Shown here: positions 1 to 64,000 of the stretch, in pieces
Layout: the number at the start of each line of letters is the position of its first letter
Position numbering within the stretch: position 1 is the first letter of the stretch
Assembly (NCBI GenBank): GCA_016783745.1
Contig: JADHVZ010000001.1
Span: forward strand, 9,447 to 73,446
DNA length: 64,000 bases
Direction: 5' to 3'
Source of the DNA: Candidatus Omnitrophota bacterium
GTDB taxonomy: Bacteria > Omnitrophota > Gorgyraeia > JAHIPI01
Notes under the pieces: model-generated
Seen by the model: the letters and a program-made list of their open reading frames with translations, nothing else
Database searches by the model: none
Told to the model about the DNA's origin: nothing
Made by a program: the position numbers and the translations under genes

Positions 1-590
1 CCGCTTCTCGACAAACTGAGTCTCTTCTTTTTTTTTCCGCGGCTTAAACTTGCGAGAGTTGATGCCGGGCGCGTATCCGGTGTCTTTTGCCGGCTGGGGC
101 GCTGTCGCGCCCGTCTCATCATAGGTATATTCGGGCAAGGGCCTCGTGGGTTTGTCAAGCGGTGTATCGTGCGTATGGCGAGATTCATCTCCCGATATCG
201 GAGGCGGAGATTCATGCGAAGAGTTGCTAAGCGCGACGGTAAAATATTGCGGGGAGGCACTATCCCTTACCACAATCGTTTTTGTGGCGCTTGAGTATCC
301 GGCCGCGCTGCAGGTTACTGTAATATTACGGTATGCGCCGCCCGGAACGGGGATATCATTTACAAGCGCCTCTCCGGACTGGTTTGTGCCGGCCGCGGAC
401 GAGTATCCTTGTGCGCTCAGCGATACCGAAGCCCCGGCGATACCCTGATTATTGGCCGCGTTTACTACTCTGATGACCACTTTTGCGAGGGTATATTTTA
501 GAGTGGGCGTAAATTCCGTCGCGCGGGCTTCATTCGGAAAGATAAACAAAATCACAAGAATAATAAAAAATAAGAGGGGACGTTTCACCT
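1..590 (-). CDS. Secreted hypothetical protein, 5'-partial at the window edge. Start is GTG at 590-588 preceded by AAGGAG.
   Basis: Reverse-strand translation gives VKRPLLFFIILVILFIFPNEARA..., a signal-peptide-like N-terminus with an RBS 9 nt upstream. The ORF runs off the left edge, so it is absent from the ORF track. Confidence 0.4.
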
Positions 591-642
591 TAACACAACT
601 CCTTTCCGCATAAAGACTTGCGTCAGTCACCTGTGCATCTTT

Positions 643-2475
643 TTAGTCGCCGCTGGGGTGGCCGCCGTCGCCGCTGGGGTGGTATGACGGTGAGCCGGAT
701 CCCGACTGGTTTATGGCGTTGGAGATGGCGCCCGCGGCTTGTCCTATGGCCCGCCAGGTAGCCTCGTTCGCTCTCTGCTGGGCTATCCTTCTGGCCTCTT
801 CCTGGCGGATCTGCTCGGGCGTTGGAATGCTTACAAAGGCGGCCCCGCCGTCGAATGTGGGAATAATGCCGCCCGAATAGAATTGTCCCATCATGGCATG
901 CATCTTATCCTGATAGCGCTCGAGCGCTATCTTCTTTTCTTCAGGTGTCGCCTGCGGGTTATCAAGAACTTCCTTTAATTCGTCCGGGTTGGACCTCTCC
1001 TTCTCACGATGTTCCCGTTCCAGCCCGCGAATCTCAAGCACCAGGTTGAATGCTTCGTGCTCAAGCATCCTGCGTTTATTCCTAATCTTGTTAATCTTAT
1101 CGGTTAGTGCCTTGCGCGCTGCCCTAGTGGCTTTGTCTGTTCCTTTTCCAAGAGCTTTCTTACTTTTTTCCAGGCGCTCTTCTTCAATATAAAGCTCCTC
1201 TACCTGTTTATCTAATTCTATGACTCTGTCGCCCCGTTCATCGTGCTCTCCCTTGCCTTCTTCGCCTGATACTTTTACTTCGCCTTCCGCTTTTGCTTTA
1301 GCCGCTTCCTGACGCGCCTTTTCTTCAGCCTGCCTGCGTGCCTCTTCGTCCCTTTTGCGGGCCCTTCTTTCACGGTCCTTTCGCCTTGCACGATCCTGAG
1401 CCCATTCAGTGATGGCATTGAGGCCTTGAGCGATATTGCTCAAGGCCGTTTCATCGGTCAGCGTGCGCCCCTCTTGCTGATATGCGTTGTCCCCCGTAAG
1501 CACAGGCACAGAATCGATAGCGTAGTCGATATTAACTTCGGGAAGAGGTATTCCGGGAACAGACTCGCCTTCAGGGGCATCAGAGATGCCATATTCTGTC
1601 TCAAGCTCAAGCCACTCTCCGTCAAACATCTCGTTCAGCAGACCAACGGAGCTGTTCAGTAATCCCGCCGCTGTGCTGAGCACATCGGCGGCCGCATCCA
1701 GAGATTCTTCGTTGACGATATACTCGCCGTGCTTGAAACGCCCGCTTACGCCTATGGGCACGTTACGTAAGTATATCTTTGCGGCACTACTTACCGCCTT
1801 GTCAAAGACATAACCCTTTACTTCGCTCTCTAAGTAATTGATGGTGTCATCTATCATCTCTTCGCCGGTCTCATCAAGTATATGCTCATATACCTTTTCG
1901 TTATTACTAAGGCGCCCGGCTAAGATCTGCCTCTTTCTCCGGAGCTCCTTTATACCTTCCTCTGTCTTCATCTTCTCCTTGTCTTTATCATATTTTTCCC
2001 ATGCATCTTCAATGCGCGCGAGCTTATGCCTGGCCATCCTGTCCTCATTGGTAAGCTTCATAAGGTCGCTGTCAATTTTCGCCACTGCTTCACGTTTAGG
2101 CTCAGGGCCCAATGAGTGTCTTTGCAGCTCAAGCTTTTCCTTCTCGTGCGATATCTCTTTTGTCCTCCGCTCCAATTCACCACGCTGAAAGACAGGCCCG
2201 CCGAATTCACCCTTTAATACAGAGTTGTAATAATGGTATCTGAATGCCAGCTCGTCTGTTGAGGCCCTCAGTTCGGCGGCCGCCATATCGTAGTTCACAA
2301 AACGCTCAAAGAGCGTTGCCCCATAAAAAGTTCCGCTGACGGCTGCTCCGGCATAGCCGATGGCGGCTATAAGGGTGACTACCGCATCCGCGTTTGGATT
2401 GCCGAGAAGGACGGTTGAGATAAGGATAAATGATATAATTTTCGATAATCTATTTCTCATGTTTTTAGCGCGCAT
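643..2475 (-). CDS. Membrane-anchored coiled-coil protein, K/E/R-rich, function unknown
   Basis: 610-aa ORF with an N-terminal hydrophobic segment, long charged heptad-like stretches and a Gly/Ser/Pro/His C-terminal tail. No recognisable catalytic motif. Confidence 0.5.
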   Translation of the reverse strand: MRAKNMRNRLSKIISFILISTVLLGNPNADAVVTLIAAIGYAGAAVSGTFYGATLFERFVNYDMAAAELRASTDELAFRYHYYNSVLKGEFGGPVFQRGELERRTKEISHEKEKLELQRHSLGPEPKREAVAKIDSDLMKLTNEDRMARHKLARIEDAWEKYDKDKEKMKTEEGIKELRRKRQILAGRLSNNEKVYEHILDETGEEMIDDTINYLESEVKGYVFDKAVSSAAKIYLRNVPIGVSGRFKHGEYIVNEESLDAAADVLSTAAGLLNSSVGLLNEMFDGEWLELETEYGISDAPEGESVPGIPLPEVNIDYAIDSVPVLTGDNAYQQEGRTLTDETALSNIAQGLNAITEWAQDRARRKDRERRARKRDEEARRQAEEKARQEAAKAKAEGEVKVSGEEGKGEHDERGDRVIELDKQVEELYIEEERLEKSKKALGKGTDKATRAARKALTDKINKIRNKRRMLEHEAFNLVLEIRGLEREHREKERSNPDELKEVLDNPQATPEEKKIALERYQDKMHAMMGQFYSGGIIPTFDGGAAFVSIPTPEQIRQEEARRIAQQRANEATWRAIGQAAGAISNAINQSGSGSPSYHPSGDGGHPSGD

Positions 2476-2959
2476 CTTCCGCCTCTTCTATGGGAACCGG
2501 GAGTGTCTGGACGAAGACGACCTTTTCGCCTTGCAATGCCACTTTAACCTGATCGAAGTAGTCGTACATCGTTACGCCTTCCATCAGGTCGGAATTGATC
2601 TTTCCGCTCGCGGCCGGCTTACCGAGTATCTTTTCCATATCTTTCATCGTCATGCCGTATTTGAACTCTGTCGGCCTGAAGTCCGGCCACTGGAAGTAGT
2701 CCGGGAGCCTTTTTTGCGGCACAAATCGCAAAAACCTGCCGTTTGAGAAGGAAAAGCTTCTCTCGCAGCTAAAATATGTCCAGACCTCAACACGCTTTTC
2801 TGCGTCCATCAAAAGGGCAAAGATATCGGGATAGCCGAAGGCATCTACAAGTTTCTGCTGATCTTTTGACAGGCGGTCTTTTGTAAGGACGCCGCATCCC
2901 AGCACAATAAGCGCTATTACGACGGAAATGCAGATTGTGAAAATCAAAAATTTCTTCAT
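2465..2959 (-). CDS. Putative lipoprotein
   Basis: N-terminus MKKFLIFTICISVVIALIVLGCG has a lipobox-like LGC. It overlaps the downstream gene by 11 nt, so it is probably in the same operon. Confidence 0.45.
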   Translation of the reverse strand: MKKFLIFTICISVVIALIVLGCGVLTKDRLSKDQQKLVDAFGYPDIFALLMDAEKRVEVWTYFSCERSFSFSNGRFLRFVPQKRLPDYFQWPDFRPTEFKYGMTMKDMEKILGKPAASGKINSDLMEGVTMYDYFDQVKVALQGEKVVFVQTLPVPIEEAEDAR

Positions 2960-4161
2960 AAACTATTCTCTAATGTCTCTACGTAATTCATCAGATTGTC
3001 GCAGAGATTGGCGTATGAGGCGGTTCCAAACTCGAAGCGGGCGCGCTTAAGGTCGCTTGAACAGAGCCCCAGCTGTTCTGTCCAGACAGCCTTCTGCTCG
3101 TCTGTCCACTCCTTGTCCGGTGAATAATGGGGGAGGAGGCCGGCCAGCCTGGCATACGCCAAATTGAGAAATAGAAATCCATTTCTATTGCCGGTCCGGC
3201 CCTCTTTCATTTTATTAAGGGTGTTCTCGAACTTTGTCATCATCTCGATCGCTTCTTCGTACTCCCCTGAGACCAGCGCTTCATTTATTCTGTCTATGGT
3301 GACGGCGCATTGGACATCTTTTTTTACGTTTTTCATGAAAGCGGCGGCCCAATAGTCTATCTGCGGCAGGAATCTCTTGACCGATACTTTGTAATCGTTA
3401 TCATTGAGCTTCTGATAGCCCTTCACAAAGTCTATAAGCTCGGGATTTGTAAAGTATTCACGGGCGAGTTTATAATATTCACCGGCGTATGTGAAAGGAT
3501 AACACGCCCTTCTCAGATATGCCATTGCAGTGTAGTTAGTATCGGAGGGTTTTATCGATTTCGTATTTTCTATCGCGCATATGTAGTAGTAGAAGCCCTT
3601 AGATATATATAAAAAACCGTGCGCCTGGCGGTTACCCGGATCGATCATTCTGGATGAAGCGAATATTTGAATGGCCAACTCCAGATATTGCTTTGCTTCT
3701 GTGTAGTTGGCCGTGTTATAGGAAGCGCCGGCTTTGTCAAAATGGGCGACGCCCGAGGAGAAGACCTCCTGCGACCAATCAGCCGGCTGTGACTCTACGG
3801 CCTCTCTTAAGCCTTTAGCTAAATTTTCAAGATTTTCGTAGGCTAATAAAGCCCCCTCTGAGCCTGGATCGAGCTCTATAGCCTTCTGATAATACTCGGC
3901 GGCAGAGCCATATCTCCCCGCCTTCTGATATTCGGCGCCGCGGTCATTATACTCAGCCGCGGTTTCAGGCTCATTTTTACGTCTGGCGACATATTCGGAC
4001 CCGGCATCATCACCCGCGTCATTCCATTCGGCCATGAAGCCCTCAATAGCAGATCCGATAAAATCAAGGTTTAACAAAAGGGTCCATGAGACATATAATA
4101 CGAGGATAATAGATAGGGTTAAGACGATTTTTTTCATATAGATACGCGGCTTGGGCTTCAT
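2956..4161 (-). CDS. Membrane-anchored TPR-like repeat protein
   Basis: N-terminal TM helix followed by repeated A-x-Y / Y-x-x-A motifs (AEYNDRGAEYQKAGRYGSAAEYYQKAIELDP). It is the third gene of a minus-strand operon spanning 643-4161. Confidence 0.45.
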   Translation of the reverse strand: MKPKPRIYMKKIVLTLSIILVLYVSWTLLLNLDFIGSAIEGFMAEWNDAGDDAGSEYVARRKNEPETAAEYNDRGAEYQKAGRYGSAAEYYQKAIELDPGSEGALLAYENLENLAKGLREAVESQPADWSQEVFSSGVAHFDKAGASYNTANYTEAKQYLELAIQIFASSRMIDPGNRQAHGFLYISKGFYYYICAIENTKSIKPSDTNYTAMAYLRRACYPFTYAGEYYKLAREYFTNPELIDFVKGYQKLNDNDYKVSVKRFLPQIDYWAAAFMKNVKKDVQCAVTIDRINEALVSGEYEEAIEMMTKFENTLNKMKEGRTGNRNGFLFLNLAYARLAGLLPHYSPDKEWTDEQKAVWTEQLGLCSSDLKRARFEFGTASYANLCDNLMNYVETLENSL

Positions 4162-4250
4162 TCCCTTCTAATTAAGAAGTGTACCACATATTCCGCTTGC
4201 CGTCCAATTTTTAGGTTGTTTTCTTTGTAAATTAGGGTAAACTTTAAGGT

Positions 4251-5342
4251 ATGAGGGCGCTAAAGATATTACTTAAAACTTTTGCCGCGCTTATAATCGT
4301 CAGCGCGCTTTTCGCGGCCGGCGCGGCGGTGCTGGTAAAAATGCGCTGGAAGCCCACAGTAGAGCGATTCTTGAGCGATGCCCTGGGCGTCGGCATAAAG
4401 TTTGAGGGAGCGGCCTTGAACCCGAAGGAATACGCGCTTACGATACGCGGCCTGAAGATTTTGAGCGGCGGAGAATTTGAAAGAAATACCTTTTACGGCG
4501 AAAGATGCACGCTCATGCTGGATAAGGACCTGTATGATGAAGAGGAGAGGCTGTTCGTAAAAGAGGTGGTTATTGAAGGCGGAGAGCTGAGCCTGGAGAG
4601 GAATGAAAAGGGGAGATGGAATATCGAACGCGCCGAATTGCCGGAGGCTGATTTTGGGCCCGGGGCGGCATACGCGGCGGAATCAGAAGGCGGGGCGCCG
4701 CTTTACACTTTTGTAAAAAGCATAAAAAAGGTCAGCATACGGGACTCCGGCATTCTTTTTAAGGATAAATATGTCCCGGGAGGGCCGTTCGAGATGGCCT
4801 TCTATGATTTCGATTTCAAGCTTGACTCCGAAGAGGAATTTGAATCCGTATACGGCTATATACCGATAAAAGTTGAGGCGGATTTCAACATTGAGAATAG
4901 CCTTAACAGGGACAGTAAGATTAGCGTAAAGGGAAAGATCGCGGCATACCCGGGCAGCGCAGCCATGGACATGACCGTCATTGCCTCTTATGTGGACCTG
5001 ATGCAGTTTCTGCCCTATTTTGAGAGTTATACGCCGTTCTCCTTCAATAGCGGCCTTTTCAGCTCCACGACAGAGCTTTCAATAAGGGACAATATGATAG
5101 ATTGCTCTACGACGATGTTATTTCATAAGCTGAATCTGCTCATAGACAAGGGAATGGAAAACGCGCAGTTTCTGGAGACGAGCGTGAATAACCTGGCCCC
5201 GTATCTTATGTCGCGCGGCGAGATACTTTTCGATTTTGTCGTTAAGGGGCCCGTAGATAACCCTAAAGCGAACGTAGGGCCCAAGGTGAAGTCGGCCATG
5301 ACCGCCCTTTTCATGGATGGGATCGGCAAGGCCTTACAGTAG
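4251..5342 (+). CDS. AsmA-like N-terminal domain membrane protein
   Basis: An N-terminal TM helix followed by TVERFLSDALGVGIKFEGAALNP resembles the AsmA/DUF748 N-terminal region. The size is a short 363 aa. Confidence 0.4.
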   Translation: MRALKILLKTFAALIIVSALFAAGAAVLVKMRWKPTVERFLSDALGVGIKFEGAALNPKEYALTIRGLKILSGGEFERNTFYGERCTLMLDKDLYDEEERLFVKEVVIEGGELSLERNEKGRWNIERAELPEADFGPGAAYAAESEGGAPLYTFVKSIKKVSIRDSGILFKDKYVPGGPFEMAFYDFDFKLDSEEEFESVYGYIPIKVEADFNIENSLNRDSKISVKGKIAAYPGSAAMDMTVIASYVDLMQFLPYFESYTPFSFNSGLFSSTTELSIRDNMIDCSTTMLFHKLNLLIDKGMENAQFLETSVNNLAPYLMSRGEILFDFVVKGPVDNPKANVGPKVKSAMTALFMDGIGKALQ

Positions 5343-5466
5343 TTACAAATACTCTCATAACCGGCTCAAATTGGGACGTTTAACCCGCTCCCGGCACCTT
5401 CCGCATGTGCGGCAGCCTCAGGCACATTCCGCTTGGTTTTATTCTCTATTGTGATATAATCTAAAC

Positions 5467-5577
5467 ATGAAAAAGCTTCTGCACATAATCGCGACGCCGA
5501 GAGGGGAGGAGTCCCGGACGCTCAAGGTCTCCGGGGCATTTCTGGGGCAGTTTAAGAAAAAATATCCGGATAAATAG
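5467..5577 (+). pseudogene. Truncated N-terminal remnant of an FMN-dependent NADH-azoreductase-like gene (36 codons, then stop)
   Basis: MKKLLHIIATPRGEESRTLKVSGAFLGQFKKKYPDK* matches the characteristic AzoR N-terminus (MKKLLhI.sSPRGe.S.sr.L...F). A TATAAT sits at 5453-5458. It is followed by about 470 bp of AT-rich non-coding DNA. Confidence 0.3.
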
Positions 5578-6054
5578 TCAGACGGCAACTTCAATGATTG
5601 TAATAGGTTACAAAAGAAATGCACACACCGTATTTTATTTGTAACCCCATGCGCAACAAATAGGCGCGCAACACGTCTGATTGATTGTTAAAGTTAGAAC
5701 CATTAATGTTATTATGATTTTTTTCATCTTTATTTATGTCTCCATATCGGCATGAATTAAATACAACAATTTTGCTTGCTTCTATTATAACATGATAGAA
5801 TGCTGGATAACATTGCTATTTCTCATTTAATAAAGGCTTATAGTGCAATGTCTGGTTTTATCAGCTTCTTCGGTCAGACAATAGACCTTAAGCTCCTCTT
5901 TTAATATCTACTTTAATCTTGTCAAATATTTCCCCGCGGAGTATAATTTATACACAATACGTTTTAAGCGATAAGTGGAGCCTCCCAAAGTGGACCGTCT
6001 CCATTTACTCAGTGGCAAAATGGGCAAAGATGACCATCCAAGAAAAGGAGCACA

Positions 6055-6540
6055 ATGAAAAAACGCATGAAGACTAAAAGTTCCTCAACCTCTGCGGTTG
6101 CCGATCAGGATATCGTGGGACTTCTTACTGCATTGGTCCAGAAGCTTACCTCTTTCGAAGCGAAGATAGACACAGTCCTCAGCCGGATCCCATCACAACC
6201 TTTTGTGGCACCCCCGCAGCAGCCGACGTCGGTCTCTTCATCCGAGCGGCGCAGGGAACCCAGGACCATGCACAAAGTGATCTGCGCAGATTGTGGCAGG
6301 GGTAGTGAAGTCCCGTTCAAACCGAGTGGCGGCCGTCCGGTCTACTGCAAGGAGTGCTTCACAGCACGCAAGAATAACGGCACCTTCAAGCCGCGAGGGG
6401 ATGGCAGGCCAAAAGAAGGGTCGCCAGTACATGTTAGTCCGCCCGAAAAGCCAGAGGCGGTCAAGCCCGCGAGGCCAGTCAAAAAAGAGAAGCCGGCGAC
6501 AAAGGAGAAAAAGAAAAATAGGCGAAAAAAAAGTAGATAG
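6055..6540 (+). CDS. Lysine-rich C4 zinc-ribbon protein, paralog 1
   Basis: AAGGAG RBS. CxxC-x15-CxxC core VICADCGRGSEVPFKPSGGRPVYCKECF, a basic K/R-rich tail and an N-terminal amphipathic segment. Paralogous to 7330-7821. Confidence 0.6.
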   Translation: MKKRMKTKSSSTSAVADQDIVGLLTALVQKLTSFEAKIDTVLSRIPSQPFVAPPQQPTSVSSSERRREPRTMHKVICADCGRGSEVPFKPSGGRPVYCKECFTARKNNGTFKPRGDGRPKEGSPVHVSPPEKPEAVKPARPVKKEKPATKEKKKNRRKKSR

Positions 6541-6599
6541 TAGACGATCTACGTCGCCTATTGTGACAATACCAGACGCTTTACGTCCCAATCGGGAAA

Positions 6600-7238
6600 G
6601 TGTTACTGGCCCAAGACAGAAAGTGTACCCTTAAAAAAGTGTCGCGTCTAATTTTTGAAAAACATAGACATTCTATATCAAAAAAAGAGATCAGCGCTCT
6701 GCCTATCAAACATTACACCGGCCCTATCCATGTGATAGATTCGGACGAGAAAATGAGAGCGGCCGTGCGGTCTCTCGGCAGAGAGAAGGTCTTAGGTTTT
6801 GATACGGAGACGAGGCCCGCTTTTTATAAGGGCATATCCTATCTGCCGTCCCTGCTCCAGCTTGCTGCCGGCGACGGGGTATACATATTCCAGATAGGGC
6901 GTATCGATTCTCATAAACCGCTTGCCGGTATTCTGGCCGATCATAATGTGGTGAAAGCGGGCATTAGCGTCTCGGAGGATATAAAGAAACTGAAAGATGC
7001 ATTGCCCTTCGAGCCCTCACGTTTCATCGAACTGGCGGGCATGGCGGCCAAGGCCGGAATAAAGAACGCAGGCATACGCGGCCTGGCGGCGCTGCTATTC
7101 GGTTTCAGGATATCCAAATCGACGCAGTGCTCCCGCTGGGATGCGCCGACGCTTGCGCACGCGCAGATAGTTTACGCGGCTACCGACGCATGGATATGCA
7201 GAGAGATATATTTCGCGCTGAAAAAATGGGTCGGGTAA
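6600..7238 (+). CDS. 3'-5' exonuclease domain protein (DEDDy, RNase D / WRN-exo-like)
   Basis: Exo I motif GFDTETRP, central acidic motif and YAATDAW (Y-x3-D exo III), typical of PF01612-type exonucleases. The exact start is uncertain, with alternative starts downstream of 6600. Confidence 0.65.
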   Translation: MLLAQDRKCTLKKVSRLIFEKHRHSISKKEISALPIKHYTGPIHVIDSDEKMRAAVRSLGREKVLGFDTETRPAFYKGISYLPSLLQLAAGDGVYIFQIGRIDSHKPLAGILADHNVVKAGISVSEDIKKLKDALPFEPSRFIELAGMAAKAGIKNAGIRGLAALLFGFRISKSTQCSRWDAPTLAHAQIVYAATDAWICREIYFALKKWVG

Positions 7239-7329
7239 ACGTCTATTTCCACATTTTAGCCACTCGTGATTATATAGGTTGCAAGGGGAGTGTCATTTGT
7301 GATACATTACACTAAAAGAGAGGCCTGAT

Positions 7330-7821
7330 GTGAAGAAGCATTTAAAGCGTAACAGAACACCAGCCGCGCGGAAGGATGAGCCGGGTATAGCCGGCCTCAT
7401 CAATGATATGCAGCAGCAGTTGAACGCCATAGAGAAGAAGCTGGATAACTTGATCAGCCAGTCTTCAAGCAGGCCTTTTGAGAAAAGCTATTCACAGAAG
7501 CCTGCCCGGCACTTCGATCACGTTCCTCGCCATGATAGAGGAAGAGAAGGCAACAGGGACGGCGAAAGGACTCTTACCCGGGTCATTTGCTCGGGCTGTA
7601 ACAAAGAATGCGAGATACCGTTCAAGCCCAGCGGGGACCGTCCGGTATATTGCAAGGAATGCTTTGTAAAGCGAAAGAAATCTAAACCGTTTAACGCAAA
7701 CAGGGATAATAGGTCCGAAGACAGAGATTTTCCCCGTAAATATCATTCCGATAAGCAGCAGGGTAAAAAATGGCAAAAGCCCTTCAAGAAGAAAGAGCCA
7801 TTTTACACGCGTATAAAGTAA
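7330..7821 (+). CDS. Lysine-rich C4 zinc-ribbon protein, paralog 2 (GTG start)
   Basis: VICSGCNKECEIPFKPSGDRPVYCKECF is near-identical to the paralog-1 core. N-terminal GIAGLINDMQQQLNAIEKKLDNLISQSSSRPF parallels DIVGLLTALVQKLTSFEAKIDTVLSRIPSQPF. Candidate TTGCAA-18-TACATT promoter upstream. Confidence 0.6.
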   Translation: MKKHLKRNRTPAARKDEPGIAGLINDMQQQLNAIEKKLDNLISQSSSRPFEKSYSQKPARHFDHVPRHDRGREGNRDGERTLTRVICSGCNKECEIPFKPSGDRPVYCKECFVKRKKSKPFNANRDNRSEDRDFPRKYHSDKQQGKKWQKPFKKKEPFYTRIK

Positions 7822-7952
7822 CACGCTGAAGCATTTGACATAAAATCAGGCGCTTTACATAACTTGTTGCGTAATAAAAAATTATAAATAAATCATTCAT
7901 TCAATATTTTGTCTGTAATCTATTGTAAGTACAATAGTCGCGCAACAGTCTA

Positions 7953-8474
7953 ATGTTACCCAGCCAAGAAATTATGAAGAAAACATTTATAATAGACGGA
8001 TACAACGTAATACATAAAATTCCGGAGCTGTGCGCTAAACTCGAAGAAAGCCTCGAAAGCGCTCGAGATGCTTTGGTAATAGAAATACAAAGTTGGAAAA
8101 GACGGTACGCTGACTCAAAGGCATATATTGTATTCGACGGAAAAAACGAAGACATTTTTGATGATCTGCCTACTCGGATATTAGGAATCGATTGTGTCTT
8201 TACCAGGTCCAAAGAATCCGCTGACGACCGAATAATAAGCATGGTGCGAAACGCGGAAGCCCCATCTCTTATAACTGTTATCTCAGATGACAACCAGGTG
8301 AGGAATGGCTGCAGGATGCAAGGGGCTCAAGTACAATATTCGTCTTTTATCAGCATAAATAAGAAAAAGCCCCACAGGCCGGTTAACCGCATCAACAATA
8401 TTGATAATAACATGCAAGAGCAGGAAATAACCGACTATTACAAGAAACATTTGATCAATAAAGGAATCCTATAG
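7953..8474 (+). CDS. YacP/Rae1-like NYN-domain (PIN-like) predicted ribonuclease
   Basis: FIIDGYNVIHKIPEL... is the conserved YacP-family start. An alternative start lies at MKKTF (7974). AT-rich gene. Confidence 0.6.
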   Translation: MLPSQEIMKKTFIIDGYNVIHKIPELCAKLEESLESARDALVIEIQSWKRRYADSKAYIVFDGKNEDIFDDLPTRILGIDCVFTRSKESADDRIISMVRNAEAPSLITVISDDNQVRNGCRMQGAQVQYSSFISINKKKPHRPVNRINNIDNNMQEQEITDYYKKHLINKGIL

Positions 8475-8665
8475 CAAAATATCGTAGGGTTTCCAGCTCT
8501 CCGCCACTCCCTATTCAATCTCATCGGAATTGTTGTAACCTATATATTCTCCAGCAACATATAACTGCGAAAAGAAACACCTACCGTCAGTTATCATCTG
8601 TCTCAGAATCCCTGTTTTTACCGCTATTGTTGGTAAACTGTTGGTAGAAATAGGAGGTGGTAGTT

Positions 8666-8833
8666 GTGAAAGCGATTATTTACGCCAGATGCAGAACAGA
8701 TGAAAGCAGGCAGGATGTGGAAGTCCAGTTAGGCCAGCTGAGACGAGAGTACGAGCAAGAATTTGAGTACGGTTCCGGGTATAAGGGTGATCAGCCTAAG
8801 CTAAAAGGCTGTATAGGGCAGATAAAAATGGGG
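8666..8833 (+). pseudogene. N-terminal fragment of a serine recombinase (resolvase/invertase); catalytic Ser replaced, then truncated
   Basis: VKAIIYARCRTDESRQDVEVQLGQLRREYEQEFEYGSGYKGDQPKLKG aligns to the resolvase N-terminus (AIGYARVSTDEQ...IFEDKASGKSTDRPGLK), with Arg where the nucleophilic Ser belongs. AGGAGG RBS and GTG start. The reading frame then runs into the convergent TPR gene. Confidence 0.45.
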
Positions 8834-8847
8834 CTATATATAATTTA

Positions 8848-10677
8848 TTATTTTACCCCCAATATTTTCTTTAATTCTTCGAGTAACTTAGGATTAATTT
8901 TACACCCCAGCGCTTTTGCTTGTAGTATATCTCTTAGACTTTTATCATATTCTTTTTTGATATAATAGGCAATCCCTCGGTTGTTATAGGCTAAAGCATG
9001 GTTGGGGTCGATTTCTATTACCTTATTGTAATCTAATAACGCCTGGTTGATGTTGCCTTGTTTTCGATAAAGCAGGCCTCGATTAAGGTAGGCTAAATCA
9101 CAATTGGGGTCGATTTCTATTGTCTTGTTGTAATCTAAGAACGCCTGGTTGATGTTGCCCTTACTTCGATAGGTATTACCTCGATTATAGTAGGCTAAAG
9201 CATAGTTGGGGTCGATTTCTATTCCCTTGTTATAGTCTAAGAGTGCCTGGTCGAGGTTGCCTCGGTCTTGATAAAGCAGGCCTCGATTATAGTAGGCTAA
9301 AGCATAGTTGGGGTCGACTTCTATTGCCTTGCTGTAATCTAAGAATGCCTGGTCGAAGTTGCCTTTCTTTTTATAGGCATTCCCTCTGTTGTTGTATGGT
9401 CTGGCTTTATGGGGAGATTTACAAGTTACATCATTCCATAGAGTAAGCTCATCTTTCCAGACAAAATTTCTATAATAAGTTAATATTGAATAAGAAGTAA
9501 CTATCATAAGTAGAATTATAACCACCTGCTTTAGGGCATTCTTTCCGAAAAGATAATACATGCCACTTACTATAAAAAGGCTATAACCAACGATGGGTAA
9601 ATAAAGCCTGTGTTCAAATATTACATCATCAAGAGGCACAATGCTTGATTCCGGCAATAAAGTTATAAAAAACCAGAAAATACCAAATGACAGTAGTCTA
9701 TATCTAGGGAATATACGGATTGCGCCCATTATAATTGCGGCCAGGATAAATAAACTGCCTAATGTATTTATATCCATTAAGTTCTTAGCTATTGGGTAGT
9801 CATAGTCCAGATTCTGGTTTAACGGCGCAAAAAGAAGCCTTATGTAAGTTAATATAACGCGAAATTGAGTTAAAAAATACGCCCCCCCTTTATTGAGAGG
9901 CTTGTCTATTAACCGCTGTATGCACATAAAGTTTTCAGACCTGGTAGAAAATAATAATAAAGGAATAATTAATATTGTAATCAGGAAATATAAGGCGTAT
10001 TTCCAGTTAGCATATCTTTCTATATTAAAGAAACAAAATTCACATAATAGTACTATTAAAGGTAAGGTCGCCGCGTTTTCCTTAGTAAACATGCTGAGTA
10101 TGCAGAAAACGTAGGAAAAAGCGTAAAAAAAAGGCCATTTTGAGGTAGCTTTATTATCTATCTGTAATAGCCTTGTCTTAATATAGAAACATAGTGAAAA
10201 AAGATAAAAGAATCCTACTAAAGAACTACTCCTTTGCCATATGTAAGTGACAGATTGTGTCTGAACAGGGTGGGTTACGAATATTAAGCCTACAAATAAA
10301 GCTATAGAATCAGCGTATTTAGAAATAGCGTTCTTCTTCATTGTAGGCGTAGAAAGGATAAGTATAGTCAGCCAGAATACTAGAATAGCCGAAGCTAAAT
10401 GGATAGCTGTATTAAAGACATGATAGGAAAATACATTAACTTTGGAGAAATGATAGTTTAAAGCAAAGGTAAGAATAGTGATAAACCTGGCGGGCCAGGC
10501 ATTCCAAATATTTCGCAGATTCCAAATGTCTCTTATGGCAAAATTATTAACTATACCAGATCCGTCATCAAAATGAAATGAGTTAAAAAAAGTATTGGAG
10601 TAGACTATAAACCCGAATAAAAGCAGTATGATGATACTCAGTAATTTATAATTTCGATTAAAAAATCTTGTTAACAT
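8848..10677 (-). CDS. GT-C fold membrane glycosyltransferase (PMT/TMTC-like, DUF1736-type) with C-terminal TPR repeats
   Basis: Multi-TM N-terminal region with FHFDDGSGIVNN in the first loop (the DD/DE motif of GT39-like GT-C enzymes). The C-terminus has more than six TPR units (AYYNRG.LY...G....A..DYNK.IEIDPN). Very AT-rich. Confidence 0.6.
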   Translation of the reverse strand: MLTRFFNRNYKLLSIIILLLFGFIVYSNTFFNSFHFDDGSGIVNNFAIRDIWNLRNIWNAWPARFITILTFALNYHFSKVNVFSYHVFNTAIHLASAILVFWLTILILSTPTMKKNAISKYADSIALFVGLIFVTHPVQTQSVTYIWQRSSSLVGFFYLFSLCFYIKTRLLQIDNKATSKWPFFYAFSYVFCILSMFTKENAATLPLIVLLCEFCFFNIERYANWKYALYFLITILIIPLLLFSTRSENFMCIQRLIDKPLNKGGAYFLTQFRVILTYIRLLFAPLNQNLDYDYPIAKNLMDINTLGSLFILAAIIMGAIRIFPRYRLLSFGIFWFFITLLPESSIVPLDDVIFEHRLYLPIVGYSLFIVSGMYYLFGKNALKQVVIILLMIVTSYSILTYYRNFVWKDELTLWNDVTCKSPHKARPYNNRGNAYKKKGNFDQAFLDYSKAIEVDPNYALAYYNRGLLYQDRGNLDQALLDYNKGIEIDPNYALAYYNRGNTYRSKGNINQAFLDYNKTIEIDPNCDLAYLNRGLLYRKQGNINQALLDYNKVIEIDPNHALAYNNRGIAYYIKKEYDKSLRDILQAKALGCKINPKLLEELKKILGVK

Positions 10678-10788
10678 AATAATCCATTATCAATAGTTAA
10701 AAGCGACAGTTCTATTCTTTTGCGATATTTATATATTATACCAAATTGCGCTTACTGTAAATATTTTTTTATCATTGCATAGCAAAAT

Positions 10789-10860
10789 GGGGACAGACAC
10801 TTTTTACATAATTAGGGACGAAGCCTAATTACTAAAGTGTCTGTCCCTATTTTATCGTAG
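10789..10860. repeat. Nested palindromic element copy 1. The outer stem GGGGACAGACACTTT pairs with AAAGTGTCTGTCCC. The inner stem is AATTAGG with CCTAATT.
   Basis: Read directly. Right flank is ATTTTATCGTAGAG. It lies in the divergent intergenic region between the TPR-GT gene and the beta-CASP gene. Confidence 0.8.
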
Positions 10861-11025
10861 AGTTAGATACTTTCTACTTACTTGAATTTCACCCCTTTCC
10901 ACCTTGCCAAAACCAGCCCGCAGGAGTAAAATAATTACTTGCCACAAACAGATCAGGGTGTTGCAACAGTATCTTGAGCCTAAGGTCTGATATAGCTAAC
11001 CAAAACAAACGGATTTTTCCAATAT

Positions 11026-12318
11026 ATGAAACTAACCATTCATCGCGGGACTCAAGAAATCGGTGGTAGCTGTGTAGAGCTAAACACAGGAAAGTCTCGA
11101 ATACTTATAGATCTCGGAATGCCGCTTGTAAATGATAAAAAAGAGTCTTTTGATTCAAAAACACTTACCAATAAATCTCCGGATGATCTTAAAAAACTAA
11201 AAATCCTTCCTGACATAAAGGGTCTGTATAGAGGTGAAGAAAAAGCCATAGACGGCATTCTTATTTCTCATTCCCATATGGATCATTATGGGTTTCTCAA
11301 GTTTGTGAATCCTGATATACCGATCTATATGAGTGAAGGCGCTAAGATGTTGGTCGAGATATCGGATATTTTTATTCCTCATAAAACGGGGAATCTTAAT
11401 GTAAAGACTATTGATAAAATAAAGAGTTTTGCTATAGGAGAATTTAAGGTCGATTCGTATCTGGCAGATCATTCAGCTTTTGACGCGCGTGCGTTCTTGA
11501 TCGAAGCTGATGGTAAGAGAATATTCTATTCAGGTGATTTCAGGGCCCATGGGAGGAAAAGCGTTCTATTCAAGCGTATGATCTCGCATCCACCGGAAGC
11601 TATTGATGCCCTGCTTATGGAAGGATCAATGATCGGAAGGAGTAATCAGGCCTATAAAGATGAAAATGCCATACAGTCCCGGATCGAAAAGATCTTAAAA
11701 TCCAGCAATAACGTAACTTTCCTGTTTACCTCATCGCAAAATATTGATAGGCTCGTCTCAGCGTACAAGGCATGTATTAAAACCGGACATATCTTCGTAA
11801 TAGACATTTATACAGCTTATATTCTGGACAAGCTTAGAAAAGTATCAAAGGGCATTCCGCAATTCAACTGGCGAAACATCAAGGTAAAGTTTTTGAAAAA
11901 CCAGGCCGACACACTGGCAAAGAAGGTATCAACAAAACTTCTTTATCATTACAATACACAAAAGATAGACATATTCGAGATAAACAGAAAGAAAAACAAG
12001 ATCCTTATGCTTGCGCGTGATAATTCGATTTTTCCCAAGATCATAAAAGGCATAGACGATCCCAGAGGCGCAACAGTCATCTATTCAATGTGGGGAGGCT
12101 ATTTAAACGACAGATTCCGCGACTTCTGCGCAAATAAAGGCCTTACAATCGAACAAGTCCACACAAGCGGCCATGCTACAGTTGAGGATCTGGAAGCATT
12201 TGCGAAGGCCATAAGCCCAAAAACGTTAATACCGATCCATACTTTTGAAGGACAGAAATACCCGGAGATGTTTGAAAACGTTAGAATCTTAAAAGACGGC
12301 GAGCTTTTTGAGATTTAA
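11026..12318 (+). CDS. beta-CASP family metallo-beta-lactamase-fold nuclease (RNase J / CPSF-like core, no KH domain)
   Basis: N-terminal GTQEIGGSCVEL (compare CPSF73 GQEVGRSC), MBL motif HSHMDHYG, ADHSAF...SGDF, and the C-terminal beta-CASP motif-C HTSGHA. Confidence 0.7.
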   Translation: MKLTIHRGTQEIGGSCVELNTGKSRILIDLGMPLVNDKKESFDSKTLTNKSPDDLKKLKILPDIKGLYRGEEKAIDGILISHSHMDHYGFLKFVNPDIPIYMSEGAKMLVEISDIFIPHKTGNLNVKTIDKIKSFAIGEFKVDSYLADHSAFDARAFLIEADGKRIFYSGDFRAHGRKSVLFKRMISHPPEAIDALLMEGSMIGRSNQAYKDENAIQSRIEKILKSSNNVTFLFTSSQNIDRLVSAYKACIKTGHIFVIDIYTAYILDKLRKVSKGIPQFNWRNIKVKFLKNQADTLAKKVSTKLLYHYNTQKIDIFEINRKKNKILMLARDNSIFPKIIKGIDDPRGATVIYSMWGGYLNDRFRDFCANKGLTIEQVHTSGHATVEDLEAFAKAISPKTLIPIHTFEGQKYPEMFENVRILKDGELFEI

Positions 12319-12353
12319 ATGTTAGATACGCGCCATAAATAGGAGGATTTACT

Positions 12354-12755
12354 ATGCAGATAGAAGTGTTTTCTTTGTGTGACGCAGCTACGGTTAACGC
12401 CGGTAAGTTAAATATATTGGGAGCCTTTGATACGATTTGGGCAAGAAAAATACCGATTGTGCATCCCCAATGTTCCGTTGCTCTCAGAATCAGATTTGAT
12501 CGTATTGAAAAGGGCGACCATAGTATATCAGTAAATTTTGTTGATGAAGATGGTAAGCATATTATGCCGGCAGCCAACGGCACTATAAGAATAAATATCC
12601 AGAATGGGCAGCGTTCCGCATCCGCGCATTTAGTCCTGAATATACAGGGCCTTAATCTTAAGAGGTGCGGGGAATATTCAGTGGATCTGGCTATAGATGG
12701 CAGAAGGGATTTATCTTTACCTCTTTATGTGAGAGAACATAAAGAGCGAAAATAA
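12354..12755 (+). CDS. Hypothetical protein (133 aa) between two nuclease genes
   Basis: GGAG RBS and a compact same-strand arrangement. No motif recognised. Confidence 0.4.
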   Translation: MQIEVFSLCDAATVNAGKLNILGAFDTIWARKIPIVHPQCSVALRIRFDRIEKGDHSISVNFVDEDGKHIMPAANGTIRINIQNGQRSASAHLVLNIQGLNLKRCGEYSVDLAIDGRRDLSLPLYVREHKERK

Positions 12756-12812
12756 TCTCATTACACTTAACAGCGTAAAAACTAATAAAGCTTATTTAAG
12801 GAAGATGAGCCG

Positions 12813-13595
12813 ATGAAATTATTGCGGACTATAATTATATTCGATCTTGAGACAACCGGCACATGGGTTGAAAAGGATAAGATCGTTGAGATCGGCATGG
12901 TTAAATTGATGCCGGACGGGACAAGGCAGACTTATGTAAAGCGTGTCAATCCGGGTATGCCGATCCCAAGGAATGTCAGCCGCCTTATTAATATTAACGA
13001 TGATGACGTTAAAGACGCGCCGCCTTTTAAGGATATAGCTAAAGAAGTGACGGAGTTTATAGGCGATTCCGACCTGGGCGGGTTTAATATCCTGAGGTTT
13101 GATCTGCCTATTCTTGAGCGCGAGCTTTATGGTGCCGGCTTTAGCTTTTATTGGCGCGAACGGGACATTTACGATGCTCAAAAGGTTTATCACATACATG
13201 AAAAGAGAGATCTGACAGCCGCTTATAAACTATACTGCGATAAAGAGCTTGAGAATGCTCATTCCGCCCTTGGTGACGCTGAGGCGACAGTTGAGATATT
13301 TGATTCCCAGATCAAAAGGTATGGGGCTCCGGAACAGGGTATAGAGTCTTTGAAAGATTTTGATTACGAGCGCTCCAGCGCATATTTTGATAAAGAGCGT
13401 AAGTTTTTCTGGTGGAACGGGCATCTGTATCCCGTATTCGGAAAGTACGGAAGGAAAAAACATATACAAGATATACTTAAGATAGATCGTCGGTATTTAG
13501 AGTGGATGCTTAGCTCTGATTTTAGTGAAGAAGTTAAAATGATGATTAAAAATGTTCTCAGCGGCAAATTTCCGCAAGCACCCGAGAACTTATAA
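12813..13595 (+). CDS. DnaQ-like DEDDh 3'-5' exonuclease with a C-terminal extension
   Basis: Exo I motif IIFDLETTG, exo II, and exo III HSALGDAEAT (H-x4-D, DEDDh type). About 90 extra C-terminal residues of unknown function. Confidence 0.7.
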   Translation: MKLLRTIIIFDLETTGTWVEKDKIVEIGMVKLMPDGTRQTYVKRVNPGMPIPRNVSRLININDDDVKDAPPFKDIAKEVTEFIGDSDLGGFNILRFDLPILERELYGAGFSFYWRERDIYDAQKVYHIHEKRDLTAAYKLYCDKELENAHSALGDAEATVEIFDSQIKRYGAPEQGIESLKDFDYERSSAYFDKERKFFWWNGHLYPVFGKYGRKKHIQDILKIDRRYLEWMLSSDFSEEVKMMIKNVLSGKFPQAPENL

Positions 13596-13600
13596 TTTTT

Positions 13601-14779
13601 TTATCCCGTATGGTAATCCCAGACGGCTTTTATATCCGAAAGAGGAACCACAGAAAGCTTTTTCCCCAATTTATAATTTGTTTTTCCCGGGTATATAACC
13701 CATAAATGCGCAAGCTCGAGATCTTTTAAAGCTATTTCCATGGATCTCGTTTTTCTCGGGGCATCGGAGTATTTAAATTCTACGCCCCAGTTTTTTCCTT
13801 TATGCTGCCAAAAAAGATCTAGCTCAGCCCCCGCATGCGTTTGCCAAAAGTAAAGTTCCTCATCGCGTTTATTCAGGCTTCTGGCGATACACTCAAGAGC
13901 AAGGCCTTCCCATGAGGCGCCAAGCTTATTATGCGAGAAGAGTTGTTTTTTATTACCTATAGATATGAGAGAGTGAAAAATACCCGAATCTCGTATATAT
14001 ATTTTCGGGCGTTTTATAAGACGCTTTTTTGTATTGGTGTACCATGGTTGCAAAACTCTGAGCATAAAAGTTCCTTCAAGGATATTTATGTATTTTTTTA
14101 CAGTCATGTCTGAGATACCGAAAGAGCGGCCTATTTCCGAGTGATTTACCACCTGCGAATGATAATGGCTTATCATGATCCAGAATTTTCTAAGAGTGCG
14201 GGCAGGTATGAATATTCCCAGTTGCGGAATATCTCTCTCAAGAAAAGTGCTTATGTAATTTTCAAGCCATAAAAAAGATTCATCATATGATTTTGCCAGA
14301 TAAGATCTTGGGAAGCCTCCTCGCAGCCATAATTTTTGCAGGTTCTTTTTTCCTATGTCTGAAAGAGTAAACCCGCCCAGGCGATGATAGGCTATTCTTC
14401 CCGCAAGCGATTCCGAGCTTTGCTGTATTAAATCCTTTGAAGCGCTCCCCAGTATTAGGTATTTCTGTTTTGGGTTTGAATCTACGAGATAGCGGATAAG
14501 CTGGAAGATGTCGGGTGCGCGTTGTATTTCGTCTATTACTATAAGCCCCTTGAGGTCCTCAAGCGCTAGCTGGGGGTTTTCAAGCCCGACCGAATCGCGC
14601 GGGTTTTCAAGGTCAAAATAATACTCGAATCTAATTTGATTGGCGATAACAGTTTTTCCGCATTGCCTGGGTCCCAGGATTGCCGTAACCGGAAAAGAAG
14701 AAGTTAGGTTATTAATATTTTCAGTCTCGGTTTTTCTTTTGATCAGTTTTTTCATGCTATAAGTATACGCTATATTCAT
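13601..14779 (-). CDS. AAA+ ATPase, AAA_14/DUF4143 family
   Basis: Walker A ILGPRQCGKT, Walker B LIVIDEIQ, and a C-terminal DUF4143-like region. Architecture typical of this widespread family. Confidence 0.7.
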   Translation of the reverse strand: MNIAYTYSMKKLIKRKTETENINNLTSSFPVTAILGPRQCGKTVIANQIRFEYYFDLENPRDSVGLENPQLALEDLKGLIVIDEIQRAPDIFQLIRYLVDSNPKQKYLILGSASKDLIQQSSESLAGRIAYHRLGGFTLSDIGKKNLQKLWLRGGFPRSYLAKSYDESFLWLENYISTFLERDIPQLGIFIPARTLRKFWIMISHYHSQVVNHSEIGRSFGISDMTVKKYINILEGTFMLRVLQPWYTNTKKRLIKRPKIYIRDSGIFHSLISIGNKKQLFSHNKLGASWEGLALECIARSLNKRDEELYFWQTHAGAELDLFWQHKGKNWGVEFKYSDAPRKTRSMEIALKDLELAHLWVIYPGKTNYKLGKKLSVVPLSDIKAVWDYHTG

Positions 14780-14837
14780 TGAAAAGTCAAACTATAACCT
14801 TGAGATTTCAAGGCAAAATATAGCCATGTATTTATGT

Positions 14838-14876
14838 AATTAGGCTCCGCCCCTAATTACTAAAGTGTCTGTCCCC
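14838..14876. repeat. Partial copy of the palindromic element (inner AATTAGG/CCTAATT hairpin plus AAAGTGTCTGTCCCC arm only)
   Basis: Read directly. The left outer arm is absent and the loop sequence differs from copy 1. Confidence 0.7.
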
Positions 14877-14994
14877 ATTTTTCCCAAGCATATTTCGCTT
14901 GGGATTTATTGTTATTGGGGGTATAATTTATATAGCTTATTTACAAATAACACACTCCTTGTGAATAAACCGAAATAGGAACATTGGAGTACTT

Positions 14995-15795
14995 ATGCGA
15001 AAAATAGGACTACAAATTTTTATAACTTTAATATTCTTGTTATCCGTAGTCAGTGCCAGGGTTTACTGCGATGAAATAAATCTTAAGAATGGTAATTCTA
15101 TAAAAGGTATTATTATAAAAGAATCCGAAGGATCGTTGACTCTTGAGATCGGGATAGGATCCATTACTGTCTTGAAAGAAGATATGGAGAGCATAAACAG
15201 GACTACAGAAGAAGAAAACGATCTTTTGAGGTCAGAATGGACAAGAAATAAGGCGGATAGGCAAAAGGAGTATCAGCGCATGAAGGAAAATGCATCAGAG
15301 GCTAATGCGCAAGAGATCGATTTAGAAGCGTTAGATGGATCAAGAAAAGACAACGTCGCAAAAAAAGAGAGTGAAAAGGCCTCGTCGGAAAAACCCTGGT
15401 ATGATTTTACAAGCCCTGAATCGACTTTTAATAGTCATATGTATGCTTGCAAAGCCTTGGACTTTGAAAAAAGCGATCTGTGCTATACAAAAGAATTTCA
15501 GAGTTTCACTAAAACTAATAAAGAATATAGATCCCATCGCAATACCGGGCAGCTGCGAAACGCATATGACTATTGGCATAATAAACCCTATAAACTTGAA
15601 ATGCACAGAAACAAGGCCATAATGCGCTTTTCGCCCCCATTTAAAAGGCCGGAACCCTTCTATTTTGTTAAAGAGGCGGATGGCTGGAAAATAGACGGGA
15701 TGTTTTCGTTCAATAATTTAATAATCGAGAATAGCGGTGGCTGGTTTTGGCGTAATTCCAAAATCGACAACGAAAAGGTATGGTTAAGCAAATAG
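14995..15795 (+). CDS. Secreted hypothetical protein
   Basis: Signal peptide MRKIGLQIFITLIFLLSVVSA, 266 aa, no recognised domain. AT-rich. Confidence 0.45.
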   Translation: MRKIGLQIFITLIFLLSVVSARVYCDEINLKNGNSIKGIIIKESEGSLTLEIGIGSITVLKEDMESINRTTEEENDLLRSEWTRNKADRQKEYQRMKENASEANAQEIDLEALDGSRKDNVAKKESEKASSEKPWYDFTSPESTFNSHMYACKALDFEKSDLCYTKEFQSFTKTNKEYRSHRNTGQLRNAYDYWHNKPYKLEMHRNKAIMRFSPPFKRPEPFYFVKEADGWKIDGMFSFNNLIIENSGGWFWRNSKIDNEKVWLSK

Positions 15796-15846
15796 GTCGA
15801 ATATCACTATTCGCGCTTTAGCTGAATAGTCAGTCTGATTTTGGCA

Positions 15847-15879
15847 AAATGGGGCAGCTGTCCCCATTTTATCGTAGAG
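15847..15879. repeat. Reduced copy of the palindromic element (AAAATGGGG-CAGCTG-TCCCCATTTT followed by ATCGTAGAG)
   Basis: It shares both flanks (GCAAAATGGGG and CCCCATTTTATCGTAGAG) with copy 1, but the centre collapses to CAGCTG. Confidence 0.7.
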
Positions 15880-15958
15880 TTTTCGGCTCGTCGCCATCCC
15901 ATTGCCTTGCCAATTCCCCTCATTGCTGGTATACTTGAAGGAAACGAGGAGGCGTTGA

Positions 15959-16204
15959 ATGACAATTGAAATGATACGATCAGCGCTAGGCTGGTGTTCT
16001 ATAATCAATATAGGATTACTCCTGTGGTGGGTTTTTGTTATTACGTTGGCACACGATCGGGTCTATAAATTTCACGGGAAATGGTTTAAGTTGTCGGTAG
16101 AAAAGTTTGACGAGGTCCATTATACGGGCATGGCGTTCTTTAAGATAGCCATATTTCTTTTCAATATTGTCCCATATTTCGCATTACGCATTATTGGTTC
16201 ATAG
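15959..16204 (+). CDS. Small membrane protein
   Basis: 81 aa with two hydrophobic helices. It is the first of four consecutive small TM ORFs. Confidence 0.35.
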   Translation: MTIEMIRSALGWCSIINIGLLLWWVFVITLAHDRVYKFHGKWFKLSVEKFDEVHYTGMAFFKIAIFLFNIVPYFALRIIGS

Positions 16205-16218
16205 GAAAAGGGGGTAAC

Positions 16219-16452
16219 ATGCTGGTGGTATTATCGGTAAGCATTTTTGCGGTATGCCTGGCTGTGGGGTTTTTCCTGCTCTTACGGCCGGAGCTGGTGA
16301 TAGAGATGCAGAGGCGGTTCTATGCATTGATAAACTGGCGGATGGAGCCTATCTCTATGGAGAAGGAGATACGCAATACCAGGATAATGGGCGGTGCCTT
16401 GATCGTTCCGACCTTGGTAGTGATAGTCTTATTTATCGTAGCTAATGTATGA
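16219..16452 (+). CDS. Small membrane protein
   Basis: 77 aa with two TM helices. GGGG RBS-like sequence upstream. Confidence 0.35.
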   Translation: MLVVLSVSIFAVCLAVGFFLLLRPELVIEMQRRFYALINWRMEPISMEKEIRNTRIMGGALIVPTLVVIVLFIVANV

Positions 16453-16708
16453 ATTAGAAGACATGGACACGCAAAAACAACAAGCCCAAAAATGGTATTA
16501 TAAGACATCTGTCCTTGTAATAGCCTTTCTTTGCGTAGGGCCCCTGGCATTGCCGCTGGCGTGGCTCAATCCCACTTACACCAAGCTCAATAAGATAGTG
16601 ATAACTCTTATTATGCTAGTCGTTGCCTACTTTCTTTGGAATATCTGTGAGGATTCATTGAGGGCCATAGGAGATTATTACAAAATGTTCAAGGAATTGA
16701 ATTATTAA
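16445..16708 (+). CDS. Small membrane protein
   Basis: 87 aa with two TM helices. It overlaps the previous ORF by 8 nt. Confidence 0.35.
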   Translation: MYELEDMDTQKQQAQKWYYKTSVLVIAFLCVGPLALPLAWLNPTYTKLNKIVITLIMLVVAYFLWNICEDSLRAIGDYYKMFKELNY

Positions 16709-16772
16709 CGCGCAAAGATTGTCAGGCGCTTTGGTATACCAAGAAAGGATTATGCGCAATAGGTGAGGGAAA

Positions 16773-17039
16773 ATGATGCAGAAAGTAGCGTTTATAGCCG
16801 CAATTGTATTACCTTTGTGGAATATACCGCTTATCCTGAGAGTCATAAGTAGAAGATCCTCGGAAGATATAAGTATATACTGGGTGCTGGGGGTATGGAC
16901 ATGTTTTTTGCTGATGGCTCCGGAGGCCTTCCGATCCCCTGACCCTGTCTGGCGCGCGTTTAATATCATGAATCTTATACTTTTTTCCGCGGTTGTGATC
17001 GTTGTATTGATGTATCGAAAGCCCCAAAGGAGAGATTGA
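16773..17039 (+). CDS. SemiSWEET/PQ-loop-like small transporter (3 TM)
   Basis: LPLWNIPLILRVISRRSSEDISIYWVLG parallels the SemiSWEET PQ-loop signature (LPQIIKIIRTKSTEGIS). 88 aa. Confidence 0.45.
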   Translation: MMQKVAFIAAIVLPLWNIPLILRVISRRSSEDISIYWVLGVWTCFLLMAPEAFRSPDPVWRAFNIMNLILFSAVVIVVLMYRKPQRRD

Positions 17040-17165
17040 GCGATGATCCGTATTGATTATGATAAGTGCTGTTGGAAAGACGGCAAGTGTGTCAGCGGCT
17101 CTTGCGTACCGGCATGTAAATACGGCGCGATAATATCAGAAACATAAGAGGCAATAGGGGGCAGC

Positions 17166-17576
17166 ATGAGATTCGCGGTAAGCGGCCATAAAGAGGAAGC
17201 CTTAAAAGCGAAAATGGCTTTTTTGGGTATCAAAGAAGCGGATATTGAGGAAAAGTTCATACGCTCAGGCGGAAGGGGTGGGCAAAATGTCAACAAGACC
17301 TCCACGTGTGTCTATCTTAAGCACAAGCCTTCAGGGATAGAGGTCAAGTGCCAAAAGGAGCGCTCCCAGGCGTTAAATCGCTTCCTGGCTAGAAGGATCC
17401 TTACCAATAAGATCGAATCACTTATACTGGGTAAAAAGGCGGAAAAACAGAAGAGAATAGAGAAGATAAGGCGCCAGAAGCGAAAACGCTCCAAGAAAGC
17501 CAAAGAGAAGATCCTCAGATATAAAAAGATGCGCTCGGAAAAGAAGAAACTGCGAAGGCCTCCCGACGTAGAATAA
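17166..17576 (+). CDS. arfB: Peptidyl-tRNA hydrolase ArfB (YaeJ-type alternative ribosome-rescue factor)
   Basis: GGQ motif in [16 protein letters not shown] and the characteristic basic C-terminal tail. 136 aa. Confidence 0.75.
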
Positions 17577-17725
17577 GGAGAGAGCGGATGTTGCCAAAAA
17601 TAAAAAAAGCCCACAAACTACATGGACTTTTTATTATAGGTTGTAGGCCTATTTAGCTTTCGCTACTTACTAACCACCTCCTAACCTATAACAAGTATAC
17701 CTGACAGACAAGGCTAATTCAAGTA

Positions 17726-17754
17726 TTGCAATTTCCTAACTTTTACGATATAAT
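17726..17754 (+). promoter_or_regulatory. Sigma-70-like promoter TTGCAA-17-TATAAT upstream of the lipoprotein gene
   Basis: Near-consensus hexamers with a 17-nt spacer, about 40 nt upstream of the 17797 start. Confidence 0.45.
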
Positions 17755-17796
17755 CCCAATTAGACGCGCAATAGAGCGTGTTAGAAGGAGACAAAC

Positions 17797-18147
17797 ATGC
17801 AAAGAATAGTAAAAATGCTTATACCGGTTATCCTGATGAGTTTTTTTGCAGTCGGATGCGGCGGCAGAGTAAGCGAGACCAGGCCCATACCTGAAATAAA
17901 GACAGAGGCCCAGGCGATGTCAGTGAATCAGCTTAAAGCCATAATAGCTAAATATGAACAGGCGATCCAGCTCAAAAAAGCCGAGATCGCCAAATTGACT
18001 GAAAGGATCAAGCAGATCCCAATAGCTGATATGCTTGGAGAAGAGTCAAATAAGATCAAGGTCGATATCAAGAGTATGTCAACTTCCATAAGAGCGCTTA
18101 TGGATAGGCTTAATGTCTATTCACAGGAACTAAGCAAGAAGCTCTAA
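17797..18147 (+). CDS. Lipoprotein with coiled-coil region
   Basis: Signal peptide plus lipobox (FFAVGCGG), then a heptad-rich sequence. Confidence 0.45.
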   Translation: MQRIVKMLIPVILMSFFAVGCGGRVSETRPIPEIKTEAQAMSVNQLKAIIAKYEQAIQLKKAEIAKLTERIKQIPIADMLGEESNKIKVDIKSMSTSIRALMDRLNVYSQELSKKL

Positions 18148-18150
18148 GGC

Positions 18151-19107
18151 TCAATCCGCCAGATATTTCGCCGCGGAAAAAGCAGCAATCGCTCCATCCC
18201 CTACAGCCGTAGCGATCTGCCTTAAGTTTTTTGAGCGGATATCGCCCGCGGCAAATACACCTTCTACATTCGTTCCCATTTCTTCATCAGTAACGATAAA
18301 ACCGTATTTCAATTTTAGTGTATCGCCGAATATCCCGCTATGCGGCTCAATGCCGACAAAAATAAATATCCCGTCTACATCAAGGGTTCTTTCCTCGCCC
18401 TTTACGCTGACCAGGATATGTTTATTGCTTTCATGGCTGAAGTCTATCTTCCGGACTGTAGCATTATGAAGAAATTCTATCTTGGGAACCGCTTTTACTT
18501 TATTCCGGATTAATTTGTCCGCGCGGAATTCTTCCCGCCTGTGGATGAGGAATATTTTCTTCGCAAATTTTGACAAAGTCACCGTCTCTTCGAGAGCCGT
18601 ATTTCCGCCGCCGACAACGGCAATAGTTTTATCTAAATATAGATGGCCGTCGCATGTAGCGCAGTAGGATACACCCTTACTCATATGTTCTTTCTCTCCC
18701 GGAACATCAAGCATGCGGGGTTGGGCGCCTGTACAAATAATAACAGTCCGCGCCCTTATGAGGCCTTTGGGGGTATTCAGCTCTTTTATTTCATCGGCGA
18801 AATTTACGGAAGTCACCTGGCCGTGCAGGATCTTTACATCCATCTTTACAGCCTGGCTTTCCATTTCCCCGGCGAGATGGCTGCCTGATACGGGCTTATC
18901 AAGGCCTGGATAGTTTTCAATGCTGCTGATCGTTGCCATTTGCCCGCCGCATACGACCTTCTTTTCGATCAGCAACGTCTTCAGGCTGTATCTTCCGGCA
19001 TACATAGCGGCGGAAAGTCCGCCGGGACCTCCGCCTATGACAACAACATCAAATACCTGGGAGATGTCCGCATTTGCGCGGCCGCTGCCCAGAGTAAAAT
19101 TAAACAT
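18151..19107 (-). CDS. trxB: Thioredoxin-disulfide reductase
   Basis: FAD motif VVVIGGGPGG, redox-active CATCDG, NAD(P)H motif AVVGGGNTA. Confidence 0.85.
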   Translation of the reverse strand: MFNFTLGSGRANADISQVFDVVVIGGGPGGLSAAMYAGRYSLKTLLIEKKVVCGGQMATISSIENYPGLDKPVSGSHLAGEMESQAVKMDVKILHGQVTSVNFADEIKELNTPKGLIRARTVIICTGAQPRMLDVPGEKEHMSKGVSYCATCDGHLYLDKTIAVVGGGNTALEETVTLSKFAKKIFLIHRREEFRADKLIRNKVKAVPKIEFLHNATVRKIDFSHESNKHILVSVKGEERTLDVDGIFIFVGIEPHSGIFGDTLKLKYGFIVTDEEMGTNVEGVFAAGDIRSKNLRQIATAVGDGAIAAFSAAKYLAD

Positions 19108-19115
19108 GGTGATCC

Positions 19116-19754
19116 TTATCCTGCGGACTCGTTTATTTTTTTGATGATAACAGGAGCCGGAACTGCGCCTAGCTGACTCGATGTTTCATTGATAACAGTA
19201 TGAGGGACTCCGCTTACCTTGTACTTGCTTGCCAGTTGAGGAAATTGCGAGGAATCTATCATGTCCGATCTTACTTTGCCGCTTACCCTCGCCATCTGAT
19301 GAGCTACTATTGTGGCGGCCGGGCAGTGCGGGCAGCCGGGGGAGACAAAGACCTGCAGATGAGCATCTTTTTTAAGGCCCTTCAGGTATTTGTTTTCTTC
19401 ATCGGTAAACTGGGTCTCGCCGGTCGAGACTAAGTGGATGCTTTCGATTAATGACACGAAATCATATCCGGTAGGCATGCCGTATAGGCGTATACCATAA
19501 TCTTCCCGGCCAACGACAGCAGTAGCGGGGACCTTATCGATACCATACTTATCAACCTGTTCCTTATCCGCTTGGATATCAAAGACCTCCACGGAGATCT
19601 TACCGGATAGATCCGCGATCTCTTCCATAAGTTTTTGATTGTCCCCGCAGTGCCGGCAATCGTCTTTTTTAGTGAAGATCACAAGCTTCACATCATCCTT
19701 TAAGTCCCGGAACCTTTCTTTTAGTTGCCCCCTTACTTCTTCGTTTAACAGCAT
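19116..19754 (-). CDS. Two-domain thioredoxin-fold protein disulfide oxidoreductase (PDO/glutaredoxin-like), two CxxC sites
   Basis: CRHC and CPHC motifs sit in two tandem thioredoxin-like halves. It lies immediately downstream of trxB on the same strand. Confidence 0.6.
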   Translation of the reverse strand: MLLNEEVRGQLKERFRDLKDDVKLVIFTKKDDCRHCGDNQKLMEEIADLSGKISVEVFDIQADKEQVDKYGIDKVPATAVVGREDYGIRLYGMPTGYDFVSLIESIHLVSTGETQFTDEENKYLKGLKKDAHLQVFVSPGCPHCPAATIVAHQMARVSGKVRSDMIDSSQFPQLASKYKVSGVPHTVINETSSQLGAVPAPVIIKKINESAG

Positions 19755-19968
19755 TTATCCTCCTTTTATTTCGTAGTGATATATTATACAGCAGAAATGA
19801 TAAAAGTCAACGTTCTATCGACAAAACTTTAAATTTTGTAAAAAAGTCTCTTAAAAAATTTGCATATCCGAAAAAATTCAGGTAATATTGTTACAATCAT
19901 CTTAAATAGCTTGTTTGAGCACCCCACTACGTATTGTGTAGCGGGGTGTATATCATTTAGGAGCGGAT

Positions 19969-20289
19969 ATGGAGAATATCACAGGACGGGCAGAGAGTAT
20001 ATTAGATCTAGTCCAATATCAGGATAGCTCAGTCGTTAGCAGGGAGATCATAAGAAAAGGCACTGGTACTATAACTTTATTCGCATTTGATAAAGGTCAG
20101 GGGTTAAGTGAGCACACCGCGCCTTTTGACGCTATGGTATATATTTTTGACGGTAAAGCCGATGTGATTATATCCGGGACGTCTAATAGTCTAAAAGCAG
20201 GTGACATTATAATAATGCCGGCAAATAAACCGCACGCCCTTAAGGCGGTAGAGCGCTTTAAGATGCTTTTAGTGATGATCAAGTCCTGA
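19969..20289 (+). CDS. Cupin-domain protein
   Basis: Small beta-barrel cupin signature (G...H..P.D..VY...G) in 106 aa. Imperfect palindrome at 19920-19948 just upstream. Confidence 0.5.
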   Translation: MENITGRAESILDLVQYQDSSVVSREIIRKGTGTITLFAFDKGQGLSEHTAPFDAMVYIFDGKADVIISGTSNSLKAGDIIIMPANKPHALKAVERFKMLLVMIKS

Positions 20290-20335
20290 TGGGCGCGTAA
20301 GGCAAACCAATGGCCGGGCATAAAAAATCATAGTA

Positions 20336-21892
20336 ATGAAAAAGAATTTTGTAATAACCATACTTTCACTTATCTTTGTATTTCATCTACTGAACAATGT
20401 TATATACCACAAGATCGACACCCAGCCGTTTTCCTGGGATGAGTCGTGGCACGCGGGTACAAGCCTTTATCACTATAACAACTTTGCCAAAAACATCCAA
20501 CCTGACCTAAAAGAAATATCCCCGCTTATCCACGAAAGATCTACGAAATATCCCCACTTGTTCCATATGTCATCAATACCGTTATACCTCTTGTTCGGCT
20601 TCAGCGAAGATGCTGCGGTTCTGACAAATCTGATATTTCTGGCTATCCTGCTTTTTTTTACATACCTGACAGGAAAAGAACTTTATGACGAAAAAACAGG
20701 GGTCATGGCTTCAGCCATGATCTCCATGTATCCTGTGATGTTCGGTTTGTCCAGGTTTTATCTTATAGATTTTTCGCTTGTGGCTTTTTCCATGGTGTCT
20801 TTTTTCTTTTTGATCAAGTTTAAAAATTCCGCCCGGAAGATCTATCCGGTATTTTTTATCATGGCCTCGATACTGGGGTTATTCACAAAGCAGATCTTCG
20901 GGATATTCATCATTACGCCTTTTCTATTCGTAGCTTTCTATAAAATGTACGGGCAGGTGAGGTACCCGCGAATGAATAAAGCACACCTTATATCCGCGTC
21001 GATCCTCATAACAGCCGCGGCATGCTGGCTGGCCTATGTCTACGTCGATAGATTTGCGGGCAAGTTTTTATTGAACATATTATTTGAACGCGCGTCAATG
21101 GACCAGCTTGTAAAAAATCTGCCAAAGGCATTTTTCAGTATGATCAGAGTCCAGATGTCCTTTGTCTTCTTCGCGTTGTTTTTATGTACACTTATCTTTT
21201 GCCGGAGGATAAAGGAAAAGACTATATTTTTGCTATGGATACTTTTTCCGGTATTTTTCCTTGCGGCCACAGAGACATTATCATCCGGAAGATACTTGAT
21301 GCCCATCCTTCCGGCTTTCGCCATCATATCATCCGCGGGTGTTTTTTCGATCAAAGGCAAAAAGCCGAGAGTGATACTAATAGCGGCGTTGCTCGCCTAT
21401 TCACTGATACAATTTTTCGATGTTTCATATATGAAGGAAAAACATGAGCTGAAAATAAACGAATTGTATCTATATACGAACAAGATGTATATAATAAGAG
21501 AACCGAAGGCTCATGACTGGAAGATAGAGGAGATACTCGATTTTGTGCGCGATCACGCGCGCCGCTCCGGCGAAAAAAAGCGCGTAATTGTGGAAGTAGC
21601 GTGTGTCAAACAAAGGTTCAACGAATATAATTTCGCCTTTGCGGCCTATAAAAACAGGCTATATGATCTGCTCATCTTGAATATGGGCGTCTCGCCATTC
21701 CGGGCGGATTATATAATATTGAATTTAGACCCGAAACAGGAGGGTCCGGGTGATCACACAGCGGTAAAGAGAGTGCTGGAGGCTATAAAGAGTAATCCGG
21801 ACAGGTTTGAACTCTTAAGGACATACAGATTGCCAAATGCTACTGATGCCCAAGTGTATAGGACCATCCGCGCTCAGGTAGAAGATCACTAA
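20336..21892 (+). CDS. GT-C membrane glycosyltransferase (ArnT/PMT-like, GT39/83-type)
   Basis: 518 aa, about 11 predicted TM helices, and an early loop WDESWH with acidic residues in the position of the GT-C DE motif. AT-rich. Confidence 0.55.
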   Translation: MKKNFVITILSLIFVFHLLNNVIYHKIDTQPFSWDESWHAGTSLYHYNNFAKNIQPDLKEISPLIHERSTKYPHLFHMSSIPLYLLFGFSEDAAVLTNLIFLAILLFFTYLTGKELYDEKTGVMASAMISMYPVMFGLSRFYLIDFSLVAFSMVSFFFLIKFKNSARKIYPVFFIMASILGLFTKQIFGIFIITPFLFVAFYKMYGQVRYPRMNKAHLISASILITAAACWLAYVYVDRFAGKFLLNILFERASMDQLVKNLPKAFFSMIRVQMSFVFFALFLCTLIFCRRIKEKTIFLLWILFPVFFLAATETLSSGRYLMPILPAFAIISSAGVFSIKGKKPRVILIAALLAYSLIQFFDVSYMKEKHELKINELYLYTNKMYIIREPKAHDWKIEEILDFVRDHARRSGEKKRVIVEVACVKQRFNEYNFAFAAYKNRLYDLLILNMGVSPFRADYIILNLDPKQEGPGDHTAVKRVLEAIKSNPDRFELLRTYRLPNATDAQVYRTIRAQVEDH

Positions 21893-21925
21893 GAGGGGAC
21901 TAATTATAAGGAGCCGCGAAAAAAA

Positions 21926-22354
21926 ATGATCAGAAGCATCACAAGTGAAGATTTCAAGCCGTTCGGATGTGTAATAGAATATCCGGATAAGGATAAAGAA
22001 GATAAGGATAAGAACCTGTTCTGTGTTACGCTTAAAGAGACGGAAAAAGTGGGCTGGCGCATAGCATACCTTGTTTTAAGAGACAAGGCGATAGACTCCC
22101 TTGAGCAGCATCCACGCTCTTTTGAGAGTTTTGAGCCTGTAAGCGGGAAGGCCCTTCTTTATGTAGCGGCTGAAAAAAATGTTAAGGATATCAGATGCTA
22201 TTATCTGGATAAGCCCGTTATTTTGAATAAGGGCGTATGGCACGGAGTAGTGACAGTCGGCGGTGAGTCTGAGGTCAAAATAACCGAGAATGCCGATGTA
22301 GAATGTGTGTTCTGGCAATTAGAGTCCGGACTCGATTCCAGAGGGTTCAGGTAA
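21926..22354 (+). CDS. Ureidoglycolate lyase (AllA)-like cupin protein
   Basis: FKPFGCVIE, LEQHPRSFESFEPVSGK and GVWHGVV parallel the AllA motifs (F..YG.VIE, LERHPLGTQAFIP, NVWHHPL). Confidence 0.45.
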   Translation: MIRSITSEDFKPFGCVIEYPDKDKEDKDKNLFCVTLKETEKVGWRIAYLVLRDKAIDSLEQHPRSFESFEPVSGKALLYVAAEKNVKDIRCYYLDKPVILNKGVWHGVVTVGGESEVKITENADVECVFWQLESGLDSRGFR

Positions 22355-22431
22355 CGCCAATGGGTCCGGAAGAAATATTTCTTTAGTTTATCTTTTTTTT
22401 AATGTATAATCTAACACAAAGGAGCGGTCAT

Positions 22432-22812
22432 TTGGAACCGAGAGAATTGAAGGGCAAAATACTTTATATCGATGATGAGGTAGAATCCTGCGAGATGATA
22501 ATGAAGTTTCTTGACGCAAGGGACTTCGGGGTCATCGTAAGCTTTACAGGGGAAAGCGGCTATGATATGGTTAAGATGTGGGAGCCTGATCTTATCCTTA
22601 TCGATATAAAGCTTATAGGTATGAGCGGAATAGAGTTTATAGAAAAGATCCAGAAAGAAGGGATAAATACACCCTGCATCGTAATTACGGGATACCCGGA
22701 GAGGATAGCTGAAGTAGAGCTCAAGGAGCTGAATATATTCGGATACTACACAAAACCATACAGCGTGGCTGAACTTTACGGCAAGATAAAAGAGATCTTG
22801 GAGGTGACCTGA
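22432..22812 (+). CDS. Single-domain response regulator (CheY-like receiver). Probable TTG start at 22432 after AAGGAG; the ORF-track ATG at 22402 has no RBS.
   Basis: KILYIDDE (acidic pocket), DLILIDIKL (phospho-acceptor Asp region) and a conserved T/K pair downstream. Confidence 0.65.
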   Translation: MEPRELKGKILYIDDEVESCEMIMKFLDARDFGVIVSFTGESGYDMVKMWEPDLILIDIKLIGMSGIEFIEKIQKEGINTPCIVITGYPERIAEVELKELNIFGYYTKPYSVAELYGKIKEILEVT

Positions 22813-23168
22813 TGGCTGCCTATAGCGGACGTGAAAAGCGAAAACACAGAAGGATCTACAAGATCATCGGCACTAATATAATCCGCCATAATGCGAAAGA
22901 ATATGATCCAAAGCTTGATGAGGAAGTAGGCCTGAATATATCCGCAGGCGGGATTCTTATTGAGTGCGAAAAAAAATTAGAAAGGCAGGACAAGCTAAAG
23001 ATCAAGGTCATGCTCACTTTTGATACAGTGTATAAAATTATTGAGCTTAACACCGAGGTGGTCTGGATCAAAAAATCTTTCCGTAATACTTATTTTATAG
23101 GCTGTAAACTGACAAAACTCTCCCTGAAAGACAGGTTGATCCTCAAGAAATATACCGCTTCATTCTAA
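22812..23168 (+). CDS. PilZ-domain protein (c-di-GMP binding), translationally coupled to the receiver gene
   Basis: RxxxR motif (EKRKHRRIY) and D/NxSxGG motif (NISAGGILI). Its start overlaps the upstream stop. Confidence 0.6.
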   Translation: MAAYSGREKRKHRRIYKIIGTNIIRHNAKEYDPKLDEEVGLNISAGGILIECEKKLERQDKLKIKVMLTFDTVYKIIELNTEVVWIKKSFRNTYFIGCKLTKLSLKDRLILKKYTASF

Positions 23169-23257
23169 TCCTTGACAACCGCCGCAATTTATGTTATAAA
23201 ATTAAGCACTGTATTAGTATCTTTTTAACATATTTTAGCGTTTAATAGGAGGTATAT

Positions 23258-24418
23258 ATGGGGATGTGGGTAGGCCGCGGAAGGAAGGCCCGAAGGTGTT
23301 ACGGATTTGATGAGATATCTCTTGCCCCGGGAAGTTTGACAATAAATCCCAACGAAGTCGATACAACAGTTCAAATAGGAAATAATAAATTAAAGGTCCC
23401 TATATTAGCGGCAGCCATGGACGGTGTGGTAGATGTTAAATTTGCCATCGCTATAGGGAAGATAGGCGGCCTGGCCGTACTGAATCTTGAAGGAGTACAA
23501 ACGCGCTACGATAATCCGGGCGAAGTCCTGGATAAGATAGCAAAGGCAACACCGCAAAAAGCCACAGAACTTGTCCAGTCGATATATTTAAAGCCGATCA
23601 AAGAAAAGCTTATATCTAAAAGAATAGAGCAGATCAAGAAGGCGGGTGTGCCTGCGGCGGTAAGCGCAATACCCCAGAGGGCCGAAAGGTTCGGCAAAAT
23701 AGCTGAGGAAGCCGGCTGTGATATGTTTGTGGTGCAATCAACAGTGACAACGCCAAAGCACCTCGCCAGCGAATACAAGTCGCTTGATTTTAAGAAATTC
23801 TGCAAAAAAATGAAGATCCCGGTATTGATCGGTAATTGCGTTACATACAATACGGCGCTGGAGCTTATGGGCACCGGAGCGAGCGGATTGCTTATAGGCA
23901 TAGGCCCCGGAGCAGCCTGCACTACAAGAGGGGTCCTTGGCATTGGCGTTCCTCAGGTAACCGCTACCTGCGATTGCGCGGCCGCGAGGGATTTCTTCTA
24001 TAAGAGTCGCGGAAAATATATACCCATAATAACCGACGGTGGCATGAGCTCAGGCGGAGATATTTGTAAGGCCATTGCCTGCGGCGCTGACGCCGTGATG
24101 ATAGGCTCCGCATTCGCACGCGCCAATGAAGCGCCCGGCCGTGGTTTCCACTGGGGTATGGCGACACCTCACCCTAACCTTCCGCGCGGTACACGTATTG
24201 AAGTAGGGACGACCGGATCACTCAAGGAAATACTTTTTGGCCCTGCAAAATTAGACAACGGTTCCCAGAATCTAGTCGGTGCGTTGCAGACGTCCATGGG
24301 TAATGTCGGCGCGAAGAGCATTAAAGAAATGCAGCTTACCGAAATAATCATCGCCCCGTCTGTGCAGACAGAGGGGAAGGTGTTCCAGGTCGCCCAGCGC
24401 GTAGGAATGGGGAAATAG
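23258..24418 (+). CDS. IMP dehydrogenase/GMP reductase family protein lacking the CBS pair (GuaB3-like)
   Basis: N-terminal [14 protein letters not shown]-barrel catalytic loop [11 protein letters not shown], and [16 protein letters not shown]. There is no CBS insertion. Confidence 0.65.
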
Positions 24419-24446
24419 TTTTTTAAGTCTTTAGGCCCTTATCCAC

Positions 24447-27400
24447 ATGAAAAGACATTCCGATTTTGTCCATCTGCATACCCACACTCAGTTTAGCCTT
24501 CTCGACGGAGCCTGTCATATATCGCGTCTCTTTCAGCTGGCCGAGAAGGAGCGAATGCCTGCCGTAGCTATCACAGACCACGGCAACATGTTCGGAGCCA
24601 TTGAGTTTTACCGGAAGGCACTCGCCCACGGAATAAAACCCATAATAGGTTCTGAAGTCTACATCTCTCCCGAAAGCCGTTTTGAAAAATCCGCACAGGG
24701 CATCCAGGAAGCATCTTTTCACCTGATACTTTTGGCGAAAGACACAGAAGGTTATAAAAACCTCATGAAGCTGATAACCGCGGGTTACTTGGAGGGATTT
24801 TATTACCGGCCCAGAATAGATAAGGATATTCTAAAGAAGCACCATAAGGGGCTGGTATGCCTTTCCGCGTGCCTCAAAGGCGAAATACCGCATCTGATAA
24901 AGAACGGACAGGTGGAGCAGGCAAAAAATACGGCAGTGTTTTTTAAGGATCTTTTCGGGAAGGATTTTTATCTTGAGATACAGGATAATCTTATTCAGGA
25001 TCAGATAGATGTGAATCGCGTACTGATCGATATGGGTAAGCAGCTGGACATCCCTCTCGTAGCTACTAACGATGTCCATTATTTGAAGAAGGAAGACGCT
25101 TATGCCCATGAGGCCTTGATGGCGCTTCAGACACAGGCTACGCTGGATGATCCCAATCGGATGAGGCTGCAGACGGACGAGTTTTATTTGAAGAACGCAG
25201 AACAGATGAAGCGCAAATTTGGGACAGAATGCCCCGAGGCTATAAAAAATACAATAGCGATAACGGAAAAATGTAATCTTGAGCTTGATTTCAAAAAAAC
25301 CCACCTACCGCATTACAGGCCTCCGGCGGGAAAGACCAGGGAGGGATATTTCAGGGAGCTGGTGGATGAGGGACTGAAAAGGATTTACCCTGAAATAACC
25401 GATGAGATAAGAGACAGGGTCGAGCATGAACTGAAGATCATAGAGAAGAGCGGATTTATCAGCTATTTTCTTATAGCCTGGGATTTTGTACACTATGCCA
25501 AAGGGAAAGGGATACCGGTAGGTCCGGGCCGTGGGAGCGCGGCGGGAAGCGTGGTGAGTTACGCTTTAGGTATAACGGACATCGATCCGCTTAAATATGA
25601 TCTGCTCTTTGAAAGATTCCTGAATCCCGAGAGGATCAGCATGCCTGATATCGACATAGATTTTTGCTATGAGAGAAGAAGTGAAGTCATAGATTACGTT
25701 GTTCAAAAATACAGTAAGGATAATGTAGCGCAGATAATAACCTTCGGAACGCTAATGGCAAAGGGAGTCATCCGCGATGTAGGAAGGGTGATGAGTATGT
25801 CCTATAGCGAGGTAGACAGGATCGCCAAGATGGTCCCTAATGATCTGAATATGACTCTACAGCAAGCGCTCAAGTCCTCTCCGGAGCTAAAAAACCTTTA
25901 CGAGACCGACCAGCGTGTTACGCAGCTTATCGACACTTCAATGGTGTTAGAGGGGTTAAGCCGTCACGCATCCACTCACGCCGCCGGCGTAGTTATATGC
26001 GAAAAGCCTCTTACCGAATATATTCCGCTTATCAAAATGGGGGACGGCCAGATAACCACCGGTTATCCCATGGCTTCGCTTGAGAAGATAGGCCTTCTTA
26101 AGATGGATTTTCTGGGCCTGAGGACTCTTACGGTTATAAGCGAGACGCTAAAAATCATAAAAAAGACAATAGGAGTAGAGTTTGAGATCGACAAGATCCC
26201 GACGGACGATGAAAAAACGTTCCGGTTACTTTCCAACGCTGAATCAGTAGGCGTATTCCAGGTGGAAAGCTCCGGAATGCGTGACCTTCTAAAAAAATTT
26301 AAGCCTGAAAAATTTGAAGACCTGATAGCTATTCTGGCCCTCTTCAGGCCGGGCCCCATGGGAAGTGGTATGCTTGACGACTTTATCACAAGAAAACAAG
26401 GTAAAGTGAAGATACAATATGACCATGAGAGCTTAGAGCCTATATTGAAGGAGACATACGGCATCATCGTATTTCAGGAGCAGGTCATGAGGATAGCTTC
26501 CACCCTGGCCGGATTCTCACTCGCCCAAGCCGATTCGTTAAGGCGCGCGATGAGTAAAAAGACTCCGGAGGTCATGGTAGAGGCCAGAAAGCATTTTATT
26601 GAAGGTTGCCTGAAAAAAGATATCAGCAGAAGGATAGCGGATAAGGTCTTCAGTTTTATCGAATATTTCGCGGGTTATGGATTCAATAAATGTGTGGCCG
26701 GGTCTACGGAAATAATAAATGCGGATACAGGTGAGTATGTAAAGGTAGAAGAATTATTCACTAAAAAAGACATTATAAATACATTTAGTTGTCACGAAAA
26801 GACTTTAAAGATCATTCCTCAAAGGATGAAAGACATTGTCTGTAATGGCATCAAAAAAATATACCGTTTAAAAACACGCACCGGAAAGGAAATCGTAGTA
26901 ACGAATAACCATCCTTTTTTGACAGTCTCAGGCTGGAAAGAATTAAAAGACCTTAAGGACGGTGACATGATCGCTACTCCGAGAAAAATACCTCTATCTC
27001 CGGAATATGGCATGGAAGAATATAAGATCATATCTTTAGCCAAATTGCTGTCGGAGGGGAACCTATGCCATACCAGCGGCCTTTATTTCTATAGTAATAG
27101 CAGAGAAGAGGTGGATGAATTCACGGCAAATATCGAGCGCTTTGAAAAGACAAGGGCAAGGGCATATCAGAGGGACGATAAATATGAGGTATATGTCGGC
27201 ACGGGACAAGATACAAAATTCTTTAAAAATCAGGTTCCCTGGAATAAAAGGCCTTCAGGCCAGACCGCTACCGTCCAAAGCCGATTTTCAAGGTGCGGCG
27301 CCAGGATCTGGATAGAGGAATTGGGATTAAGCAATAAGAAGGCCTATGAGAAATTCATCCCGCAAGAAGTTTACTCTCTTTCTACGGAAAAGCTCGCATT

Positions 27401-29303
27401 ATTTTTTGGTAAGTTATGGTCAGGGGACGGATTTATTTTCGGCAAAAGTAATTCTATTCCATACTATGCTACGTCCTCAAAAAGGATGGCTAAAGATGTG
27501 CAAAACCTGTTATTGAGACTGGATATAATATCCTCTGTCACGAAGAAGGAATTTAAATATAAGTATAAAGGAATAACGCAAAAGAGGTATGGTTATACGG
27601 TTTATTTGTTAGGACGTGAGTCTGTAGAGAGATTTTCAGAGAAGATCTGTCAGCATGTCACAGGAAAAGCTGACCAAATATCCCGTCTAAGGGATTATTA
27701 TGCTCACCTTCCCAGAGACAAAGAGTCAAAGGATATAATTCCCCAGGAGATAAAAAATATTATTCGTAAAGAAAAGGAAAGGGTAGGAAAGGGCTGGAGA
27801 GAGATCGAAAGAGAGAGCGGTGTCTGCACAAAAGAGCTTTGCGGACGGCTAAGGCCGCATAAAAAAGGATTTAAGCGGAGCACCGTAAATAGACTAGCTT
27901 CCTACTTTGATTCCGGCGAACTTTTTAAATATGCGGCCTCTGACATTTATTGGGACCCGATAGTATCAATAGAATATGTCGGCATGGAGAATACATATGA
28001 TATTGAGATGGAGCAGACGCATAATTTTATTGCTGACGGAATAATAGTCCATAATTCACATAGCGCCGCGTACGCGATGATCTCATACAGGACCGCGTAT
28101 CTTAAAGCGAATTATCCCGTGGAGTTTATGACGGCGCTTCTGACCTCTGAAAAAGATAATACAGATAAGATCGCTCAATATATAGAAGAAGCAAACAGGA
28201 TGGGCATAAAGATACTTCCGCCTGATGTAAACGAAAGTTATTCAAGATTCACAATTATAAAGGATAAATCAGAAGAAAACAAATACGGGCAGTCGATAAG
28301 GTTCGGTTTATCCGCGGTGAAAAATGTGGGACACGGCGCTATTGATTCCATCATCGAAGCTAGAGAAAGTGAAGGTAAATTCAGCTCTCTTTACCAGTTT
28401 TGCGAACATGTCAATTCAAGGCTGGTTAATAGAAAGGTCATAGAGAGCCTGATAAAGTGCGGGGCATTCGATTCTACGGGTTTATTCCGGTCGCAGCTTA
28501 TGGCGATACTTGACAGGGCAATGGAAGTGGCCGGCGGGATCCAGAAGGACAGGATAGGCGGCCAGTTATCGTTTTTTGATACTTTTGAGGCAAGCGGTGA
28601 TTTTAAGAAAAGCTTTCAGGAGATACCCGACATCAAAGAGTGGCCGGAAAATCAGCTTCTTACTTTTGAAAAGACACTGCTGGGTTTTTATATAACAAAG
28701 CACCCTCTTACAAGCTTTGAGAAGATCTTAAGATTGTACGGATCCACCAGTATCATGGGCTTGAGCAACTTTAAAGACGGCGCCATCATCCATATGGGCG
28801 GTATCTTGAATAAGGTAAAGCTTACTACTACCAAGAAAACCGGTGAACGCATGGCTATAGCTCAACTTGAAGACTTAAGCGGTATGGTGGAAGTGCTGGT
28901 GTTCCCGAAAGCGTATAATAATATCGGTAGATTCTTTAAAGCCGACACAATGATCTTTTTAAAAGCCAGAGTCAGCTTAAGAGAGGAAGAGCCTAAGCTT
29001 ATAGCTGAAGACGCGTTTCCTCTTGAAGAAGTACAGGAGAAGATGACCAAATCCATTGGAATAAGCATAATTACCAGCGGATTGGATAAAAAGACGCTGG
29101 ATTCTCTTAAGTTTATTCTATCCAACCACAAAGGGAATATTCCCGCATACATATATTTTAATACCCCCGAAAAGAAGAGGGTCATGATGGCCCTAAGCCG
29201 CGACTATAGCATTAAGCCATCAACCGAGCTTATAGATGAACTGGAGGAGATCCTTGGCGAAGGTTCAGTTTCGGTAAAGGCTTCCCACTCCAACGGCAGA
29301 TAA
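24447..29303 (+). CDS. dnaE: DNA polymerase III alpha subunit DnaE, carrying an in-frame intein
   Basis: PHP motif HLHTHTQFSLLDGA, palm/fingers motifs, and the conserved FAGYGFNK|SHSAAYA block. In this gene that block is interrupted by 455 aa between FNK and SHSAAY. Confidence 0.9.
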   Translation: MKRHSDFVHLHTHTQFSLLDGACHISRLFQLAEKERMPAVAITDHGNMFGAIEFYRKALAHGIKPIIGSEVYISPESRFEKSAQGIQEASFHLILLAKDTEGYKNLMKLITAGYLEGFYYRPRIDKDILKKHHKGLVCLSACLKGEIPHLIKNGQVEQAKNTAVFFKDLFGKDFYLEIQDNLIQDQIDVNRVLIDMGKQLDIPLVATNDVHYLKKEDAYAHEALMALQTQATLDDPNRMRLQTDEFYLKNAEQMKRKFGTECPEAIKNTIAITEKCNLELDFKKTHLPHYRPPAGKTREGYFRELVDEGLKRIYPEITDEIRDRVEHELKIIEKSGFISYFLIAWDFVHYAKGKGIPVGPGRGSAAGSVVSYALGITDIDPLKYDLLFERFLNPERISMPDIDIDFCYERRSEVIDYVVQKYSKDNVAQIITFGTLMAKGVIRDVGRVMSMSYSEVDRIAKMVPNDLNMTLQQALKSSPELKNLYETDQRVTQLIDTSMVLEGLSRHASTHAAGVVICEKPLTEYIPLIKMGDGQITTGYPMASLEKIGLLKMDFLGLRTLTVISETLKIIKKTIGVEFEIDKIPTDDEKTFRLLSNAESVGVFQVESSGMRDLLKKFKPEKFEDLIAILALFRPGPMGSGMLDDFITRKQGKVKIQYDHESLEPILKETYGIIVFQEQVMRIASTLAGFSLAQADSLRRAMSKKTPEVMVEARKHFIEGCLKKDISRRIADKVFSFIEYFAGYGFNKCVAGSTEIINADTGEYVKVEELFTKKDIINTFSCHEKTLKIIPQRMKDIVCNGIKKIYRLKTRTGKEIVVTNNHPFLTVSGWKELKDLKDGDMIATPRKIPLSPEYGMEEYKIISLAKLLSEGNLCHTSGLYFYSNSREEVDEFTANIERFEKTRARAYQRDDKYEVYVGTGQDTKFFKNQVPWNKRPSGQTATVQSRFSRCGARIWIEELGLSNKKAYEKFIPQEVYSLSTEKLALFFGKLWSGDGFIFGKSNSIPYYATSSKRMAKDVQNLLLRLDIISSVTKKEFKYKYKGITQKRYGYTVYLLGRESVERFSEKICQHVTGKADQISRLRDYYAHLPRDKESKDIIPQEIKNIIRKEKERVGKGWREIERESGVCTKELCGRLRPHKKGFKRSTVNRLASYFDSGELFKYAASDIYWDPIVSIEYVGMENTYDIEMEQTHNFIADGIIVHNSHSAAYAMISYRTAYLKANYPVEFMTALLTSEKDNTDKIAQYIEEANRMGIKILPPDVNESYSRFTIIKDKSEENKYGQSIRFGLSAVKNVGHGAIDSIIEARESEGKFSSLYQFCEHVNSRLVNRKVIESLIKCGAFDSTGLFRSQLMAILDRAMEVAGGIQKDRIGGQLSFFDTFEASGDFKKSFQEIPDIKEWPENQLLTFEKTLLGFYITKHPLTSFEKILRLYGSTSIMGLSNFKDGAIIHMGGILNKVKLTTTKKTGERMAIAQLEDLSGMVEVLVFPKAYNNIGRFFKADTMIFLKARVSLREEEPKLIAEDAFPLEEVQEKMTKSIGISIITSGLDKKTLDSLKFILSNHKGNIPAYIYFNTPEKKRVMMALSRDYSIKPSTELIDELEEILGEGSVSVKASHSNGR
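26691..28055 (+). mobile_element. Class-1 intein (455 aa) with a LAGLIDADG homing-endonuclease domain, inserted in DnaE between FNK and SHSAAY
   Basis: Block A CVAGSTEII (Cys1), block B VVTNNHPFLT (TxxH), the C-terminal IIVHN and +1 Ser. Two LAGLIDADG-like motifs (LAKLLSEGNL and LALFFGKLWSGDGFI). The insert is more AT-rich than the flanking dnaE sequence. Confidence 0.8.
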
Positions 29304-29333
29304 CCAACCAGCCCCGTTTTCCGTGAGTTGATA

Positions 29334-29362
29334 TTGACAAACCTAATCTATTGTGGTATAAT
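29334..29362 (+). promoter_or_regulatory. Consensus sigma-70 promoter TTGACA-17-TGgTATAAT (extended -10)
   Basis: Exact TTGACA and TATAAT hexamers with a 17-nt spacer and a TGn element. The downstream ATG at 29374 is only 12 nt past the -10, which implies a leaderless or near-leaderless mRNA. Confidence 0.55.
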
Positions 29363-29373
29363 AACTTACAACT

Positions 29374-29916
29374 ATGATAGACAAGGACCTGGAATACAAA
29401 ATCAAGAAGATAAAGGTATTCATGGAATTATGGGTGAAGTTCCATGATATGTACAAAAACGCGCTGAGCCATGAGACCATCACGCCTGAGGAGGAGAAGA
29501 ACTTTCTTGAAACCAAGTCTCTGATCACGAGAAAATACCAGGCGCTTATAGATTATCTCGGGATCGACAGGCCCTATGATGATAAAACATTTGACGTGAT
29601 ATCGCAACTTCTTTCGCTGAAAAGTGTTGTAGCTATATCTGACCTGAGCCTTCATAAAATAGAGTACGACTGGCATAATTCTTATGTTCTTTTAAATAAA
29701 CTGCTGGGAGAACTCGATGCCCGGCAGGAGTCTTTGCGCAAGATCAGCAAGTTTGGCCTATTTATTAGAGAGCTTACCTCAAATCCGATAGCCAATTTAA
29801 TTATCGCGATAGTCTTGATAATAGCCCTATATATGTTGGTGACTTATGGAGAGCAAGCGTTAAAGCCTAAAGAAGATATAGAGAGCAAGATAGAGTTCAG
29901 ACAGCAGGGTAAATAA
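29374..29916 (+). CDS. Hypothetical protein with C-terminal TM helix
   Basis: 180 aa, no recognised motif, hydrophobic segment near the C-terminus. Confidence 0.4.
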   Translation: MIDKDLEYKIKKIKVFMELWVKFHDMYKNALSHETITPEEEKNFLETKSLITRKYQALIDYLGIDRPYDDKTFDVISQLLSLKSVVAISDLSLHKIEYDWHNSYVLLNKLLGELDARQESLRKISKFGLFIRELTSNPIANLIIAIVLIIALYMLVTYGEQALKPKEDIESKIEFRQQGK

Positions 29917-29929
29917 GAAGGAGGTTGCG

Positions 29930-30202
29930 ATGACCAAAAAGGACATAGTGATAAAGATAGCCGATGAGACAGGGGTTAAACAAATAGATGTCAAAAAGGT
30001 GGTCCAGAAGACACTTGACTATATAGTTGAAAGCTTAGCCCGCGGCGAGACAGTGGAGCTGCGTAATTTTGGAATATTTAAGACTAAGTCCAGGAAGGGG
30101 AGGATAGGCAGGAATCCCAGAACAGGGGAATCAGTGCCTATACCCGAGAAGAAGGTGGTGACCTTCAAGCCTGGCCTGGTCATGAAAGCCAGAGTCAAGT
30201 AA
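29930..30202 (+). CDS. hup: DNA-binding protein HU
   Basis: 90 aa with the HU/IHF signature (FGIFKTKSRKGRIGRNPRTGESVPIPEKKVVTFKPG). AGGAGG RBS. Confidence 0.85.
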   Translation: MTKKDIVIKIADETGVKQIDVKKVVQKTLDYIVESLARGETVELRNFGIFKTKSRKGRIGRNPRTGESVPIPEKKVVTFKPGLVMKARVK

Positions 30203-30214
30203 GATATTGTAGTA

Positions 30215-30332
30215 GAAAAGGGGACAGACACTTTTTAAGCGTTGTAAAAGGGGACAGACACTTTTTTGAGGCTACGTACAAAGCTTCAAAAAAGTGTCTG
30301 TCCCTATGCTAAAAAGTGTCTGTCCCCTTTTT
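30215..30332. repeat. Double-nested copy of the palindromic element: two forward AAAAGGGGACAGACACTTTTT arms and two reverse AAAAGTGTCTGTCCC arms
   Basis: Read directly. The outer pair (30218-30232 with 30313-30327) and inner pair (30248-30262 with 30290-30304) sit immediately after the HU stop with flanking A/T runs, consistent with a bidirectional terminator-like structure. Confidence 0.8.
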
Positions 30333-30416
30333 TGTCCGCTTTTTTGTTGACTTTTAGGGTGCCTATGATATTATAATGAGGTATTAATAACATATATGCA
30401 TAAATTTTGAGGTAAA

Positions 30417-31673
30417 ATGAATATACATTCTATAAAAGGGATGCGTGATATACTGCCGGCTGAAACACGCCTGTGGCAGTTTATCGAAAGCGCGGCGCGG
30501 GATATATTCGAAAAATTCGGATACAGAGAAATAAGGACCCCTATCCTGGAAGAAACGTCTCTTTTTCAAAAAGGAATAGGGGAGGGTACTGATATAGTGA
30601 ACAAGGAGATGTACACCTTTGTCGATAGAGGCAAGCGTTCACTTACCATGAGGCCTGAGGGGACAGCCCCTATTGCCAGGTCTTACTTAGAAAATAACCT
30701 CGCGCAGGATGGTTTTGTAAGTCTGTATTATATGGGGCCGATGTTCCGGAGCGAAAGGCCCCAAAAAGGAAGAAGCAGGCAATTTCACCAGATAGGTATC
30801 GAGGCAATCGGATCTTCCAGCCCGTATGTTGATACATCAGCTATCCAGATGATGGTCTACCTCTTTAGAAGGCTTAATCTAAAAGATTTCAAAATAAAAT
30901 TGTGCAGTTTAGGCTGCGCTGATGATAAGCAGAAGCTGGCGGCTGAACTGCGCAAGTATCTTTCGCCGGAAAAGAACAGGCTGTGTGATGATTGCAAAGT
31001 ACGGCTTGAGAAGAATATATTAAGGACCTTAGATTGCAAGGTCGACTCATGTAGAGCGCTCTTAAGAAATTCGCCGAAGGCCAGGGATTTCCTCTGTAAT
31101 TCCTGCAGAAGCCATTATAGTACGGTAAAGAAGATGCTTGGTGAGATGGGCACAGGCTATGTCGAAGACGTCAATATGGTCAGAGGCCTTGATTATTACA
31201 CCAATACGGTTTTCGAGGTCACTCATCCGGGGCTTGGAGCTCAAGACGCTATAGCGGCGGGAGGCCGGTACGACGATCTGATAAAGGATTTCGGAGGAAA
31301 GGCCGCCGGCGCGTTTGGTTTTGCTATTGGAGTGGAAAGATTATTAATGGCGATATCGGCTGAAGGTAATCTGGTAGTGCCGGATAACAAGACAGATGTG
31401 TATATCGCGACAACGAGTGAAAACGTCCGCCTTGAGGCCCTTAAAGCCTCTACCATGTTGATAGAAGAGGGGATCTGCTGCGAAATGAACTTTGAAGAAA
31501 GATCCCTGAAGTCACAGATGAGGCAGGCCGGCAAGAAAAACGTCTTATTTACCGTCATATTCGGAGATGAAGAGCTTAAACGCAATGAAGTAGTGCTGCG
31601 CGATATGAGGACCGGCGAGCAGGCAAATATAAAACTTGACGAACTAGCTCAAAAAATAAAGGGAGGAATCTGA
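30417..31673 (+). CDS. hisS: Histidyl-tRNA synthetase
   Basis: Class II motifs (MYTFVDRGKRSLTMRPEGT, FRSERPQKGRSRQFHQIG, GGRYDDL) and a C-terminal anticodon-binding domain. Confidence 0.9.
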   Translation: MNIHSIKGMRDILPAETRLWQFIESAARDIFEKFGYREIRTPILEETSLFQKGIGEGTDIVNKEMYTFVDRGKRSLTMRPEGTAPIARSYLENNLAQDGFVSLYYMGPMFRSERPQKGRSRQFHQIGIEAIGSSSPYVDTSAIQMMVYLFRRLNLKDFKIKLCSLGCADDKQKLAAELRKYLSPEKNRLCDDCKVRLEKNILRTLDCKVDSCRALLRNSPKARDFLCNSCRSHYSTVKKMLGEMGTGYVEDVNMVRGLDYYTNTVFEVTHPGLGAQDAIAAGGRYDDLIKDFGGKAAGAFGFAIGVERLLMAISAEGNLVVPDNKTDVYIATTSENVRLEALKASTMLIEEGICCEMNFEERSLKSQMRQAGKKNVLFTVIFGDEELKRNEVVLRDMRTGEQANIKLDELAQKIKGGI

Positions 31674-31678
31674 ACTTT

Positions 31679-33442
31679 ATGTTTAGACGGACACATAACT
31701 GTGGTGAGCTGACTGACAAAGATATAGGAAAAAATGTTTCCCTTGCCGGATGGGTGAATACCTGGCGGGACCACGGCGGCGTTGTTTTTATAGACCTGAG
31801 GGATAGAGAAGGCCTTACACAGATAGTATTTAATCCTGATAAAGACAAGAAGCTTCACTCCGAATCAAGGAAGTTGCGCACGGAATACGTGATATCAGTG
31901 AAGGGAAAGGTGGGAGCGAGGCCGGAAGGTACGGTAAACGCGAAGTTAAAAACGGGAAAGATCGAGATAGCGGTTGAAGAACTCGAAGTGCTAAATACCG
32001 CTAATCCGCCGCCGTTTGAGATAGCCGATGTAACTAAAATATCAGAAGAGGTAAAATTAAGCTATAGATACATAGATCTCAGGCGTCCGGCCATGCAAAA
32101 GAACCTGCGCATCAGACACAACACCGCGAAGGCGATAAGGGATTTTTTAAGCGACAGAGGCTTCCTGGAAGTTGAAACGCCGATTTTAACGAAGAGTACG
32201 CCTGAAGGCGCGCGGGATTATCTTGTGCCAAGCAGGGTAAATCCCGGCAAATTCTACGCGCTTCCCCAGTCCCCGCAGCTTTTCAAGCAGATACTCATGG
32301 TATCCGGATGCGAAAAGTATTTCCAGATAGCCAAGTGTTTCAGGGATGAAGACCTCAGAGCGGACCGTCAGCCTGAGTTCACCCAGCTTGATATGGAGAT
32401 GTCTTTTATTGATGAAGATGATATCTATAAGGTGTGTGAAGCTCTCATGAAAGATGTTTTTAAAAAGGCGGCAGGCGCTGAAATAGTGACACCGTTTCCC
32501 AGGCTGAAATACGATGAAGCTATGTCAAGATTTGGCAGCGATAAGCCCGATACCCGCTTCGGCATGGAGATCTCTGACGTAAAAGATATTTTTAAAGGCA
32601 CAGGCTTCAATGTATTTAAAACCGCTGTTGAGGGCGGAGGCAGTATATTGGGTATAAACGCAAAAGACATGGCAAAGGTATCGAGAAAAGATATAGATGA
32701 CCTTACCGCATATGCAAGAGAGTGCGGGGCAAAAGGCCTGGCTTATATCAAGTTTACGGATAAGGGTGCCGAATCGCCGATACTGAAGTTTTTCGATAAA
32801 CAAGTTGTCGAGGCACTGCAAAAGAGGCTAAATTGCGAAAAGGGTGACCTGGCGCTTATGGTGGCTGATACCGACCTGAAGTTGGCCCGGGAAGTCATGG
32901 GTTCTATGAGACTGCATGTCGCCAGGATATCAAATGTCAAGAAAAGTGACGGTTTTAATTTCCTATGGATCGTGGACTTTCCGCTATTTAAATATAACGC
33001 TGAGGAAAAACGCTGGGAAAGCGAGCACCATCCGTTCACCTCATGCAAGAATGAGGACATTGCATATCTTGAAAGTGATCACCAGAAGGCGCGAGCTAAA
33101 GCCTATGACCTGGTAGTCAACGGCGTAGAGCTGGGAAGCGGCTCCATAAGGATACACAACCAGGATATGCAGCAGAAGATATTCAAGATCATCGGTATTG
33201 CCAAAGAAGAAGCCGAGAAAAGATTCGGATTTTTACTGAAAGCCCTCTCATATGGGGCGCCTCCTCACGGAGGAGTGGCTTTCGGGCTGGACAGGTGGCT
33301 TACTCTGTTTACCGGAAGCGCCACCATAAGAGACGTTATTCCTTTTCCCAAGACTCAGAAAGCGATCTGTCCTATGACAGACGCTCCTTCAATCGCGGAC
33401 GAAAGACAGTTAAAGGAACTGAACATAAAAGTTATTAAGTAG
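31679..33442 (+). CDS. aspS: Aspartyl-tRNA synthetase
   Basis: N-terminal OB fold (GWVNTWRDHGGVVFIDLRD), class II motifs FRDEDLRADRQPEFTQLD and GSGSIRIH, and a GAD insertion domain. Confidence 0.9.
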   Translation: MFRRTHNCGELTDKDIGKNVSLAGWVNTWRDHGGVVFIDLRDREGLTQIVFNPDKDKKLHSESRKLRTEYVISVKGKVGARPEGTVNAKLKTGKIEIAVEELEVLNTANPPPFEIADVTKISEEVKLSYRYIDLRRPAMQKNLRIRHNTAKAIRDFLSDRGFLEVETPILTKSTPEGARDYLVPSRVNPGKFYALPQSPQLFKQILMVSGCEKYFQIAKCFRDEDLRADRQPEFTQLDMEMSFIDEDDIYKVCEALMKDVFKKAAGAEIVTPFPRLKYDEAMSRFGSDKPDTRFGMEISDVKDIFKGTGFNVFKTAVEGGGSILGINAKDMAKVSRKDIDDLTAYARECGAKGLAYIKFTDKGAESPILKFFDKQVVEALQKRLNCEKGDLALMVADTDLKLAREVMGSMRLHVARISNVKKSDGFNFLWIVDFPLFKYNAEEKRWESEHHPFTSCKNEDIAYLESDHQKARAKAYDLVVNGVELGSGSIRIHNQDMQQKIFKIIGIAKEEAEKRFGFLLKALSYGAPPHGGVAFGLDRWLTLFTGSATIRDVIPFPKTQKAICPMTDAPSIADERQLKELNIKVIK

Positions 33443-33451
33443 AGGGGGAGC

Positions 33452-35107
33452 ATGAAAAAAATATTTATATTTTTTATGATCGTGTCTTTATATTTTACTT
33501 TAGCCTATGCCCAGGAGGCGACACCTTCAAAAATCGAAGGGGTGACGCTATTTTCGGATCAGGCGTTGGTAAAGAGAGAAGCTACGGCTAAGGTCAGCGA
33601 AGGTGTGAATGAGATATTAATAGAGCTGGAGGCTTTCGACGTGGACAGGGACTCTGTTTCCGCTAAGGTCTTCGGAGGGGGAGAGCTCTTTAGCGTTCAG
33701 TTCAAAGACATATATCTTGAAGATGAACCGCAAGAGGAGATCAAGGCTCTTATAGATAAGATAAAAAAACTGGAAGACGATAAAAAGGCGCTTGTGAACC
33801 AGCAGGGCGTATTGGCTAAAAAAGAAAAGTTCCTGGATTCTCTGATAGATTTTTCCAAAGTGCAGGTGCCGCGGGAGATCAAGACAAACTTTCCGAGCAC
33901 CGAGGACCTGGAGCAGACTCTCTTGTTTCTGGATAAGAGCCAGAATGAGATAAACTCAGGATATGAGACGCTGGATCCCAAGATAGAAGATCTGAATAAG
34001 GAAATAAACGCGCTGGCCAGGGAATTGCAATCGCTGAAGGGATATAGTAAAAAATCGAAGAATCAGATCGAAATAGTATTCAATTCCGAAAAAGAACAGG
34101 AAGTGGGGATTGAAGCGGGCTATCTTGTGTACGGTGCCTCATGGAACCCGCTTTATAAAGTGAATGTCCCGCTTGACCTTAAAGAGGTGAACCTTACGAT
34201 GTTCTCGAAGATGGTGCAGAAGACCGGCGAGGACTGGGATGACATCAAATTAGCCGTATCGAACGTCATCCCCTTAAAAGGTGTAGGCGTGCCTGATCTG
34301 AATAGCTGGTATCTGGATATTGCGCGGAGGAGGTGGCTTGAGAGGAAGGAAAGTTTTGGCGCTATGCCTGTGCGGGAAGTAGCTATAACGAAGACGAGTC
34401 TTGATGGGGATGCGGGAGAAAAGGTTGATAATAAAACGGAGCAGGAAGCGGGATTTGCGCAGGCCCAGAAAAAGGAATTGCCGCTTTCATTCGAATATGA
34501 GCTGCCGCAGGCACTCTCTATCGAGTCAAAAGATAAAGAGACGATCCTGCCTCTCTTTTCAAGGGAGATCGAGGGCGAATTCTTTCATTATGTAGTACCG
34601 CAAGTCAATCCTTTGACTTTTTTAGTATGCAAAGCTTCTTCGGATAAGGAGCTCTTGAGCGGTTATCTGAACGTATATTTCGGAGGGCGCTTTGTGGGCA
34701 AGACCTATCTGGGTGAGAAGAAGCCCGGCGAAGATTTTAATATAAATCTTGGCGCGGACAGGGGAGTCAAGGTGAAAAGGGAGAAGATAAAAGATAAAGT
34801 CCAGGAGACCTTCTTCGGAAAGATAGAGAGGAAGACGATCGTGAGGGAGATGTCTTTCAAGATGACCATCGAAAATCTAAAGGAAGAGCAGGTGAAGATA
34901 AAGGTCCTGGACAGTATACCGGTCTCAAAAACAGATAAGATCGTTGTGAAGGATGTGAAGATCACGCCCGGCCCTAATGAGAAGGATTATGAGGATGAGG
35001 AAGGCGTCATGCTTTGGGAATTCGATATCAAGCCCAAGGAGAAGAAAGAGATCGAGATAGAATTTGTTGTGACTTATCCAAAGGATCTGCCGGTATTCGG
35101 TATGTAA
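33452..35107 (+). CDS. Secreted DUF4140/DUF4139-type protein (MuiA-like)
   Basis: Signal peptide, an N-terminal beta-rich segment (TAKVSEGVNEILIELEAFDVDRDSVSAKV), central coiled coil, and C-terminal YLVYGASWNPLYKVNVP resembling DUF4139. Confidence 0.45.
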   Translation: MKKIFIFFMIVSLYFTLAYAQEATPSKIEGVTLFSDQALVKREATAKVSEGVNEILIELEAFDVDRDSVSAKVFGGGELFSVQFKDIYLEDEPQEEIKALIDKIKKLEDDKKALVNQQGVLAKKEKFLDSLIDFSKVQVPREIKTNFPSTEDLEQTLLFLDKSQNEINSGYETLDPKIEDLNKEINALARELQSLKGYSKKSKNQIEIVFNSEKEQEVGIEAGYLVYGASWNPLYKVNVPLDLKEVNLTMFSKMVQKTGEDWDDIKLAVSNVIPLKGVGVPDLNSWYLDIARRRWLERKESFGAMPVREVAITKTSLDGDAGEKVDNKTEQEAGFAQAQKKELPLSFEYELPQALSIESKDKETILPLFSREIEGEFFHYVVPQVNPLTFLVCKASSDKELLSGYLNVYFGGRFVGKTYLGEKKPGEDFNINLGADRGVKVKREKIKDKVQETFFGKIERKTIVREMSFKMTIENLKEEQVKIKVLDSIPVSKTDKIVVKDVKITPGPNEKDYEDEEGVMLWEFDIKPKEKKEIEIEFVVTYPKDLPVFGM

Positions 35108-35129
35108 TGTAAACGAGGAGGTATGGAGC

Positions 35130-35948
35130 ATGAAAAAAGCGATTTGGATGATCATGTGTTTGTTCGTAGTCTTAAATATTTCCGGATGTATGAAGACCTA
35201 CACCTACCAGGTGGAGCGGCAGGATCAAGATCTTGTAGGTAATAGAGGTATTGTAAAGGGCGAAGTGCCCGCGCCTGAGACAGGCATAAAAAAGAGCAGG
35301 ACTATAGGAGGGGTGGATGTAGAGCTGCCGCCTTCAAAAGAATATAAAGAGCGCAAAAGCAACATAGATGACGGGCAGGTAAAGAGCCGGCAGGGGACTT
35401 CCCCCAAAAAAAGGCCTGTCGTCATCAAGGAAACAGTATCGGAAGGATTTGAGGAAGACAAGGAAGATGATCCCCTTGTTCAATTAGAAAAGCCTAAAAC
35501 AAGATCTGCGGAATCTGTTGACCAGCAGTGGGTGAAAAAATCTAAAGTCAGAGAAGATGCCGCATTGATCAAGGTAGTGGAAAAAGAAGAAGCAAAAGAA
35601 ACAGTAAAAGAAGCAGCGAAAGAAGCAGCGAAAGAAGCAGCGAAAGAAGCAGTAAAAAAAGCAGTAAAAGAAACAGCGAAAGAAGCGAAAAATGTAAATG
35701 AAGTGGAAGAAGAAATGTCACGCGCGGTTATATACACCATCCAGGAAGGCGATACACTCGGGAAAATAGCTAAGAAATTTTTAGGGGAAGCTTCCAGATG
35801 GCAGGATGTGTACGAGGCAAATAAAAATGTCATCGAAGCGCCCGGAAAGATATTCCCGGGTCAGGTCATAGTCATCCCTCAGAATTCAACAATGGCAGCA
35901 GTCGAAGCGGAAGAGGCGGCGGAAGCGCCTGATGAGTCATACAAATAA
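35130..35948 (+). CDS. Lipoprotein with AAKEA-type repeats and C-terminal LysM domain
   Basis: Lipobox (NISGC), AAKEAAKEAAKEAVKKAVKE repeats, and LysM signature YTIQEGDTLGKIAKKF...WQDVYEANKNVI..P..I.PGQVIVIP. Confidence 0.6.
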   Translation: MKKAIWMIMCLFVVLNISGCMKTYTYQVERQDQDLVGNRGIVKGEVPAPETGIKKSRTIGGVDVELPPSKEYKERKSNIDDGQVKSRQGTSPKKRPVVIKETVSEGFEEDKEDDPLVQLEKPKTRSAESVDQQWVKKSKVREDAALIKVVEKEEAKETVKEAAKEAAKEAAKEAVKKAVKETAKEAKNVNEVEEEMSRAVIYTIQEGDTLGKIAKKFLGEASRWQDVYEANKNVIEAPGKIFPGQVIVIPQNSTMAAVEAEEAAEAPDESYK

Positions 35949-36912
35949 CAGAGTATATATGTCAAAAAAGGAATTAAGATTAAAATCCGCCGACGAAGCT
36001 AAACTACTGTGCGGCCCCCACGATGAGAATCTCAGGCTTATAGAAAAAGAGTTAGGCGTTTCTATCTTTGGCAGAGGTCACGACGTCACCATAGAAGGAT
36101 CGAAGGAGAAGGTAGGAGACGCCCTGAAGCTTGTCGAAGAACTTCTTTTGACTATTCGTAAGGGCGGTCAGATAAAAAAGCATGAAGTCTTATATGCAGC
36201 CAGGTCTATCAAAGGCCATGTTACAGATGATGTTCATAGCATATATCTGGATAAAATAGAGGTCTCCTCAAAAAGATTGTTTGTAACGCCCAAAAGTAAG
36301 GGGCAAAAAGGATACATTGATGCCATAAGGCATAGCGATATTGTATTCGGCGTGGGGCCGGCCGGCACCGGCAAAACCTATCTTGCCATGGCTATGGCGG
36401 TAAATGCGTTAAAAAAACAGCTTGTCTCAAGGATTATTTTAGCAAGGCCCGCAGTCGAAGCCGGAGAGAGCCTTGGATATCTTCCCGGGGATCTGTACGA
36501 GAAAGTCTCACCGTATTTGAGGCCGCTTTATGACGCGCTTTACGATATGGTGGAAGTTAGTAAAATACAGGATTATATTAACAGGGGGATCATAGAGGTA
36601 GTGCCTCTGGCTTATATGCGCGGCCGTACGCTCAATAACGCGTTCATAATACTTGACGAGGCGCAAAATTCGACTCCGGAACAGATGAAGATGTTTCTTA
36701 CGCGGCTTGGCTTTGATTCAAAGACCGTAATAACAGGTGATATCACTCAAAGCGACCTACCAAGCCACAAAGAGTCAGGGCTTAAGCAGGTAATAAGTAT
36801 CTTGAAAGACATAAAAGGGATCGAATTTGTATTTTTATCAGGTGAAGACGTTGTAAGGCATGAACTTGTGCAGGATATAATAAAGGCATATGAAAAAATC
36901 GCAAAGGAATAA
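35932..36912 (+). CDS. phoH: PhoH-like ATPase (YbeZ) with N-terminal KH-like region. An alternative start at 35958 avoids overlap with the upstream gene.
   Basis: Walker A GPAGTGKTYLAMA and Walker B ILDEAQN, the canonical PhoH core. Confidence 0.8.
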   Translation: MSHTNNRVYMSKKELRLKSADEAKLLCGPHDENLRLIEKELGVSIFGRGHDVTIEGSKEKVGDALKLVEELLLTIRKGGQIKKHEVLYAARSIKGHVTDDVHSIYLDKIEVSSKRLFVTPKSKGQKGYIDAIRHSDIVFGVGPAGTGKTYLAMAMAVNALKKQLVSRIILARPAVEAGESLGYLPGDLYEKVSPYLRPLYDALYDMVEVSKIQDYINRGIIEVVPLAYMRGRTLNNAFIILDEAQNSTPEQMKMFLTRLGFDSKTVITGDITQSDLPSHKESGLKQVISILKDIKGIEFVFLSGEDVVRHELVQDIIKAYEKIAKE

Positions 36913-36918
36913 GGTGAA

Positions 36919-39123
36919 ATGACGGATTTGATCAAGAATGTAAAATCAGGCCTTAATAAATTCTCATCTTCATATTTCGCGAAGATCATGGTACTGGTAG
37001 TTCTATTTCTGCTTCTGGCGGTTTTGATCTTTACGGGCACCCGCTCGTATAAGGCGGAGCTTAACGAAGGCGATATATCGTTAAACGATATCTTCGCGCC
37101 TTATGATTTTACCTACCCCAGCGAGATAGATGAAGCGAAGACAGGGGCGCTGCGGGAAGGCGCCCTGAAGGATTTCCTGCCGGTCTATGACCTCAAGATA
37201 AACTACTGGGAAGGCAGGCGAAAATTATTAACACAATTCAGCAATGAGATAGCTAAAGTGAATGAGCTGAAAGATGTTGAAGACACATGGCTTGTAGAGA
37301 AGCTCAAAAAAGATACCGCTATAAATATGGATAGCACTTTATTATTGCCGTTTTTACAGGAAGACGCGGCCCTTATCGAAACAACGAGCTTAAACGCGCT
37401 CAATATCCTGTCTTCTAAAATGATCACTACTTCTGAGACCATTGAAGAGCTGCAGAATGGCGGAAAAGAAGAAATAATAGTACGCGATAAGCAGTTGAAC
37501 GTCGAAGCCAGGATACCGCGGTCTGATCTATATACAACACTCAAGCTTGAGTCATCCATCGATGGAGTGCTTATAGACCAGGGAGTCAAAAAAATAGAAC
37601 TTCGCGAGGCCTTTAAGGGGCTATTACTCAACGTACTTACTTTCAATCTTGTCTATAACCAGGCAGAGACCGAATCAAGGCGAAAGGCTATACTTGACAG
37701 CGTGATCCCTGTTTTTAAGCAGGTGCCCGTAAAGGAAAACGAACTTATAATAGGTAAAGGCCAGAAGGCTGCGAGGACGCACCTTAGACAACTTGAGCGG
37801 ATCGCGAAAAAAGATACCGGACGCGCCAAGATCACGTATCTCGGTGGAATAATCATACTTTTAGCAGTTTTCGTAATAATGATGCCTGTTTATTTGAATA
37901 CGTACAGGAAAAAAATATTTAACGAGATCAGCAATCTCTATCTGATAAGCATCATTGTCTTTCTGACGGTGTTTATGGCAAAGGTCATCACCGTATCGCC
38001 GCTTCCGAGTTATTTTATCCCTATCGCCGCGGCAACAATGCTTACGACCATTCTTCTTGACGCGGGTGTGTCTTTTATGCTTTCAATAATGTTGAGCGTA
38101 TTCGCGGGTGTCATAGCCGGTAACAAATTTGATGTGATGGCAGTCTTACTGATGGGCAGCATGGCGGGAGTATATTTAATAAGAGGGGTAAGGCACCGCT
38201 CCCAAATATTAAAGGCGGGCCTTTTTGTGGGGTTCTTGAAATTTGTGATAATATGCGGCATAGGGCTACTTAATGAATTGAAGCCCGAAGTCTTTTTGAA
38301 AGAAGGATGTCTAGGTATAGCAAGCGGTATAGTGGCCTCCGGCATTACGATGTTTATGCTGCCTATTTTTGAATATATATTTAAGATATCAACGGATGTG
38401 ACGCTGCTTGAGCTATCGGACTTAAATCATCCGCTTCTGAAGAAGATGGTACTCAGCGCGCCCGGCACCTATCATCACAGTCTTGTGGTCGGTAATCTGG
38501 CTGAAGCGGCGAGTGATGTGGTAAAAGCCAATTCTCTGCTCGCGAGAGTGGGGGCTTATTACCATGATATCGGCAAGATCGAAAAGGCCGAGTATTTTAG
38601 TGAGAATGAAGCAAGCCATATAAGTACTCACCAGAAGCTTACGCCGTCTATGAGCGCACTTATTATACAAAGCCATGTAAAGGACGGGTTAGAGCTTGCC
38701 AGGAAGCACAGCCTGAATAAGACTATCAGAGATTTTATCGCCCAGCACCACGGCACAAGCCTGATCTATTATTTTTATCAGCGCGCCCTTGAGAAGATAG
38801 GCGATGAGAATACTCTGAAGGAAGAAGCCTTCAGGTATCCCGGACCTAAGCCGCAGACAAAAGAGACCGCAATAGTACTTTTAGCGGACGCAGTCGAGGC
38901 GTCAAGCCGCACTCTCAATGATCCGACGCCGTCAAGGATCAAGGGGCTGGTCCAGAAAATAATCAATAATAAGTTCATAGATAATCAGCTTGACGAATGC
39001 GAACTTACTTTAAAGGACCTGAATAAGATAGCGACGGCTTTTGTAAGGGTACTTACGGGTATATTCCACACAAGGGTGGAATATCCCGGTGAGAATAAGA
39101 ATAAGGGCAAAAAGAAAAAGTAA
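36919..39123 (+). CDS. 7TM receptor with intracellular HD hydrolase domain (PgpH/YqfF-like, c-di-AMP phosphodiesterase family)
   Basis: N-terminal extracellular region, 7 TM helices, and C-terminal HD/HDIG motifs (HHSLVVGNLAE..., YYHDIGK, AQHHGT). It sits between phoH and ybeY, as in Bacillus yqfF. Confidence 0.7.
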   Translation: MTDLIKNVKSGLNKFSSSYFAKIMVLVVLFLLLAVLIFTGTRSYKAELNEGDISLNDIFAPYDFTYPSEIDEAKTGALREGALKDFLPVYDLKINYWEGRRKLLTQFSNEIAKVNELKDVEDTWLVEKLKKDTAINMDSTLLLPFLQEDAALIETTSLNALNILSSKMITTSETIEELQNGGKEEIIVRDKQLNVEARIPRSDLYTTLKLESSIDGVLIDQGVKKIELREAFKGLLLNVLTFNLVYNQAETESRRKAILDSVIPVFKQVPVKENELIIGKGQKAARTHLRQLERIAKKDTGRAKITYLGGIIILLAVFVIMMPVYLNTYRKKIFNEISNLYLISIIVFLTVFMAKVITVSPLPSYFIPIAAATMLTTILLDAGVSFMLSIMLSVFAGVIAGNKFDVMAVLLMGSMAGVYLIRGVRHRSQILKAGLFVGFLKFVIICGIGLLNELKPEVFLKEGCLGIASGIVASGITMFMLPIFEYIFKISTDVTLLELSDLNHPLLKKMVLSAPGTYHHSLVVGNLAEAASDVVKANSLLARVGAYYHDIGKIEKAEYFSENEASHISTHQKLTPSMSALIIQSHVKDGLELARKHSLNKTIRDFIAQHHGTSLIYYFYQRALEKIGDENTLKEEAFRYPGPKPQTKETAIVLLADAVEASSRTLNDPTPSRIKGLVQKIINNKFIDNQLDECELTLKDLNKIATAFVRVLTGIFHTRVEYPGENKNKGKKKK

Positions 39124-39572
39124 TGATCTCTCTGAGCGCGGCTAACATCTCGCGATGTTACTTTTTAAACAGCAGTAAGCTAGAAAGGGTAGTAAGGTTT
39201 ACTCTTAAGTCCCTAGGGATAAAAGACGCGAGTTTATCCATTATTTTTGTAAGCGACAGCCGGATAAAACGGCTTAATAACCTCTACCGCGGTTCTGACA
39301 GGCCTACCGACGTACTGGCGTTTTCAATGCGGGAAGGTAAGCGTCTTTTGGGGAAGCGGCCGGTCATGGGCGATATCGTTATATCCGTTGACCGGGCCAG
39401 AAAGCAGGCGAAAAGATTCGAATCCACCTTTAAAAGAGAAATATATCTTTACATAATTCACGGGATCCTTCATCTTGCCGGATATAATGATGAAAGGCCC
39501 GGAGATAAAAGAGTGATGCGCCGGAAAGAGGATGAGATATTAAATAGATTATGCCGAAAAATAAACTTGTAG
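39123..39572 (+). CDS. ybeY: Endoribonuclease YbeY
   Basis: HGILHLAGYNDE zinc-binding H-x-x-x-H...H motif. 149 aa. Confidence 0.8.
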   Translation: MISLSAANISRCYFLNSSKLERVVRFTLKSLGIKDASLSIIFVSDSRIKRLNNLYRGSDRPTDVLAFSMREGKRLLGKRPVMGDIVISVDRARKQAKRFESTFKREIYLYIIHGILHLAGYNDERPGDKRVMRRKEDEILNRLCRKINL

Positions 39573-40249
39573 ATTCTTTTAATTACGCCATAGAAGGCCT
39601 CCTTTATGTTTTAAGAACTCAGAGAAACATGCGCGTTCATTTTCTTTTCTCCGTATTCATAATACTTCTCGGGATCTATATGGATCTGAAAGCGCTTGAG
39701 ATCATAGCGCTGGTTATGATCATCACCTTTGTGCTGTGCGCTGAAATATTCAACACGGCTATCGAATATACGATAGACCTTATAAGTGAGACAAAGAGCC
39801 CGCTCGCGCGCATTGTAAAGGATATAGGCGCGGGTGCCGTACTTTTATCGACTATCAGCGCGGTAATAGTGGGGTACATAATATTTTCCCGGCACCTGAA
39901 TATTCCATTCGAAAGCGGCGTGTTAAAGATCGCGCAATCACCGTGGCATATGACTTTTATAGCTTTAATAGTGGTCTTAAGCCTTGTGATCGCGGGAAAG
40001 GTGATGTTGCATAGCGGTACACCCTTCAGGGGAGGCATGCCAAGCGGGCACGCGGCCATGGCATTTTCTTTATGGACCGCCATACTTTTTTTAACGTCAA
40101 ACGACGTAGTTGTGATACTGGCTTTTATACTGGCATTTTTTGTAGCGCGAAGCAGAATAGTAAACGCGATACACAATTTTTGGGAGGCATTGAGCGGCGC
40201 GATCATCGGTACACTTACAACGACGCTGATATTTCAGGTATTAAAGTAG
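39551..40249 (+). CDS. Fusion of DgkA-type (diacylglycerol/undecaprenol) kinase with a C-terminal PAP2-like phosphatase domain
   Basis: Residues 1-117 align to DgkA (EIFNTAIEYTIDLIS...ARIVKDIGAGAVLLSTISAVIVGYIIFSRH). The C-terminal ~110 aa carry PAP2 motifs PSGHAAMAF and SRIVNAIHNFWE. Confidence 0.55.
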   Translation: MPKNKLVDSFNYAIEGLLYVLRTQRNMRVHFLFSVFIILLGIYMDLKALEIIALVMIITFVLCAEIFNTAIEYTIDLISETKSPLARIVKDIGAGAVLLSTISAVIVGYIIFSRHLNIPFESGVLKIAQSPWHMTFIALIVVLSLVIAGKVMLHSGTPFRGGMPSGHAAMAFSLWTAILFLTSNDVVVILAFILAFFVARSRIVNAIHNFWEALSGAIIGTLTTTLIFQVLK

Positions 40250-40271
40250 CGTTTTTAAAGGGAGAATAAAC

Positions 40272-40901
40272 ATGATAGCCAAGTTGAGAGATAATTTTTT
40301 AGCCGGGATAGTGGTAATACTGCCTATAGCCATAACACTGTGGCTATTCACCTTGATCTATGATGCCGTAAACATCAAGATCCTCCTCCCACTTACAAAA
40401 TTCTTCAAGCCTCACATTGCTAGTGTATATGCGGAGTACGGTGTCCGGAGCGTCATATTTTTACTGTTGATAGCTTTAGTGGTCCTCATAGGATTCGCGA
40501 CGAGGATAATTTTCATACGAAAGTTATTTTCAATCGGAGAAAGATTATTTTTCAAGATACCGATGATAGGCAAGGCCTATGTCACCATAAGGCAGATGAG
40601 CAGGGCGTTTCTCGGTGACCGCAAGGGTATTTTTAAGTCCGCGGTGCTTGTGGAATATCCCAGAAAAGGGGTTTACTCGATAGGCCTCCTAACCTCCGAG
40701 ACTAAAGGCGAGATCCAGAAGAAGATCGATAAAAAGCTGGTGAATATATTTATTCCGACTACTCCTAATCCGACAAGCGGAATATTGCTGATGGTGCCGG
40801 AAGATGAACTTGTCAATCTTGATATGAGCGTGGAAGAGGCTATGAAGCTGATAGTTTCCGGCGGCATGGTGGCGCCCGGAGACCTGATGGAGAACAGGTA
40901 G
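40272..40901 (+). CDS. DUF502-family membrane protein
   Basis: N-terminus MIAKLRDNFLAGIVVILPIAITLWLF is typical of DUF502. Confidence 0.5.
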   Translation: MIAKLRDNFLAGIVVILPIAITLWLFTLIYDAVNIKILLPLTKFFKPHIASVYAEYGVRSVIFLLLIALVVLIGFATRIIFIRKLFSIGERLFFKIPMIGKAYVTIRQMSRAFLGDRKGIFKSAVLVEYPRKGVYSIGLLTSETKGEIQKKIDKKLVNIFIPTTPNPTSGILLMVPEDELVNLDMSVEEAMKLIVSGGMVAPGDLMENR

Positions 40902-41668
40902 TGGCCATACACAAGACAGACGCCATAGTACTTAGAAAACAGGACATCCGCGAAACAAGCCTTGCTGTGGTTTTTTACACCCGTGATTTTGGGAAAATAC
41001 GCGGGCTGATAAAAGGCGCCAGGGGCCCGAGGGGCTATCTGGGGTACCAGGTACAGTTGTTCACGCTGAATAAAGTTGTTTTTTACGATTCAAGAAAATC
41101 CGGCGTACACACAATCTCTTATTGCGATCTTTCTAATTTTTTTGAGCATATACGAACCGATATTGTTAAAACCGGTTACGCCTGTTACTTTGTGGAGCTG
41201 GTGGACGCACTTACCGCGGAGAAGGACAAGAACGAGGATATCTTCGAGCTTTTAATAAATAGCCTCCGGCTCCTTGAGAGCGGGGCGAGCCCGAAGAGGA
41301 TCTCGAGGATGCTTGAGATAAAGCTTCTGAAATTTTCCGGGATCATGCCGAGGCTTGAAAGCTGTGCTGTTTGCGGAGATAAGATAAGCGTCAAGGACGC
41401 CTCTTTTGGTAGATCAAGGTTTAGCTGCAGGCTAGGGGGGTTGACCTGTGAGCAATGCTCAAAGGAAAGAGGTATCTCCCGCAAGATAATGCCCGGTACG
41501 GCTAATTTTATCGAACATGTGGAAAGGGCGCCTTACGAAAAGCTTAGCAGGATAAAGGCCTCCAGGGACGTGGGTGAGGAACTGGAAGAGGTAATGAAAG
41601 AGGTCCTGGAGTACCAGCTGGATACGAAGATCAAGTCGCTCGAGTTTCTGGAGAAGATAGAAAAATAG
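40901..41668 (+). CDS. recO: DNA repair protein RecO
   Basis: N-terminal OB-fold region (AIVLRKQDIRETSLAVVFYT..GKIRGLIKGARG) and C-terminal Cys4 zinc site (CAVCGDK...CEQC). Confidence 0.7.
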   Translation: MAIHKTDAIVLRKQDIRETSLAVVFYTRDFGKIRGLIKGARGPRGYLGYQVQLFTLNKVVFYDSRKSGVHTISYCDLSNFFEHIRTDIVKTGYACYFVELVDALTAEKDKNEDIFELLINSLRLLESGASPKRISRMLEIKLLKFSGIMPRLESCAVCGDKISVKDASFGRSRFSCRLGGLTCEQCSKERGISRKIMPGTANFIEHVERAPYEKLSRIKASRDVGEELEEVMKEVLEYQLDTKIKSLEFLEKIEK

Positions 41669-41782
41669 GTAGTAGGGTGTAGGTAGTAGGTAGTAGGGAA
41701 AAATCCCTTGATATAAAAAAGATTATATGCTAATATATCAAAATATTTTACATAAAACCCATTTTTCTTATAAGGAACTTTT

Positions 41783-43084
41783 ATGGAACAAGATCTAATG
41801 CAGAAGATCGTATCGCTTTGTAAGCGGCGCGGTTTTATTTTTCAATCAAGCGAGATCTATGGCGGGCTTGCCAGTACGTGGGATTACGGCCCGCTCGGCG
41901 CTGAATTAAAAAAGAACCTGAAAGAAGCATGGTGGAGCTCCAACGTCTATGATCGCGGCGACATAGAAGGGCTGGATGCGTCTATACTTATGCATCCGGC
42001 AACATGGAAGGCGTCGGGACACGTTGCGGGTTTTACTGATACGCTTGTAGATTGCAGGAAATGCAAGAAAAGATACAAGGCGGAGAATACTGACGGCAAA
42101 AAATGTCCGGAATGCGGAGGAGAGCTTACCGAGGCCCGCCAGTTCAATCTGATGTTAAAAACTCACCTGGGATCTGTTGAAAATGAAAGCAATCTTATAT
42201 ATATGCGGCCTGAGACAGCGCAGGGCATATTTGTAAATTTTCAGAATGTGGCTACCGCTATGCGCCGCAAGATACCTTTTGGCATAGCTCAGATAGGCAA
42301 GGCCTTCAGAAATGAGATAACTACCGGGAATTTTACATTTCGCTCCCGTGAATTCGAGCAAATGGAGATCGAGTATTTTGTTAAACCGGGCACGGAGGAT
42401 GAGTGGTATAAGAAGTGGATAGATGAAAGGTTCAACTGGTATATAAAATTCGGGATAAAGAAAGAAAATCTCAGGAAAAGAGAACATGCCAAGGATGAGG
42501 TGGCCCATTACGCTAAGGCCTGCACTGATATAGAATACCAGTTTCCGTTCGGCTGGTCAGAACTTGAAGGCATAGCCAACAGGACTGATTTTGACCTGAA
42601 GCAGCATATGGAGTTGAGTTCTAAAGATATGCAGTATTTTGACGATGAGGCAAAAGAGAGATATGTGCCCTATGTGATAGAACCTTCAGGCGGCATTGAC
42701 CGCTCCATTCTGGCGTTTCTTGTGGACTCTTACAGAGAGGAGCAGGTAAGGGGGGAGAAACGTGTTTCGCTGAGTATCCACAGTAGTCTTGCGCCCATCA
42801 AGGCGGCGGTTCTACCGCTACTGAAGAAAAAGCCTGAGATCACAAAGTTGGCGAAAGAGATCACTGCGGATCTCAGAGGCTCTATCAAGGTGGTGTATGA
42901 TGACACTGCCTCGATAGGCAGGCTATATAGGCGGCAGGATGAGATCGGCACGCCTTTCTGCATCACAGTTGACGTTGACACATTGACCGATAAAAAGGTC
43001 ACTGTGCGCGACAGAGATACGATGCGGCAGGAAAGAATAGAGATAACGAATTTAAAAGAATATTTATCCCGCAAGTTAACGTGA
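41783..43084 (+). CDS. glyQS: Glycyl-tRNA synthetase (alpha2, single-chain type)
   Basis: N-terminus [26 protein letters not shown], class II motifs, and a C-terminal anticodon-binding domain. Confidence 0.85.
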
Positions 43085-43094
43085 AAGGAGCGGC

Positions 43095-45866
43095 ATGGAG
43101 ATTAAGGTGGCTACAAAAAAGGGAAAGACTAATACTGTAAAGGGAAGTAAAAACGTATATAGTTTTGGGAAAGGCAAGGCGCAGGGCAGCGCTCAGATGA
43201 AGAACCTTCTCGGTGGAAAAGGGGCTAATCTTGCGGAGATGACAAATCTCGGCATACCTGTTCCGGCGGGATTTACCATATCCACGGATGTCTGCACCTA
43301 TTACTATGGCAATAACAACAACTATCCCAAGACGTTGGAAGGCGAAGTAGAAAAGGCGCTTCAGCACGTGGAAAGCATAATGGGCGCCAAGTTTGGGGAT
43401 AAGGACAACCCTCTTTTAGTTTCCGTAAGATCCGGCGCGAGAGTCTCCATGCCGGGCATGATGGACACAGTACTAAACCTGGGCCTCAATGATACTACTG
43501 TGCAGGGGCTCATAAAGCAGACTAATAATGAGCGCTTCGCTTACGACGCTTACAGAAGGTTTGTACAGATGTACGGCGACGTTGTCCTGGGGCTTAAGCC
43601 GCAGAACAAAGACGAGCATGATCCTTTTGAAGTTCTCATGGATAAAATAAAAGAAGAAAAGGGTATAAAACTTGATGTGGATCTCACGGCAGAGGACCTT
43701 AAGAAGCTGGTATCGCTTTTTAAGAAAGAGATCAAGTTAAAGACCGGTAATGATTTCCCGGAAGATGCTATGCAGCAGTTGTGGGGCGCGATAGGGGCCG
43801 TCTTCGGTTCATGGAATAACGAGCGGGCCATCGCGTACCGTCAGATCAATAACATCCCGGGCGCATGGGGAACAGCCGTAAACGTACAATCTATGGTATT
43901 TGGAAATATGGGAGAAAACAGCGGAACAGGCGTCGCGTTTACAAGAGACCCTTCGACCGGAGAGAAGAAATTCTACGGTGAATATCTGCTTGACGCTCAA
44001 GGTGAGGACGTTGTGGCCGGTACAAGGACGCCTCAGCCGATAGAAAAATTAGAAAATGATATGAAGGGCCCGTACGAGAAGCTCTTAAAGATATGCAAAA
44101 AACTTGAAGACCATTACAAAGATATGCAGGATATGGAATTCACCATACAAAAAGGCAAGCTGTGGATGCTGCAAACGCGGACAGGGAAAAGGACAGGCAT
44201 GGCAGCCATAAAGATAGCCGTTGATATGGTGAACGAAGGGTTCATCTCTGAAGATGTTGCTCTCTCCAGGGTAGACCCCGAGCAGTTGAACCAGCTCCTG
44301 AGGCCTATCTTTGATCTGGCGGAGAAGAAAAACGCCATAAAAGAAGGCAGACTTCTCGCAAAAGGCCTCAACGCCGGTCCCGGAGCCGCTTGCGGCAAAG
44401 TGGTGTTTAACGCTGTAGACGCCGAGGAATGGGCAGGCCGCGGTGAAAACGTGATCCTGACAAGGATAGAGACCAGCCCGGAAGACATAAAAGGCATGAA
44501 TGCGGCAGTCGGCATCTTAACACAGCGCGGCGGCATGACGTCTCATGCCGCTCTCGTAGCAAGGCAAATGGGTAAGGTCTGCGTCGCGGGATGCGGCGCG
44601 TTAGATATAGATTATGTCGGCCGGAAGATGACCGTAAAGGACAAAGAGATCAAGGAGGGCGACTATATATCCATCGACGGAAGCACAGGAGAAGTTATAC
44701 AGGGTGAAGTCCAGACAAAGCCGTCAGAGGTATTGCAGGTATTGTTTGAAAAAAGCCTTGATCCTGACAAGTCAGAGACATATCAGCTTTTTGACAAGCT
44801 GATGAAATGGGCTGACAAAAGGCGAAAACTCGGCGTAAGAACAAATGCTGACCAGCCTGATCAGGCGGCTAAAGCTATAGCTTTTGGGGCCGAAGGTATC
44901 GGGCTCTGCAGAACTGAGCATATGTTTTTCGGTGAGAATAAAATAAGCGCCATGAGGGAGATGATCCTGGCTGATGATGAGAGCGGCAGAAGAAAAGCGC
45001 TGGAAAAACTTCTTCCTATGCAAAAGGAAGACTTTGTCGGGATATTCAAGGTGATGAACGGATTCCCCGTAACGATAAGGACGCTGGATCCGCCATTACA
45101 CGAATTCCTGCCTCACGGCGAAAAAGAGATAGATAGGCTGGCGTCAATAATGAACGTCAGCACGGAAAAGCTTCATTCAAAGATCAGCAGTCTGAAGGAG
45201 ATGAATCCGATGCTGGGTCACAGGGGCTGCCGGCTTGGGATAGTATATCCGGAGATAACAGAGATGCAGGCAAAGGCCATATTCGAGGCGGCTTGTGAAG
45301 TGAGTAAGGCGGGCATTGATGTAAAGACGGAGATCATGATACCGCTTGTCAGTCATGTCAACGAACTTAGATCTCAGGCGACTCTGGTGAGGAATGTGGC
45401 CGAAGAAGTCATAAGCAAAAATAAGGCGAAGGTCGATTATCTGATAGGGACGATGATAGAACTGCCGCGCGCCTGTATTACAGCTGATGAAATAGCGGAA
45501 GTCGCCGAGTTCTTTTCATTCGGGACGAATGACCTTACGCAGACTACATATGGCTTCTCAAGGGATGACGCGGCCAATTTTCTGGTCCACTACTACGATA
45601 AGGACATACTAAAAGACGATCCTTTCCAGACTATCGACCAGTCCGGAGTGGGAGAGCTTGTCAAGATGGGAGTCAATAAGGGCCGCAGCGTGCGGAAGGG
45701 GCTAAAAATAGGCATATGCGGTGAACACGGCGGAGAGCCGCGCTCAGTGGAATTCTGCCATCGTATAGGGCTGAACTATGTCAGCTGTTCTCCTTTCCGC
45801 GTGCCCATAGCGCGATTGGCAGCTGCCCAGGCAGCGCTTAAAGATAAGAAGAAAACAAAAAAGTGA
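43095..45866 (+). CDS. ppdK: Pyruvate, phosphate dikinase
   Basis: N-terminal ATP-grasp ([10 protein letters not shown]), phosphohistidine domain ([15 protein letters not shown]), and C-terminal PEP-utilising TIM barrel ([22 protein letters not shown]). Confidence 0.9.
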
Positions 45867-45872
45867 GCATAA

Positions 45873-46697
45873 ATGGATGCGATAAAACTGTATCTTAAAG
45901 ACATAAAAAATATCCCGCTTCTTACCGCTAAAGAAGAGTTGGAATTAGCAAATAAGATCAAGAAGGGCAGCAAGGCTGCGAGGGCGAAGATGATCCGCTC
46001 AAACCTTCGTCTCGTGATCAATATTGCCAAGCGTTACAGCTATCTGGGTGTTCCCATGATGGACCTCATCGAGGAAGGTAATCTGGGGCTCATGAAGGCG
46101 GTAGAGAAGTATAACCCGAAACGCGGATATAGGTTTTCGACGTATGCTGCCTGGTGGATACGGCAGTATATCACCCGTGCCATCGCGAATCAGGGGAAAA
46201 CTATCCGCGTACCTGTATATATGGTGGAAACCGCCATGCGCTTTAAAAAGGTATCGGAACAGCTTCTAATGGAACTTAAAAGAAAAGCCTCGCTAAGGGA
46301 AGTAGCCAAAAGGATGAGACTGTCCATGAAGAAGATGAGGCAGCTCAATAAGATGGCGGCAAAGATATCATCGCTGAACGCGCCTATAGGCAGTGAGGGG
46401 ACAGCCGAGTTTATGGATCTTATAGAGGATGAGAATGTATCTACCTCCGCTGATGAGCTCATGGAGTTTTTCAAGAAAGAGCATGTAGAGGAATTGCTTG
46501 AGCGTATGTCGCCGCGGGAGAAGAAGATACTAACGCTTCGTTTTGGGCTGAAGGACGGCATTCCCCGCACTTTAGGCTCTACTGCTAAACGTTTTGGGAT
46601 AACAAGAGAGCGTGTGCGCCAGATCGAGAACGCGGCCATGAGAAAACTTAGAGAATATTTGAAACAGCAGGGAATAATGTCGGCTAAGGAGGAGTAG
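45873..46697 (+). CDS. RNA polymerase sigma-70 family factor (short, 274 aa, regions 2-4)
   Basis: Region 2 (RYSYLGVPMMDLIEEGNLGLMKAVEKYNP...FSTYAAWWIRQYI), region 3, and region 4 HTH (TLGSTAKRFGITRERVRQIENAAMRKL). Confidence 0.75.
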   Translation: MDAIKLYLKDIKNIPLLTAKEELELANKIKKGSKAARAKMIRSNLRLVINIAKRYSYLGVPMMDLIEEGNLGLMKAVEKYNPKRGYRFSTYAAWWIRQYITRAIANQGKTIRVPVYMVETAMRFKKVSEQLLMELKRKASLREVAKRMRLSMKKMRQLNKMAAKISSLNAPIGSEGTAEFMDLIEDENVSTSADELMEFFKKEHVEELLERMSPREKKILTLRFGLKDGIPRTLGSTAKRFGITRERVRQIENAAMRKLREYLKQQGIMSAKEE

Positions 46698-46703
46698 GCG
46701 AGC

Positions 46704-47219
46704 ATGGAAGACCTGAAAAAAATCATACGCGATGTACCCGATTTTCCTAAAGCAGGGATAATTTTTAAAGATATCACGCCGCTTTTACAGGATCAAGGCT
46801 TTTTTAAAAAAGCCGTGGACAGTATTTGCGGGCAGTACAAGGATAAAAAGATAGATGCGGTTGTGAGCATTGAATCAAGAGGTTTCATTTTTGGTTCCGC
46901 TATTGCTTATAAGCTTGGAGCGGGACTTGTGCCTGTCCGGAAGAAGGGAAAGCTTCCCTATAAAACATATTCCGCTACTTATGATCTTGAATACGGGCAG
47001 GATACACTTGAGATACATCAGGACGCGGTGAGTAAAGGTACCCGGGTTTTGATAGTGGATGACCTTCTGGCCACAGGCGGCACGCTTGGCGCGACCATCG
47101 ATCTTGTGAAAAAGATGGGCGCGGACATAGCGGGCATTGCTTTTTTAATAGAATTGACTTTTTTGAAAGGAAGAGAGAAGCACAAGGATCAAGAGATCTT
47201 TTCTTTGATAAAATATTAA
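46704..47219 (+). CDS. apt: Adenine phosphoribosyltransferase
   Basis: PRPP-binding loop VLIVDDLLATGGT and N-terminal DFPKAGIIFKDITPLL. Confidence 0.85.
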   Translation: MEDLKKIIRDVPDFPKAGIIFKDITPLLQDQGFFKKAVDSICGQYKDKKIDAVVSIESRGFIFGSAIAYKLGAGLVPVRKKGKLPYKTYSATYDLEYGQDTLEIHQDAVSKGTRVLIVDDLLATGGTLGATIDLVKKMGADIAGIAFLIELTFLKGREKHKDQEIFSLIKY

Positions 47220-47314
47220 AGATAGATGCGCCTGCCCGCCTGCGCTATTGTGTAAGTGTTTCTTACGAAGTAAGCTTCGGCGGACACGGCTTCTCATAGA
47301 AGAGTTTCATAGAT

Positions 47315-47393
47315 GCGCCTGTAGCTCATCAGGATAGAGCGGAAGTTTCCTAAACTTCGTCAGCAGGGGGTTCGAGTCCCTCCAGGCGCACCA
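47315..47393 (+). tRNA. tRNA-Arg (anticodon CCT), CCA-encoded, with an atypically long (7-nt) variable loop
   Basis: Hand-folded: acceptor GCGCCTG with CAGGCGC, D stem GCTC with GAGC, anticodon stem GAAGT with ACTTC, loop TTCCTAA (U33, A37), T arm GGGGG-TTCGAGT-CCCTC, discriminator A plus CCA. Confidence 0.65.
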
Positions 47394-47483
47394 CTATAGC
47401 GGTCGGGCTCCGGGGCCAAAAAGTGAGGAATGGGCTTTTTGCCCCTTCGTCCTGCAGCAATGGAATAAGCGGGCAGGACTAGC

Positions 47484-47593
47484 GACCGAGCGCGAAATGC
47501 GCGAGGAAGTGCAGTGTTCAACTGAACGCTGCCGACCGAGCGCGAAATGCGCGAGGAAGTGCAGTGTTCAACTGAACGCTGCCGACCGAGCGC
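47484..47593. repeat. 50-bp tandem direct repeat x2.2 (GACCGAGCGCGAAATGCGCGAGGAAGTGCAGTGTTCAACTGAACGCTGCC)
   Basis: Two exact 50-bp units plus a 10-bp third start. Together with the 47596-47632 palindrome they lie inside 26-bp direct repeats at 47403-47428 and 47663-47689. Confidence 0.8.
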
Positions 47594-47721
47594 TTTTAAA
47601 GAGAAAACTTTTTAGAAAAGTTTTCTCTTTAAGGATCTCTTTCAAAATTCAGCTATGCCGAGTCAAGGCACACTACGACGTTCGGGCTCCGGGGCTAAAA
47701 AGTGAGGGATTATAATTTATT

Positions 47722-48375
47722 ATGATAGATCTGCATACTCATACCATACTTAGTGACGGGGAGCTCCTGCCGAGCGAGCTTGCCAGGAGAGCCGAGGTCA
47801 AAGGCTACCGCGCCATCGGCATCACTGACCACTGCGACTGGTCGAATATAGATTTTGTGGTACCGCATATAGCGAAGGCCGCGGCCAGCCTGAACCGGCA
47901 CTGGAAAATAAAAGTTATCCCCGGAGTCGAACTTACCCATGCCCCTATTGAAGAAATTGAATCACTTACCAGGTTTGCCAGGGAAAACGGCGCCAAGATA
48001 GTAGTAGCTCACGGAGAGACTCTAAGTGAACCCGTCATAAAAGGAACAAATAGGAGAGCCATAGAGTGCGGAGTCAACATACTGGCGCACCCGGGAAATA
48101 TCTCTGAAGAGGATGCCCGGCTCGCTAAAGAAAAAGGTGTCATGCTTGAGATCACGGCACGCAAGAGCCATAACGCGACCAATAAGCATGTAGCGGATAT
48201 TGCGCGTAAAACAGGCGCCAAATTAGTATTTAATACGGATGCTCATAAAGCAGAGAATATTATAACCAAGGATAACGCCATAGAAGTCATGAGCAGCGCC
48301 GGACTGTCAAAAGAAGAGATGGAAAAAGTTTTTCAAAACTCAGAAAACTTTATTGCTTCACTTTTAATTTCTTAA
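47722..48375 (+). CDS. PHP-domain phosphoesterase (histidinol-phosphatase/YcdX-like)
   Basis: N-terminal IDLHTHTILSDG and ITDHCD metal-binding motifs. Confidence 0.6.
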   Translation: MIDLHTHTILSDGELLPSELARRAEVKGYRAIGITDHCDWSNIDFVVPHIAKAAASLNRHWKIKVIPGVELTHAPIEEIESLTRFARENGAKIVVAHGETLSEPVIKGTNRRAIECGVNILAHPGNISEEDARLAKEKGVMLEITARKSHNATNKHVADIARKTGAKLVFNTDAHKAENIITKDNAIEVMSSAGLSKEEMEKVFQNSENFIASLLIS

Positions 48376-48707
48376 CAGAATAGATTTTTTGTTATATTAA
48401 TAGTATTATATAGTTGTGATTTTTTTTGTTCTGAGACCTTGACAAAAGTGAGCTTTGTGGTATACTCTTTACCAAAGTGAAGGTATCTTTTAGTTACGCC
48501 TATACCACGGTAGGTAGCTTTAATCCGGCAAGAAAGGGGGTGAAATCCTTAAGGCTCAAGTTACCTATTAAAGCGTGATATAGATATAGATGTAGACAAA
48601 TTCGGGTCAAGTAACACGCATCTAAGGAATTCATCACAGGCCTGAATTCGAATGATATATTTTAAAATAAATTTAACGTATTAAATCGTAACATGAGGAG
48701 GTATAGT

Positions 48708-50195
48708 ATGAAGTTATTAAGGGGGCTATTTGTATTAGCTCTTGCAATAGCATTCACCATACCTGCACTCGCTGAAACGCAAAGCATCAAGCTAAGCGGC
48801 GATGTTATCGTCAGGCACATTATGCGTGACGATTATGACTTCAATAAGCATGATGATGATGTAGCTGACACAGACGCAAGCTATTTCATGCATAACGCCG
48901 AGATCCAGCTGGATGCCGATCTTACAGACAATGTTTCAGCGACTATCAGGGTGATGAATCAGACAGATTGGAACGTAAGCTATATTACAGAAGGAGCCAA
49001 TACCCACACAGACTATGATCCGCATGCCGTAGTCGGCGCCGGCGGCCTTGACGGCCCGCAGGATAACTACGGTGAGTTCGATGTCATAGTCGACCTCGCG
49101 TATGTGACTTTAAAGGAATTCTTTTTCACTCCTTTGACAGTCAGGATCGGTAAGCAGGATATATGGTTTGGTAAGGGTTTCATCATCGGCGGATTATTCG
49201 ATGACCCGAACGGCCAGATATCAGGTGATGAATGGTCAACCAATAATTCTTTCAAAGCCATAAGAGCGACTTGGGATTATGAGCCTTGGACAATTGACGG
49301 TGTGTTCGCGATGATAGAGGAAAACGAAGTCCAGGCAGATGACGACCAGCAGCTCTACGGTGTAAACGTTGGTATTGACCTGTCAGAATATAAAAATGCG
49401 GAAGTAGAAATGTACTACTGGTACATGATAGACGATGAAATACCGAACTTCATCACCAGCAAGGAAGACCGCATCCACGTCCTTGGTACGCGAGGCAGCT
49501 TTGATCCTCACGAAGACATCACTCTCTTTGGTGAACTCGCGTTACAGGGTGGCACGTACATAGCAAACGCAGTGCAGCCTGAGCCCAAGAAGAGAAATGC
49601 ATGGGCTTGTGATCTTGGCGCTGACCTCAGACTCTGGGAAGATGATTATGCCTGGAGGCCTGTATTCGGAGCCGAGTATATATTCTATTCCGGTAATAAT
49701 GAGCATAACACGACATTAGCCGGTGAGGACTTTAAGGGTTGGAACAGAATGTTCCGCGGAAAGTTAGACAGCGCGATCCACGATCATTATAACGTGTTCT
49801 ATACCGCTGGAATGCCCACAACGGAGAGAGCTGATACAAACCTGCATCAGTTTATCCTGAAGTGGGGTCTTCAGCCAATGGATAACCTTTCGGTTGACGG
49901 GAGATATATACATTTCCGTCTGCATGAAAACGCATGGGGGCCTTCAAACGCTGCCGGTACGATGGGCTATGGCGTACAGGAGAAAGGTGTCGGAAACGAA
50001 GTCGACATAGAGTGGACGTATGAATATACAGAAGACGTCACATTCGGTCTCTTAAGCGCGTGGTTCTGGTCCGGAGATTACTACTGGACTCCTGAAGATA
50101 CAGACAGCACAGCGGCTGTAGTTGCCGGAGCGAACTCTGGTAGTTCAAAGAGCGTTGCAAGAGAAGTTGTTGCTACTTGCAAAGTCTCGTTCTAG
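48708..50195 (+). CDS. Secreted putative outer-membrane beta-barrel protein (start at MKLLRG after GGAGG; the ORF track begins at 48693)
   Basis: Signal peptide (LAIAFTIPALA), an alternating hydrophobic pattern, an aromatic-rich sequence, and a terminal ...CKVSF with C-terminal Phe typical of OM beta-barrels. Confidence 0.45.
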   Translation: MKLLRGLFVLALAIAFTIPALAETQSIKLSGDVIVRHIMRDDYDFNKHDDDVADTDASYFMHNAEIQLDADLTDNVSATIRVMNQTDWNVSYITEGANTHTDYDPHAVVGAGGLDGPQDNYGEFDVIVDLAYVTLKEFFFTPLTVRIGKQDIWFGKGFIIGGLFDDPNGQISGDEWSTNNSFKAIRATWDYEPWTIDGVFAMIEENEVQADDDQQLYGVNVGIDLSEYKNAEVEMYYWYMIDDEIPNFITSKEDRIHVLGTRGSFDPHEDITLFGELALQGGTYIANAVQPEPKKRNAWACDLGADLRLWEDDYAWRPVFGAEYIFYSGNNEHNTTLAGEDFKGWNRMFRGKLDSAIHDHYNVFYTAGMPTTERADTNLHQFILKWGLQPMDNLSVDGRYIHFRLHENAWGPSNAAGTMGYGVQEKGVGNEVDIEWTYEYTEDVTFGLLSAWFWSGDYYWTPEDTDSTAAVVAGANSGSSKSVAREVVATCKVSF

Positions 50196-50213
50196 TTTAG
50201 TTTGATCTGAACG

Positions 50214-50260
50214 CAAAAAAGCCCGGCATTTCTAACGAAGTGCCGGGTTTTTTTGTTTTT
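50214..50260 (+). terminator. Rho-independent terminator (GCCCGGCA ... TGCCGGGC stem with T-run)
   Basis: AAAAAAGCCCGGCATTTCTAACGAAGTGCCGGGTTTTTTTGTTTTT sits directly after the OMP stop, with an A-run upstream and a T-run downstream. Confidence 0.75.
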
Positions 50261-50261
50261 C

Positions 50262-50290
50262 TTGACAACCATTTAGTAATTATGTATACT
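50262..50290 (+). promoter_or_regulatory. Sigma-70-like promoter TTGACA-17-TATACT
   Basis: Exact -35 hexamer and a near-consensus -10, about 40 nt upstream of the 50330 start. Confidence 0.45.
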
Positions 50291-50329
50291 TTACTAAAAT
50301 AAATCGATCAATAAAACCGGAGGTGAGGC

Positions 50330-50647
50330 ATGGCGGAGGATAAAGTAGTACAGGAAGGCAAGATATTCGCGGTAATCGGATACCTTGGTATCTTATGCCT
50401 TATACCTTTATTATTCAAGAAGGAGAACAAATTCGCCCTGTTCCACGGCAAACAAGGGCTGGTTATCTTTATAGGTGAGGTAGCCCTGGGCATTATAAGC
50501 GTAGTGCCGTTCCTGGGCTGGCTGGTGGGATTTTTCGGTGTTTTGATCTTCGGCATCCTTTCGCTAGTAGGTATTGTGCAGGTTTTAATGGGCAATTACT
50601 GGAGAGTGCCTTTAGTCGCTGATTTAGCCGATAAGTTTAATATATAG
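50330..50647 (+). CDS. DUF4870-like small membrane protein
   Basis: KFALFHGKQGL followed by two or three TM helices resembles the DUF4870 family. Confidence 0.45.
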   Translation: MAEDKVVQEGKIFAVIGYLGILCLIPLLFKKENKFALFHGKQGLVIFIGEVALGIISVVPFLGWLVGFFGVLIFGILSLVGIVQVLMGNYWRVPLVADLADKFNI

Positions 50648-50663
50648 TTTTGAGTATCTAACA

Positions 50664-50708
50664 ATAGGGGACAGACACTTTTAGACATAAAAGTGTCTGT
50701 CCCCTATT
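50664..50708. repeat. Simple hairpin copy of the palindromic element (AATAGGGGACAGACACTTTTAGACATAAAAGTGTCTGTCCCCTATT)
   Basis: Read directly: 19-bp perfect arms with a 7-nt loop, between the DUF4870 gene and the radical SAM gene. Confidence 0.8.
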
Positions 50709-50710
50709 CC

Positions 50711-51643
50711 ATGAAAATGAAAAAATCCAAAATAGACATTTACAAATCGATGAAGTTCTGTACTATTTGCCCCAGGAAGTGCGGGGTGGATAGGACTGCG
50801 GGTAAAAGCGGATTTTGTAAGGCCGGCAGCAAAATAGAGGTCTACTCTGCCGATCTCCATTTTGGGGAAGAGCCGCCGATCTCCGGCACCAATGGTTCCG
50901 GGGCCATCTTTTTTAATCACTGTAACCTGTCCTGCGCGTATTGCCAGAATTATAGATTCAGTCAATTGAAGGATGGTAAAGAGTTCGAAATAAGCTCATT
51001 TGTCGATCTGATGCTATCCCTTGAGAAGAAGGGAGCGCATAACATCAATCTCGTTACACCTACGCATTACGCTGTCCAGATCGCAAATGCCGTGATCGAG
51101 GCAAGACGTAACGGCCTGAAAGTGCCTATTGTATATAATTCAAGCGGCTATGAGAAGGTAGATGCCCTTAAGATGCTTGATGGGCTGGTTGATATATATT
51201 TAGTTGATATGCGCTATGCTGATGACGGACATGCGATGAAATACTCTTCCTGCGGTAACTACGTTGAATCAAATGAACAAGCCGTAAAGGAAATGTACAG
51301 GCAGGTCGGCACGCTAAAGCTATCCGGATCCGGCATAGCTGAGAAGGGCATAATAATAAGGCATCTTATATTGCCGAATGATATCAGCGGTTCCGAAAAG
51401 ATCTTCAGATTCATAGCGAATCAAGTCGATACCAACACCTATATATCACTCATGAGCCAATACTATCCTGCCAACAGGGCATCCACACACAGAGAGCTTA
51501 AGCGCGGCATAAATAAATCGGAATACGATAATGCAGTGCGCCTCCTATATAAGTATAACCTTAATCAAGGCTGGGTGCAGGAGTTCACGGGAGGCTTTGT
51601 TGATTCAGGCTTTGCAGGCACCAATATTGAACCCGATCTCTAA
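50711..51643 (+). CDS. Radical SAM enzyme, PflX/YjjW-like (pyruvate formate-lyase-activating-enzyme-related). Start placed after the hairpin.
   Basis: N-terminal CTICPRKCGVDRTAGKSGFCKAG, the radical SAM CNLSCAYCQN (CxxxCxxC), and a glycine-rich SAM-binding segment. The ORF-track start at 50693 would lie inside the hairpin. Confidence 0.65.
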   Translation: MKMKKSKIDIYKSMKFCTICPRKCGVDRTAGKSGFCKAGSKIEVYSADLHFGEEPPISGTNGSGAIFFNHCNLSCAYCQNYRFSQLKDGKEFEISSFVDLMLSLEKKGAHNINLVTPTHYAVQIANAVIEARRNGLKVPIVYNSSGYEKVDALKMLDGLVDIYLVDMRYADDGHAMKYSSCGNYVESNEQAVKEMYRQVGTLKLSGSGIAEKGIIIRHLILPNDISGSEKIFRFIANQVDTNTYISLMSQYYPANRASTHRELKRGINKSEYDNAVRLLYKYNLNQGWVQEFTGGFVDSGFAGTNIEPDL

Positions 51644-51669
51644 TCCCTTACGTATAAAATAAAATCCCA

Positions 51670-51878
51670 AATTCGCGCGAAGCACGAATTTGTCCTGAGA
51701 ATACGACAAAGAGGAGTATTCGAAGGGCCACAATTCGCGCGAAGCACGAATTTGTCCTGAGAATACGACAAAGAGGAGTATTCGAAGGGCCACAATTCGC
51801 GCGAAGCACGAATTTGTCCTGAGAATACGACAAAGAGGAGTATTCGAAGGGCCACAAATTTTTGCACGCTCGAATTTG
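51670..51878. repeat. 62-bp tandem repeat x3.3, each unit containing two short hairpins, degenerate last unit
   Basis: Units begin at about 51670, 51732 and 51794 and are identical. The fourth unit is diverged (CACAAATTTTTGCACGCTCGAATTTG). Each unit contains AATTCG..CGAATT and GAATAC..GTATTC inverted repeats. Confidence 0.85.
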
Positions 51879-52008
51879 ACTTTTTTTAAAATTGCAGGTA
51901 TACTTCATATTACCTTGTCATATCTTGTATTAATATATATAAAATATAACAATTCGTAGAAAACTATACTTGATTTATTTGAATCTTTGATAATATGGAG
52001 GTATAACG

Positions 52009-52212
52009 GTGAAGAATAGTGTGATGACTGTCCGCGAAGTTGCCAGGTACCTCAGGATGAAGCCGGTCACTATATATAAACATGCCCAGGAGGGCAAGTT
52101 GCCGGCTTTTAAGGTAGGTTCGTCATGGCGCTTCAAGAAAAAGACCATAGACGGATGGATCGCCGGACAGGAAAAGGAAGAACTCGAGAAATTGGATCTC
52201 GCGGTAAAATAA
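52009..52212 (+). CDS. Excisionase-family (Xis/AlpA-like, MerR-superfamily) HTH DNA-binding protein
   Basis: VREVARYLRMKPVTIYKHAQEGKLPAFKVGSSWRFKKKTIDGWI matches the excisionase-family DNA-binding domain signature (TIGR01764-like). Confidence 0.6.
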   Translation: MKNSVMTVREVARYLRMKPVTIYKHAQEGKLPAFKVGSSWRFKKKTIDGWIAGQEKEELEKLDLAVK

Positions 52213-52263
52213 TGCTGAGCTAAACAACTGCTCAGCTTTTTTACTTTCATACAAAGGTTTAAC

Positions 52264-53511
52264 ATGAGTAAACGTATAGTTATAACCGGGATAGGTGTAC
52301 TAGCCCCGAACGGAATAGGTAAGGATGAATTCTGGAACGCGTTGGAGCAGGCGAGATCCGGAATAAAGCCGGTTACATTATTCGATACATCCACTACAAG
52401 GTCAAAACTGGCCGGGGAGATATCAGATTTTGATCCTGTTCAGATCCTGGGAAAGAAAGGCCTGCGTACTCAGGATAGGAGTACAAAGCTGGTCAATTCC
52501 GCCGCGAAACTCGCGCTGGACGATGCCGGATTCGAATATCCGATACCTGAAGATGAAGCGGCTAAATTTGGCGTGGCCCTGGGCTCCACGATGGGAAGCG
52601 TATGGTCAATAAGTGAATTTGACAAAGTAGCGCTTCGTGAAGGACCGGGGGCGGTAAATCCGGCGCTGTTTTCCAATACAGTCATGAATTCTCCGGCAAG
52701 CCAGATCTCGATCAGATTTAACATAAAGGGCTTTAACGCGACCATCTCCACAGGTTTTACTTCCAGTGCAGACGCGATAAGCTACGCTTATAATCTTATG
52801 AGATTCTACGACTATAAAGTTGTTTTAGCGGGCGGAGTTGAGGAGCTATGTGAACAAACATTTAAGGGATTTCATAAAATAGGCCATTTAGCCGGTTCAA
52901 GAGGATCCAAACCGGAATTGAATTGCCCTTTTGACAAGAGGCGAAACGGTATTGTTGTTGGTGAAGGTTCTGCTATTTTTATTTTGGAGGATCTGGAACA
53001 TGCCCGATCAAGAGGAGCCAGAATATATGCTGAAATTTTAGGCTATGGTACATCTTTTGACGTGAAAAGCAGGAATATATATAACCCTAAAGCGGAGGGC
53101 GCGGCGGAAGCTATTAAATTTGCTTTAGAGGACTCAAAGACAAAACCGGAAGACATTGACTACATATCCGCAAGCGCGAATTCCACACTAGATTGCGATG
53201 TTATGGAGACAAGGGCCGTAAAAAAAGCGTGCGGCGAGCATGCGAAAGAGATACCGATAAGCAGCATTAAGAGTATGATAGGAGAGACTTTTTCGGCATC
53301 AGGCGCTATGAATGTTGCCGCAAGCCTTGGTGTATTTGAAAAACACTTTTTACCGCCGACGATAAATTATGAGAAGCCAGACAAGCGCTGTGACCTGGAT
53401 TTTGTGCCCAATAAGGCGCGAAGGAAAAATATTAATATAGCACTTGTTAATGCGTTTAGCCCTACGGGAAATAATACAACTTTAGTATTAGCAAGAAGCA
53501 AGGAGAATTAA
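52264..53511 (+). CDS. Ketosynthase-fold protein lacking the Cys-His-His catalytic triad (chain-length-factor / KS-beta-like)
   Basis: Thiolase/KAS fold throughout, but the active-site TACATG position reads STGFTSS, HGTGT reads SANSTL, and GHS/GHT reads GET. Confidence 0.7.
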   Translation: MSKRIVITGIGVLAPNGIGKDEFWNALEQARSGIKPVTLFDTSTTRSKLAGEISDFDPVQILGKKGLRTQDRSTKLVNSAAKLALDDAGFEYPIPEDEAAKFGVALGSTMGSVWSISEFDKVALREGPGAVNPALFSNTVMNSPASQISIRFNIKGFNATISTGFTSSADAISYAYNLMRFYDYKVVLAGGVEELCEQTFKGFHKIGHLAGSRGSKPELNCPFDKRRNGIVVGEGSAIFILEDLEHARSRGARIYAEILGYGTSFDVKSRNIYNPKAEGAAEAIKFALEDSKTKPEDIDYISASANSTLDCDVMETRAVKKACGEHAKEIPISSIKSMIGETFSASGAMNVAASLGVFEKHFLPPTINYEKPDKRCDLDFVPNKARRKNINIALVNAFSPTGNNTTLVLARSKEN

Positions 53512-53512
53512 T

Positions 53513-54256
53513 ATGCTGTTAAAAGATAAGGTAGCGATAATAAGCGGCGGATCAAGGGGCATAGGCAGGGCCGTGGCGCTGGAACTGGCAAATGAGGGAG
53601 CCGATATAGCTTTCAATTATCTAAAGAGCGAAGACAGGGCTCTTGAAGTTAAGAAGGAAATAGAATCAAAGGGAAGAAAAGCGCTTATCTTTAAGTCTGA
53701 CGTGAAGAACTTAGCTCAAATGAAGAATATGGTGAACGAGACGAAAGAGAAATTTGGTAGACTGGATATTATTGTGAACAACGCGGGGATATTACGGGAT
53801 AAAGCATTAATGCTGATGGGGGTAGAGGACTGGGAGGATGTTATTTCAACCAATTTATCCGGCGCTTTTAACCTTATAAAAGCCGCAATAGTCACGTTAA
53901 TGAAGGAAAAACAGGGTAATATCATTAATATAACATCAGTAGCCGGAATAAAAGGCATGCCGAGACAGGTAAATTATTCTGCCAGTAAAGCGGGACTGGT
54001 GGGCATGACCAAGGCTTTAGCTAAGGAAGTTGCCTCGTATAATATAAGGGTGAATGCCATAGCGCCGGGTTATATAGATACCGACATGGTAGGCGGATTG
54101 AAGGAAAACCATAAAACAGAGTTAATGAAAAGGATCCCCTTAAATAGATTTGGGACCCCTGATGAGGTAGCAAAGGTAGTGACTTTTTTAGCATCAGAAC
54201 GATCTAAATATATAACAGGGCAAGTAATATCAATTGATGGCGGATTGGCCATATAA
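53513..54256 (+). CDS. fabG: 3-oxoacyl-ACP reductase (FabG-type SDR ketoreductase)
   Basis: Cofactor motif GGSRGIGRA, NNAG, and catalytic S...YSASKAG (YxxxK). Confidence 0.8.
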   Translation: MLLKDKVAIISGGSRGIGRAVALELANEGADIAFNYLKSEDRALEVKKEIESKGRKALIFKSDVKNLAQMKNMVNETKEKFGRLDIIVNNAGILRDKALMLMGVEDWEDVISTNLSGAFNLIKAAIVTLMKEKQGNIINITSVAGIKGMPRQVNYSASKAGLVGMTKALAKEVASYNIRVNAIAPGYIDTDMVGGLKENHKTELMKRIPLNRFGTPDEVAKVVTFLASERSKYITGQVISIDGGLAI

Positions 54257-54269
54257 ACGGAGGTATAGT

Positions 54270-54521
54270 ATGCCTGAAATCTACTCCGAAACTTTAGAAA
54301 AAGATCTGCGGGCTATAGTTGCCGATATTGTCGAGATCGACGAGGGGAATATTACATCTGAGGCTAACTTCGTGGAAGATCTGGGGATGGATTCTATGAT
54401 GGCCCTGGAGATCCTGGCTACTGTGGAGAAAAAGTATAAGCTTAAGATCCCCGAAGAAAATCTTACAAAGATGACAAGCTTAAAGCAAGTAGTCGAGCTT
54501 GTTAACGGTTTGTTAAAATAA
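54270..54521 (+). CDS. Acyl carrier protein (start at MPEIY after GGAGG; the ORF track starts at 54234, overlapping fabG)
   Basis: Phosphopantetheine attachment motif DLGMDSMMALEI (the DSL/DSM Ser). Confidence 0.75.
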   Translation: MPEIYSETLEKDLRAIVADIVEIDEGNITSEANFVEDLGMDSMMALEILATVEKKYKLKIPEENLTKMTSLKQVVELVNGLLK

Positions 54522-54535
54522 AAAGTTAAAATATT

Positions 54536-55756
54536 ATGAATAAGCGTGTAGTAATAACCGGATTGGGAGTTATATCATCGATTGGAATCGGCAAAGAGGA
54601 TTTCTGGAATAATCTTATTGCCGGGAAATCCGGCATAAGCGATGTGACGACTTTCGATACCTCTAAATATGATAACCACAAAGGCGGCGAAGTAAAAGAT
54701 TTTAATCCATCAGATTTTATTTCTCGTAAGCATATAGCTGAGATGGGAAGGGCATCACAATTTGCAGTTGCAGCTTCGCAATTAGCACTTGATGATGCCA
54801 AGATGCACACCTTAGAAGCAAAAAAGGCTCGAGCCGGGGTGATAGTTGGCACAACCATGGCAGATGCTCAGGCCATAGAACAAATAGACAAGTATTGGAT
54901 TGATAAAAGTGAAGATGAAGTATGGGCAACAAATATTGTTAAATATCCAAGCAATGTTATAGCCGATAATGTAGGATACTATTTGGGGACACAGGGACCA
55001 AATTATGTGCTTCCTAATGCTTGTGCTGCAGGTAATTATTCTATAGGTTATTCTTTTGATCTTATAAGAGCTGGAAAGACTACCATTATGCTGGCTGGTG
55101 GTTCTGAGCAATTTTCAAGAATTACTTTTACTGGATTTAGCCGTCTATTTGCGATGTCTCCTGATCGGTGTCAACCCTTTGACAAGAATCGAAAGGGCAT
55201 GATTGTAGGCGAGGGAGCTGGCATATTGGTTTTAGAGGAATTAGAGCATGCAAAGAGAAGGGGTGCTACAATGCATGCCGAAGTACTGGGATACGGGTTA
55301 AGCTGCGATGCCCACCATATGACTGCGCCAAGTGTAAAAGGCATAACTTCGGTTTTGGAAAATGCTATGAAATTTTCAGATATAAGAAAAAATGATGTTG
55401 AATTTATCTGTACACATGGTACTGGGACTCCCGCCAATGATAGGGCTGAATGCCATGCCATGAAAAATGTTTTTGGAGAAAAATTCAAAGAGATTCCTGT
55501 AAATTCAATAAAGTCTATGCTTGGCCATACCATGGGAGCAGCAAGTGCGATAGAGTCAATAAGTACAATTTTGGCAATAAAAAATGGTATCATTCCACCA
55601 ACGATAAATTATGAGATATCCGATCCTGAGTGTGAGTCAGTCGACTGCGTAGCAAATGAAGCTCGTGTGAAAAAAATAAAAATAGCGCTAAATAATGCTT
55701 TAGCTTTCGGCGGCAATAACGCATGCATAGTTTTTAAAAAAATACAAAATTTATAA
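54536..55756 (+). CDS. Beta-ketoacyl-ACP synthase (active KS, FabF/KS-alpha-like)
   Basis: Catalytic Cys in PNACAAGN, His in THGTGTPANDRAE, and Lys/His in NSIKSMLGHTMGAAS. Confidence 0.8.
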   Translation: MNKRVVITGLGVISSIGIGKEDFWNNLIAGKSGISDVTTFDTSKYDNHKGGEVKDFNPSDFISRKHIAEMGRASQFAVAASQLALDDAKMHTLEAKKARAGVIVGTTMADAQAIEQIDKYWIDKSEDEVWATNIVKYPSNVIADNVGYYLGTQGPNYVLPNACAAGNYSIGYSFDLIRAGKTTIMLAGGSEQFSRITFTGFSRLFAMSPDRCQPFDKNRKGMIVGEGAGILVLEELEHAKRRGATMHAEVLGYGLSCDAHHMTAPSVKGITSVLENAMKFSDIRKNDVEFICTHGTGTPANDRAECHAMKNVFGEKFKEIPVNSIKSMLGHTMGAASAIESISTILAIKNGIIPPTINYEISDPECESVDCVANEARVKKIKIALNNALAFGGNNACIVFKKIQNL

Positions 55757-55757
55757 A

Positions 55758-56879
55758 ATGCCTAAATTTGCTTTTATAGCCCATCCCATAACGACAGAAC
55801 ATCTATATGAAATTTACAGCGGTTTTGCTGGTAAAATACTATCTTTTTTCCCGAAAAATATGCTTAAAGAATTATTGCTTAGACTTCCGCCTGTTAGTTT
55901 TGGAGTATGTAAAAATGTAAAATCATCAGAAGGAAAAACTATAGAAGGAGAAGGATTCCTTTTTCTTTTATTGCCAGAGCAGATAGCGATGCTCGACGAG
56001 AAATTTGTTCTAGACAAGATAGCCGCCACTATTAAAAAAGCCAAAGAGTCAGGTGCGCAGATTGCCGCGCTGGGCGGTTTCGCATCGGTAGTTGGTAATG
56101 AAGGAGAGAAGTTAGCCAAGCAAGTTAATGGTATAGCGATTACAAGCGGTAACACATGTACAGCAGCCTTGACTATACAAGGCATTCTTAAAGCAGCTTT
56201 AATTTTAGATGTGAAAATAGAAAATACTCATATGACAGTTATAGGAGCAACAGGTGATATAGGTAGTATTTGCTCAAAGATTTTTGCCAAAAAAGTAAAA
56301 AAATTAAATATAGTAGCAAGAAGGCAGGATCGATTATCCAATTTTGCTAACGCATTAAGAAGGAGTGGAAGCGCAGAAGTAGAGCTATTTAAACGTACAT
56401 CCGATGCCATAAAAGGCGTTGATATTATTCTGAGCACGACTAGTTCATTGACAACTTTGATCGAACCAGAATATTTAAAACCTGGAGCAATTGTTTGCGA
56501 TGTTTCTTTGCCTGCAAATATTCCCAAGGAAATAGTAAATATAAGGAAGGATATATTGGTATTTGAGGGTGGCCTGGCGAAATTGCCTTATTCAAAGGAG
56601 ATCAAAGGCAAAAATTGGAACAGATTACTGCCTGGTGATAGGACGTATGGTTGCTTGGCAGAGGCAATGCTTTTGTCGTTTGAGAATAGACTGGAGAACT
56701 ATTCGATTGCAAGGGGAAATATAACTGAAGAAAATATACAAGAAATATGTGGCTTATTAAAAAAACATTCTTTTGAAGTATCCGATTTTTTCTGTGGGTA
56801 TAAGTTTTTCACAGAAAAGGACTTGGAAGAGATAAAGAAATGTAAAGTGAAGGGAAATAATTATGCAGGGGTCCTTTAA
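55758..56879 (+). CDS. Acyl-ACP reductase (AAR) homolog, the fatty-aldehyde-forming long-chain acyl-[ACP] reductase family
   Basis: Collinear matches to cyanobacterial AAR from memory: FAFIAHP (FGLIGHL), AALGGFASVVG (SALGGFTSII), TSGNTCTA (TTGNTHTA), VIGATGDIGS (VVGATGDIGS), ARRQDRL (ARNQERL), and the catalytic-Cys region YGCLAEAMLLSFE (FACFAEAMLLEFE). Confidence 0.6.
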   Translation: MPKFAFIAHPITTEHLYEIYSGFAGKILSFFPKNMLKELLLRLPPVSFGVCKNVKSSEGKTIEGEGFLFLLLPEQIAMLDEKFVLDKIAATIKKAKESGAQIAALGGFASVVGNEGEKLAKQVNGIAITSGNTCTAALTIQGILKAALILDVKIENTHMTVIGATGDIGSICSKIFAKKVKKLNIVARRQDRLSNFANALRRSGSAEVELFKRTSDAIKGVDIILSTTSSLTTLIEPEYLKPGAIVCDVSLPANIPKEIVNIRKDILVFEGGLAKLPYSKEIKGKNWNRLLPGDRTYGCLAEAMLLSFENRLENYSIARGNITEENIQEICGLLKKHSFEVSDFFCGYKFFTEKDLEEIKKCKVKGNNYAGVL

Positions 56880-59004
56880 TCCATTTTTCATTCCATCCTT
56901 TATTGCATCGCTATTACTACTTTTTTTGGGAGTGTTTGTTTATTCGAGGAATAAAAAATCGTTAGTTAATGTTTTATTCTCGTTAGAATGTTTCGTGTCT
57001 TTTATATGGCAGTTTTGCTATGCTATGATGTATTTATTTTCCAATGATGAACAGCTAGCAGCATTTTGGATGAAAATAGGTTATGTGGGCGTAATCTACA
57101 TTTCAGTTTTTTATTACCATTTTATTATAGAATTTTTTGAAAGAAAGAAGGAAAGGATCATTGTCTATATTTCATACGGCATTGCTACCGTATTTGTTTT
57201 TTTTCATCTTACAACCAATTTGTTTACAAACGGAGTAATAAAATATTTTTGGGGGTACTATCCACGAGCATCTGTCATACATCCGTTTTTTTTGGTGTTT
57301 TTTATAGGTCTAATATGTTTAATCATAACTCATTCATTTATGGGGTTCTTGAATAGAGAGAAACTTTTTCACGATAGGAGAAAAGAGCAGGTCAAATATC
57401 TTTTTTGGGCATATTTTTTGTACGCACCAGCTTGTGTCGACTATATAGCAAATTATAATATTACGTTCTATCCGTTTGGCTACGTATTTTCAACAGCGTT
57501 TCTTGGTATTATCGCTTATGCTATTGTCAAACATCAACTTATGAATATTGAAGTCATTATACGCCGCGCGGTCGTGTTTACAGGATTATTTGCCGCGGCA
57601 TACGGAGTATTTGCTTTCTTTACATCACTGACTCAAGATGTGTTTCAGAATATTACCGGTGGAAATAGATGGGCGGTGTTTGTTCCTTCTATATTGCTAA
57701 TTGTGTTGGCATTGCGGCCACTGGAGAATTTTTTGGTCAGGATAACAGACAGGTTCCTATTTCAGAAAAAATATGATTATAGAGAATTACTACGCGCTCT
57801 TTCGCACGAAGTCATAACTATTATGGATCTCAACAAACTTACGAAGAGGATCGTTGATGATCTCGTAAATATAATGAGGGTTGAGAGCTGCGCTATCATG
57901 TTGTATGACAAGAATAAAGATGTTTATGATATTATTGCGGCCAGGGGGATAAAGGGCGGAAGTATATCATTCTCAAGGGATAACCAGACCATCACATTTC
58001 TTAAGACAGCTCATTTACCTATCAAGAAAAATGAGCACATTGACAAGATGGGTGAGAAGGGAACTATAAAGGAGGACATGAAGAAACTTGGCGCTGAATT
58101 TATCTTGCCTCTTATAGTGCATGATGAGCTCTTAGGCCTCATCAGCCTGGGCATGAAAAAGTCAGGAGAGGAATACAACCAGGACGATATTGCTATATTG
58201 GAATCTCTGACAGGGACAGCGTCGATCGCTATTAGTAACGCTCAGTATGTTGTCAATACTATGGAGCTTGAAGCGGAGGCGGCGCAAAGAGAGAAGATGG
58301 CCGTTGTCGGTACTCTGGCGGCAGGAATAAATCATGAGATATGTAATCCTTTAGGAATAGCGAGGGGGCAGTGCGAAGTCTACATATTAAATCAGAGAGA
58401 AGGGCTGTATGTCAATAAGCCCAAGGATGAGCAGATCGCCGAAGCCATGAAAGTCATGGAAAAAGTATTGCGTGAAACTGACAGGGCAACCGCGATCACT
58501 AAGAAGCTTTCAAGCTTTGCCAAACCGTCTAAAGGTGAGATATCGGAAAATGTTAAAATAGAGGAAGAGCTGGAAGAGGTCATAGCTTTGGTGGATCACG
58601 AGCTTAAACTGGGAAAGATAGATCTGAACTTGAATGTCCCGGATGATCTACCTCCTATAAGGTGTGACCGTAAACAATTACAGCAAGTATTATTTAACAT
58701 CATAAGAAACGCGGGCCAGGCCATAGGCGGCAAAGGAACGATTACTGTAGACATCAAGACCATTGAAGATAAGATCAGAATTCACATAAAGGACACAGGT
58801 CACGGTATATCTAAGGATAAGCTATCCGAGATCTTCAATCCATTCTATACTACTAAAGACCCGGGCAAGGGTACCGGCCTCGGGCTTTTTATAGTGCGTC
58901 AGCTTGTGGAAAGGAATAAGGGCAGGATCATAGTAGGCAGTGAAGTCGGAAAAGGCACCACATTTACATTGGAATTTCCGGCTACAGAGAGGGTGAAGTT
59001 ATGA
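56863..59004 (+). CDS. Membrane sensor histidine kinase (N-terminal 7TM sensor, GAF, HisKA, HATPase)
   Basis: Seven hydrophobic helices in the first ~230 aa, a GAF-like middle, H-box AAGINHEICNPLG, and N/G boxes (DTGHGISKD, GKGTGLGLFIV). It overlaps the AAR gene end by 17 nt. Confidence 0.75.
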   Translation: MQGSFNPFFIPSFIASLLLLFLGVFVYSRNKKSLVNVLFSLECFVSFIWQFCYAMMYLFSNDEQLAAFWMKIGYVGVIYISVFYYHFIIEFFERKKERIIVYISYGIATVFVFFHLTTNLFTNGVIKYFWGYYPRASVIHPFFLVFFIGLICLIITHSFMGFLNREKLFHDRRKEQVKYLFWAYFLYAPACVDYIANYNITFYPFGYVFSTAFLGIIAYAIVKHQLMNIEVIIRRAVVFTGLFAAAYGVFAFFTSLTQDVFQNITGGNRWAVFVPSILLIVLALRPLENFLVRITDRFLFQKKYDYRELLRALSHEVITIMDLNKLTKRIVDDLVNIMRVESCAIMLYDKNKDVYDIIAARGIKGGSISFSRDNQTITFLKTAHLPIKKNEHIDKMGEKGTIKEDMKKLGAEFILPLIVHDELLGLISLGMKKSGEEYNQDDIAILESLTGTASIAISNAQYVVNTMELEAEAAQREKMAVVGTLAAGINHEICNPLGIARGQCEVYILNQREGLYVNKPKDEQIAEAMKVMEKVLRETDRATAITKKLSSFAKPSKGEISENVKIEEELEEVIALVDHELKLGKIDLNLNVPDDLPPIRCDRKQLQQVLFNIIRNAGQAIGGKGTITVDIKTIEDKIRIHIKDTGHGISKDKLSEIFNPFYTTKDPGKGTGLGLFIVRQLVERNKGRIIVGSEVGKGTTFTLEFPATERVKL

Positions 59005-59375
59005 AGAGGCCGAAGATATTGACTATAGACGATGAGATGGGTTTTGTTGATATGATAAAAAACTATTTTTCTCTGCGCGGATATGACGTATTCACAGCTC
59101 TGAGAGGCGCTGCCGGATTGTATATCATCGAACAGGAAAAGCCTGATGTGGTTTTAATCGATTTCAAGATGCCGGAAATAGACGGGGATCAGATCTTCCG
59201 GCAGATGAAGAAGATCCACCCTGAAGGAAAGGCTATTATGATAACCGCGTTCAGGGATGAGGGGGGGACTGAAAAGAGATTATTAAATATGGGGGTTTAC
59301 GCTTATTTTGAAAAACCGATCACATCCATGAAGGATCTTGAGGCAACGATAAAAAATGCGGTTACACAAAAATAG
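59001..59375 (+). CDS. Stand-alone receiver-domain response regulator
   Basis: ILTIDDE, VVLIDFKMP (Asp phospho-acceptor) and IMITAF. No output domain. Start overlaps the kinase stop. Confidence 0.7.
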   Translation: MKRPKILTIDDEMGFVDMIKNYFSLRGYDVFTALRGAAGLYIIEQEKPDVVLIDFKMPEIDGDQIFRQMKKIHPEGKAIMITAFRDEGGTEKRLLNMGVYAYFEKPITSMKDLEATIKNAVTQK

Positions 59376-59380
59376 AGGCG

Positions 59381-59767
59381 GTGATTAAAATGATCAAAGT
59401 TTTAGTGGTAGATGATGAGCAGGAGATATGTAATTTTGTAAGGGATTTTTTCAAGGAAAGAGGCATTGAGGTCATAACCGCCTTAAACGGGGAAGAAGCT
59501 CTTGAGATGATAAAGAACGAGGAAGAGCTTACAGTGCTTCTTGATATCAGGATGCCTAAAATGGGCGGTATGGAGGCGTTACGCCGCATAAAAAAAGAAA
59601 AACCGCGCTTCAAGGTGATCATGGTCACATGCATCGATGACATTGAGAAGATGGAAGAGGCTAAGAGATGCGGCGCCGAGGCTTACTTAACAAAACCTTT
59701 AGTCCTTAAAGAGCTGCTTAAAGTTGTCATGAATAATGTGCCGGGTAATGACAAGAGCGGAAAATGA
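59381..59767 (+). CDS. Stand-alone receiver-domain response regulator
   Basis: VLVVDDE, VLLDIRMPKMGG and IMVT. No output domain. Confidence 0.7.
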   Translation: MIKMIKVLVVDDEQEICNFVRDFFKERGIEVITALNGEEALEMIKNEEELTVLLDIRMPKMGGMEALRRIKKEKPRFKVIMVTCIDDIEKMEEAKRCGAEAYLTKPLVLKELLKVVMNNVPGNDKSGK

Positions 59768-61101
59768 AGAAGGATAAGAAAAATAAAAATAATTGGAAAG
59801 AAATACAGAATCAGCTTATCAAAAAATGCCTGGATGTCAAGCCGCATTTTACGCCTTCCGGCCGCTTGAAGACCACAGATAAGCTCAATTACAGGGAGGT
59901 GATCGAGAAGGCGTCGCGAAGCATGATCCGCTTTAAGAAACCTACGCGCCTTATACGCATGATAGTGCGCATAATAGCTGAGCAGGTAAGGGTTCTTCAT
60001 ACAGGGGTCTTATTATATAGAGAAAAGAATAATTCCTATGTCCTTATAGACAGCAAAGGTGAGGAAGGGAAGAGGCTTCCCATCGGATATGTAAGACTAC
60101 CTTTAGATAGTCCGCTGATAACCGCATTTATGGAAAAAAAGTCATTTTTGATAGACTCACACGGCGCGCTTCTTCTCGAAAAGATAACGAAAACGCTTAA
60201 TGACGCGGATTTATTGAAAAAACAGATGGGGATGGAGCACAAGATCAAGAGATTAAAGTCTGAAATGGATATATTACGTTCTGAAGTCTGTATCCCGGCA
60301 TACTACAAAAGAAAGTTACTTGGAATATTAATTCTGGGGCCGAAGCTTTCCGGAGAAAAATATAATGATGATGAGATAGGCTTTTTCGCTACTTTAGCGA
60401 ATGACGTGGCGATGGCGATCACGAATTCCCAGCTTATAACAAGCCTTCAATCAAAAGTAAAAGAGATAGGTGTCCTTTATGAAAAGGAAAGACGGCTTTT
60501 TATCCACACCTCAATAGCCCTGGCCGCCGCAATCGACGCGAGAGACCCGTATACTCACGGTCATACGTCGCGTGTTACCCACTATTCTCTTAAAATAGCG
60601 GATGAGCTAAAGCAGGCTCCTGAAATAATGGATTATGAGAATTTCAGGGAGACGCTTCACATAGCGTCTCTTCTGCATGATATCGGTAAAATAGGGGTGC
60701 GGGACAATATACTGAATAAAGCCGATGCGCTTACCGGCGAGGAATACATAGAAGTCAAAAAGCACGCGGACATCGGCGCTGCCATATTAAGCCCGATAAA
60801 AGAACTGGGCGGTATCATAGAGATTGTCAGGGCCCATCATGAAAGATTTGACGGCACCGGATATCCTGGCGGCTTAGAGGCGGATGAGATCCCGTTTCCT
60901 TCGCGGATAATCTCCGTAGCGGATGTTTTTGACACGGTAACCACAGACCGTCCTTATAGAAAGAAAATACCGGACGCGGATGCCGTAAAAGAAATCGAGA
61001 AAAATTCAGGAACACAGTTTGATCCGCTGGTCGTACAGGCATTTGTCGATGCGTACAATAGGGGGAAGGAATTTTTAAACCCGACTTATTCCGGCTACTG
61101 A
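59764..61101 (+). CDS. GAF plus HD-GYP domain protein (putative c-di-GMP phosphodiesterase)
   Basis: HD motif LHDIGKIGV and HHERFDGTGYPGG (the GYP signature). The N-terminal half is GAF-like. Confidence 0.75.
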   Translation: MKKDKKNKNNWKEIQNQLIKKCLDVKPHFTPSGRLKTTDKLNYREVIEKASRSMIRFKKPTRLIRMIVRIIAEQVRVLHTGVLLYREKNNSYVLIDSKGEEGKRLPIGYVRLPLDSPLITAFMEKKSFLIDSHGALLLEKITKTLNDADLLKKQMGMEHKIKRLKSEMDILRSEVCIPAYYKRKLLGILILGPKLSGEKYNDDEIGFFATLANDVAMAITNSQLITSLQSKVKEIGVLYEKERRLFIHTSIALAAAIDARDPYTHGHTSRVTHYSLKIADELKQAPEIMDYENFRETLHIASLLHDIGKIGVRDNILNKADALTGEEYIEVKKHADIGAAILSPIKELGGIIEIVRAHHERFDGTGYPGGLEADEIPFPSRIISVADVFDTVTTDRPYRKKIPDADAVKEIEKNSGTQFDPLVVQAFVDAYNRGKEFLNPTYSGY

Positions 61102-61188
61102 CAATAATTAAAGATTGACTTAACCCGGCATTGGATGTATATTTATCGTAAAATCATCCTATTATAATAAAATACGGAGGAGATAATA

Positions 61189-61344
61189 ATGAATTTATTA
61201 TACAAAAGATCGTTAGCGGTTGTTTTTTTGATGATCATGCTGCTTCAGCTTTCCGGCTGCGGAGAGACCCTTCGGGGCGTAGGCAAGGATTGGGGCAGAG
61301 TAGGCAAAGGCGTTAAAACAATATTTGTCAGAGATAGCGAATAG
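61189..61344 (+). CDS. Entericidin-like small lipoprotein (51 aa; below the ORF-track length cutoff)
   Basis: GGAGG RBS 8 nt upstream. MNLLYKRSLAVVFLMIMLLQLSGCGETLRGVGKDWGRVGKGVKTIF matches the EcnA/EcnB pattern (lipobox C, then G.G.D....G). Confidence 0.45.
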   Translation: MNLLYKRSLAVVFLMIMLLQLSGCGETLRGVGKDWGRVGKGVKTIFVRDSE

Positions 61345-61369
61345 ACTTTTACTGTCGAAGAGGTGCTAG

Positions 61370-62152
61370 TTGTCAATACATCCCACCGCAGTAATAGATC
61401 CCGGAGCAGAGATAGCCAGCGACGTGGAAGTGGGGCCCTACACAGTTATCGAAGATAACGTAAAGATAGGACCGCGTGTCAAGATCTGGGCTAATGCCTA
61501 CATATGCAGATATACTGAGATAGGCGAAGACACCCAGGTACATATGGGCGCTGTTATAGGGCACTTGCCGCAGGATATTTCATTTAAAGATAAGAAAAGC
61601 GGGCTCCTCATAGGAAAGCGGAATGTGATCCGTGAATATTCGACCATCCACAGAGGTACGCATGAGGCCACTACTACACTGATCGGTGACGATAATTTTT
61701 TCATGGCGTTTGCTCACATTGGCCATAATTGTGTTCTGGGCAATAATATTGTGATGGTAAACGGCGCTACGCTGGGCGGGTATGTTCATGTGGGTGATAA
61801 AGCGTTTTTGTCCGCGTATGCTGTTGTGCAGCAATTTACCAGAATAGGAGGGCTTTGCATAATAGCGGCTAACTCGCGGGTCACTAAGGATGTACCGCCG
61901 TATATGCTGGCAAAAGGGGAGGATTGCAAAATATACGGCCTGAATGTCGTCGGACTAAGAAGGTCTGATTTCTCGCAGGAGACGCGGAATAAGATAAAGA
62001 AGGCGCATAAGATCCTCTATCTTTCCGGTTATAGATTAACCCAGGCGATAGAGGAAATTGAGAAAGCGGGCCTCGGTGAAGAGGTCCGGATTTTAATAGA
62101 TTTTCTGAAAGGTGATTCAAAAAGGGGTATTACGGCTAATATAAAAAGGTAA
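61370..62152 (+). CDS. lpxA: UDP-N-acetylglucosamine O-acyltransferase
   Basis: IHPTAVIDPGAEIASDVEVGPYTVIEDNVKIG hexapeptide repeats and C-terminal helical domain. Probable TTG start. Confidence 0.75.
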   Translation: MSIHPTAVIDPGAEIASDVEVGPYTVIEDNVKIGPRVKIWANAYICRYTEIGEDTQVHMGAVIGHLPQDISFKDKKSGLLIGKRNVIREYSTIHRGTHEATTTLIGDDNFFMAFAHIGHNCVLGNNIVMVNGATLGGYVHVGDKAFLSAYAVVQQFTRIGGLCIIAANSRVTKDVPPYMLAKGEDCKIYGLNVVGLRRSDFSQETRNKIKKAHKILYLSGYRLTQAIEEIEKAGLGEEVRILIDFLKGDSKRGITANIKR

Positions 62153-62737
62153 TTATTTTATTTCCAGCACAGCGTCATCAAAAAGCACTTTTCCTCTGGC
62201 CTTCTTTCCCCCTAATACTACAAAACTAAGTACAGCTTTCCTGGTTTGCCCGGGAATGATCCCCCTCGCGGTCAACTTAGTCCATTCTGTAGGCCGCGTG
62301 ATGCTGCTCGATTTTGTTTTTCTGATCTCAGCTTCGCTCTCATCCAGGAATTTAACTTCTATAAAGACTTTGGCGCCGTTTCCGAGCGCAACATCTGTTT
62401 TTCTATTCATTACCCAGCCGCTTGCTATAAACGTGCCGGTGGAGGTAATATCAATAGTCTGACTATAACCGCCCCACCTCTCGCCGGTCCCGTAGAATAT
62501 CTTACCTACAGCTTTATCGCCTGAATGCGCCAGCTCTACCGGCGTCGGAAATCCGGCTATGCCGTTATTTGGGTTTTCATCGCCGCTGCCGCTCCAGTCA
62601 GACCATTCCTCCGGCGGAAACTTACCCTGCTCGAAGCCTGGATTTTTTAGAAGGTTTGCCGCGTAACTGTTGTGGCCCAGAAGTAAGCACAGGCCGAGTA
62701 TGCCTATGACCAGGAAGAAGTTATTTTTCATTGTCAT
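62153..62737 (-). CDS. Secreted protein with CBM4/9-like carbohydrate-binding signature
   Basis: Signal peptide, then NLLKNPGFEQG...W, which is typical of the start of CBM_4_9 modules. Confidence 0.4.
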   Translation of the reverse strand: MTMKNNFFLVIGILGLCLLLGHNSYAANLLKNPGFEQGKFPPEEWSDWSGSGDENPNNGIAGFPTPVELAHSGDKAVGKIFYGTGERWGGYSQTIDITSTGTFIASGWVMNRKTDVALGNGAKVFIEVKFLDESEAEIRKTKSSSITRPTEWTKLTARGIIPGQTRKAVLSFVVLGGKKARGKVLFDDAVLEIK

Positions 62738-62887
62738 CTCCTTATTTCATATTTCATTAGTCTGATTTTGGTATATATTATATCATATAAATTTCATATT
62801 ACTGTTATTTCTCTTGAAAAAAACTCATTTACAGTATATATTATACTATGCTTTAATAGATGATATAAGTGACCCGAATGGAGATAT

Positions 62888-63553
62888 ATGAGGGACAAGG
62901 TGTTGCGTGATGATTTTACCTCTGAAGAGCCATGGCGCGTATTCAGGATAATGGGTGAATTTGTAGAGGGTTTTGAGGCTCTGTCTAAGATAGGGCCGGC
63001 TATATCCATATTTGGCTCGGCAAGGACAAAGAGGGGAACAAAATATTATAAGCTAACCGAAAAAATAGCTCAGCTTCTGGTGAAGGAGGGCTATACAATA
63101 ATAACAGGTGCCGGTCCGGGCATAATGGAGGCTGCTAATAAGGGCGCCAAAAAAGCAAAGGGCGGATCTATTGGGTTGAACATTGTAGTCCCGGAGATCC
63201 AGGAGCCCAATCCTTACATTAAGACGCTGATCGATTTCAGATACTTTTTCTGCAGGAAAGTGATGTTTGACAAATATAGTGATGCGTTTGTGGTCCTTCC
63301 GGGAGGGTTTGGTACTATGGATGAACTGTTCGAGGCGCTTACTTTAGTCCAGACCGAAAGGGTAAAGCCATTCCCTATTATTGTAGTGGGCACTGAATAC
63401 TGGAACGGTCTTTTAGAATGGCTTAAAAAGGCCATGTTAGCCAGCGGATGTATATCGAAACTCGACCTGAAGATATTTCATGTGGTCGATAAGCCGGAAG
63501 AGATCTCCGGGATATTGAAAAAATTTTACAAGAAGAAAAAAACCAGGAGGTAG
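62888..63553 (+). CDS. LOG-family protein (cytokinin riboside 5'-monophosphate phosphoribohydrolase-like, TIGR00730)
   Basis: Motifs SIFGSARTK, GAGPGIMEA and PGGFGTMDELFEALTLVQT (the PGGxGTxxE motif). Confidence 0.75.
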   Translation: MRDKVLRDDFTSEEPWRVFRIMGEFVEGFEALSKIGPAISIFGSARTKRGTKYYKLTEKIAQLLVKEGYTIITGAGPGIMEAANKGAKKAKGGSIGLNIVVPEIQEPNPYIKTLIDFRYFFCRKVMFDKYSDAFVVLPGGFGTMDELFEALTLVQTERVKPFPIIVVGTEYWNGLLEWLKKAMLASGCISKLDLKIFHVVDKPEEISGILKKFYKKKKTRR

Positions 63554-63555
63554 GT

Positions 63556-63930
63556 ATGGCTAAAAAGAACACTATCACGCAGGAAGATGTCAAAAAGCTT
63601 TTTGAAAGCACTAAGAAGAAGCTGCAGGAGCTCGGCAAGGAGACCGGTGTATGGCTAAAGAAGGGCGAAGTGGAGCTTTCGCGCATATCAAAGATCGGAA
63701 GGCTCGAGCTCGATATAATAAACCTTAATATGAAAAGAGAAAAATTATTCAAGGAAATCGGAAAAAGAGTGGTAGAGCAGAATATTGGCGAGAAGATAGA
63801 AGATACAGCTATCAAGAGTATGTCAGGAAAAGCCATAACTGCCGTAAATGACACCAATAAGAAAAAACGCGAAATTAGCAGGATCAAAAAGACGCTTTTG
63901 AAGGGCAACAAAAAGAAAAACAAAAATTAA
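63556..63930 (+). CDS. Lysine-rich coiled-coil hypothetical protein
   Basis: 124 aa with a highly charged heptad pattern. Start overlaps the LOG stop region. Confidence 0.35.
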   Translation: MAKKNTITQEDVKKLFESTKKKLQELGKETGVWLKKGEVELSRISKIGRLELDIINLNMKREKLFKEIGKRVVEQNIGEKIEDTAIKSMSGKAITAVNDTNKKKREISRIKKTLLKGNKKKNKN

Positions 63931-64000
63931 AAAATGCTGAAAAAATTATTTATTTTCATATTGATATGCGCGGTACTGGTCACAACCGGCCTGTTTTGCG

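Follow-up and report, generated by a model that had tools for sequence, protein, structure and literature searches.

Proteins of the PF23477 zinc-finger family are abundant in proteomes, and in Methanosarcina mazei they belong to the small proteins detected with the greatest confidence (PMC12704099). Zinc binding by two M. mazei members, A00184 and A01980, has been measured by ICP-MS, and this was the only experiment that we found in the literature on PF23477 and TIGR04272 (PMC12704099). The authors of that study speculated that the proteins have a role in transcription, the finger being likened to a TFIIB-type ribbon (PMC12704099). A comparison of function only can be made with the plant AtCSDP1/2 and RZ proteins, which are proven RNA chaperones with CCHC zinc knuckles (PMC1802614, PMC4011930). 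Like PF23477 proteins, the plant cold-shock domain (CSD)/glycine-rich proteins have small zinc fingers together with low-complexity segments rich in Gly/Arg, but they carry a CCHC knuckle rather than the Cys4 treble clef predicted here, and there is no sequence homology between the two groups. The cold-shock domain is fused within the plant proteins, whereas for PF23477 proteins the connection is through neighboring genes.

Little work has been devoted to RNA-binding proteins from uncultivated prokaryotes, bacterial or archaeal, and the PF23477 finger family contains thousands of sequence clusters. Here we analyze two such genes, termed ZR1 and ZR2, in a 64,000-nucleotide stretch of DNA from a Candidatus Omnitrophota bacterium (the window). 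Like the M. mazei proteins, their products are small and basic, with the same domain by HMM and the same cysteine spacing; they differ in having an amphipathic helix with a K-[IL]-D motif at the N-terminus and, at the other end, a long basic tail.

ZR1 and ZR2 Are Paralogues in a Named Zinc-Finger Family

ZR1 (6055..6540, + strand) is an open reading frame with an ATG start encoding 161 residues with a pI of 10.45, while ZR2 (7330..7821, + strand) has a GTG start and encodes 163 residues with a pI of 10.07. Their starts are separated by 1,275 bp, in agreement with a first-pass annotation that had described two paralogous genes 1.3 kb apart. The two proteins are 37% identical over 131 residues (BLASTP, E 3e-27), in a match that spans the N-terminal helix and the finger and bears out the paralogy. 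The common core proposed in that annotation is also present (VICADCGRGSEVPFKPSGGRPVYCKECF in ZR1, VICSGCNKECEIPFKPSGDRPVYCKECF in ZR2), and the three-part design that it recognized is kept across the 20 homologues in our alignment, A1.

The first-pass annotation had placed the ribbon in no recognized family, a view that is superseded. In a Pfam/NCBIfam search, PF23477 (zf_Tbcl_2; cut-off 27) matched ZR1 with 65.5 bits (3.4e-18) and ZR2 with 58.1 bits (6.9e-16), and TIGR04272 (cut-off 36) matched them with 66.3 bits (1.4e-18) and 58.8 bits (3e-16), respectively. The latter model is named "CxxC-x17-CxxC domain-containing protein", and orthologues are labeled accordingly in NCBI and JGI records. 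As that name implies, the cysteine pairs are separated by 17 residues (regular-expression matches at residues 77-101 of ZR1 and 87-111 of ZR2), and not by the 15 given earlier. We regard ZR1 and ZR2 as anciently diverged paralogues, belonging to a large zinc-finger family whose members are small and abundant.

That family comprises 6,675 clusters at 50% identity and has members in archaea as well as in Omnitrophota and CPR bacteria. ZR1 has 420 homologues, for the most part from Omnitrophota, and ZR2 has orthologues across Omnitrophota with up to 73% identity (locus L058). More distant architectures include relatives with two to five fingers connected by RG/RGG-like linkers, and mini-proteins of ~55 residues with a Gly-rich N-terminus. 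When multidomain architectures were sought with the finger alone, in a word-indexed homologue search, all of the 120 matches listed were ~55-residue mini-proteins. A finger-helicase fusion is known, and none was confirmed among those 120 matches. An apparent 554-residue fusion to a glycosyltransferase in locus L063 was rejected, being another reading frame in a GC-rich contig.

The Finger Is Predicted to Be a Treble Clef

The finger occupies residues 70-106 of ZR1 (6262..6372, + strand), as delimited by the Pfam envelope, the structural models and the cysteine spacing, and residues 80-116 of ZR2 (7567..7677, + strand; C87, C90, C108 and C111), as delimited by the Pfam envelope and spacing. In AlphaFold2 (AF2) models of ZR1, two strands (73-76 and 83-86) are followed by a helix (99-108), with C77 and C80 in a β-hairpin knuckle and C98 and C101 at the N-terminus of the helix; pLDDT for the finger was >90 in the full-length model and averaged 85 when the finger was modeled alone. 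The best structural neighbors, although weak, were all treble-clef fingers (PHD, FYVE, RING, LIM, GATA, eS26 and uS14), which have the same predicted topology, i.e., a knuckle in a β-hairpin and a helix whose N-terminus provides the last two ligands. The second LIM finger also has a CxxC-x17-CxxC-like spacing, as in ZR1 and ZR2, and the finger profile, run against PDB sequences, gave only non-significant LIM matches (E 0.15-0.23).

The predicted fold is therefore a treble-clef finger, rather than the zinc ribbon of the first-pass annotation. A classical ribbon of the TFIIB/TFIIS or ribosomal type, in which both CxxC knuckles are placed in β-hairpins of a three-stranded sheet, does not fit the predictions: the second CxxC lies on a helix in both models. 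The sole ribbon HMM to match ZR1 and ZR2, PF14599, did so with 17.1 and 12.1 bits, below its cut-off of 27.

Within the finger, R70, P87, F88, P90, V96, K99 and R105 (ZR1 numbering) are invariant in A1, and R94, Y97 and F102 are nearly so. The loop between the cysteine pairs is kept across bacteria and archaea, which favors a universal ligand over a lineage-specific protein partner.

Helix and Finger Modules Occur in Either Order

Residues 12-43 of ZR1 (6088..6183, + strand) form a predicted amphipathic helix, as judged from the AF2 model and an a/d heptad pattern, with a pLDDT of ~90 for residues 21-40 and a hydrophobic moment of 0.48. It includes a K-I-D motif in which K37 and D39 are invariant in A1. 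The corresponding helix of ZR2 (7363..7458, + strand), located by the ungapped BLASTP alignment to residues 12-43 of ZR1, has a K-L-D motif and a hydrophobic moment of 0.51. The N-terminal amphipathic segment noted previously thus stands, but the S.PF sequence said to end it holds only loosely (SQPF and SRPF here, with RPA or RSF among relatives). The linker between helix and finger comprises about 30 disordered residues.

Beyond the finger, ZR1 has a disordered K/P/A-rich tail (residues 107-161; 6373..6537, + strand), defined by composition and by pLDDT, which is ~50 or less past residue 112; it is kept in A1 as K-rich low-complexity sequence. Both tails are basic, as had been described: past the last cysteine, ZR1 has 21 Lys plus Arg against 6 Asp plus Glu in 60 residues, and ZR2 has 19 against 6 in 52. 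The ZR2 tail is rich in Arg, Asp and Lys, with aromatic residues.

The K-[IL]-D motif is also found C-terminal to the fingers, and on this sequence evidence the helix and finger modules are permuted across relatives, traveling together in either order. The K-L-D helix follows the fingers in 101 of the 149 top relatives; hhalign aligned the N-terminal and C-terminal versions with a probability of 78%, a value biased by the choice of segments with a motif regular expression. The helix-finger-tail order belongs to Omnitrophota, and the order in CPR relatives is finger-finger-helix-tail; in the Omnitrophota mini-proteins the finger stands alone, preceded by a Gly-rich N-terminus. This permutation across phyla provides a clear starting point for experiments.

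These features bear on whether ZR1 and ZR2 might be RNA polymerase-binding transcription factors, either acting like TraR/DksA in the secondary channel or having a finger that resembles a TFIIB-type ribbon. The PROSITE pattern for DksA/TraR has the spacing CxxC-x17-CxxC, exactly as in ZR1 and ZR2, and in both groups the finger is preceded by a long helix, whose start in A1 carries a nearly invariant acidic residue, D19. Some old records, moreover, name the mini-proteins "DNA-directed RNA polymerase", and a transcription role was suggested for the M. mazei proteins (PMC12704099). However, the record names are unverified transfers, and PF01258 (zf-dskA_traR) did not match ZR1 or ZR2 at E <= 1. 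The finger loop sequence differs from that of DksA/TraR, and ZR1 and ZR2 have a disordered linker and a basic tail. Most relatives, moreover, have an internal helix, placed after the fingers and before the tail, which makes it a poor fit to insertion into a polymerase channel. We consider a role of this kind very improbable.

Linkage to the Exonuclease Is Not a General Rule

As the first-pass annotation had stated, ZR1 and ZR2 bracket a DEDDy 3'-5' exonuclease gene (6600..7238, + strand; PF01612, 1.3e-21). It encodes a single-domain enzyme with the motifs D68-x-E70, D127 and Y192-x3-D196; GenBank starts it at 6639 (199 residues) under the name "3'-5' exonuclease domain-containing protein 2". 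The best relatives of solved structure are Mut-7, WRN-exo and EXD2, and the protein resembles WRN-exo, Mut-7, EXD2 and NrnC in its PF01612 domain, DEDDy set and size of ~200 residues. Canonical RNase D was rejected as an identity, given a TIGR01388 score (42.7 bits) far below the cut-off of 298.95, the lack of an HRDC domain and the length of only 199-212 residues.

The earlier proposal of a partnership with this exonuclease can be put in the form that the two proteins serve it as dedicated accessory subunits, bringing substrate to it and perhaps to the NYN ribonuclease described below. The genes for ZR1, the exonuclease and ZR2 all point the same way in the window, spaced by 59 and 91 nt, and no intrinsic terminator is predicted in either gap; the exonuclease, NYN and ZR2 genes remain grouped in L058 despite rearrangement. 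A canonical RNase D gene also lies 32-57 nt downstream of the ZR2-type gene in L050, L060 and L069 and ~20 nt downstream in L062, although in L052 it is ~1.1 kb away.

Against this, when 80 related loci were searched over +/-10 kb with an HMM built from both exonuclease types, a PF01612 exonuclease was found in only six. All six are ZR2-type and fall into two narrow clades, one consisting of L058 and the other of L050, L052, L060, L062 and L069 (the RNase D genes of L050, L052, L060 and L069 are 83%-100% identical); none of the ZR1-type loci among the 80 had such a gene within this distance. Around the nearest orthologues of ZR1, which are 84% and 79% identical to it, the neighbors are other, unrelated genes. 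Gene order is unlike even between the two closest genomes, the closest relative having the order EXO-NYN-ZR2-BipA, without ZR1, and the finger family as a whole is far wider than its linkage to the exonuclease. The position of ZR1 and ZR2 around the exonuclease is not conserved in most related genomes, and a subunit role is, in our estimation, improbable. The annotation had held that two findings together would count against its proposal, i.e., a match of the ribbon to a well-characterized family and an unconserved adjacency; the family proved to be named but not well characterized, and the adjacency is not conserved. The exonuclease partnership, the source of the original interest, thus fails as a general rule. 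ZR1 and ZR2 would instead be separate genes, with the arrangement around the exonuclease probably arising by local rearrangement in the lineage of the window.

Recurrent Neighbors Relate to RNA and Translation

Downstream of ZR2 is a gene for a YacP/Rae1-like NYN-domain ribonuclease (7953..8474, + strand; PF05991, 3.5e-22, 79.6 bits against a cut-off of 24.6), with a likely start at 7974 that would give the 166 residues called in GenBank. It matched the structure of Bacillus subtilis YacP (5mq8) with an E value of 1.9e-06, and an NYN gene also adjoins ZR2 in L058. Together with the DEDDy exonuclease and this RNase, a 12 kb part of the window includes genes for an MBL/RMMBL hydrolase, an RNase T-type exonuclease and an ArfB-like protein.

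In the related loci, each recurrent neighbor is limited to a sub-clade, and the counts come from related genomes that are not independent samples; the theme that these neighbors form is a broad one. BipA/TypA adjoins the ZR2-type gene in nine loci, RNase D in five and CSD genes in about four, and a gene for an ArfB-like RF-1 domain protein adjoins in five loci and one for an RNase T-type exonuclease in three, in each case including one ZR1-type locus. Mini-protein genes adjoin CSD genes in L003, L036, L049 and L081-L084. No conserved neighbor was found for the ZR1-type loci and no recurring one in the archaeal and CPR contexts inspected. A tblastn search for BipA showed it to be absent from the 64 kb of the window, and an Rfam scan of the window detected one tRNA and nothing else.

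A General Nucleic-Acid-Binding Role Is Proposed

In the best explanation, to which we attach an even chance, ZR1 and ZR2 are general nucleic-acid binders, probably for RNA. The four cysteines would hold a single Zn2+ in the treble-clef finger, and the exposed 17-residue loop, VPFKPSGxRPVY, with its nearly invariant aromatic and basic residues, would contact nucleic acid, with RNA, single-stranded or structured, as the most likely ligand. Additional, non-specific electrostatic affinity would come from the disordered tail, rich in Lys and Arg. Finally, we infer that the K-[IL]-D helix mediates dimerization or oligomerization, which would allow a ZR protein to bridge or coat nucleic acid and to act like an RNA chaperone or a ribosome- or RNA-associated factor. 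This proposal, like the suggestion of nucleic-acid binding or RNA chaperoning in the first-pass annotation, is consistent with the composition of the proteins, their RG-rich relatives and the recurrent neighbors. Gly-rich and RG low-complexity regions are frequent companions of RNA binding.

The ZR1 tail, judged by its composition, looks as much like the K/P/A-rich DNA-binding tails of histone H1 type as like RNA-binding tails. ZR1 and ZR2 might therefore be DNA-binding nucleoid-associated proteins, the tail compacting DNA like those of histone H1, Hc1 or mycobacterial HupB and the finger and dimerizing helix forming bridges. The consensus tail of ZR1-type proteins, KP(A/V)KxxKKKKPxAKKKKKK, and the 21 Lys plus Arg in 60 residues of ZR1 are in keeping with this, as are the abundance of the family in proteomes (PMC12704099) and the lack of conserved functional neighbors of ZR1-type genes, which would suit a global structural protein. 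So too is a strong, stand-alone sigma-70-like promoter candidate for ZR1 (5919..5947, + strand), defined solely by its match to the consensus (TTGTCA-17 nt-TATAAT, 11/12 matches). HMMs of the histone H1-like and Hc1 families did not match; the composition of the ZR1 tail fits such proteins, but ZR2, whose tail is not H1-like, and the mini-proteins do not. K-rich tails are missing from the mini-proteins and the multi-finger relatives, where Gly- or RG-rich segments are present instead, and the recurrent neighbors belong to translation and RNA rather than to replication or the chromosome. A nucleoid role is, on balance, unlikely.

Returning to RNA binding, a wider reading, possible but tentative, is that the PF23477 finger, the K-L-D helix and the basic or RG-rich tails mark out a class of RNA-binding or RNA-chaperone proteins in prokaryotes that is widespread and highly expressed and possibly associated with the ribosome. 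It would span Omnitrophota, CPR bacteria and several archaeal phyla and be a functional counterpart of the eukaryotic zinc-knuckle/RGG proteins. ZR1 and ZR2 would then be specialized paralogues, which might form a heterodimer through their matching heptad helices. Should a general role as RNA chaperones or in association with the ribosome be borne out, the proteins would supply something missing from Omnitrophota and CPR, whose reduced genomes are short of many classical factors.

Upstream Regions and Gene Calls

In L002 and L006, the ZR1 orthologues are preceded by a sequence (TTGTC...TAAAAT..TACA) that resembles the ZR1 promoter candidate. Alignment of the ZR1 5' regions, in a search for a conserved leader or thermosensor, revealed only promoter-like hexamers, a ribosome-binding site and the start codon in common, and a 36-residue open reading frame in the spacer at 5343-6054 had no Pfam match. 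The GenBank calls for ZR1 and ZR2 are N-terminally truncated, at 90 and 137 residues. We favor the long forms because of the homologues, the Shine-Dalgarno sequence and the conserved ATG; the truncation cuts into the conserved helix, an observation of practical use.

Two Basic Paralogs Flank an Exonuclease Gene and Are Truncated in GenBank

The small zinc-finger proteins ZR1 (6055..6540, + strand, 161 aa, ATG start) and ZR2 (7330..7821, co-directional, 163 aa, GTG start) are 37% identical (E = 3e-27), in an alignment spanning the N-terminal segment and the cysteine core. Between them lies a gene for a DEDDy exonuclease (6600..7238, 212 aa; PF01612 at 1.3e-21), and downstream of ZR2 is one for a YacP/Rae1-type NYN protein (7953..8474, 173 aa). 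Both proteins are basic (pI 10.45 for ZR1 and 10.07 for ZR2), with 21 Lys and Arg residues per 60 beyond the last cysteine in ZR1 and 19 per 52 in ZR2. The coordinates, alignment, composition, and exonuclease and NYN matches all hold, so the observation made in the first-pass annotation, i.e., paralogs of shared design with very basic tails on either side of an exonuclease, is real, except that the cysteine spacing reported as CxxC-x15-CxxC is CxxC-x17-CxxC in both. Residues D68, E70, D127, Y192, and D196 of the exonuclease were all found; it contains no detectable HRDC domain and falls far short of the equivalog cut-off for RNase D, its closest solved relatives being Mut-7, WRN-exo, and EXD2.

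In GenBank, these genes (ISS26_00075 and ISS26_00085) encode hypothetical proteins of 90 aa beginning at M72 (ZR1, MBL7070556.1) and 137 aa beginning at M27 (ZR2, MBL7070558.1). Judged from homologous sequences, both calls are N-terminally truncated, cutting into or removing a conserved amphipathic helix. The complete N terminus is common to 20 aligned homologs, full-length forms are annotated in other assemblies, and ZR1 orthologs share an AAGGAG ribosome-binding site and ATG start. A promoter-like site (TTGTCA-17-TATAAT, 5919-5947) upstream of ZR1 recurs upstream of two orthologs. The AT-rich spacer preceding ZR1 (5343-6054) is unusually long at 712 bp and contains a 36-codon ORF (5468-5578; MKKLLHIIATPRGEESRTLKVSG...), possibly a gene remnant; there was no Pfam match to this ORF and no Rfam match in the spacer.

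The Cysteine Motif Belongs to a Named Family with a Predicted Treble-Clef Fold

ZR1 and ZR2 each score well over the curated cut-offs for Pfam PF23477 (zf_Tbcl_2, "probable treble clef zinc finger") and NCBIfam TIGR04272 ("CxxC-x17-CxxC domain-containing protein"), and orthologous records already bear the family name. By these profile matches, ZR1 and ZR2 are members of a named, functionally uncharacterized zinc-finger family, contrary to the earlier view that the motif was not a recognized one. The only literature found on the domain is a 2025 study of M. mazei, in which two small proteins carrying it bound zinc by ICP-MS, their function being left open (PMC12704099).

In an AF2 model of ZR1, with an alignment of 22 sequences as input, an N-terminal helix (residues 12-43) and the finger (strands 73-76 and 83-86, helix 99-108) are both predicted with confidence, whereas the linker between them and the tail are disordered. 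Because C77 and C80 are predicted to lie in the hairpin knuckle and C98 and C101 at the start of the helix, the modeled finger is a treble-clef arrangement and not, as first proposed, a zinc ribbon. The cysteine spacing equals that of the DksA/TraR finger, despite which neither ZR1 nor ZR2 gave a match to it. That the two proteins are RNA polymerase factors appears very improbable.

Relatives Fall into Distinct Groups and Carry the Modules in Permuted Order

A profile search of 1.84 billion representatives returned 6,675 clusters at E ≤ 1e-3, of which 2,917 also reached E ≤ 1e-10. The full helix-finger-tail form gave 420 hits, mostly from Omnitrophota. In a set of 80 related genome loci, 71 were parsable, with the best score to ZR1 in 22 and to ZR2 in 49, which argues that by sequence the ZR1 and ZR2 types behave as separate groups. 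Full-length copies of both types within 10 kb of each other occurred in none of the 80; only in the window are they this close.

Very abundant in Omnitrophota is a mini-protein of ~55 aa, with a Gly-rich N terminus followed by the finger (MGFQQGGGGFGGGPREMHKATC...CKECFSKRK). Its gene is often immediately 3' of a ZR2-type gene (mini-protein genes include L015:10568-10744, L036:10542-10676, L048:445-627, L074:6155-6334, and L081:4001-4168, among others), and cold-shock (CSD) genes adjoin it repeatedly, in several loci. No copy was found within the 64 kb window. Some old mini-protein records are labeled "DNA-directed RNA polymerase."

The best-scoring representatives are CPR and archaeal proteins with two to five fingers joined by RG-rich linkers, belonging to Gracilibacteria, Peregrinibacteria, Thermoplasmatota, and Pacearchaeota (P0243-P0389, e.g., P0251, P0256, P0284, and P0298). 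Among the 149 top representatives, 101 have a helix (consensus xQFExLNxKLDKILxxL) on the C-terminal side of the fingers; it shares a K-[IL]-D motif with the N-terminal helix of ZR1 and ZR2, in which K37 and D39 are invariant in the Omnitrophota alignment and hydrophobic residues are spaced in an a/d heptad pattern. A K-rich tail follows the helix in two of ten fully read sequences (P0251 and P0298). Profile-profile comparison of the helix sets gave a probability of 78%, in a test biased by the picking of segments with a motif regex. We read these sequences as the same three modules in permuted order, which argues that finger, helix, and tail function together.

The Exonuclease Linkage Is Restricted to a Few Loci

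With an HMM trained on the two exonuclease types, we found an exonuclease within ±10 kb in only six of the 80 loci, and near none of the ZR1-type genes. The closest relative, L058, carries an exonuclease 87% identical to that of the window and lacks ZR1 (order EXO-NYN-ZR2-BipA). The other five (L050, L052, L060, L062, and L069) all belong to a single narrow clade with a canonical RNase D, 83-100% identical among L050, L052, L060, and L069; it lies 20-57 nt 3' of the ZR2-type gene in four clade loci and ~1.1 kb 3' in L052. The nearest ZR1 orthologs (84% and 79% identity) have unrelated neighbors.

In L058 (129-5960) the order is geneX(-), EXO, NYN, ZR2, BipA, and an RNase T-type exonuclease gene. 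In the window (6600-14779), ZR2 and NYN have exchanged places, BipA was not found in the 64 kb, and two genes sit 5 kb off, the RNase T-type one (12813-13595) and geneX (13601-14779, AAA_14/DUF4143). This comparison of gene order shows that the arrangement in the window arose by local rearrangement, and points to a recent one; the bracketing by ZR1 and ZR2 is thus peculiar to this genome. Between ZR2 and an exonuclease there is still a weak association, confined to particular clades. The partnership originally suggested did not extend across the loci, and there is little likelihood that ZR1 and ZR2 are exonuclease cofactors. GC content drops to 0.36-0.39 in the 8-12 kb segment of the window.

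Other Neighbors Are Suggestive of RNA and Translation

Recurrent neighbors, nearly all beside ZR2-type genes, encode BipA/TypA (nine loci, either side, co-directional), a MacB-type ABC transporter (seven, one ZR1-type), an ArfB-like RF-1 domain protein (five, one ZR1-type and four ZR2-type), RNase D (five), cold-shock CSD proteins (about four), and an RNase T-type exonuclease (three, one ZR1-type). ZR1-type genes had no recurrent neighbor in the 80-locus comparison. Near ZR1 and ZR2 in the window are additional genes related to RNA or translation, encoding a metallo-beta-lactamase/RMMBL hydrolase (11026-12318), the DEDDh exonuclease of the RNase T family, whose C terminus is ExoX-like, and an ArfB-like RF-1 domain protein (17166-17576) that is 77% identical to ArfB-like proteins encoded beside ZR-type genes in five other loci. 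Because the category is broad and genomes that are related do not count as independent samples, we treat these neighbors as only suggestive of RNA and translation.

The mechanism with the most support, to which we give roughly even chances, has the finger, with its tail and helix, binding nucleic acid, more likely RNA. Zinc would stabilize the treble-clef finger, whose aromatic and basic loop is universally conserved; the disordered basic tail and an oligomerizing helix would assist it, and the ligand of the assembly would be nucleic acid, RNA more likely. That ZR1 and ZR2 serve as nucleoid proteins seems unlikely.

An AsmA/DUF748-family gene (4251-5342) lies directly upstream of ZR1, across the 712 bp spacer, and another lies directly upstream of a mini-protein gene in a distant Omnitrophota contig (L085:2985-3926); this may be remnant synteny. 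In three lineages, a TadA-like deaminase gene (dCMP_cyt_deam_1/MafB19-deam; L081:4734-5669, L086:90-527, and L094:5394-5924) lies a few genes from a PF23477 gene, the latter encoding an Omnitrophota mini-protein, a ZR1 ortholog, or a two-finger form from an unclassified bacterium; this proximity may be coincidence.

Follow-up and report, generated by a model that had tools for sequence, protein, structure and literature searches.

Genomic islets and mosaic variable chromosomal regions are the closest described counterparts of the DNA block considered here; they combine a local compositional shift and a degraded recombinase gene with laterally exchanged accessory genes and repeats at segment joints. 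Among described proteins, members of the beta-CASP nuclease family usually overlap a variable upstream gene and usually have restriction-modification, toxin-antitoxin, SIR2 and reverse-transcriptase genes around them, and TMTC enzymes carry a TPR domain placed C-terminal to their membrane domain. The window, i.e. the whole stretch of DNA analyzed, comprises 64,000 nt of an uncultured Candidatus Omnitrophota bacterium (contig JADHVZ010000001.1, positions 9,447-73,446), and all coordinates given below are window positions. Its AT-rich block at 7850-17100 resembles an islet in its shift of composition and its putative recombinase remnant, in one gene with signs of lateral exchange and in repeats lying at apparent segment joints. 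It differs from islets in that att sites, a tRNA target and an intact integrase are all missing from the block, most genes within the claimed boundaries are native to the lineage, and no presence/absence polymorphism of the block exists among the sampled strains.

On balance, the AT-rich stretch appears to be a mosaic rather than a single unit or island, made up of reshuffled native genes and an inserted core. Most of the block would consist of locally reshuffled genes native to the Omnitrophota lineage, with small envelope proteins interspersed; elsewhere such native genes appear to cluster with the genes for an RNase D-like exonuclease, a YacP/NYN RNase, a DEDDh exonuclease, TypA and an ArfB-like RF-1 protein. 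Roughly 3.8 kb (approximately 8.5-12.3 kb) form a core that is probably accessory or inserted and would comprise a dead recombinase stub, a PMT-like TPR/GT-C gene and an orphan beta-CASP gene, with species-specific palindromic hairpins apparently placed at the joints between the mosaic segments. The composition, the homologies, the gene neighborhoods in relatives, the break of homology at 11000 and the GT-C fold are demonstrated; we infer in which direction and in what sequence the rearrangements took place, as well as any part that the recombinase or the repeats may have played in them.

The sharp GC drop from about 7.85 to about 17.1 kb, originally described by eye, is real on calculation. 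GC content is 39.31% in the block versus 44.82% in the remaining window; only 0.6% of 9.25-kb windows fall below the block, each of them overlapping it, and the block is approximately the GC minimum of the window. The 11 block genes have a median GC3 of 0.448 and the 51 other genes one of 0.514 (Mann-Whitney p=0.0008), with 9 of the 51 also at or below 0.46. Part of the apparent sharpness of the left edge comes from kb 1-8, where GC is at its highest in the window (46-55%), and at the right edge the change is gradual. The deviation in tetranucleotide usage does not extend beyond about 7-13 kb (0.27-0.29, normal range 0.12-0.23), windows over 11-18 kb score 0.18-0.20 and thus lie within the normal range, and the strongest compositional anomaly of the block is found at about 8-12.5 kb. 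Block genes have GC3 values 0.09-0.15 below those of their orthologues in L002, the nearest species found (82-89% DNA identity, contig of 6.3 kb), with the exonuclease gene unchanged. Against the mosaic reading, replacement of the segment by DNA from a lower-GC relative would likewise account for this offset. Several factors may add up to the AT-richness of the block: a single, strongly AT-rich gene for a membrane protein, intergenic elements that are AT-rich too, a nuclease gene exchanged horizontally, native genes shifted somewhat toward AT, and the contrast with the unusually GC-rich left flank.

The gene calls of the block proved correct, with Pfam support for NYN_YacP, MBL plus RMMBL, RNase_T and AAA_14 plus DUF4143; DUF6941, DUF6868 and at least five TPR repeats were also found. 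Less firm is the resolvase N-terminal fragment, predicted to be decayed. This stub (8666-8830, forward strand, approximately 55 codons within an ORF at 8657-8965) starts with a GTG at 8666 preceded by AGGAGG, and under the Pfam alignment carries Arg in place of the catalytic Ser at YARCRTDE. Recombinase homology ends at about 8830; the TPR gene, which is convergent with the stub, has its stop at 8848. In favor of the prediction, 14 of the 15 tblastn matches listed in plasmids are N-termini of annotated recombinase genes, each individually weak. Against it, the Pfam Resolvase match (E=0.0023, 18.5 bits) lies below the cut-off of 23.3 bits, a BLASTP comparison with gamma-delta resolvase reaches E=0.15, and a search of PDB delivered no match. 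The recombinase assignment is plausible but weak, which also counts against the mosaic reading.

The core further contains a membrane GT-C glycosyltransferase of the PMT-like type with a C-terminal TPR domain (8848-10677, reverse strand), whose GT-C fold was confirmed by structure comparison. Its gene, with 35% GC, deviates more in composition than any other. The family is very large, with more than 5800 homologues, and the nearest of these adjoins typA in locus L124. GC3 is 0.366 in the window gene, 0.337 in the L124 homologue and 0.329 in the typA beside it, and the value of the window gene fits a lower-GC relative.

The intact beta-CASP metallo-beta-lactamase nuclease gene (11026-12318, forward strand, Pfam Lactamase_B_2 and RMMBL) encodes an HSHMDH motif and is EF2904-like. 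Its product matches PDB 2az4 with E=3.5e-22 and RNase J with E=1e-13, and has more than 4700 homologues. Locus L032 carries a copy with 91.9% DNA identity, in a different, defence-like context whose surrounding genes are unrelated to those of the window. This identity is confined to window positions 11000-12312 and begins 26 nt 5' of the beta-CASP ATG, where L032 has the 3' end of an upstream partner gene. In all five other Omnitrophota contexts an upstream gene of 279-331 aa overlaps the beta-CASP gene by 4 nt; this gene is absent in the window, where 11000-11025 (forward strand) would be a scar holding the last approximately nine codons of the lost partner. Judged from these alignments, the beta-CASP gene was probably captured without its usual partner. 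It shows signs of horizontal movement and may have been transferred recently.

It is unlikely that no horizontal transfer took place, i.e. that individual features (membrane proteins, weakly expressed genes, AT-rich intergenic repeats) account for the AT-richness and the region was rearranged only internally. Such an explanation draws on the patch at 54.5-59 kb (ketoacyl synthase, dehydrogenase, histidine kinase), which is as AT-rich as the block or more so, shows at 54-58 kb an equal tetranucleotide deviation and has no noted signs of mobility. It also draws on the position of the nearest TPR/GT-C homologue beside typA, which belongs to the same ancestral neighborhood, and on the conservation of the beta-CASP protein across the phylum (65-92%), by which 92% identity alone is not anomalous. 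Against it stand the beta-CASP identity to L032, which exceeds all orthologue pairs with L002 (81.6-88.9%), the end of this homology exactly at the gene borders with a partner-gene scar, the low GC3 of the TPR gene, for which amino-acid composition is no explanation, and the recombinase remnant.

Outside the core the mosaic reading rests on the neighborhoods of the block genes in related Omnitrophota, where NYN, DEDDh, AAA-DUF4143, DUF6941 and a small membrane protein adjoin the flanking genes of the block, namely the RNase D-like exonuclease, zinc-finger proteins, TypA and the ArfB-like RF-1 protein. The synteny anchor was the gene of the RNase D-like 3'-5' exonuclease in the left flank (6600-7238, forward strand, DNA_pol_A_exo1, E=1.3e-21), whose relatives in Omnitrophota MAGs share 82-87% identity. 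L002 shows, within 6.3 kb, the order AAA-DUF4143 (reverse strand), exonuclease, NYN, zf2, the housekeeping gene typA and DEDDh. The native YacP/NYN ribonuclease gene (7953-8474, forward strand, NYN_YacP, E=3.5e-22) has its L002 orthologue (75% aa, 81.7% nt identity) directly 3' of the exonuclease gene. The DUF6941 protein (12354-12755, forward strand), an Ig-like beta-sandwich of unassigned function, is directly followed in L038 and L039 by the gene of the RF-1 domain protein, which in the window forms the right flank (17166-17576, forward strand, ArfB-like with GGQ motif, Pfam RF-1, E=1.9e-26). Next to the DUF6941 gene lies the conserved lineage gene of a DEDDh (RNase T/DnaQ-like) 3'-5' exonuclease (12813-13595, forward strand, RNase_T, E=7.9e-19), with 80 related loci at 55-86% identity. 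Elsewhere its neighbors are the exonuclease gene (directly 5' in L048 and L085), typA (L044, L051), zf (L069), tm87 (L056-L058) and the RF-1 gene, which overlaps it by 4 nt in L068 and overlaps or adjoins it in L054, L090 and L097. Its GC3 (0.21-0.87) broadly tracks the GC of the host contigs (0.29-0.66), as expected of an inherited gene.

The AAA_14 plus DUF4143 ATPase gene (13601-14779, reverse strand) behaves like a resident gene because its 88% identical orthologue adjoins the exonuclease gene in L002. Three assemblies break within this gene. The predicted secreted protein (14995-15795, forward strand), with a signal-peptide-like N-terminus and no Pfam family, shares 36% identity in its N-terminal domain with the protein 5' of DUF6941-RF-1 in L038 and L039. 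Four small membrane proteins with hydrophobic segments follow on the forward strand at 15959-17039: a DUF6868 protein (15959-16204, E=3e-36), 16219-16452, 16445-16708 and 16773-17039. Homologues of tm87 flank DEDDh in L056-L058, and in L016 a homologue of tm77 and the exonuclease gene are 6 kb apart. Weighing against the mosaic reading, L002 is the only relative in which several block genes occur together. The label "native" rests on recurrent linkage rather than on collinearity, because most related contigs are short and synteny is poor in the phylum.

These linkages make it very improbable that the entire 9.25-kb block is a single acquired island, integrated by the decayed serine recombinase and carrying defence or anti-MGE cargo. 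Of the original proposal of a horizontally acquired, fixed island, the recombinase remnant with compositional shift, the mobility signs of the beta-CASP gene and fixation in all spanning contigs of the same population stand; the unity of the block does not. Reduced GC and GC3 throughout, the stub close to the left edge, the match of AAA-DUF4143 to the PADLOC candidate PDC-S01, the defence-like contexts of the beta-CASP family elsewhere and the fixation would speak for one island. However, other species show linkage of NYN, DEDDh, AAA-DUF4143, DUF6941 and tm87 to the flanking genes, the composition of DEDDh broadly follows contig GC across the phylum, and composition at 13-17 kb is within the normal range. 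The stub is not at the edge of the block but approximately 800 bp into it, where it follows the native NYN gene, no att-like direct repeats or tRNA gene were found flanking the block, and PADLOC reports no complete system. Synteny in L002, L038 and L048 already largely refutes a single island; conservation in place across relatives, which the original prediction had named as evidence against itself, was found for much of the block, as shown by its linkage to flanking genes, the core at about 8.5-12.3 kb being probably inserted.

Only two PADLOC models match in the block, a generic one for DEDDh and that of PDC-S01 (COG1373-like, E=2.6e-77), an unvalidated candidate, so the suggested defence or anti-MGE cargo is unsupported as a system; that no known defence architecture matches was confirmed. 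It is scarcely credible that the beta-CASP, DUF6941, DEDDh and AAA-DUF4143 genes, although side by side with short gaps (11026-14779) and including two with PADLOC matches, form a functional, undescribed multi-gene defence system, a reading already contradicted by missing co-occurrence: the four-gene combination recurs solely in contigs of the same population (L023-L025; the first three genes also in L094) and is absent from 5 beta-CASP contexts, 6 DUF6941 loci and 79 other DEDDh loci, AAA-DUF4143 lies on the strand opposite to the other three, and DEDDh usually adjoins translation and RNA genes. A neighborhood of RNA-processing and ribosome-rescue genes better accounts for the nuclease richness of the block, and we infer RNA substrates for the nucleases. 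In the mosaic reading the region represents ordinary mosaic genome evolution plus one mildly interesting orphan gene.

The EF2904 protein, known from structural genomics, is close in length to the window beta-CASP protein (429 versus 430 aa), which shares the MBL motif HSHMDH and the C-terminal RMMBL motif with RNase J, CPSF73/aCPSF1 and EF2904. It differs from the RNase J family in lying far under its cut-off (71.7 versus 400 bits), and from the beta-CASP family in having no partner. With PMT and TMTC-type GT-C enzymes the TPR/GT-C protein shares the invariant acidic pair (D37 D38) right after TM1, and with the TMTC type also the C-terminal TPR domain; it differs in having no Pfam PMT or DUF1736 match. 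The palindromic element resembles REP/BIME elements as a short, strongly folding intergenic palindrome in multiple copies, including nested and truncated forms. Its 14-mer GGGACAGACACTTT is present in 9 exact copies; in shuffles, with up to 2 mismatches allowed, the expectation is 0.21 matches. Three copies lie inside the block as predicted, but only one is full (10784-10864 with tail box, hairpin 10785-10852, -38.3 kcal/mol, z=-8.3), the others being a half copy with right arm and inner hairpin only (14831-14882) and a degenerate mini-hairpin with tail box (15845-15900, hairpin 15845-15881); further copies occur outside the block at 30.2 and 50.7 kb. In contrast to REP/BIME elements, this dispersed, species-specific element was found in no contigs other than those of the same population, and one locus resembles an empty site, namely the repeat box without palindrome at 8472-8510 (AGCAAAAT plus TCGTAGGGTTTCCAGCTC..CGCCA..CC), as judged from its alignment to the copies at 10782-10864 and 15843-15900.

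The AT-rich, nuclease-rich block at 7850-17100 of the window is, taken as a whole, neither an island nor a defence locus, but a product of ordinary mosaic genome evolution. Most of it would be a native Omnitrophota neighbourhood that was reshuffled locally and received a small inserted core. The drop in GC content that had been predicted by eye is real on calculation, though modest. The GC content of the block is 39.3%, compared to 44.8% in the remainder of the window, and only 0.6% of all 9.25-kb windows have a lower value, each of them overlapping the block. The median GC3 of the 11 block genes is 0.448 versus 0.514 for the 51 others (Mann-Whitney p=0.0008), with one small gene within the block reaching 0.63. 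The sharp look of the left edge is in part due to the adjacent kb 1-8, the GC-richest part of the window (46-55%); at the right edge the GC change is gradual.

The block thus shows the deviating composition typical of genomic islands, with a k-mer anomaly restricted to about 7-13 kb. Tetranucleotide distances are deviant (0.27-0.29) only in windows over this part and amount to 0.18-0.20 in windows over 11-18 kb, with a normal spread of 0.12-0.23. The strongest compositional deviation is found in an inserted-looking core at about 8.5-12.3 kb, which comprises a recombinase stub, the TPR/GT-C gene, a full palindrome and the beta-CASP gene. A second AT-rich patch at 54536-59004 (GC3 0.30-0.42, tetranucleotide distance 0.29) equals the block in deviance and encodes a FabF-like ketoacyl synthase, a dehydrogenase and a 7TM-GAF histidine kinase. 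The cumulative GC skew has its minimum at about 3-4 kb of the window (1-4250) and the gene strand changes from minus to plus at about 4.2 kb, which may mark a replication origin or a simple strand switch.

The gene list of the original prediction was borne out by Pfam and by translation: NYN_YacP (7953-8474), the TPR protein (8848-10677, minus strand), an MBL protein with RMMBL (11026-12318), RNase_T/DEDDh (12813-13595) and AAA_14-DUF4143 (13601-14779, minus strand). DUF6941 (12354-12755), which was missing from that list, also lies in the block. The secreted protein (14995-15795) has a signal-peptide-like N-terminus and is followed by genes for four small hydrophobic proteins (15959-17039), of which DUF6868 is one. 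In three independent assemblies the contig ends within the AAA-DUF4143 gene (left ends of L027, L028 and L029), which suggests strain variation or extra genomic copies of this gene.

The acquired-island reading is partly supported, for a small core that is accessory or inserted and contains the scar of a recombinase and a nuclease gene exchanged laterally; it does not extend to the whole 9.25-kb block, most of whose genes have native linkages in relatives. In place of an intact integrase or recombinase with att repeats or a tRNA target, the block contains only a 55-codon stub. No direct repeats flanking the block were found, and the only tRNA gene of the window is located at 47.3 kb. This gene, tRNA-Arg(CCT) (47315-47710 including the adjoining repeats), has its own repeats: a 40-nt sequence at 47392-47431, which sets in right at the 3' terminus of the gene, occurs again 279 nt downstream at 47671-47710 (85% identity), and a perfect 50-nt tandem duplication (47483-47582) lies between the two copies. 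These repeats could be what an element, integrated or excised, left behind as an att-like remnant.

The resolvase fragment (8666-8830) was the weakest element of the predicted gene list. Its Pfam match to Resolvase (E=0.0023) scores 18.5 bits, below the gathering cut-off of 23.3 bits, and covers only positions 1-61 of the 145 in the profile. A PDB sequence search with the stub gave no match and BLASTP against gamma-delta resolvase no significant one (E=0.15). Homology to recombinases is nevertheless supported, because 14 of the 15 listed plasmid tblastn matches, individually weak, are the N-termini of annotated recombinase genes. The sequence behind an AGGAGG site, MKAIIYARCRTDE, is a typical resolvase start with Arg at the position of the catalytic Ser. 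Instead of a YxRxS serine with a complete catalytic domain and HTH it reads YARCRTDE, and beyond about residue 58 the open reading frame enters the antisense strand of the TPR gene. On this sequence evidence the fragment, with Arg for Ser and its end against the TPR gene as predicted, is probably a serine-recombinase stub abutting the 3' end of the convergent TPR gene.

Close relatives do not show the absence or lack of synteny expected for an island. Proteins identical to those of the window were found in ENA assemblies ERZ247946xx and in one NCBI MAG, and all contigs with identical proteins that span the region have the same gene order, so the block is fixed in the sampled population. The spanning contigs of this population differ solely in the TPR protein, which is longer by a single 34-residue TPR unit in one of the co-occurring strains (643 versus 609 aa); this fits a 102-nt repeat family in the gene (8965-9372 of the window; 7721-9652 of contig L023). 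The RNase D-like 3'-5' exonuclease gene of the left flank (exo, 6600-7238) has relatives at 82-87% identity, all in Omnitrophota MAGs. Synteny around exo in 21 GTDB species told little in most cases, since the phylum keeps its gene order poorly. On the 6.3-kb contig L002 (CAZYBX01), from the nearest species found, the order is AAA-DUF4143 (minus strand), exo, NYN, the treble-clef zinc-finger gene zf2, the housekeeping translational GTPase gene typA and DEDDh. The five genes shared with the window have DNA identities of 85.6, 88.9, 81.7, 81.6 and 82.0%. NYN, DEDDh and AAA-DUF4143, three of the "island" genes, are thus linked to exo and zf2 in L002 and are old neighbours of the left flank, around typA. 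Two zf_Tbcl_2 paralogues (6055-6540 and 7330-7821, about 34% identical) lie one on either side of exo in the window, and zf genes again adjoin exo or DEDDh in other Omnitrophota (L002, L004, L065/66, L069, L075).

A protein scan with DEDDh delivered 80 loci with 55-86% identity, whose GC3 of 0.21-0.87 broadly tracks the contig GC of 0.29-0.66; such GC3 behaviour is that of a vertically inherited, ameliorated gene. On contigs of sufficient length its neighbours are repeatedly genes of the block or its flanks: exo directly upstream (L048/L085), typA (L044, L051), the ArfB-like RF-1 gene, which forms the right flank in the window at 17166-17576 (L068 with a 4-nt overlap, L054, L090, L097), zinc-finger proteins (L065/66, L069, L075) and tm87, a type also represented among the small membrane genes of the block (L056-58). 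Translations read by eye further revealed a cold-shock protein, a DEAD-box helicase, GreA and an RRM protein close by. DUF6941 (NCBI locus tag ISS26_00105 for the protein of the window) is 60-73% identical across the phylum; in L038/L039 it is directly followed by the RF-1 gene and preceded by small ORFs and a protein with an N-terminus like that of the secreted protein of the block. No literature on the DUF6941 family was found, and its structure delivered only a generic Ig-like sandwich without a functional lead.

Other species thus have DEDDh, DUF6941 and tm87 in linkage with exo, RF-1 or typA, and only the stub and the beta-CASP gene have no counterpart linked to the neighbourhood. From these recurrent linkages it follows that most of the block is a reshuffled, loosely conserved Omnitrophota neighbourhood, mainly of RNA-processing and translation-quality-control genes. 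The recurrent members (RNase D-like exonuclease, YacP/NYN, DEDDh, TypA, ArfB-like RF-1 and treble-clef zinc fingers) provide an RNA-processing and ribosome-rescue context for several unstudied families. A GC dip with a recombinase scar can therefore overstate the case for an island; here the dip is made up of the inserted core and of native, reshuffled genes.

Within the core, the GT-C label of the TPR gene was tested directly and proved sound. The protein has a multi-pass GT-C membrane fold, and an acidic pair, D37 and D38, just behind the first helix is invariant in 32 homologous sequences. This motif lies in the first extracytoplasmic loop, a position taken from the model helices with pLDDT <50 at residues 35-37. 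The product is predicted to be a PMT/TMTC-like glycosyltransferase; its GT-C membrane domain had no match among PDB sequences. The family is very large (>5800 matches), and apart from a partial sequence in L124 no homologue exceeds 62% identity. This nearest homologue (76% aa, 77% nt) is located directly downstream of typA. GC3 is 0.366 in the window gene, 0.337 in the L124 homologue and 0.329 in the adjoining L124 typA. Since its GC3 is near that of L124, a contig of 34% GC, the window copy looks as if it came from a relative of lower GC.

The palindromic element predicted in the block is real, with one full, one half and one degenerate copy. Its 14-mer core has nine exact copies, compared to 0.21 expected in shuffles (up to two mismatches), and the element folds at -36 to -83 kcal/mol (z -8 to -15). 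Being multi-copy, strongly folding and intergenic in all copies, it is REP-like; only contigs of this one population were found to carry it. Further copies at 30.2 kb and 50.7 kb indicate a dispersed and not an island-specific element, which rules out the palindromes as island boundaries. Copies or relics at 8472-8510 (tail box only), 10784-10864, 14831-14882 and 15845-15900 form the borders between NYN, the stub with TPR, the genes from beta-CASP to AAA-DUF4143, the secreted protein and the small membrane genes. The repeats may have caused the rearrangements or may simply settle in intergenic DNA. At 8472-8510 the flanking boxes AGCAAAAT and TCGTAGGGTTT are present without the palindrome; this resembles a target site that is empty or from which the element was excised, and the bare boxes hint at a hairpin that is, or was, mobile. 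Sigma-70-like sites (10904-10932, 14899-14927 and 15907-15935) follow three of the four element sites, and promoter-like matches in the region are no commoner than in shuffled sequence.

Other repeats and insertions were noted elsewhere in the window. The DnaE (DNA polymerase III alpha) gene at 24447-29303 encodes 1618 aa with an intein carrying a LAGLIDADG homing-endonuclease domain, according to the Pfam list of the identical gene in L025/L026. In a coding region at 35571-35702, about 11 units of a AAAGAAGCAGCG-like 12-nt tandem repeat yield a Lys/Glu/Ala-rich low-complexity stretch, and at 51670-51878, just behind a radical-SAM gene, a 62-nt unit occurs three times head-to-tail, the first two copies being identical.

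The beta-CASP protein (11026-12318) matches Lactamase_B_2 (E=5.5e-14) and RMMBL (E=5e-6) and contains HSHMDH, as expected for a beta-CASP nuclease. Among solved structures the uncharacterised EF2904 (PDB 2az4, 429 aa) comes nearest to it, followed by RNase J, from whose family it is separated by scores of 71.7 bits against the 400-bit NCBIfam cut-off and 62.2 against 820 for RnjA. Homologues number >4700; each of the best 120 is about 430 aa long and 65-92% identical. In all five other Omnitrophota contexts examined (L032, L034, L035, L036, L037) the start of the gene overlaps the stop of an upstream gene by 4 nt. These upstream partners measure 279-331 aa and have no Pfam family. The neighbours in the five contexts include BrnT/CopG, DUF2779, Eco57I, AccI and HsdM restriction-modification, SIR2_2, reverse transcriptase and DUF6361 with a helicase. 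The mobilizable Rhizobium plasmid pRphaN671a carries a 35%-identical beta-CASP gene with an equal 4-nt overlap; its neighbours there include an Eco57I-type methylase and a GIY-YIG nuclease. The DUF2779 protein (about 495 aa; 5941-7425 in L032 and 5204-6691 in L036) is preceded by a gene of about 200 aa and lies no more than a few kb from the partner and beta-CASP genes in these two different genomes; it may be a recurrent accessory module of its own.

In the window the upstream partner is reduced to about its last nine codons. The DNA match to L032 (91.9%) is confined to 11000-12312: it begins 26 nt 5' of the ATG, where L032 has the final nine codons of its partner gene, and stops at the stop codon. 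Its identity exceeds that of every orthologue common with the nearest species, L002 (81.6-88.9%), and the surrounding genes are unrelated. From this pattern we infer that the beta-CASP gene was captured alone from a shared mobile pool. By eye, the partner proteins share a motif, hDhh-x(6-13)-hxEhK, that is PD-(D/E)xK-like, and they have marginal matches to NucS_C (E=0.03) and PDC-S18 (E=2.4e-5); comparison of their profiles with hhalign gave probabilities <2% and no significant homology. The partner is possibly a PD-(D/E)xK nuclease. We advance only tentatively, as a rather doubtful proposal, that a fast-diverging upstream gene and an EF2904-like nuclease gene form an undescribed module, that the beta-CASP gene is its conserved half, and that the window copy was orphaned and redeployed. 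In Omnitrophota the pair sits in defence-like surroundings of restriction-modification, toxin-antitoxin, SIR2 and reverse-transcriptase genes, and proteobacterial plasmids carry distant relatives. With its 26-nt partner scar, the orphan may now serve beside RNA-processing genes.

The predicted defence or anti-MGE cargo is not supported as a system: no complete one was found with PADLOC, and the richness in nucleases is explained by the RNA-processing neighbourhood without invoking defence. A beta-CASP-DUF6941-DEDDh operon or system was also rejected: the trio is confined to contigs of the population to which the window belongs (L023-L025, L094) and occurs in none of the contexts examined from other organisms. 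Scans of viral contigs with the beta-CASP and AAA-DUF4143 proteins found no close relatives, and a literature search delivered nothing linking beta-CASP to defence islands. Models of PADLOC-DB 2.0 matched two proteins only, DEDDh through a generic Cas-associated model and through PDC-S48, and AAA-DUF4143 through the candidate PDC-S01, with no match on the beta-CASP, NYN, DUF6941 and TPR proteins. The complete gene set of a PADLOC-DB 2.0 system is thus not present in the block, in agreement with the original prediction that no known system architecture matches. One lead alone reaches beyond this locus, the pair of a variable upstream gene and an EF2904-like beta-CASP gene seen in other genomes, of which the window contains an orphan; this pair, possibly an anti-phage or anti-plasmid system of a new kind, is a candidate beyond the entries of PADLOC-DB 2.0.

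Follow-up and report, generated by a model that had tools for sequence, protein, structure and literature searches.

Dispersed intergenic palindromes of an uncultured Omnitrophota bacterium share their motif with sites beside genes for RAYT-like Y1 transposases of other phyla

The window, that is, the whole 64-kb stretch of DNA analysed here from an uncultured Omnitrophota bacterium, is about 90% coding, and all the palindrome copies that it carries are located in intergenic DNA. The host genome derives from a metagenome, and HisS homologues assign it to the Omnitrophota. A sequence-only reading of the window had proposed that five loci harbour members of one family of nested palindromes. These five palindromes are confirmed as true members of one repeat family that is dispersed in intergenic DNA, and their coordinates and anatomy agree with that proposal. 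The copies and their parts are as follows.

Copy 1, 10782..10862, no strand: full element, made of GCAAAAT, left arm, inner hairpin, right arm and ATTTTATCGTAGAG
Copy 1 arms, 10784-10803 and 10834-10853: left GGGGACAGACACTTTTT (from 10789), right AAAGTGTCTGTCCCT (10834-10848)
Copy 1 inner hairpin, 10809-10831: TAATTAGG-N7-CCTAATTA
Copy 1 neighbours: TPR gene at 8848-10677 (minus) and MBL-fold gene at 11026-12318 (plus), with divergent starts
Copy 2, 14812..14882, no strand: half element, left arm absent
Copy 2 left-flank remnant, 14812-14819: GGCAAAAT
Copy 2 inner hairpin, 14836-14860: GTAATTAGG-N7-CCTAATTAC, the same hairpin as in copy 1 with another loop
Copy 2 right arm, 14862-14876: AAAGTGTCTGTCCCC, then ATTTTT
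Copy 2 neighbours: gene at 13601-14779 (minus) and gene at 14995-15795 (plus), divergent
Copy 3, 15843..15879, no strand: collapsed element, made of GGCAAAAT, GGGGCAGCTGTCCCC (15851-15865) and ATTTTATCGTAGAG
Copy 4, 30216..30334, no strand: nested double palindrome followed by a T-run
Copy 4 outer arms, 30216-30237 and 30310-30331: 100% complementary
Copy 4 inner element, 30246-30304: arms 30251-30273 and 30282-30304, loop GAGGCTACGTACAAAGCTTC
Copy 5, 50664..50708, no strand: simple dimer, made of ATAGGGGACAGACACTTTTA, a 4-nt loop and TAAAAGTGTCTGTCCCCTAT
Copy 5 arms, about 50664-50683 and 50688-50707, on either side of the 4-nt loop

The arm unit of the family measures about 15-24 nt and can be written as (GC)AAAA(T)-GGGGACAGACAC-TTTT, with GGGGACAG as its head, and the spacing between arms ranges from 4 to 72 nt across the copies. 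When up to 2 mismatches are allowed, GGGGACAGACACTTT has 9 matches in the window against a chance expectation of 0.08, a number attained by none of 100 shuffles. These matches fall at four of the five loci, the fifth being the collapsed copy with the same flanks. The copies are both the strongest hairpins and the longest inverted repeats of the window, with RNA fold energies of -38.3, -83.1 and -35.4 kcal/mol for copies 1, 4 and 5, respectively, and z-scores against shuffles of -8 to -14 overall (-8.3 for copy 1, -14.4 for copy 4). No Rfam family reaches its gathering score at the element loci, where only sub-threshold, generic long-hairpin matches are obtained. Apart from a tRNA, nothing in the window matches Rfam.

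Copies 1 to 3 have in common, beyond the palindrome itself, the flanking sequences GGCAAAAT and ATTTTATCGTAGAG. As previously noticed, the inner hairpin keeps its stem and changes its loop between copies 1 and 2, and copy 3 has lost its centre while retaining the flanks of copy 1. The description of copy 2 as a right half is correct in that only the right arm is present, and incomplete in that the left-flank remnant is kept as well. Neither the inner hairpin nor the flank ATCGTAGAG occurs in any other fetched locus.

The motif is not confined to the loci first noticed. About 19 kb more of the flanking contig adds two loci (L231 14985 and L231 18162), bringing the number to seven in ~83 kb of genome. 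All seven are intergenic, two lying between divergent, three between co-directional and two between convergent genes. In terms of form, copies 1 and 5 and L231 14985 are dimers, copy 4 is a nested dimer, copy 3 a collapsed dimer, and copy 2 and L231 18162 are singles. The nested composite of copy 4, about 110 nt long, is also found in two contigs from another metagenome, in different flanks, with an identical 20-nt loop in one case (L191) and an inverted loop in the other (L177). No insertion polymorphism was detected between samples: in 3-5 independent assemblies all copies have the same sequence and lie within contigs. Four assemblies start inside copy 4. A true multi-copy repeat puts contig ends within its own copies, and the repeat family explains the assembly fragmentation of this organism at these sites. 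Several motif matches also sit at the ends of MAG contigs.

On a larger scale, a scan of 596 Gb of contigs matched at least 112 stretches. Single matches to the 15-mer are weightless in a collection of this size, because about 1100 are expected by chance, and only paired, arrayed or multi-locus matches were used. The motif sequence is kept across GC contents of 31-71% and several phyla, in single, tandem and inverted copies. A phage origin was considered and rejected: in viral contigs, scanned twice, there were 0 matches to the 18-mer and 19 single matches to the 15-mer, each occurring once per contig, outside any pair or array, as by chance. Complementarity of the 13-mer to rRNA was likewise discarded, an E. 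coli rrn operon having no match. A full-text literature search for the motif sequence returned unrelated eukaryotic primers only.

Some of the copies have the appearance of intrinsic terminators. Judged by sequence, a stem-loop, a T-run and a location after a stop codon are combined in copy 3, copy 4 and L231 14985. Specifically, copy 3 (terminator-like match at 15851-15864) lies 51 nt past the stop codon of the ORF at 14995-15795, and copy 4 starts 13 nt past the stop codon of HU and is directly followed, in the HU-hisS gap, by a promoter-like site of hisS (30347-30374). Related genomes, whose HisS proteins are 79% and 65% identical, have a single hairpin at the orthologous HU-hisS site, in which the GGGACAGA core and the T-run are kept and the rest of both arms has changed together. 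Copy 4 is probably the terminator of HU, one of the hairpins that the analysis flags as probable transcription terminators.

From these observations it could be argued that the whole family is made of preferred intrinsic terminators, homogenised by selection or gene conversion and devoid of any mobility. Copies 3 and 4 and L231 14985, placed right past stop codons, preceded by an A-tract and followed by a T-run, would fit such an explanation, as would the position of the HU-hisS hairpin, conserved in two related genera. However, terminator features are absent from copies 1 and 2, both located between the 5' ends of divergent genes and upstream of both promoter-like sites of those genes, and from copy 5, which has no T-run after it and abuts a start codon, filling the 63-nt spacer from a DUF4870-like ORF (50330-50647) to a radical-SAM gene (called start ~50711). 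The existence of half copies, the occurrence of the nested composite in unrelated flanks and the tandem direct arrays of the 15-mer beside Y1 genes in other phyla, described below, also speak against it. In other words, the family does not occur only after stop codons and is not merely the preferred terminator of this genome, because at two of its seven loci it separates the starts of divergent genes. Terminators devoid of mobility are an unlikely explanation of the family.

The motif has a further association outside the Omnitrophota. In Verrucomicrobiota, the same 15-mer forms direct arrays immediately upstream of genes for RAYT-like Y1 (IS200-like) transposases. The exact 15-mer or a variant with 1-2 mismatches is placed 15-85 nt upstream of Y1 genes at five loci (L019, L107, L083, L067 and L146). 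Five tandem copies precede the gene at L019; at L146 three direct copies upstream and one inverted copy downstream surround it, with none elsewhere in 9 kb. Upstream copies together with inverted downstream copies are also present around the Y1 genes of L219 and L230, and short Y1_Tnp loci of termite-gut Treponema type carry variants of the motif, with GGGGGACACACACTTTT or AGGGACAGA(C/G) on the upstream side and inverted copies on the other. The proteins encoded next to the motif match Y1_Tnp (Pfam E 4e-12). Enzymes of subclass 2.1 are marked by an HuH motif NH[YF]H or NHVH, by W[EQ], by a Y motif YIELNP or Y[IV]HLNP and by a long C-terminal tail. Among the proteins next to the motif, the 343-aa protein of L019 has NHFH, WE and YIDLNP, in line with these signatures, and BLASTP aligns it with gbm2474 and hch1378, two published TIRYTs (E 2e-16 and 9e-19); in the PDB, its predicted AlphaFold structure comes closest to 4er8, the RAYT-REP complex of E. 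coli.

No transposase is found in the window, as the sequence-only reading had remarked, and no Y1 gene was detected in the window, in the extra 19 kb of flank or in any Omnitrophota contig fetched. Searches of the fetched loci by tblastn, jackhmmer and a custom HMM located Y1 genes only in Verrucomicrobiota and Treponema-type loci, and a homologue search with the short Y1 protein of L219 retrieved termite-gut Treponema proteins and zero Omnitrophota ones. Consequently, the suggestion to look for a RAYT- or IS200-like transposase is borne out in other phyla and finds no counterpart in the Omnitrophota contigs fetched, and the link to a transposase rests on those other phyla.

Among known systems, the closest likeness is with TIRtron/TIRYT (Di Nocera et al. 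2013, PMC3733652), whose enzymes correspond to subclass 2.1 and to the group 1 RAYTs of Bertels. The TIRs flanking TIRYT genes have GGGGWSAS in common and form moderately abundant families, with dimers or clusters (PMC3733652; PMC6006769). The head GGGGACAG fits GGGGWSAS, or GGGG[AT][CG]A[CG], a short and degenerate motif that a GGGG-headed arm fits by chance in 1 of 32 cases. Full arms begin with (G/A)GGGACAG at four of the five loci, copy 3 keeping it in the right arm only (GGGGCAG in the left). As with the Omnitrophota repeats, singles, dimers and clusters of TIRs are dispersed in intergenic DNA, and, outside this genome, the Omnitrophota motif is found at the flanks of Y1 genes with NH[YF]H, W[EQ] and YI(E/D)LNP. 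By contrast, the Omnitrophota dimers are long, perfect and in some cases nested palindromes, several phyla have exactly the same extended core of 15-19 nt, and a cognate TIRYT is not seen in the ~83 kb of this genome that were read. The TIRtron/TIRYT surveys did not include Omnitrophota, the host phylum here, and Quentin et al. 2018 reported no REP-like repeats near TnpAY1 genes of subclass 2.1 (PMC6006769).

The REP/REPIN-RAYT system of E. coli and Pseudomonas (PMC3116915, PMC3479197) offers further parallels: short, multi-copy intergenic palindromes, two inverted units with a short spacer that give a hairpin-forming dimer, singlets left over from decay, a Y1 HUH enzyme with repeats of the same kind at its flanks (for the present motif, in other phyla), an unduplicated target, and a probable role of some copies as terminators or mRNA stabilisers. 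Nevertheless, the Omnitrophota arms start with GGGG and lack the 5' GT[AG]G foot, the only GTAG being inside ATCGTAGAG, 9 nt 3' of the palindrome and in two copies only. In addition, their stems are perfect and long, whereas those of REPs are short and bulged, and the enzyme in question is of the long, often multi-copy subclass 2.1 and not one of the single-copy RAYTs of subclass 2.2 or 2.5. Insertion sequences of the IS200/IS605 family likewise have a Y1 HUH transposase and ends that form hairpins, and they do not duplicate their target site, but their left and right ends are unlike, imperfect hairpins and not inverted copies of one sequence, and the proteins adjoining the motif have the RAYT-type YxxxNP instead of the YxxxQ of IS200 (Table 1, PMC6006769).

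Another sort of repeat likewise consists of a fixed motif in inverted pairs. The DUS of Neisseria and the USS of Pasteurellaceae are arranged in this manner and double as terminators; these uptake sequences are lineage-specific and are not known to be linked to transposase genes. Unlike them, the present motif crosses phyla and adjoins Y1 transposases.

Inverted repeats of the Tn3 family begin with GGGG, and the GGGG that opens the arms could on this account point to MITEs of a DDE-type insertion sequence; alternatively, the matches at MAG contig ends could betray an assembly artefact. No target-site duplication, though, is present in the flanks of any copy or of L177, L191 and L202, no DDE transposase is tied to the motif, and its sole recurrent neighbour is the Y1 enzyme. 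An artefact is hard to reconcile with identical sequences internal to contigs of independent assemblies, contig ends in repeats being the outcome of a true multi-copy repeat. Both possibilities are highly improbable. The dispersal of the elements, their mixed placement, the motif beside Y1 genes elsewhere and its fit to the TIRYT terminal-repeat consensus support the earlier view of a mobile or recombining, REP- or MITE-like unit, with the qualification that these elements are neither canonical GTAG REPs nor, given the missing target-site duplication, DDE-type MITEs.

On balance, the palindromes are likely to be small non-autonomous repeats derived from the terminal-repeat sequence of a TIRYT-type, RAYT-like Y1 transposase (TnpAY1 subclass 2.1), some of which have been reused as terminators. 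An uncharacterised repeat, from a candidate phylum of which little is known, would in this way find its place in a defined enzyme-repeat system. In such a model, the transposase would be a RAYT-like Y1 tyrosine enzyme of the HUH class and IS200 superfamily, and it would recognise the repeat by the conserved GGGGACAG head. A pair of inverted arms would constitute a REPIN-like dimer, able to form a hairpin in single-stranded DNA or RNA, and we infer that a transposase whose gene lies elsewhere in the genome, or was present in the past, produced or moved the copies in trans. The enzyme would work on DNA in single-stranded form, and the target site would not be duplicated. With time, copies would decay into half elements (copy 2) or centre-deleted elements (copy 3), or nest in one another's loop (copy 4). 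Those landing just past a gene and provided with a T-run may have been kept as intrinsic terminators, as could be the case for copy 3, for copy 4 behind HU and for the L231 copy that follows a gene of 1031 aa.

An alternative function is that of double-stranded DNA sites, operator or nucleoid-organising, for a protein recognising GGGGACAGACAC, perhaps the TIRYT itself through its HTH-like C-terminal domain, in which case the copies would be regulatory and not transposed. Several observations lend themselves to this interpretation: the sequence, and not structure alone, is conserved over the GC range and phyla given above; the motif occurs in all three arrangements; arrays lie in the promoter region of transposase genes; copies 1 and 2 are between divergent promoters; and subclass 2.1 proteins carry HTH-like tails (PMC6006769). 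Moreover, several Verrucomicrobiota loci show the motif on the upstream side of the transposase gene alone, where it could mark an operator and not a transposon end. Against this, the variable arm spacing is unlike that of operators, the flanking genes have no common function, Pfam detects no C-terminal HTH in the Verrucomicrobiota Y1 proteins, whose C-terminal part is modelled at low confidence, and the patterns of nesting and decay resemble those of a repeat population. Purely regulatory sites are, consequently, an improbable account of the family.

More broadly, the same 15-19 nt sequence adjoins Y1 transposases and forms dispersed palindromes in phyla that differ widely. Should this reading be true, this class of transposases recognises a fixed sequence and has widely seeded repeat families, with a bearing on the origin of REP-like elements. 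It is conceivable, although doubtful, that GGGGACAGACAC(TTT) is a single recognition sequence, conserved to great depth in one clade of RAYT-like Y1 enzymes and spread or retained across at least five or six phyla (tentatively Omnitrophota, Verrucomicrobiota, Pseudomonadota, WS1 and Coriobacteriia, with a variant in Spirochaetota) as a pan-bacterial REPIN-like system. If so, the repeat sequence would be set by the enzyme and not by the lineage, the opposite of classical REPINs, and subclass 2.1, reported to be without REP-like repeats, would drive genome-wide repeat families. The forms taken by the motif comprise palindromic dimers, tandem arrays and, in Coriobacteriia, the loop of hairpins with co-varying stems.

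The repeat family of the window is built on a 15-mer arm core, GGGGACAGACACTTT, which is matched nine times in the 64 kb at up to two mismatches, against a chance expectation of 0.08 and a count that no shuffle reached. These matches, together with a reading of the loci, bear out the sequence-only reading, which had proposed a palindromic family at five places with a distinct anatomy at each (nested, half, collapsed, doubled and simple). Specifically, the copies are:

Copy 1: arms at 10784-10803 and 10834-10853, with the inner hairpin TAATTAGG-N7-CCTAATTA between them.
Copy 2: right arm only, 14862-14876, with the inner hairpin of copy 1 and a different loop.
Copy 3: GGGGCAGCTGTCCCC at 15851-15865, within the flanks of copy 1, GGCAAAAT and ATTTTATCGTAGAG.
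Copy 4: nested double element, outer arms 30216-30237 and 30310-30331, inner arms 30251-30273 and 30282-30304.
Copy 5: simple dimer (two inverted arms) at 50664-50707.

The constant stem and variable loop previously ascribed to the inner hairpin are indeed seen between copies 1 and 2, and the flanks said to be shared hold not only for copy 3: in the alignment copy 2 too retains the left boundary GGCAAAAT, so that copies 1-3 are a single subfamily at differing stages of decay. The element palindromes are the longest inverted repeats of the window, with predicted RNA folds of -38, -83 and -35 kcal/mol for copies 1, 4 and 5, respectively (z-scores -8 to -14). Two other inverted repeats lie outside the family, namely an AT-rich one with perfect 17-nt arms at 47596-47632, about 200 nt past a tRNA gene (47315-47390), and the 23-nt pair CAAATTCGCGCGAAGCACGAATT / AATTCGCGCGAAGCACGAATTTG at 51668-51754.

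All copies are intergenic, though coding sequence takes up about 90% of the window, and they are found in all orientations relative to the neighboring genes. The rival explanation that they are purely terminators has to be weighed against these contexts. Copy 4 starts 13 nt past the HU stop codon and has a T-run at its end, beyond which lies a promoter-like site of hisS, and copies 3, 4 and 5 have co-directional neighbors. Copies 1 and 2 lie between divergent gene starts (TPR protein/MBL-fold hydrolase and DUF4143 ATPase/unannotated ORF, respectively), with promoter-like sites on both sides pointing outward, and copy 5, devoid of a T-run, occupies the entire 63-nt spacer to the next start codon. 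At this last locus (50664-50712), the called start of the radical-SAM gene (about 50711) is 3 nt beyond the hairpin, and no Shine-Dalgarno-like sequence is present outside the stem. Positions 8000-16000, with a GC content of 0.36-0.40 versus 0.42-0.49 over most of the rest, hold three of the five loci and the TPR, MBL-fold, RNase T-like and DUF4143 ATPase genes, and may represent an accessory region. About 19 kb of neighboring contig sequence adds two loci to the family:

Extra locus 1: dimer with convergent genes on either side, 2 nt past the stop codon of a 1031-aa gene.
Extra locus 2: single arm.

Just past the left end of the window, one additional copy adjoins a tandem set of three paralogous 162-aa ORFs that have no Pfam match (flanking contig L231, 15072-16715).

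Homologues of the window HisS, at 52-67% identity, carry the names Candidatus Omnitrophica or Omnitrophota. A further rival explanation sees in the elements DDE-type MITEs or an assembly artefact; the target-site duplication expected of the former is missing. The window is matched by contigs from several ENA and Logan metagenome assemblies, and every copy is identical across samples, hence no insertion polymorphism is observed. Four further assemblies have their start within copy 4, the behavior expected of a multi-copy repeat.

The orthologous HU-hisS spacer of two related Omnitrophota, whose HisS is 79% and 65% identical to that of the window, contains one hairpin followed by a T-run:

L138: AGGGACAGAGACC...GGTCTCTGTCCCTTTTT.
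L139 and L140: AGGGACAGACACCATCGTCCC...GGGACGATGGTGTCTGTCCCTTTTT.

In these hairpins the GGGACAGA core and its position are retained, and the remainder of both arms is altered in concert. The nested layout of copy 4 is also present, amid unrelated flanks, in two contigs of metagenome JACKQG01 (L191 and L177), and the composite of about 110 nt is therefore a dispersed unit in its own right. The inner 20-nt loop of L191 is identical to that of copy 4; in L177 (668-790, compared with window 30216-30331) it is inverted with two substitutions, the outer loop segments keeping the same orientation, suggesting either that recombination between the arms flipped it or that the inner element inserted independently.

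A candidate enzyme is found next to the motif in Verrucomicrobiota, where an ORF of about 340 aa lies immediately downstream:

L019: five motif copies in tandem, with 15 nt between the last of them and the ORF.
L107, L083 and L067: motif upstream of the ORF, as in L019.
L146: three direct copies upstream and one inverted copy 310 nt downstream, none elsewhere in 9 kb.

The ORF encodes a Y1_Tnp/IS200-like protein (Pfam E 4e-12), whose best NCBIfam match, under the model cut-off, is 'REP-associated tyrosine transposase' (RAYT) and whose AlphaFold model (mean pLDDT 80.5) most resembles 4er8, the E. coli RAYT-REP hairpin complex. Its homologues number thousands, many labeled RayT by JGI, and lineages of the protein are accompanied by variant repeats, namely AAAGGGACAGGCATTTT in the genome of a Luteolibacter isolate and arrays of AAATAAAGGGACG in a different clade. 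Many of its 90%-identity clusters have dozens to 171 members, mostly on 1-2 kb contigs, which suggests that the gene itself is multi-copy and assembly-breaking, IS-like and unlike a single-copy domesticated RAYT. GGGGGACACACACTTTT lies 55 nt upstream of a short, distantly related Y1_Tnp of the termite-gut Treponema type (187 aa), which is followed by two inverted copies; among its homologues, AGGGACAGAG, AGGGACAGAC or GGGGACAGAG precedes the gene and GGTCTGTCCCCC follows it.

RAYT-like genes flanked by terminal inverted repeats instead of GTAG REPs have been described as TIRtrons encoding TIRYTs, many of whose repeats share GGGGWSAS and some of which form families of moderate abundance 'organized as REPs in dimers or clusters' (Di Nocera et al. 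2013, PMC3733652). TIRYTs correspond to TnpAY1 subclass 2.1, with the signatures NH[YF]H/NHVH, W[EQ] and YIELNP/Y[IV]HLNP, a long HTH-like tail and the repeat consensus GGGG[AT][CG]A[CG] (Quentin et al. 2018, PMC6006769). The arm head of the window elements, GGGGACAG, matches this consensus, and the 5' GT[AG]G foot of canonical REPs is missing from them; the Verrucomicrobiota protein shows the motifs NHFH, WE and YIDLNP, and its matches to published TIRYTs have E-values of 2e-16 and 9e-19. The Y1-gene neighbors and the consensus fit thus support the earlier proposal of a mobile REP/MITE-like repeat and sharpen it toward the TIRYT type. In particular, it is fairly probable that the palindromes of the window represent a TIRYT-type terminal repeat in dimeric form, that a Y1 HUH enzyme working on single-stranded DNA propagates them in trans, that they would afterwards decay or nest, and that those placed after a gene with a T-run would act as intrinsic terminators. 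The genome of the window would then have, or have had, the Y1 enzyme, which would move its copies, and copies 3 and 4 would presumably terminate transcription. The most serious rival holds that the repeats are double-stranded DNA operator sites, possibly bound by the tail domain of the Y1 enzyme itself. At a number of loci the only motif copies seen precede the transposase gene, and what is conserved is sequence, not structure.

A scan of species-representative genomes for the motif returned at least 112 stretches; about 1100 15-mer matches are expected by chance in 596 Gb, and single matches are consequently meaningless. Among the matches listed, hairpin dimers occur at no fewer than 10 loci of one Steroidobacteraceae MAG, many at contig ends, and also in Usitatibacteraceae, a gammaproteobacterial MAG, an Omnitrophota MAG (L102), WS1 and Verrucomicrobiota, and the motif is very dense in Chthoniobacterales, with up to seven copies (at most 2-3 mismatches) per 8 kb as singles and tandem direct arrays. 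In metagenomes the 18-mer AAGGGGACAGACACTTTT was found in 74 stretches of 31% to 71% GC, as hairpin dimers in 24 and as tandem arrays in 10. Viral contigs gave no match to the 18-mer and 19 single, chance-like 15-mer matches, one per contig, with neither pairs nor arrays. No Rfam family matches the element, no complementarity of the motif to an E. coli rrn operon was found, and a full-text literature search with its sequence returned nothing relevant.

The Omnitrophota repeats are, accordingly, a newly added case of a known, little-studied repeat type. What apparently goes beyond published accounts is an identical 15-19 nt core common to several phyla, including Coriobacteriia forms in which the core occupies the loop of a hairpin with a co-varying stem; this core might represent a single system. 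In those Coriobacteriia (metagenome stretches L150, L171, L172, L179, L212 and L215; L030 and L034, Olsenella and Collinsella), the 12-13 nt GGGGACAGACAC(T) forms the loop and the stems vary by taxon (CCACCACAAA/TTTGTGGTGG, CCCCTCTCAAAAA/TTTTTGAGAGGGG, GTGCAAA/TTTGCAC), an arrangement that resembles origins recognised by HUH nucleases. Other arrangements occur. Two soil or sediment contigs rich in GC (L170, 905-922; L174, 4699-4716) each carry one motif copy without a partner arm, AAAAGTGTCTGTCCCCTTTTT on the tRNA strand, 17 nt past the 3' CCA end of a tRNA gene. A Spartobacteria MAG (L111, 598-698 and, 2 kb away, 2578-2737) has a unit of about 100 nt with the motif facing outward at both ends, AAAGTGTC(C/T)GTCCCC ... 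AGGGACAGACACTTT, opposite to the window dimers. Finally, the DnaE (DNA polymerase III alpha) gene of the window (24447-29303, 1618 aa) contains an intein with a LAGLIDADG homing-endonuclease domain, as does the 1634-aa DnaE of the relative L138.
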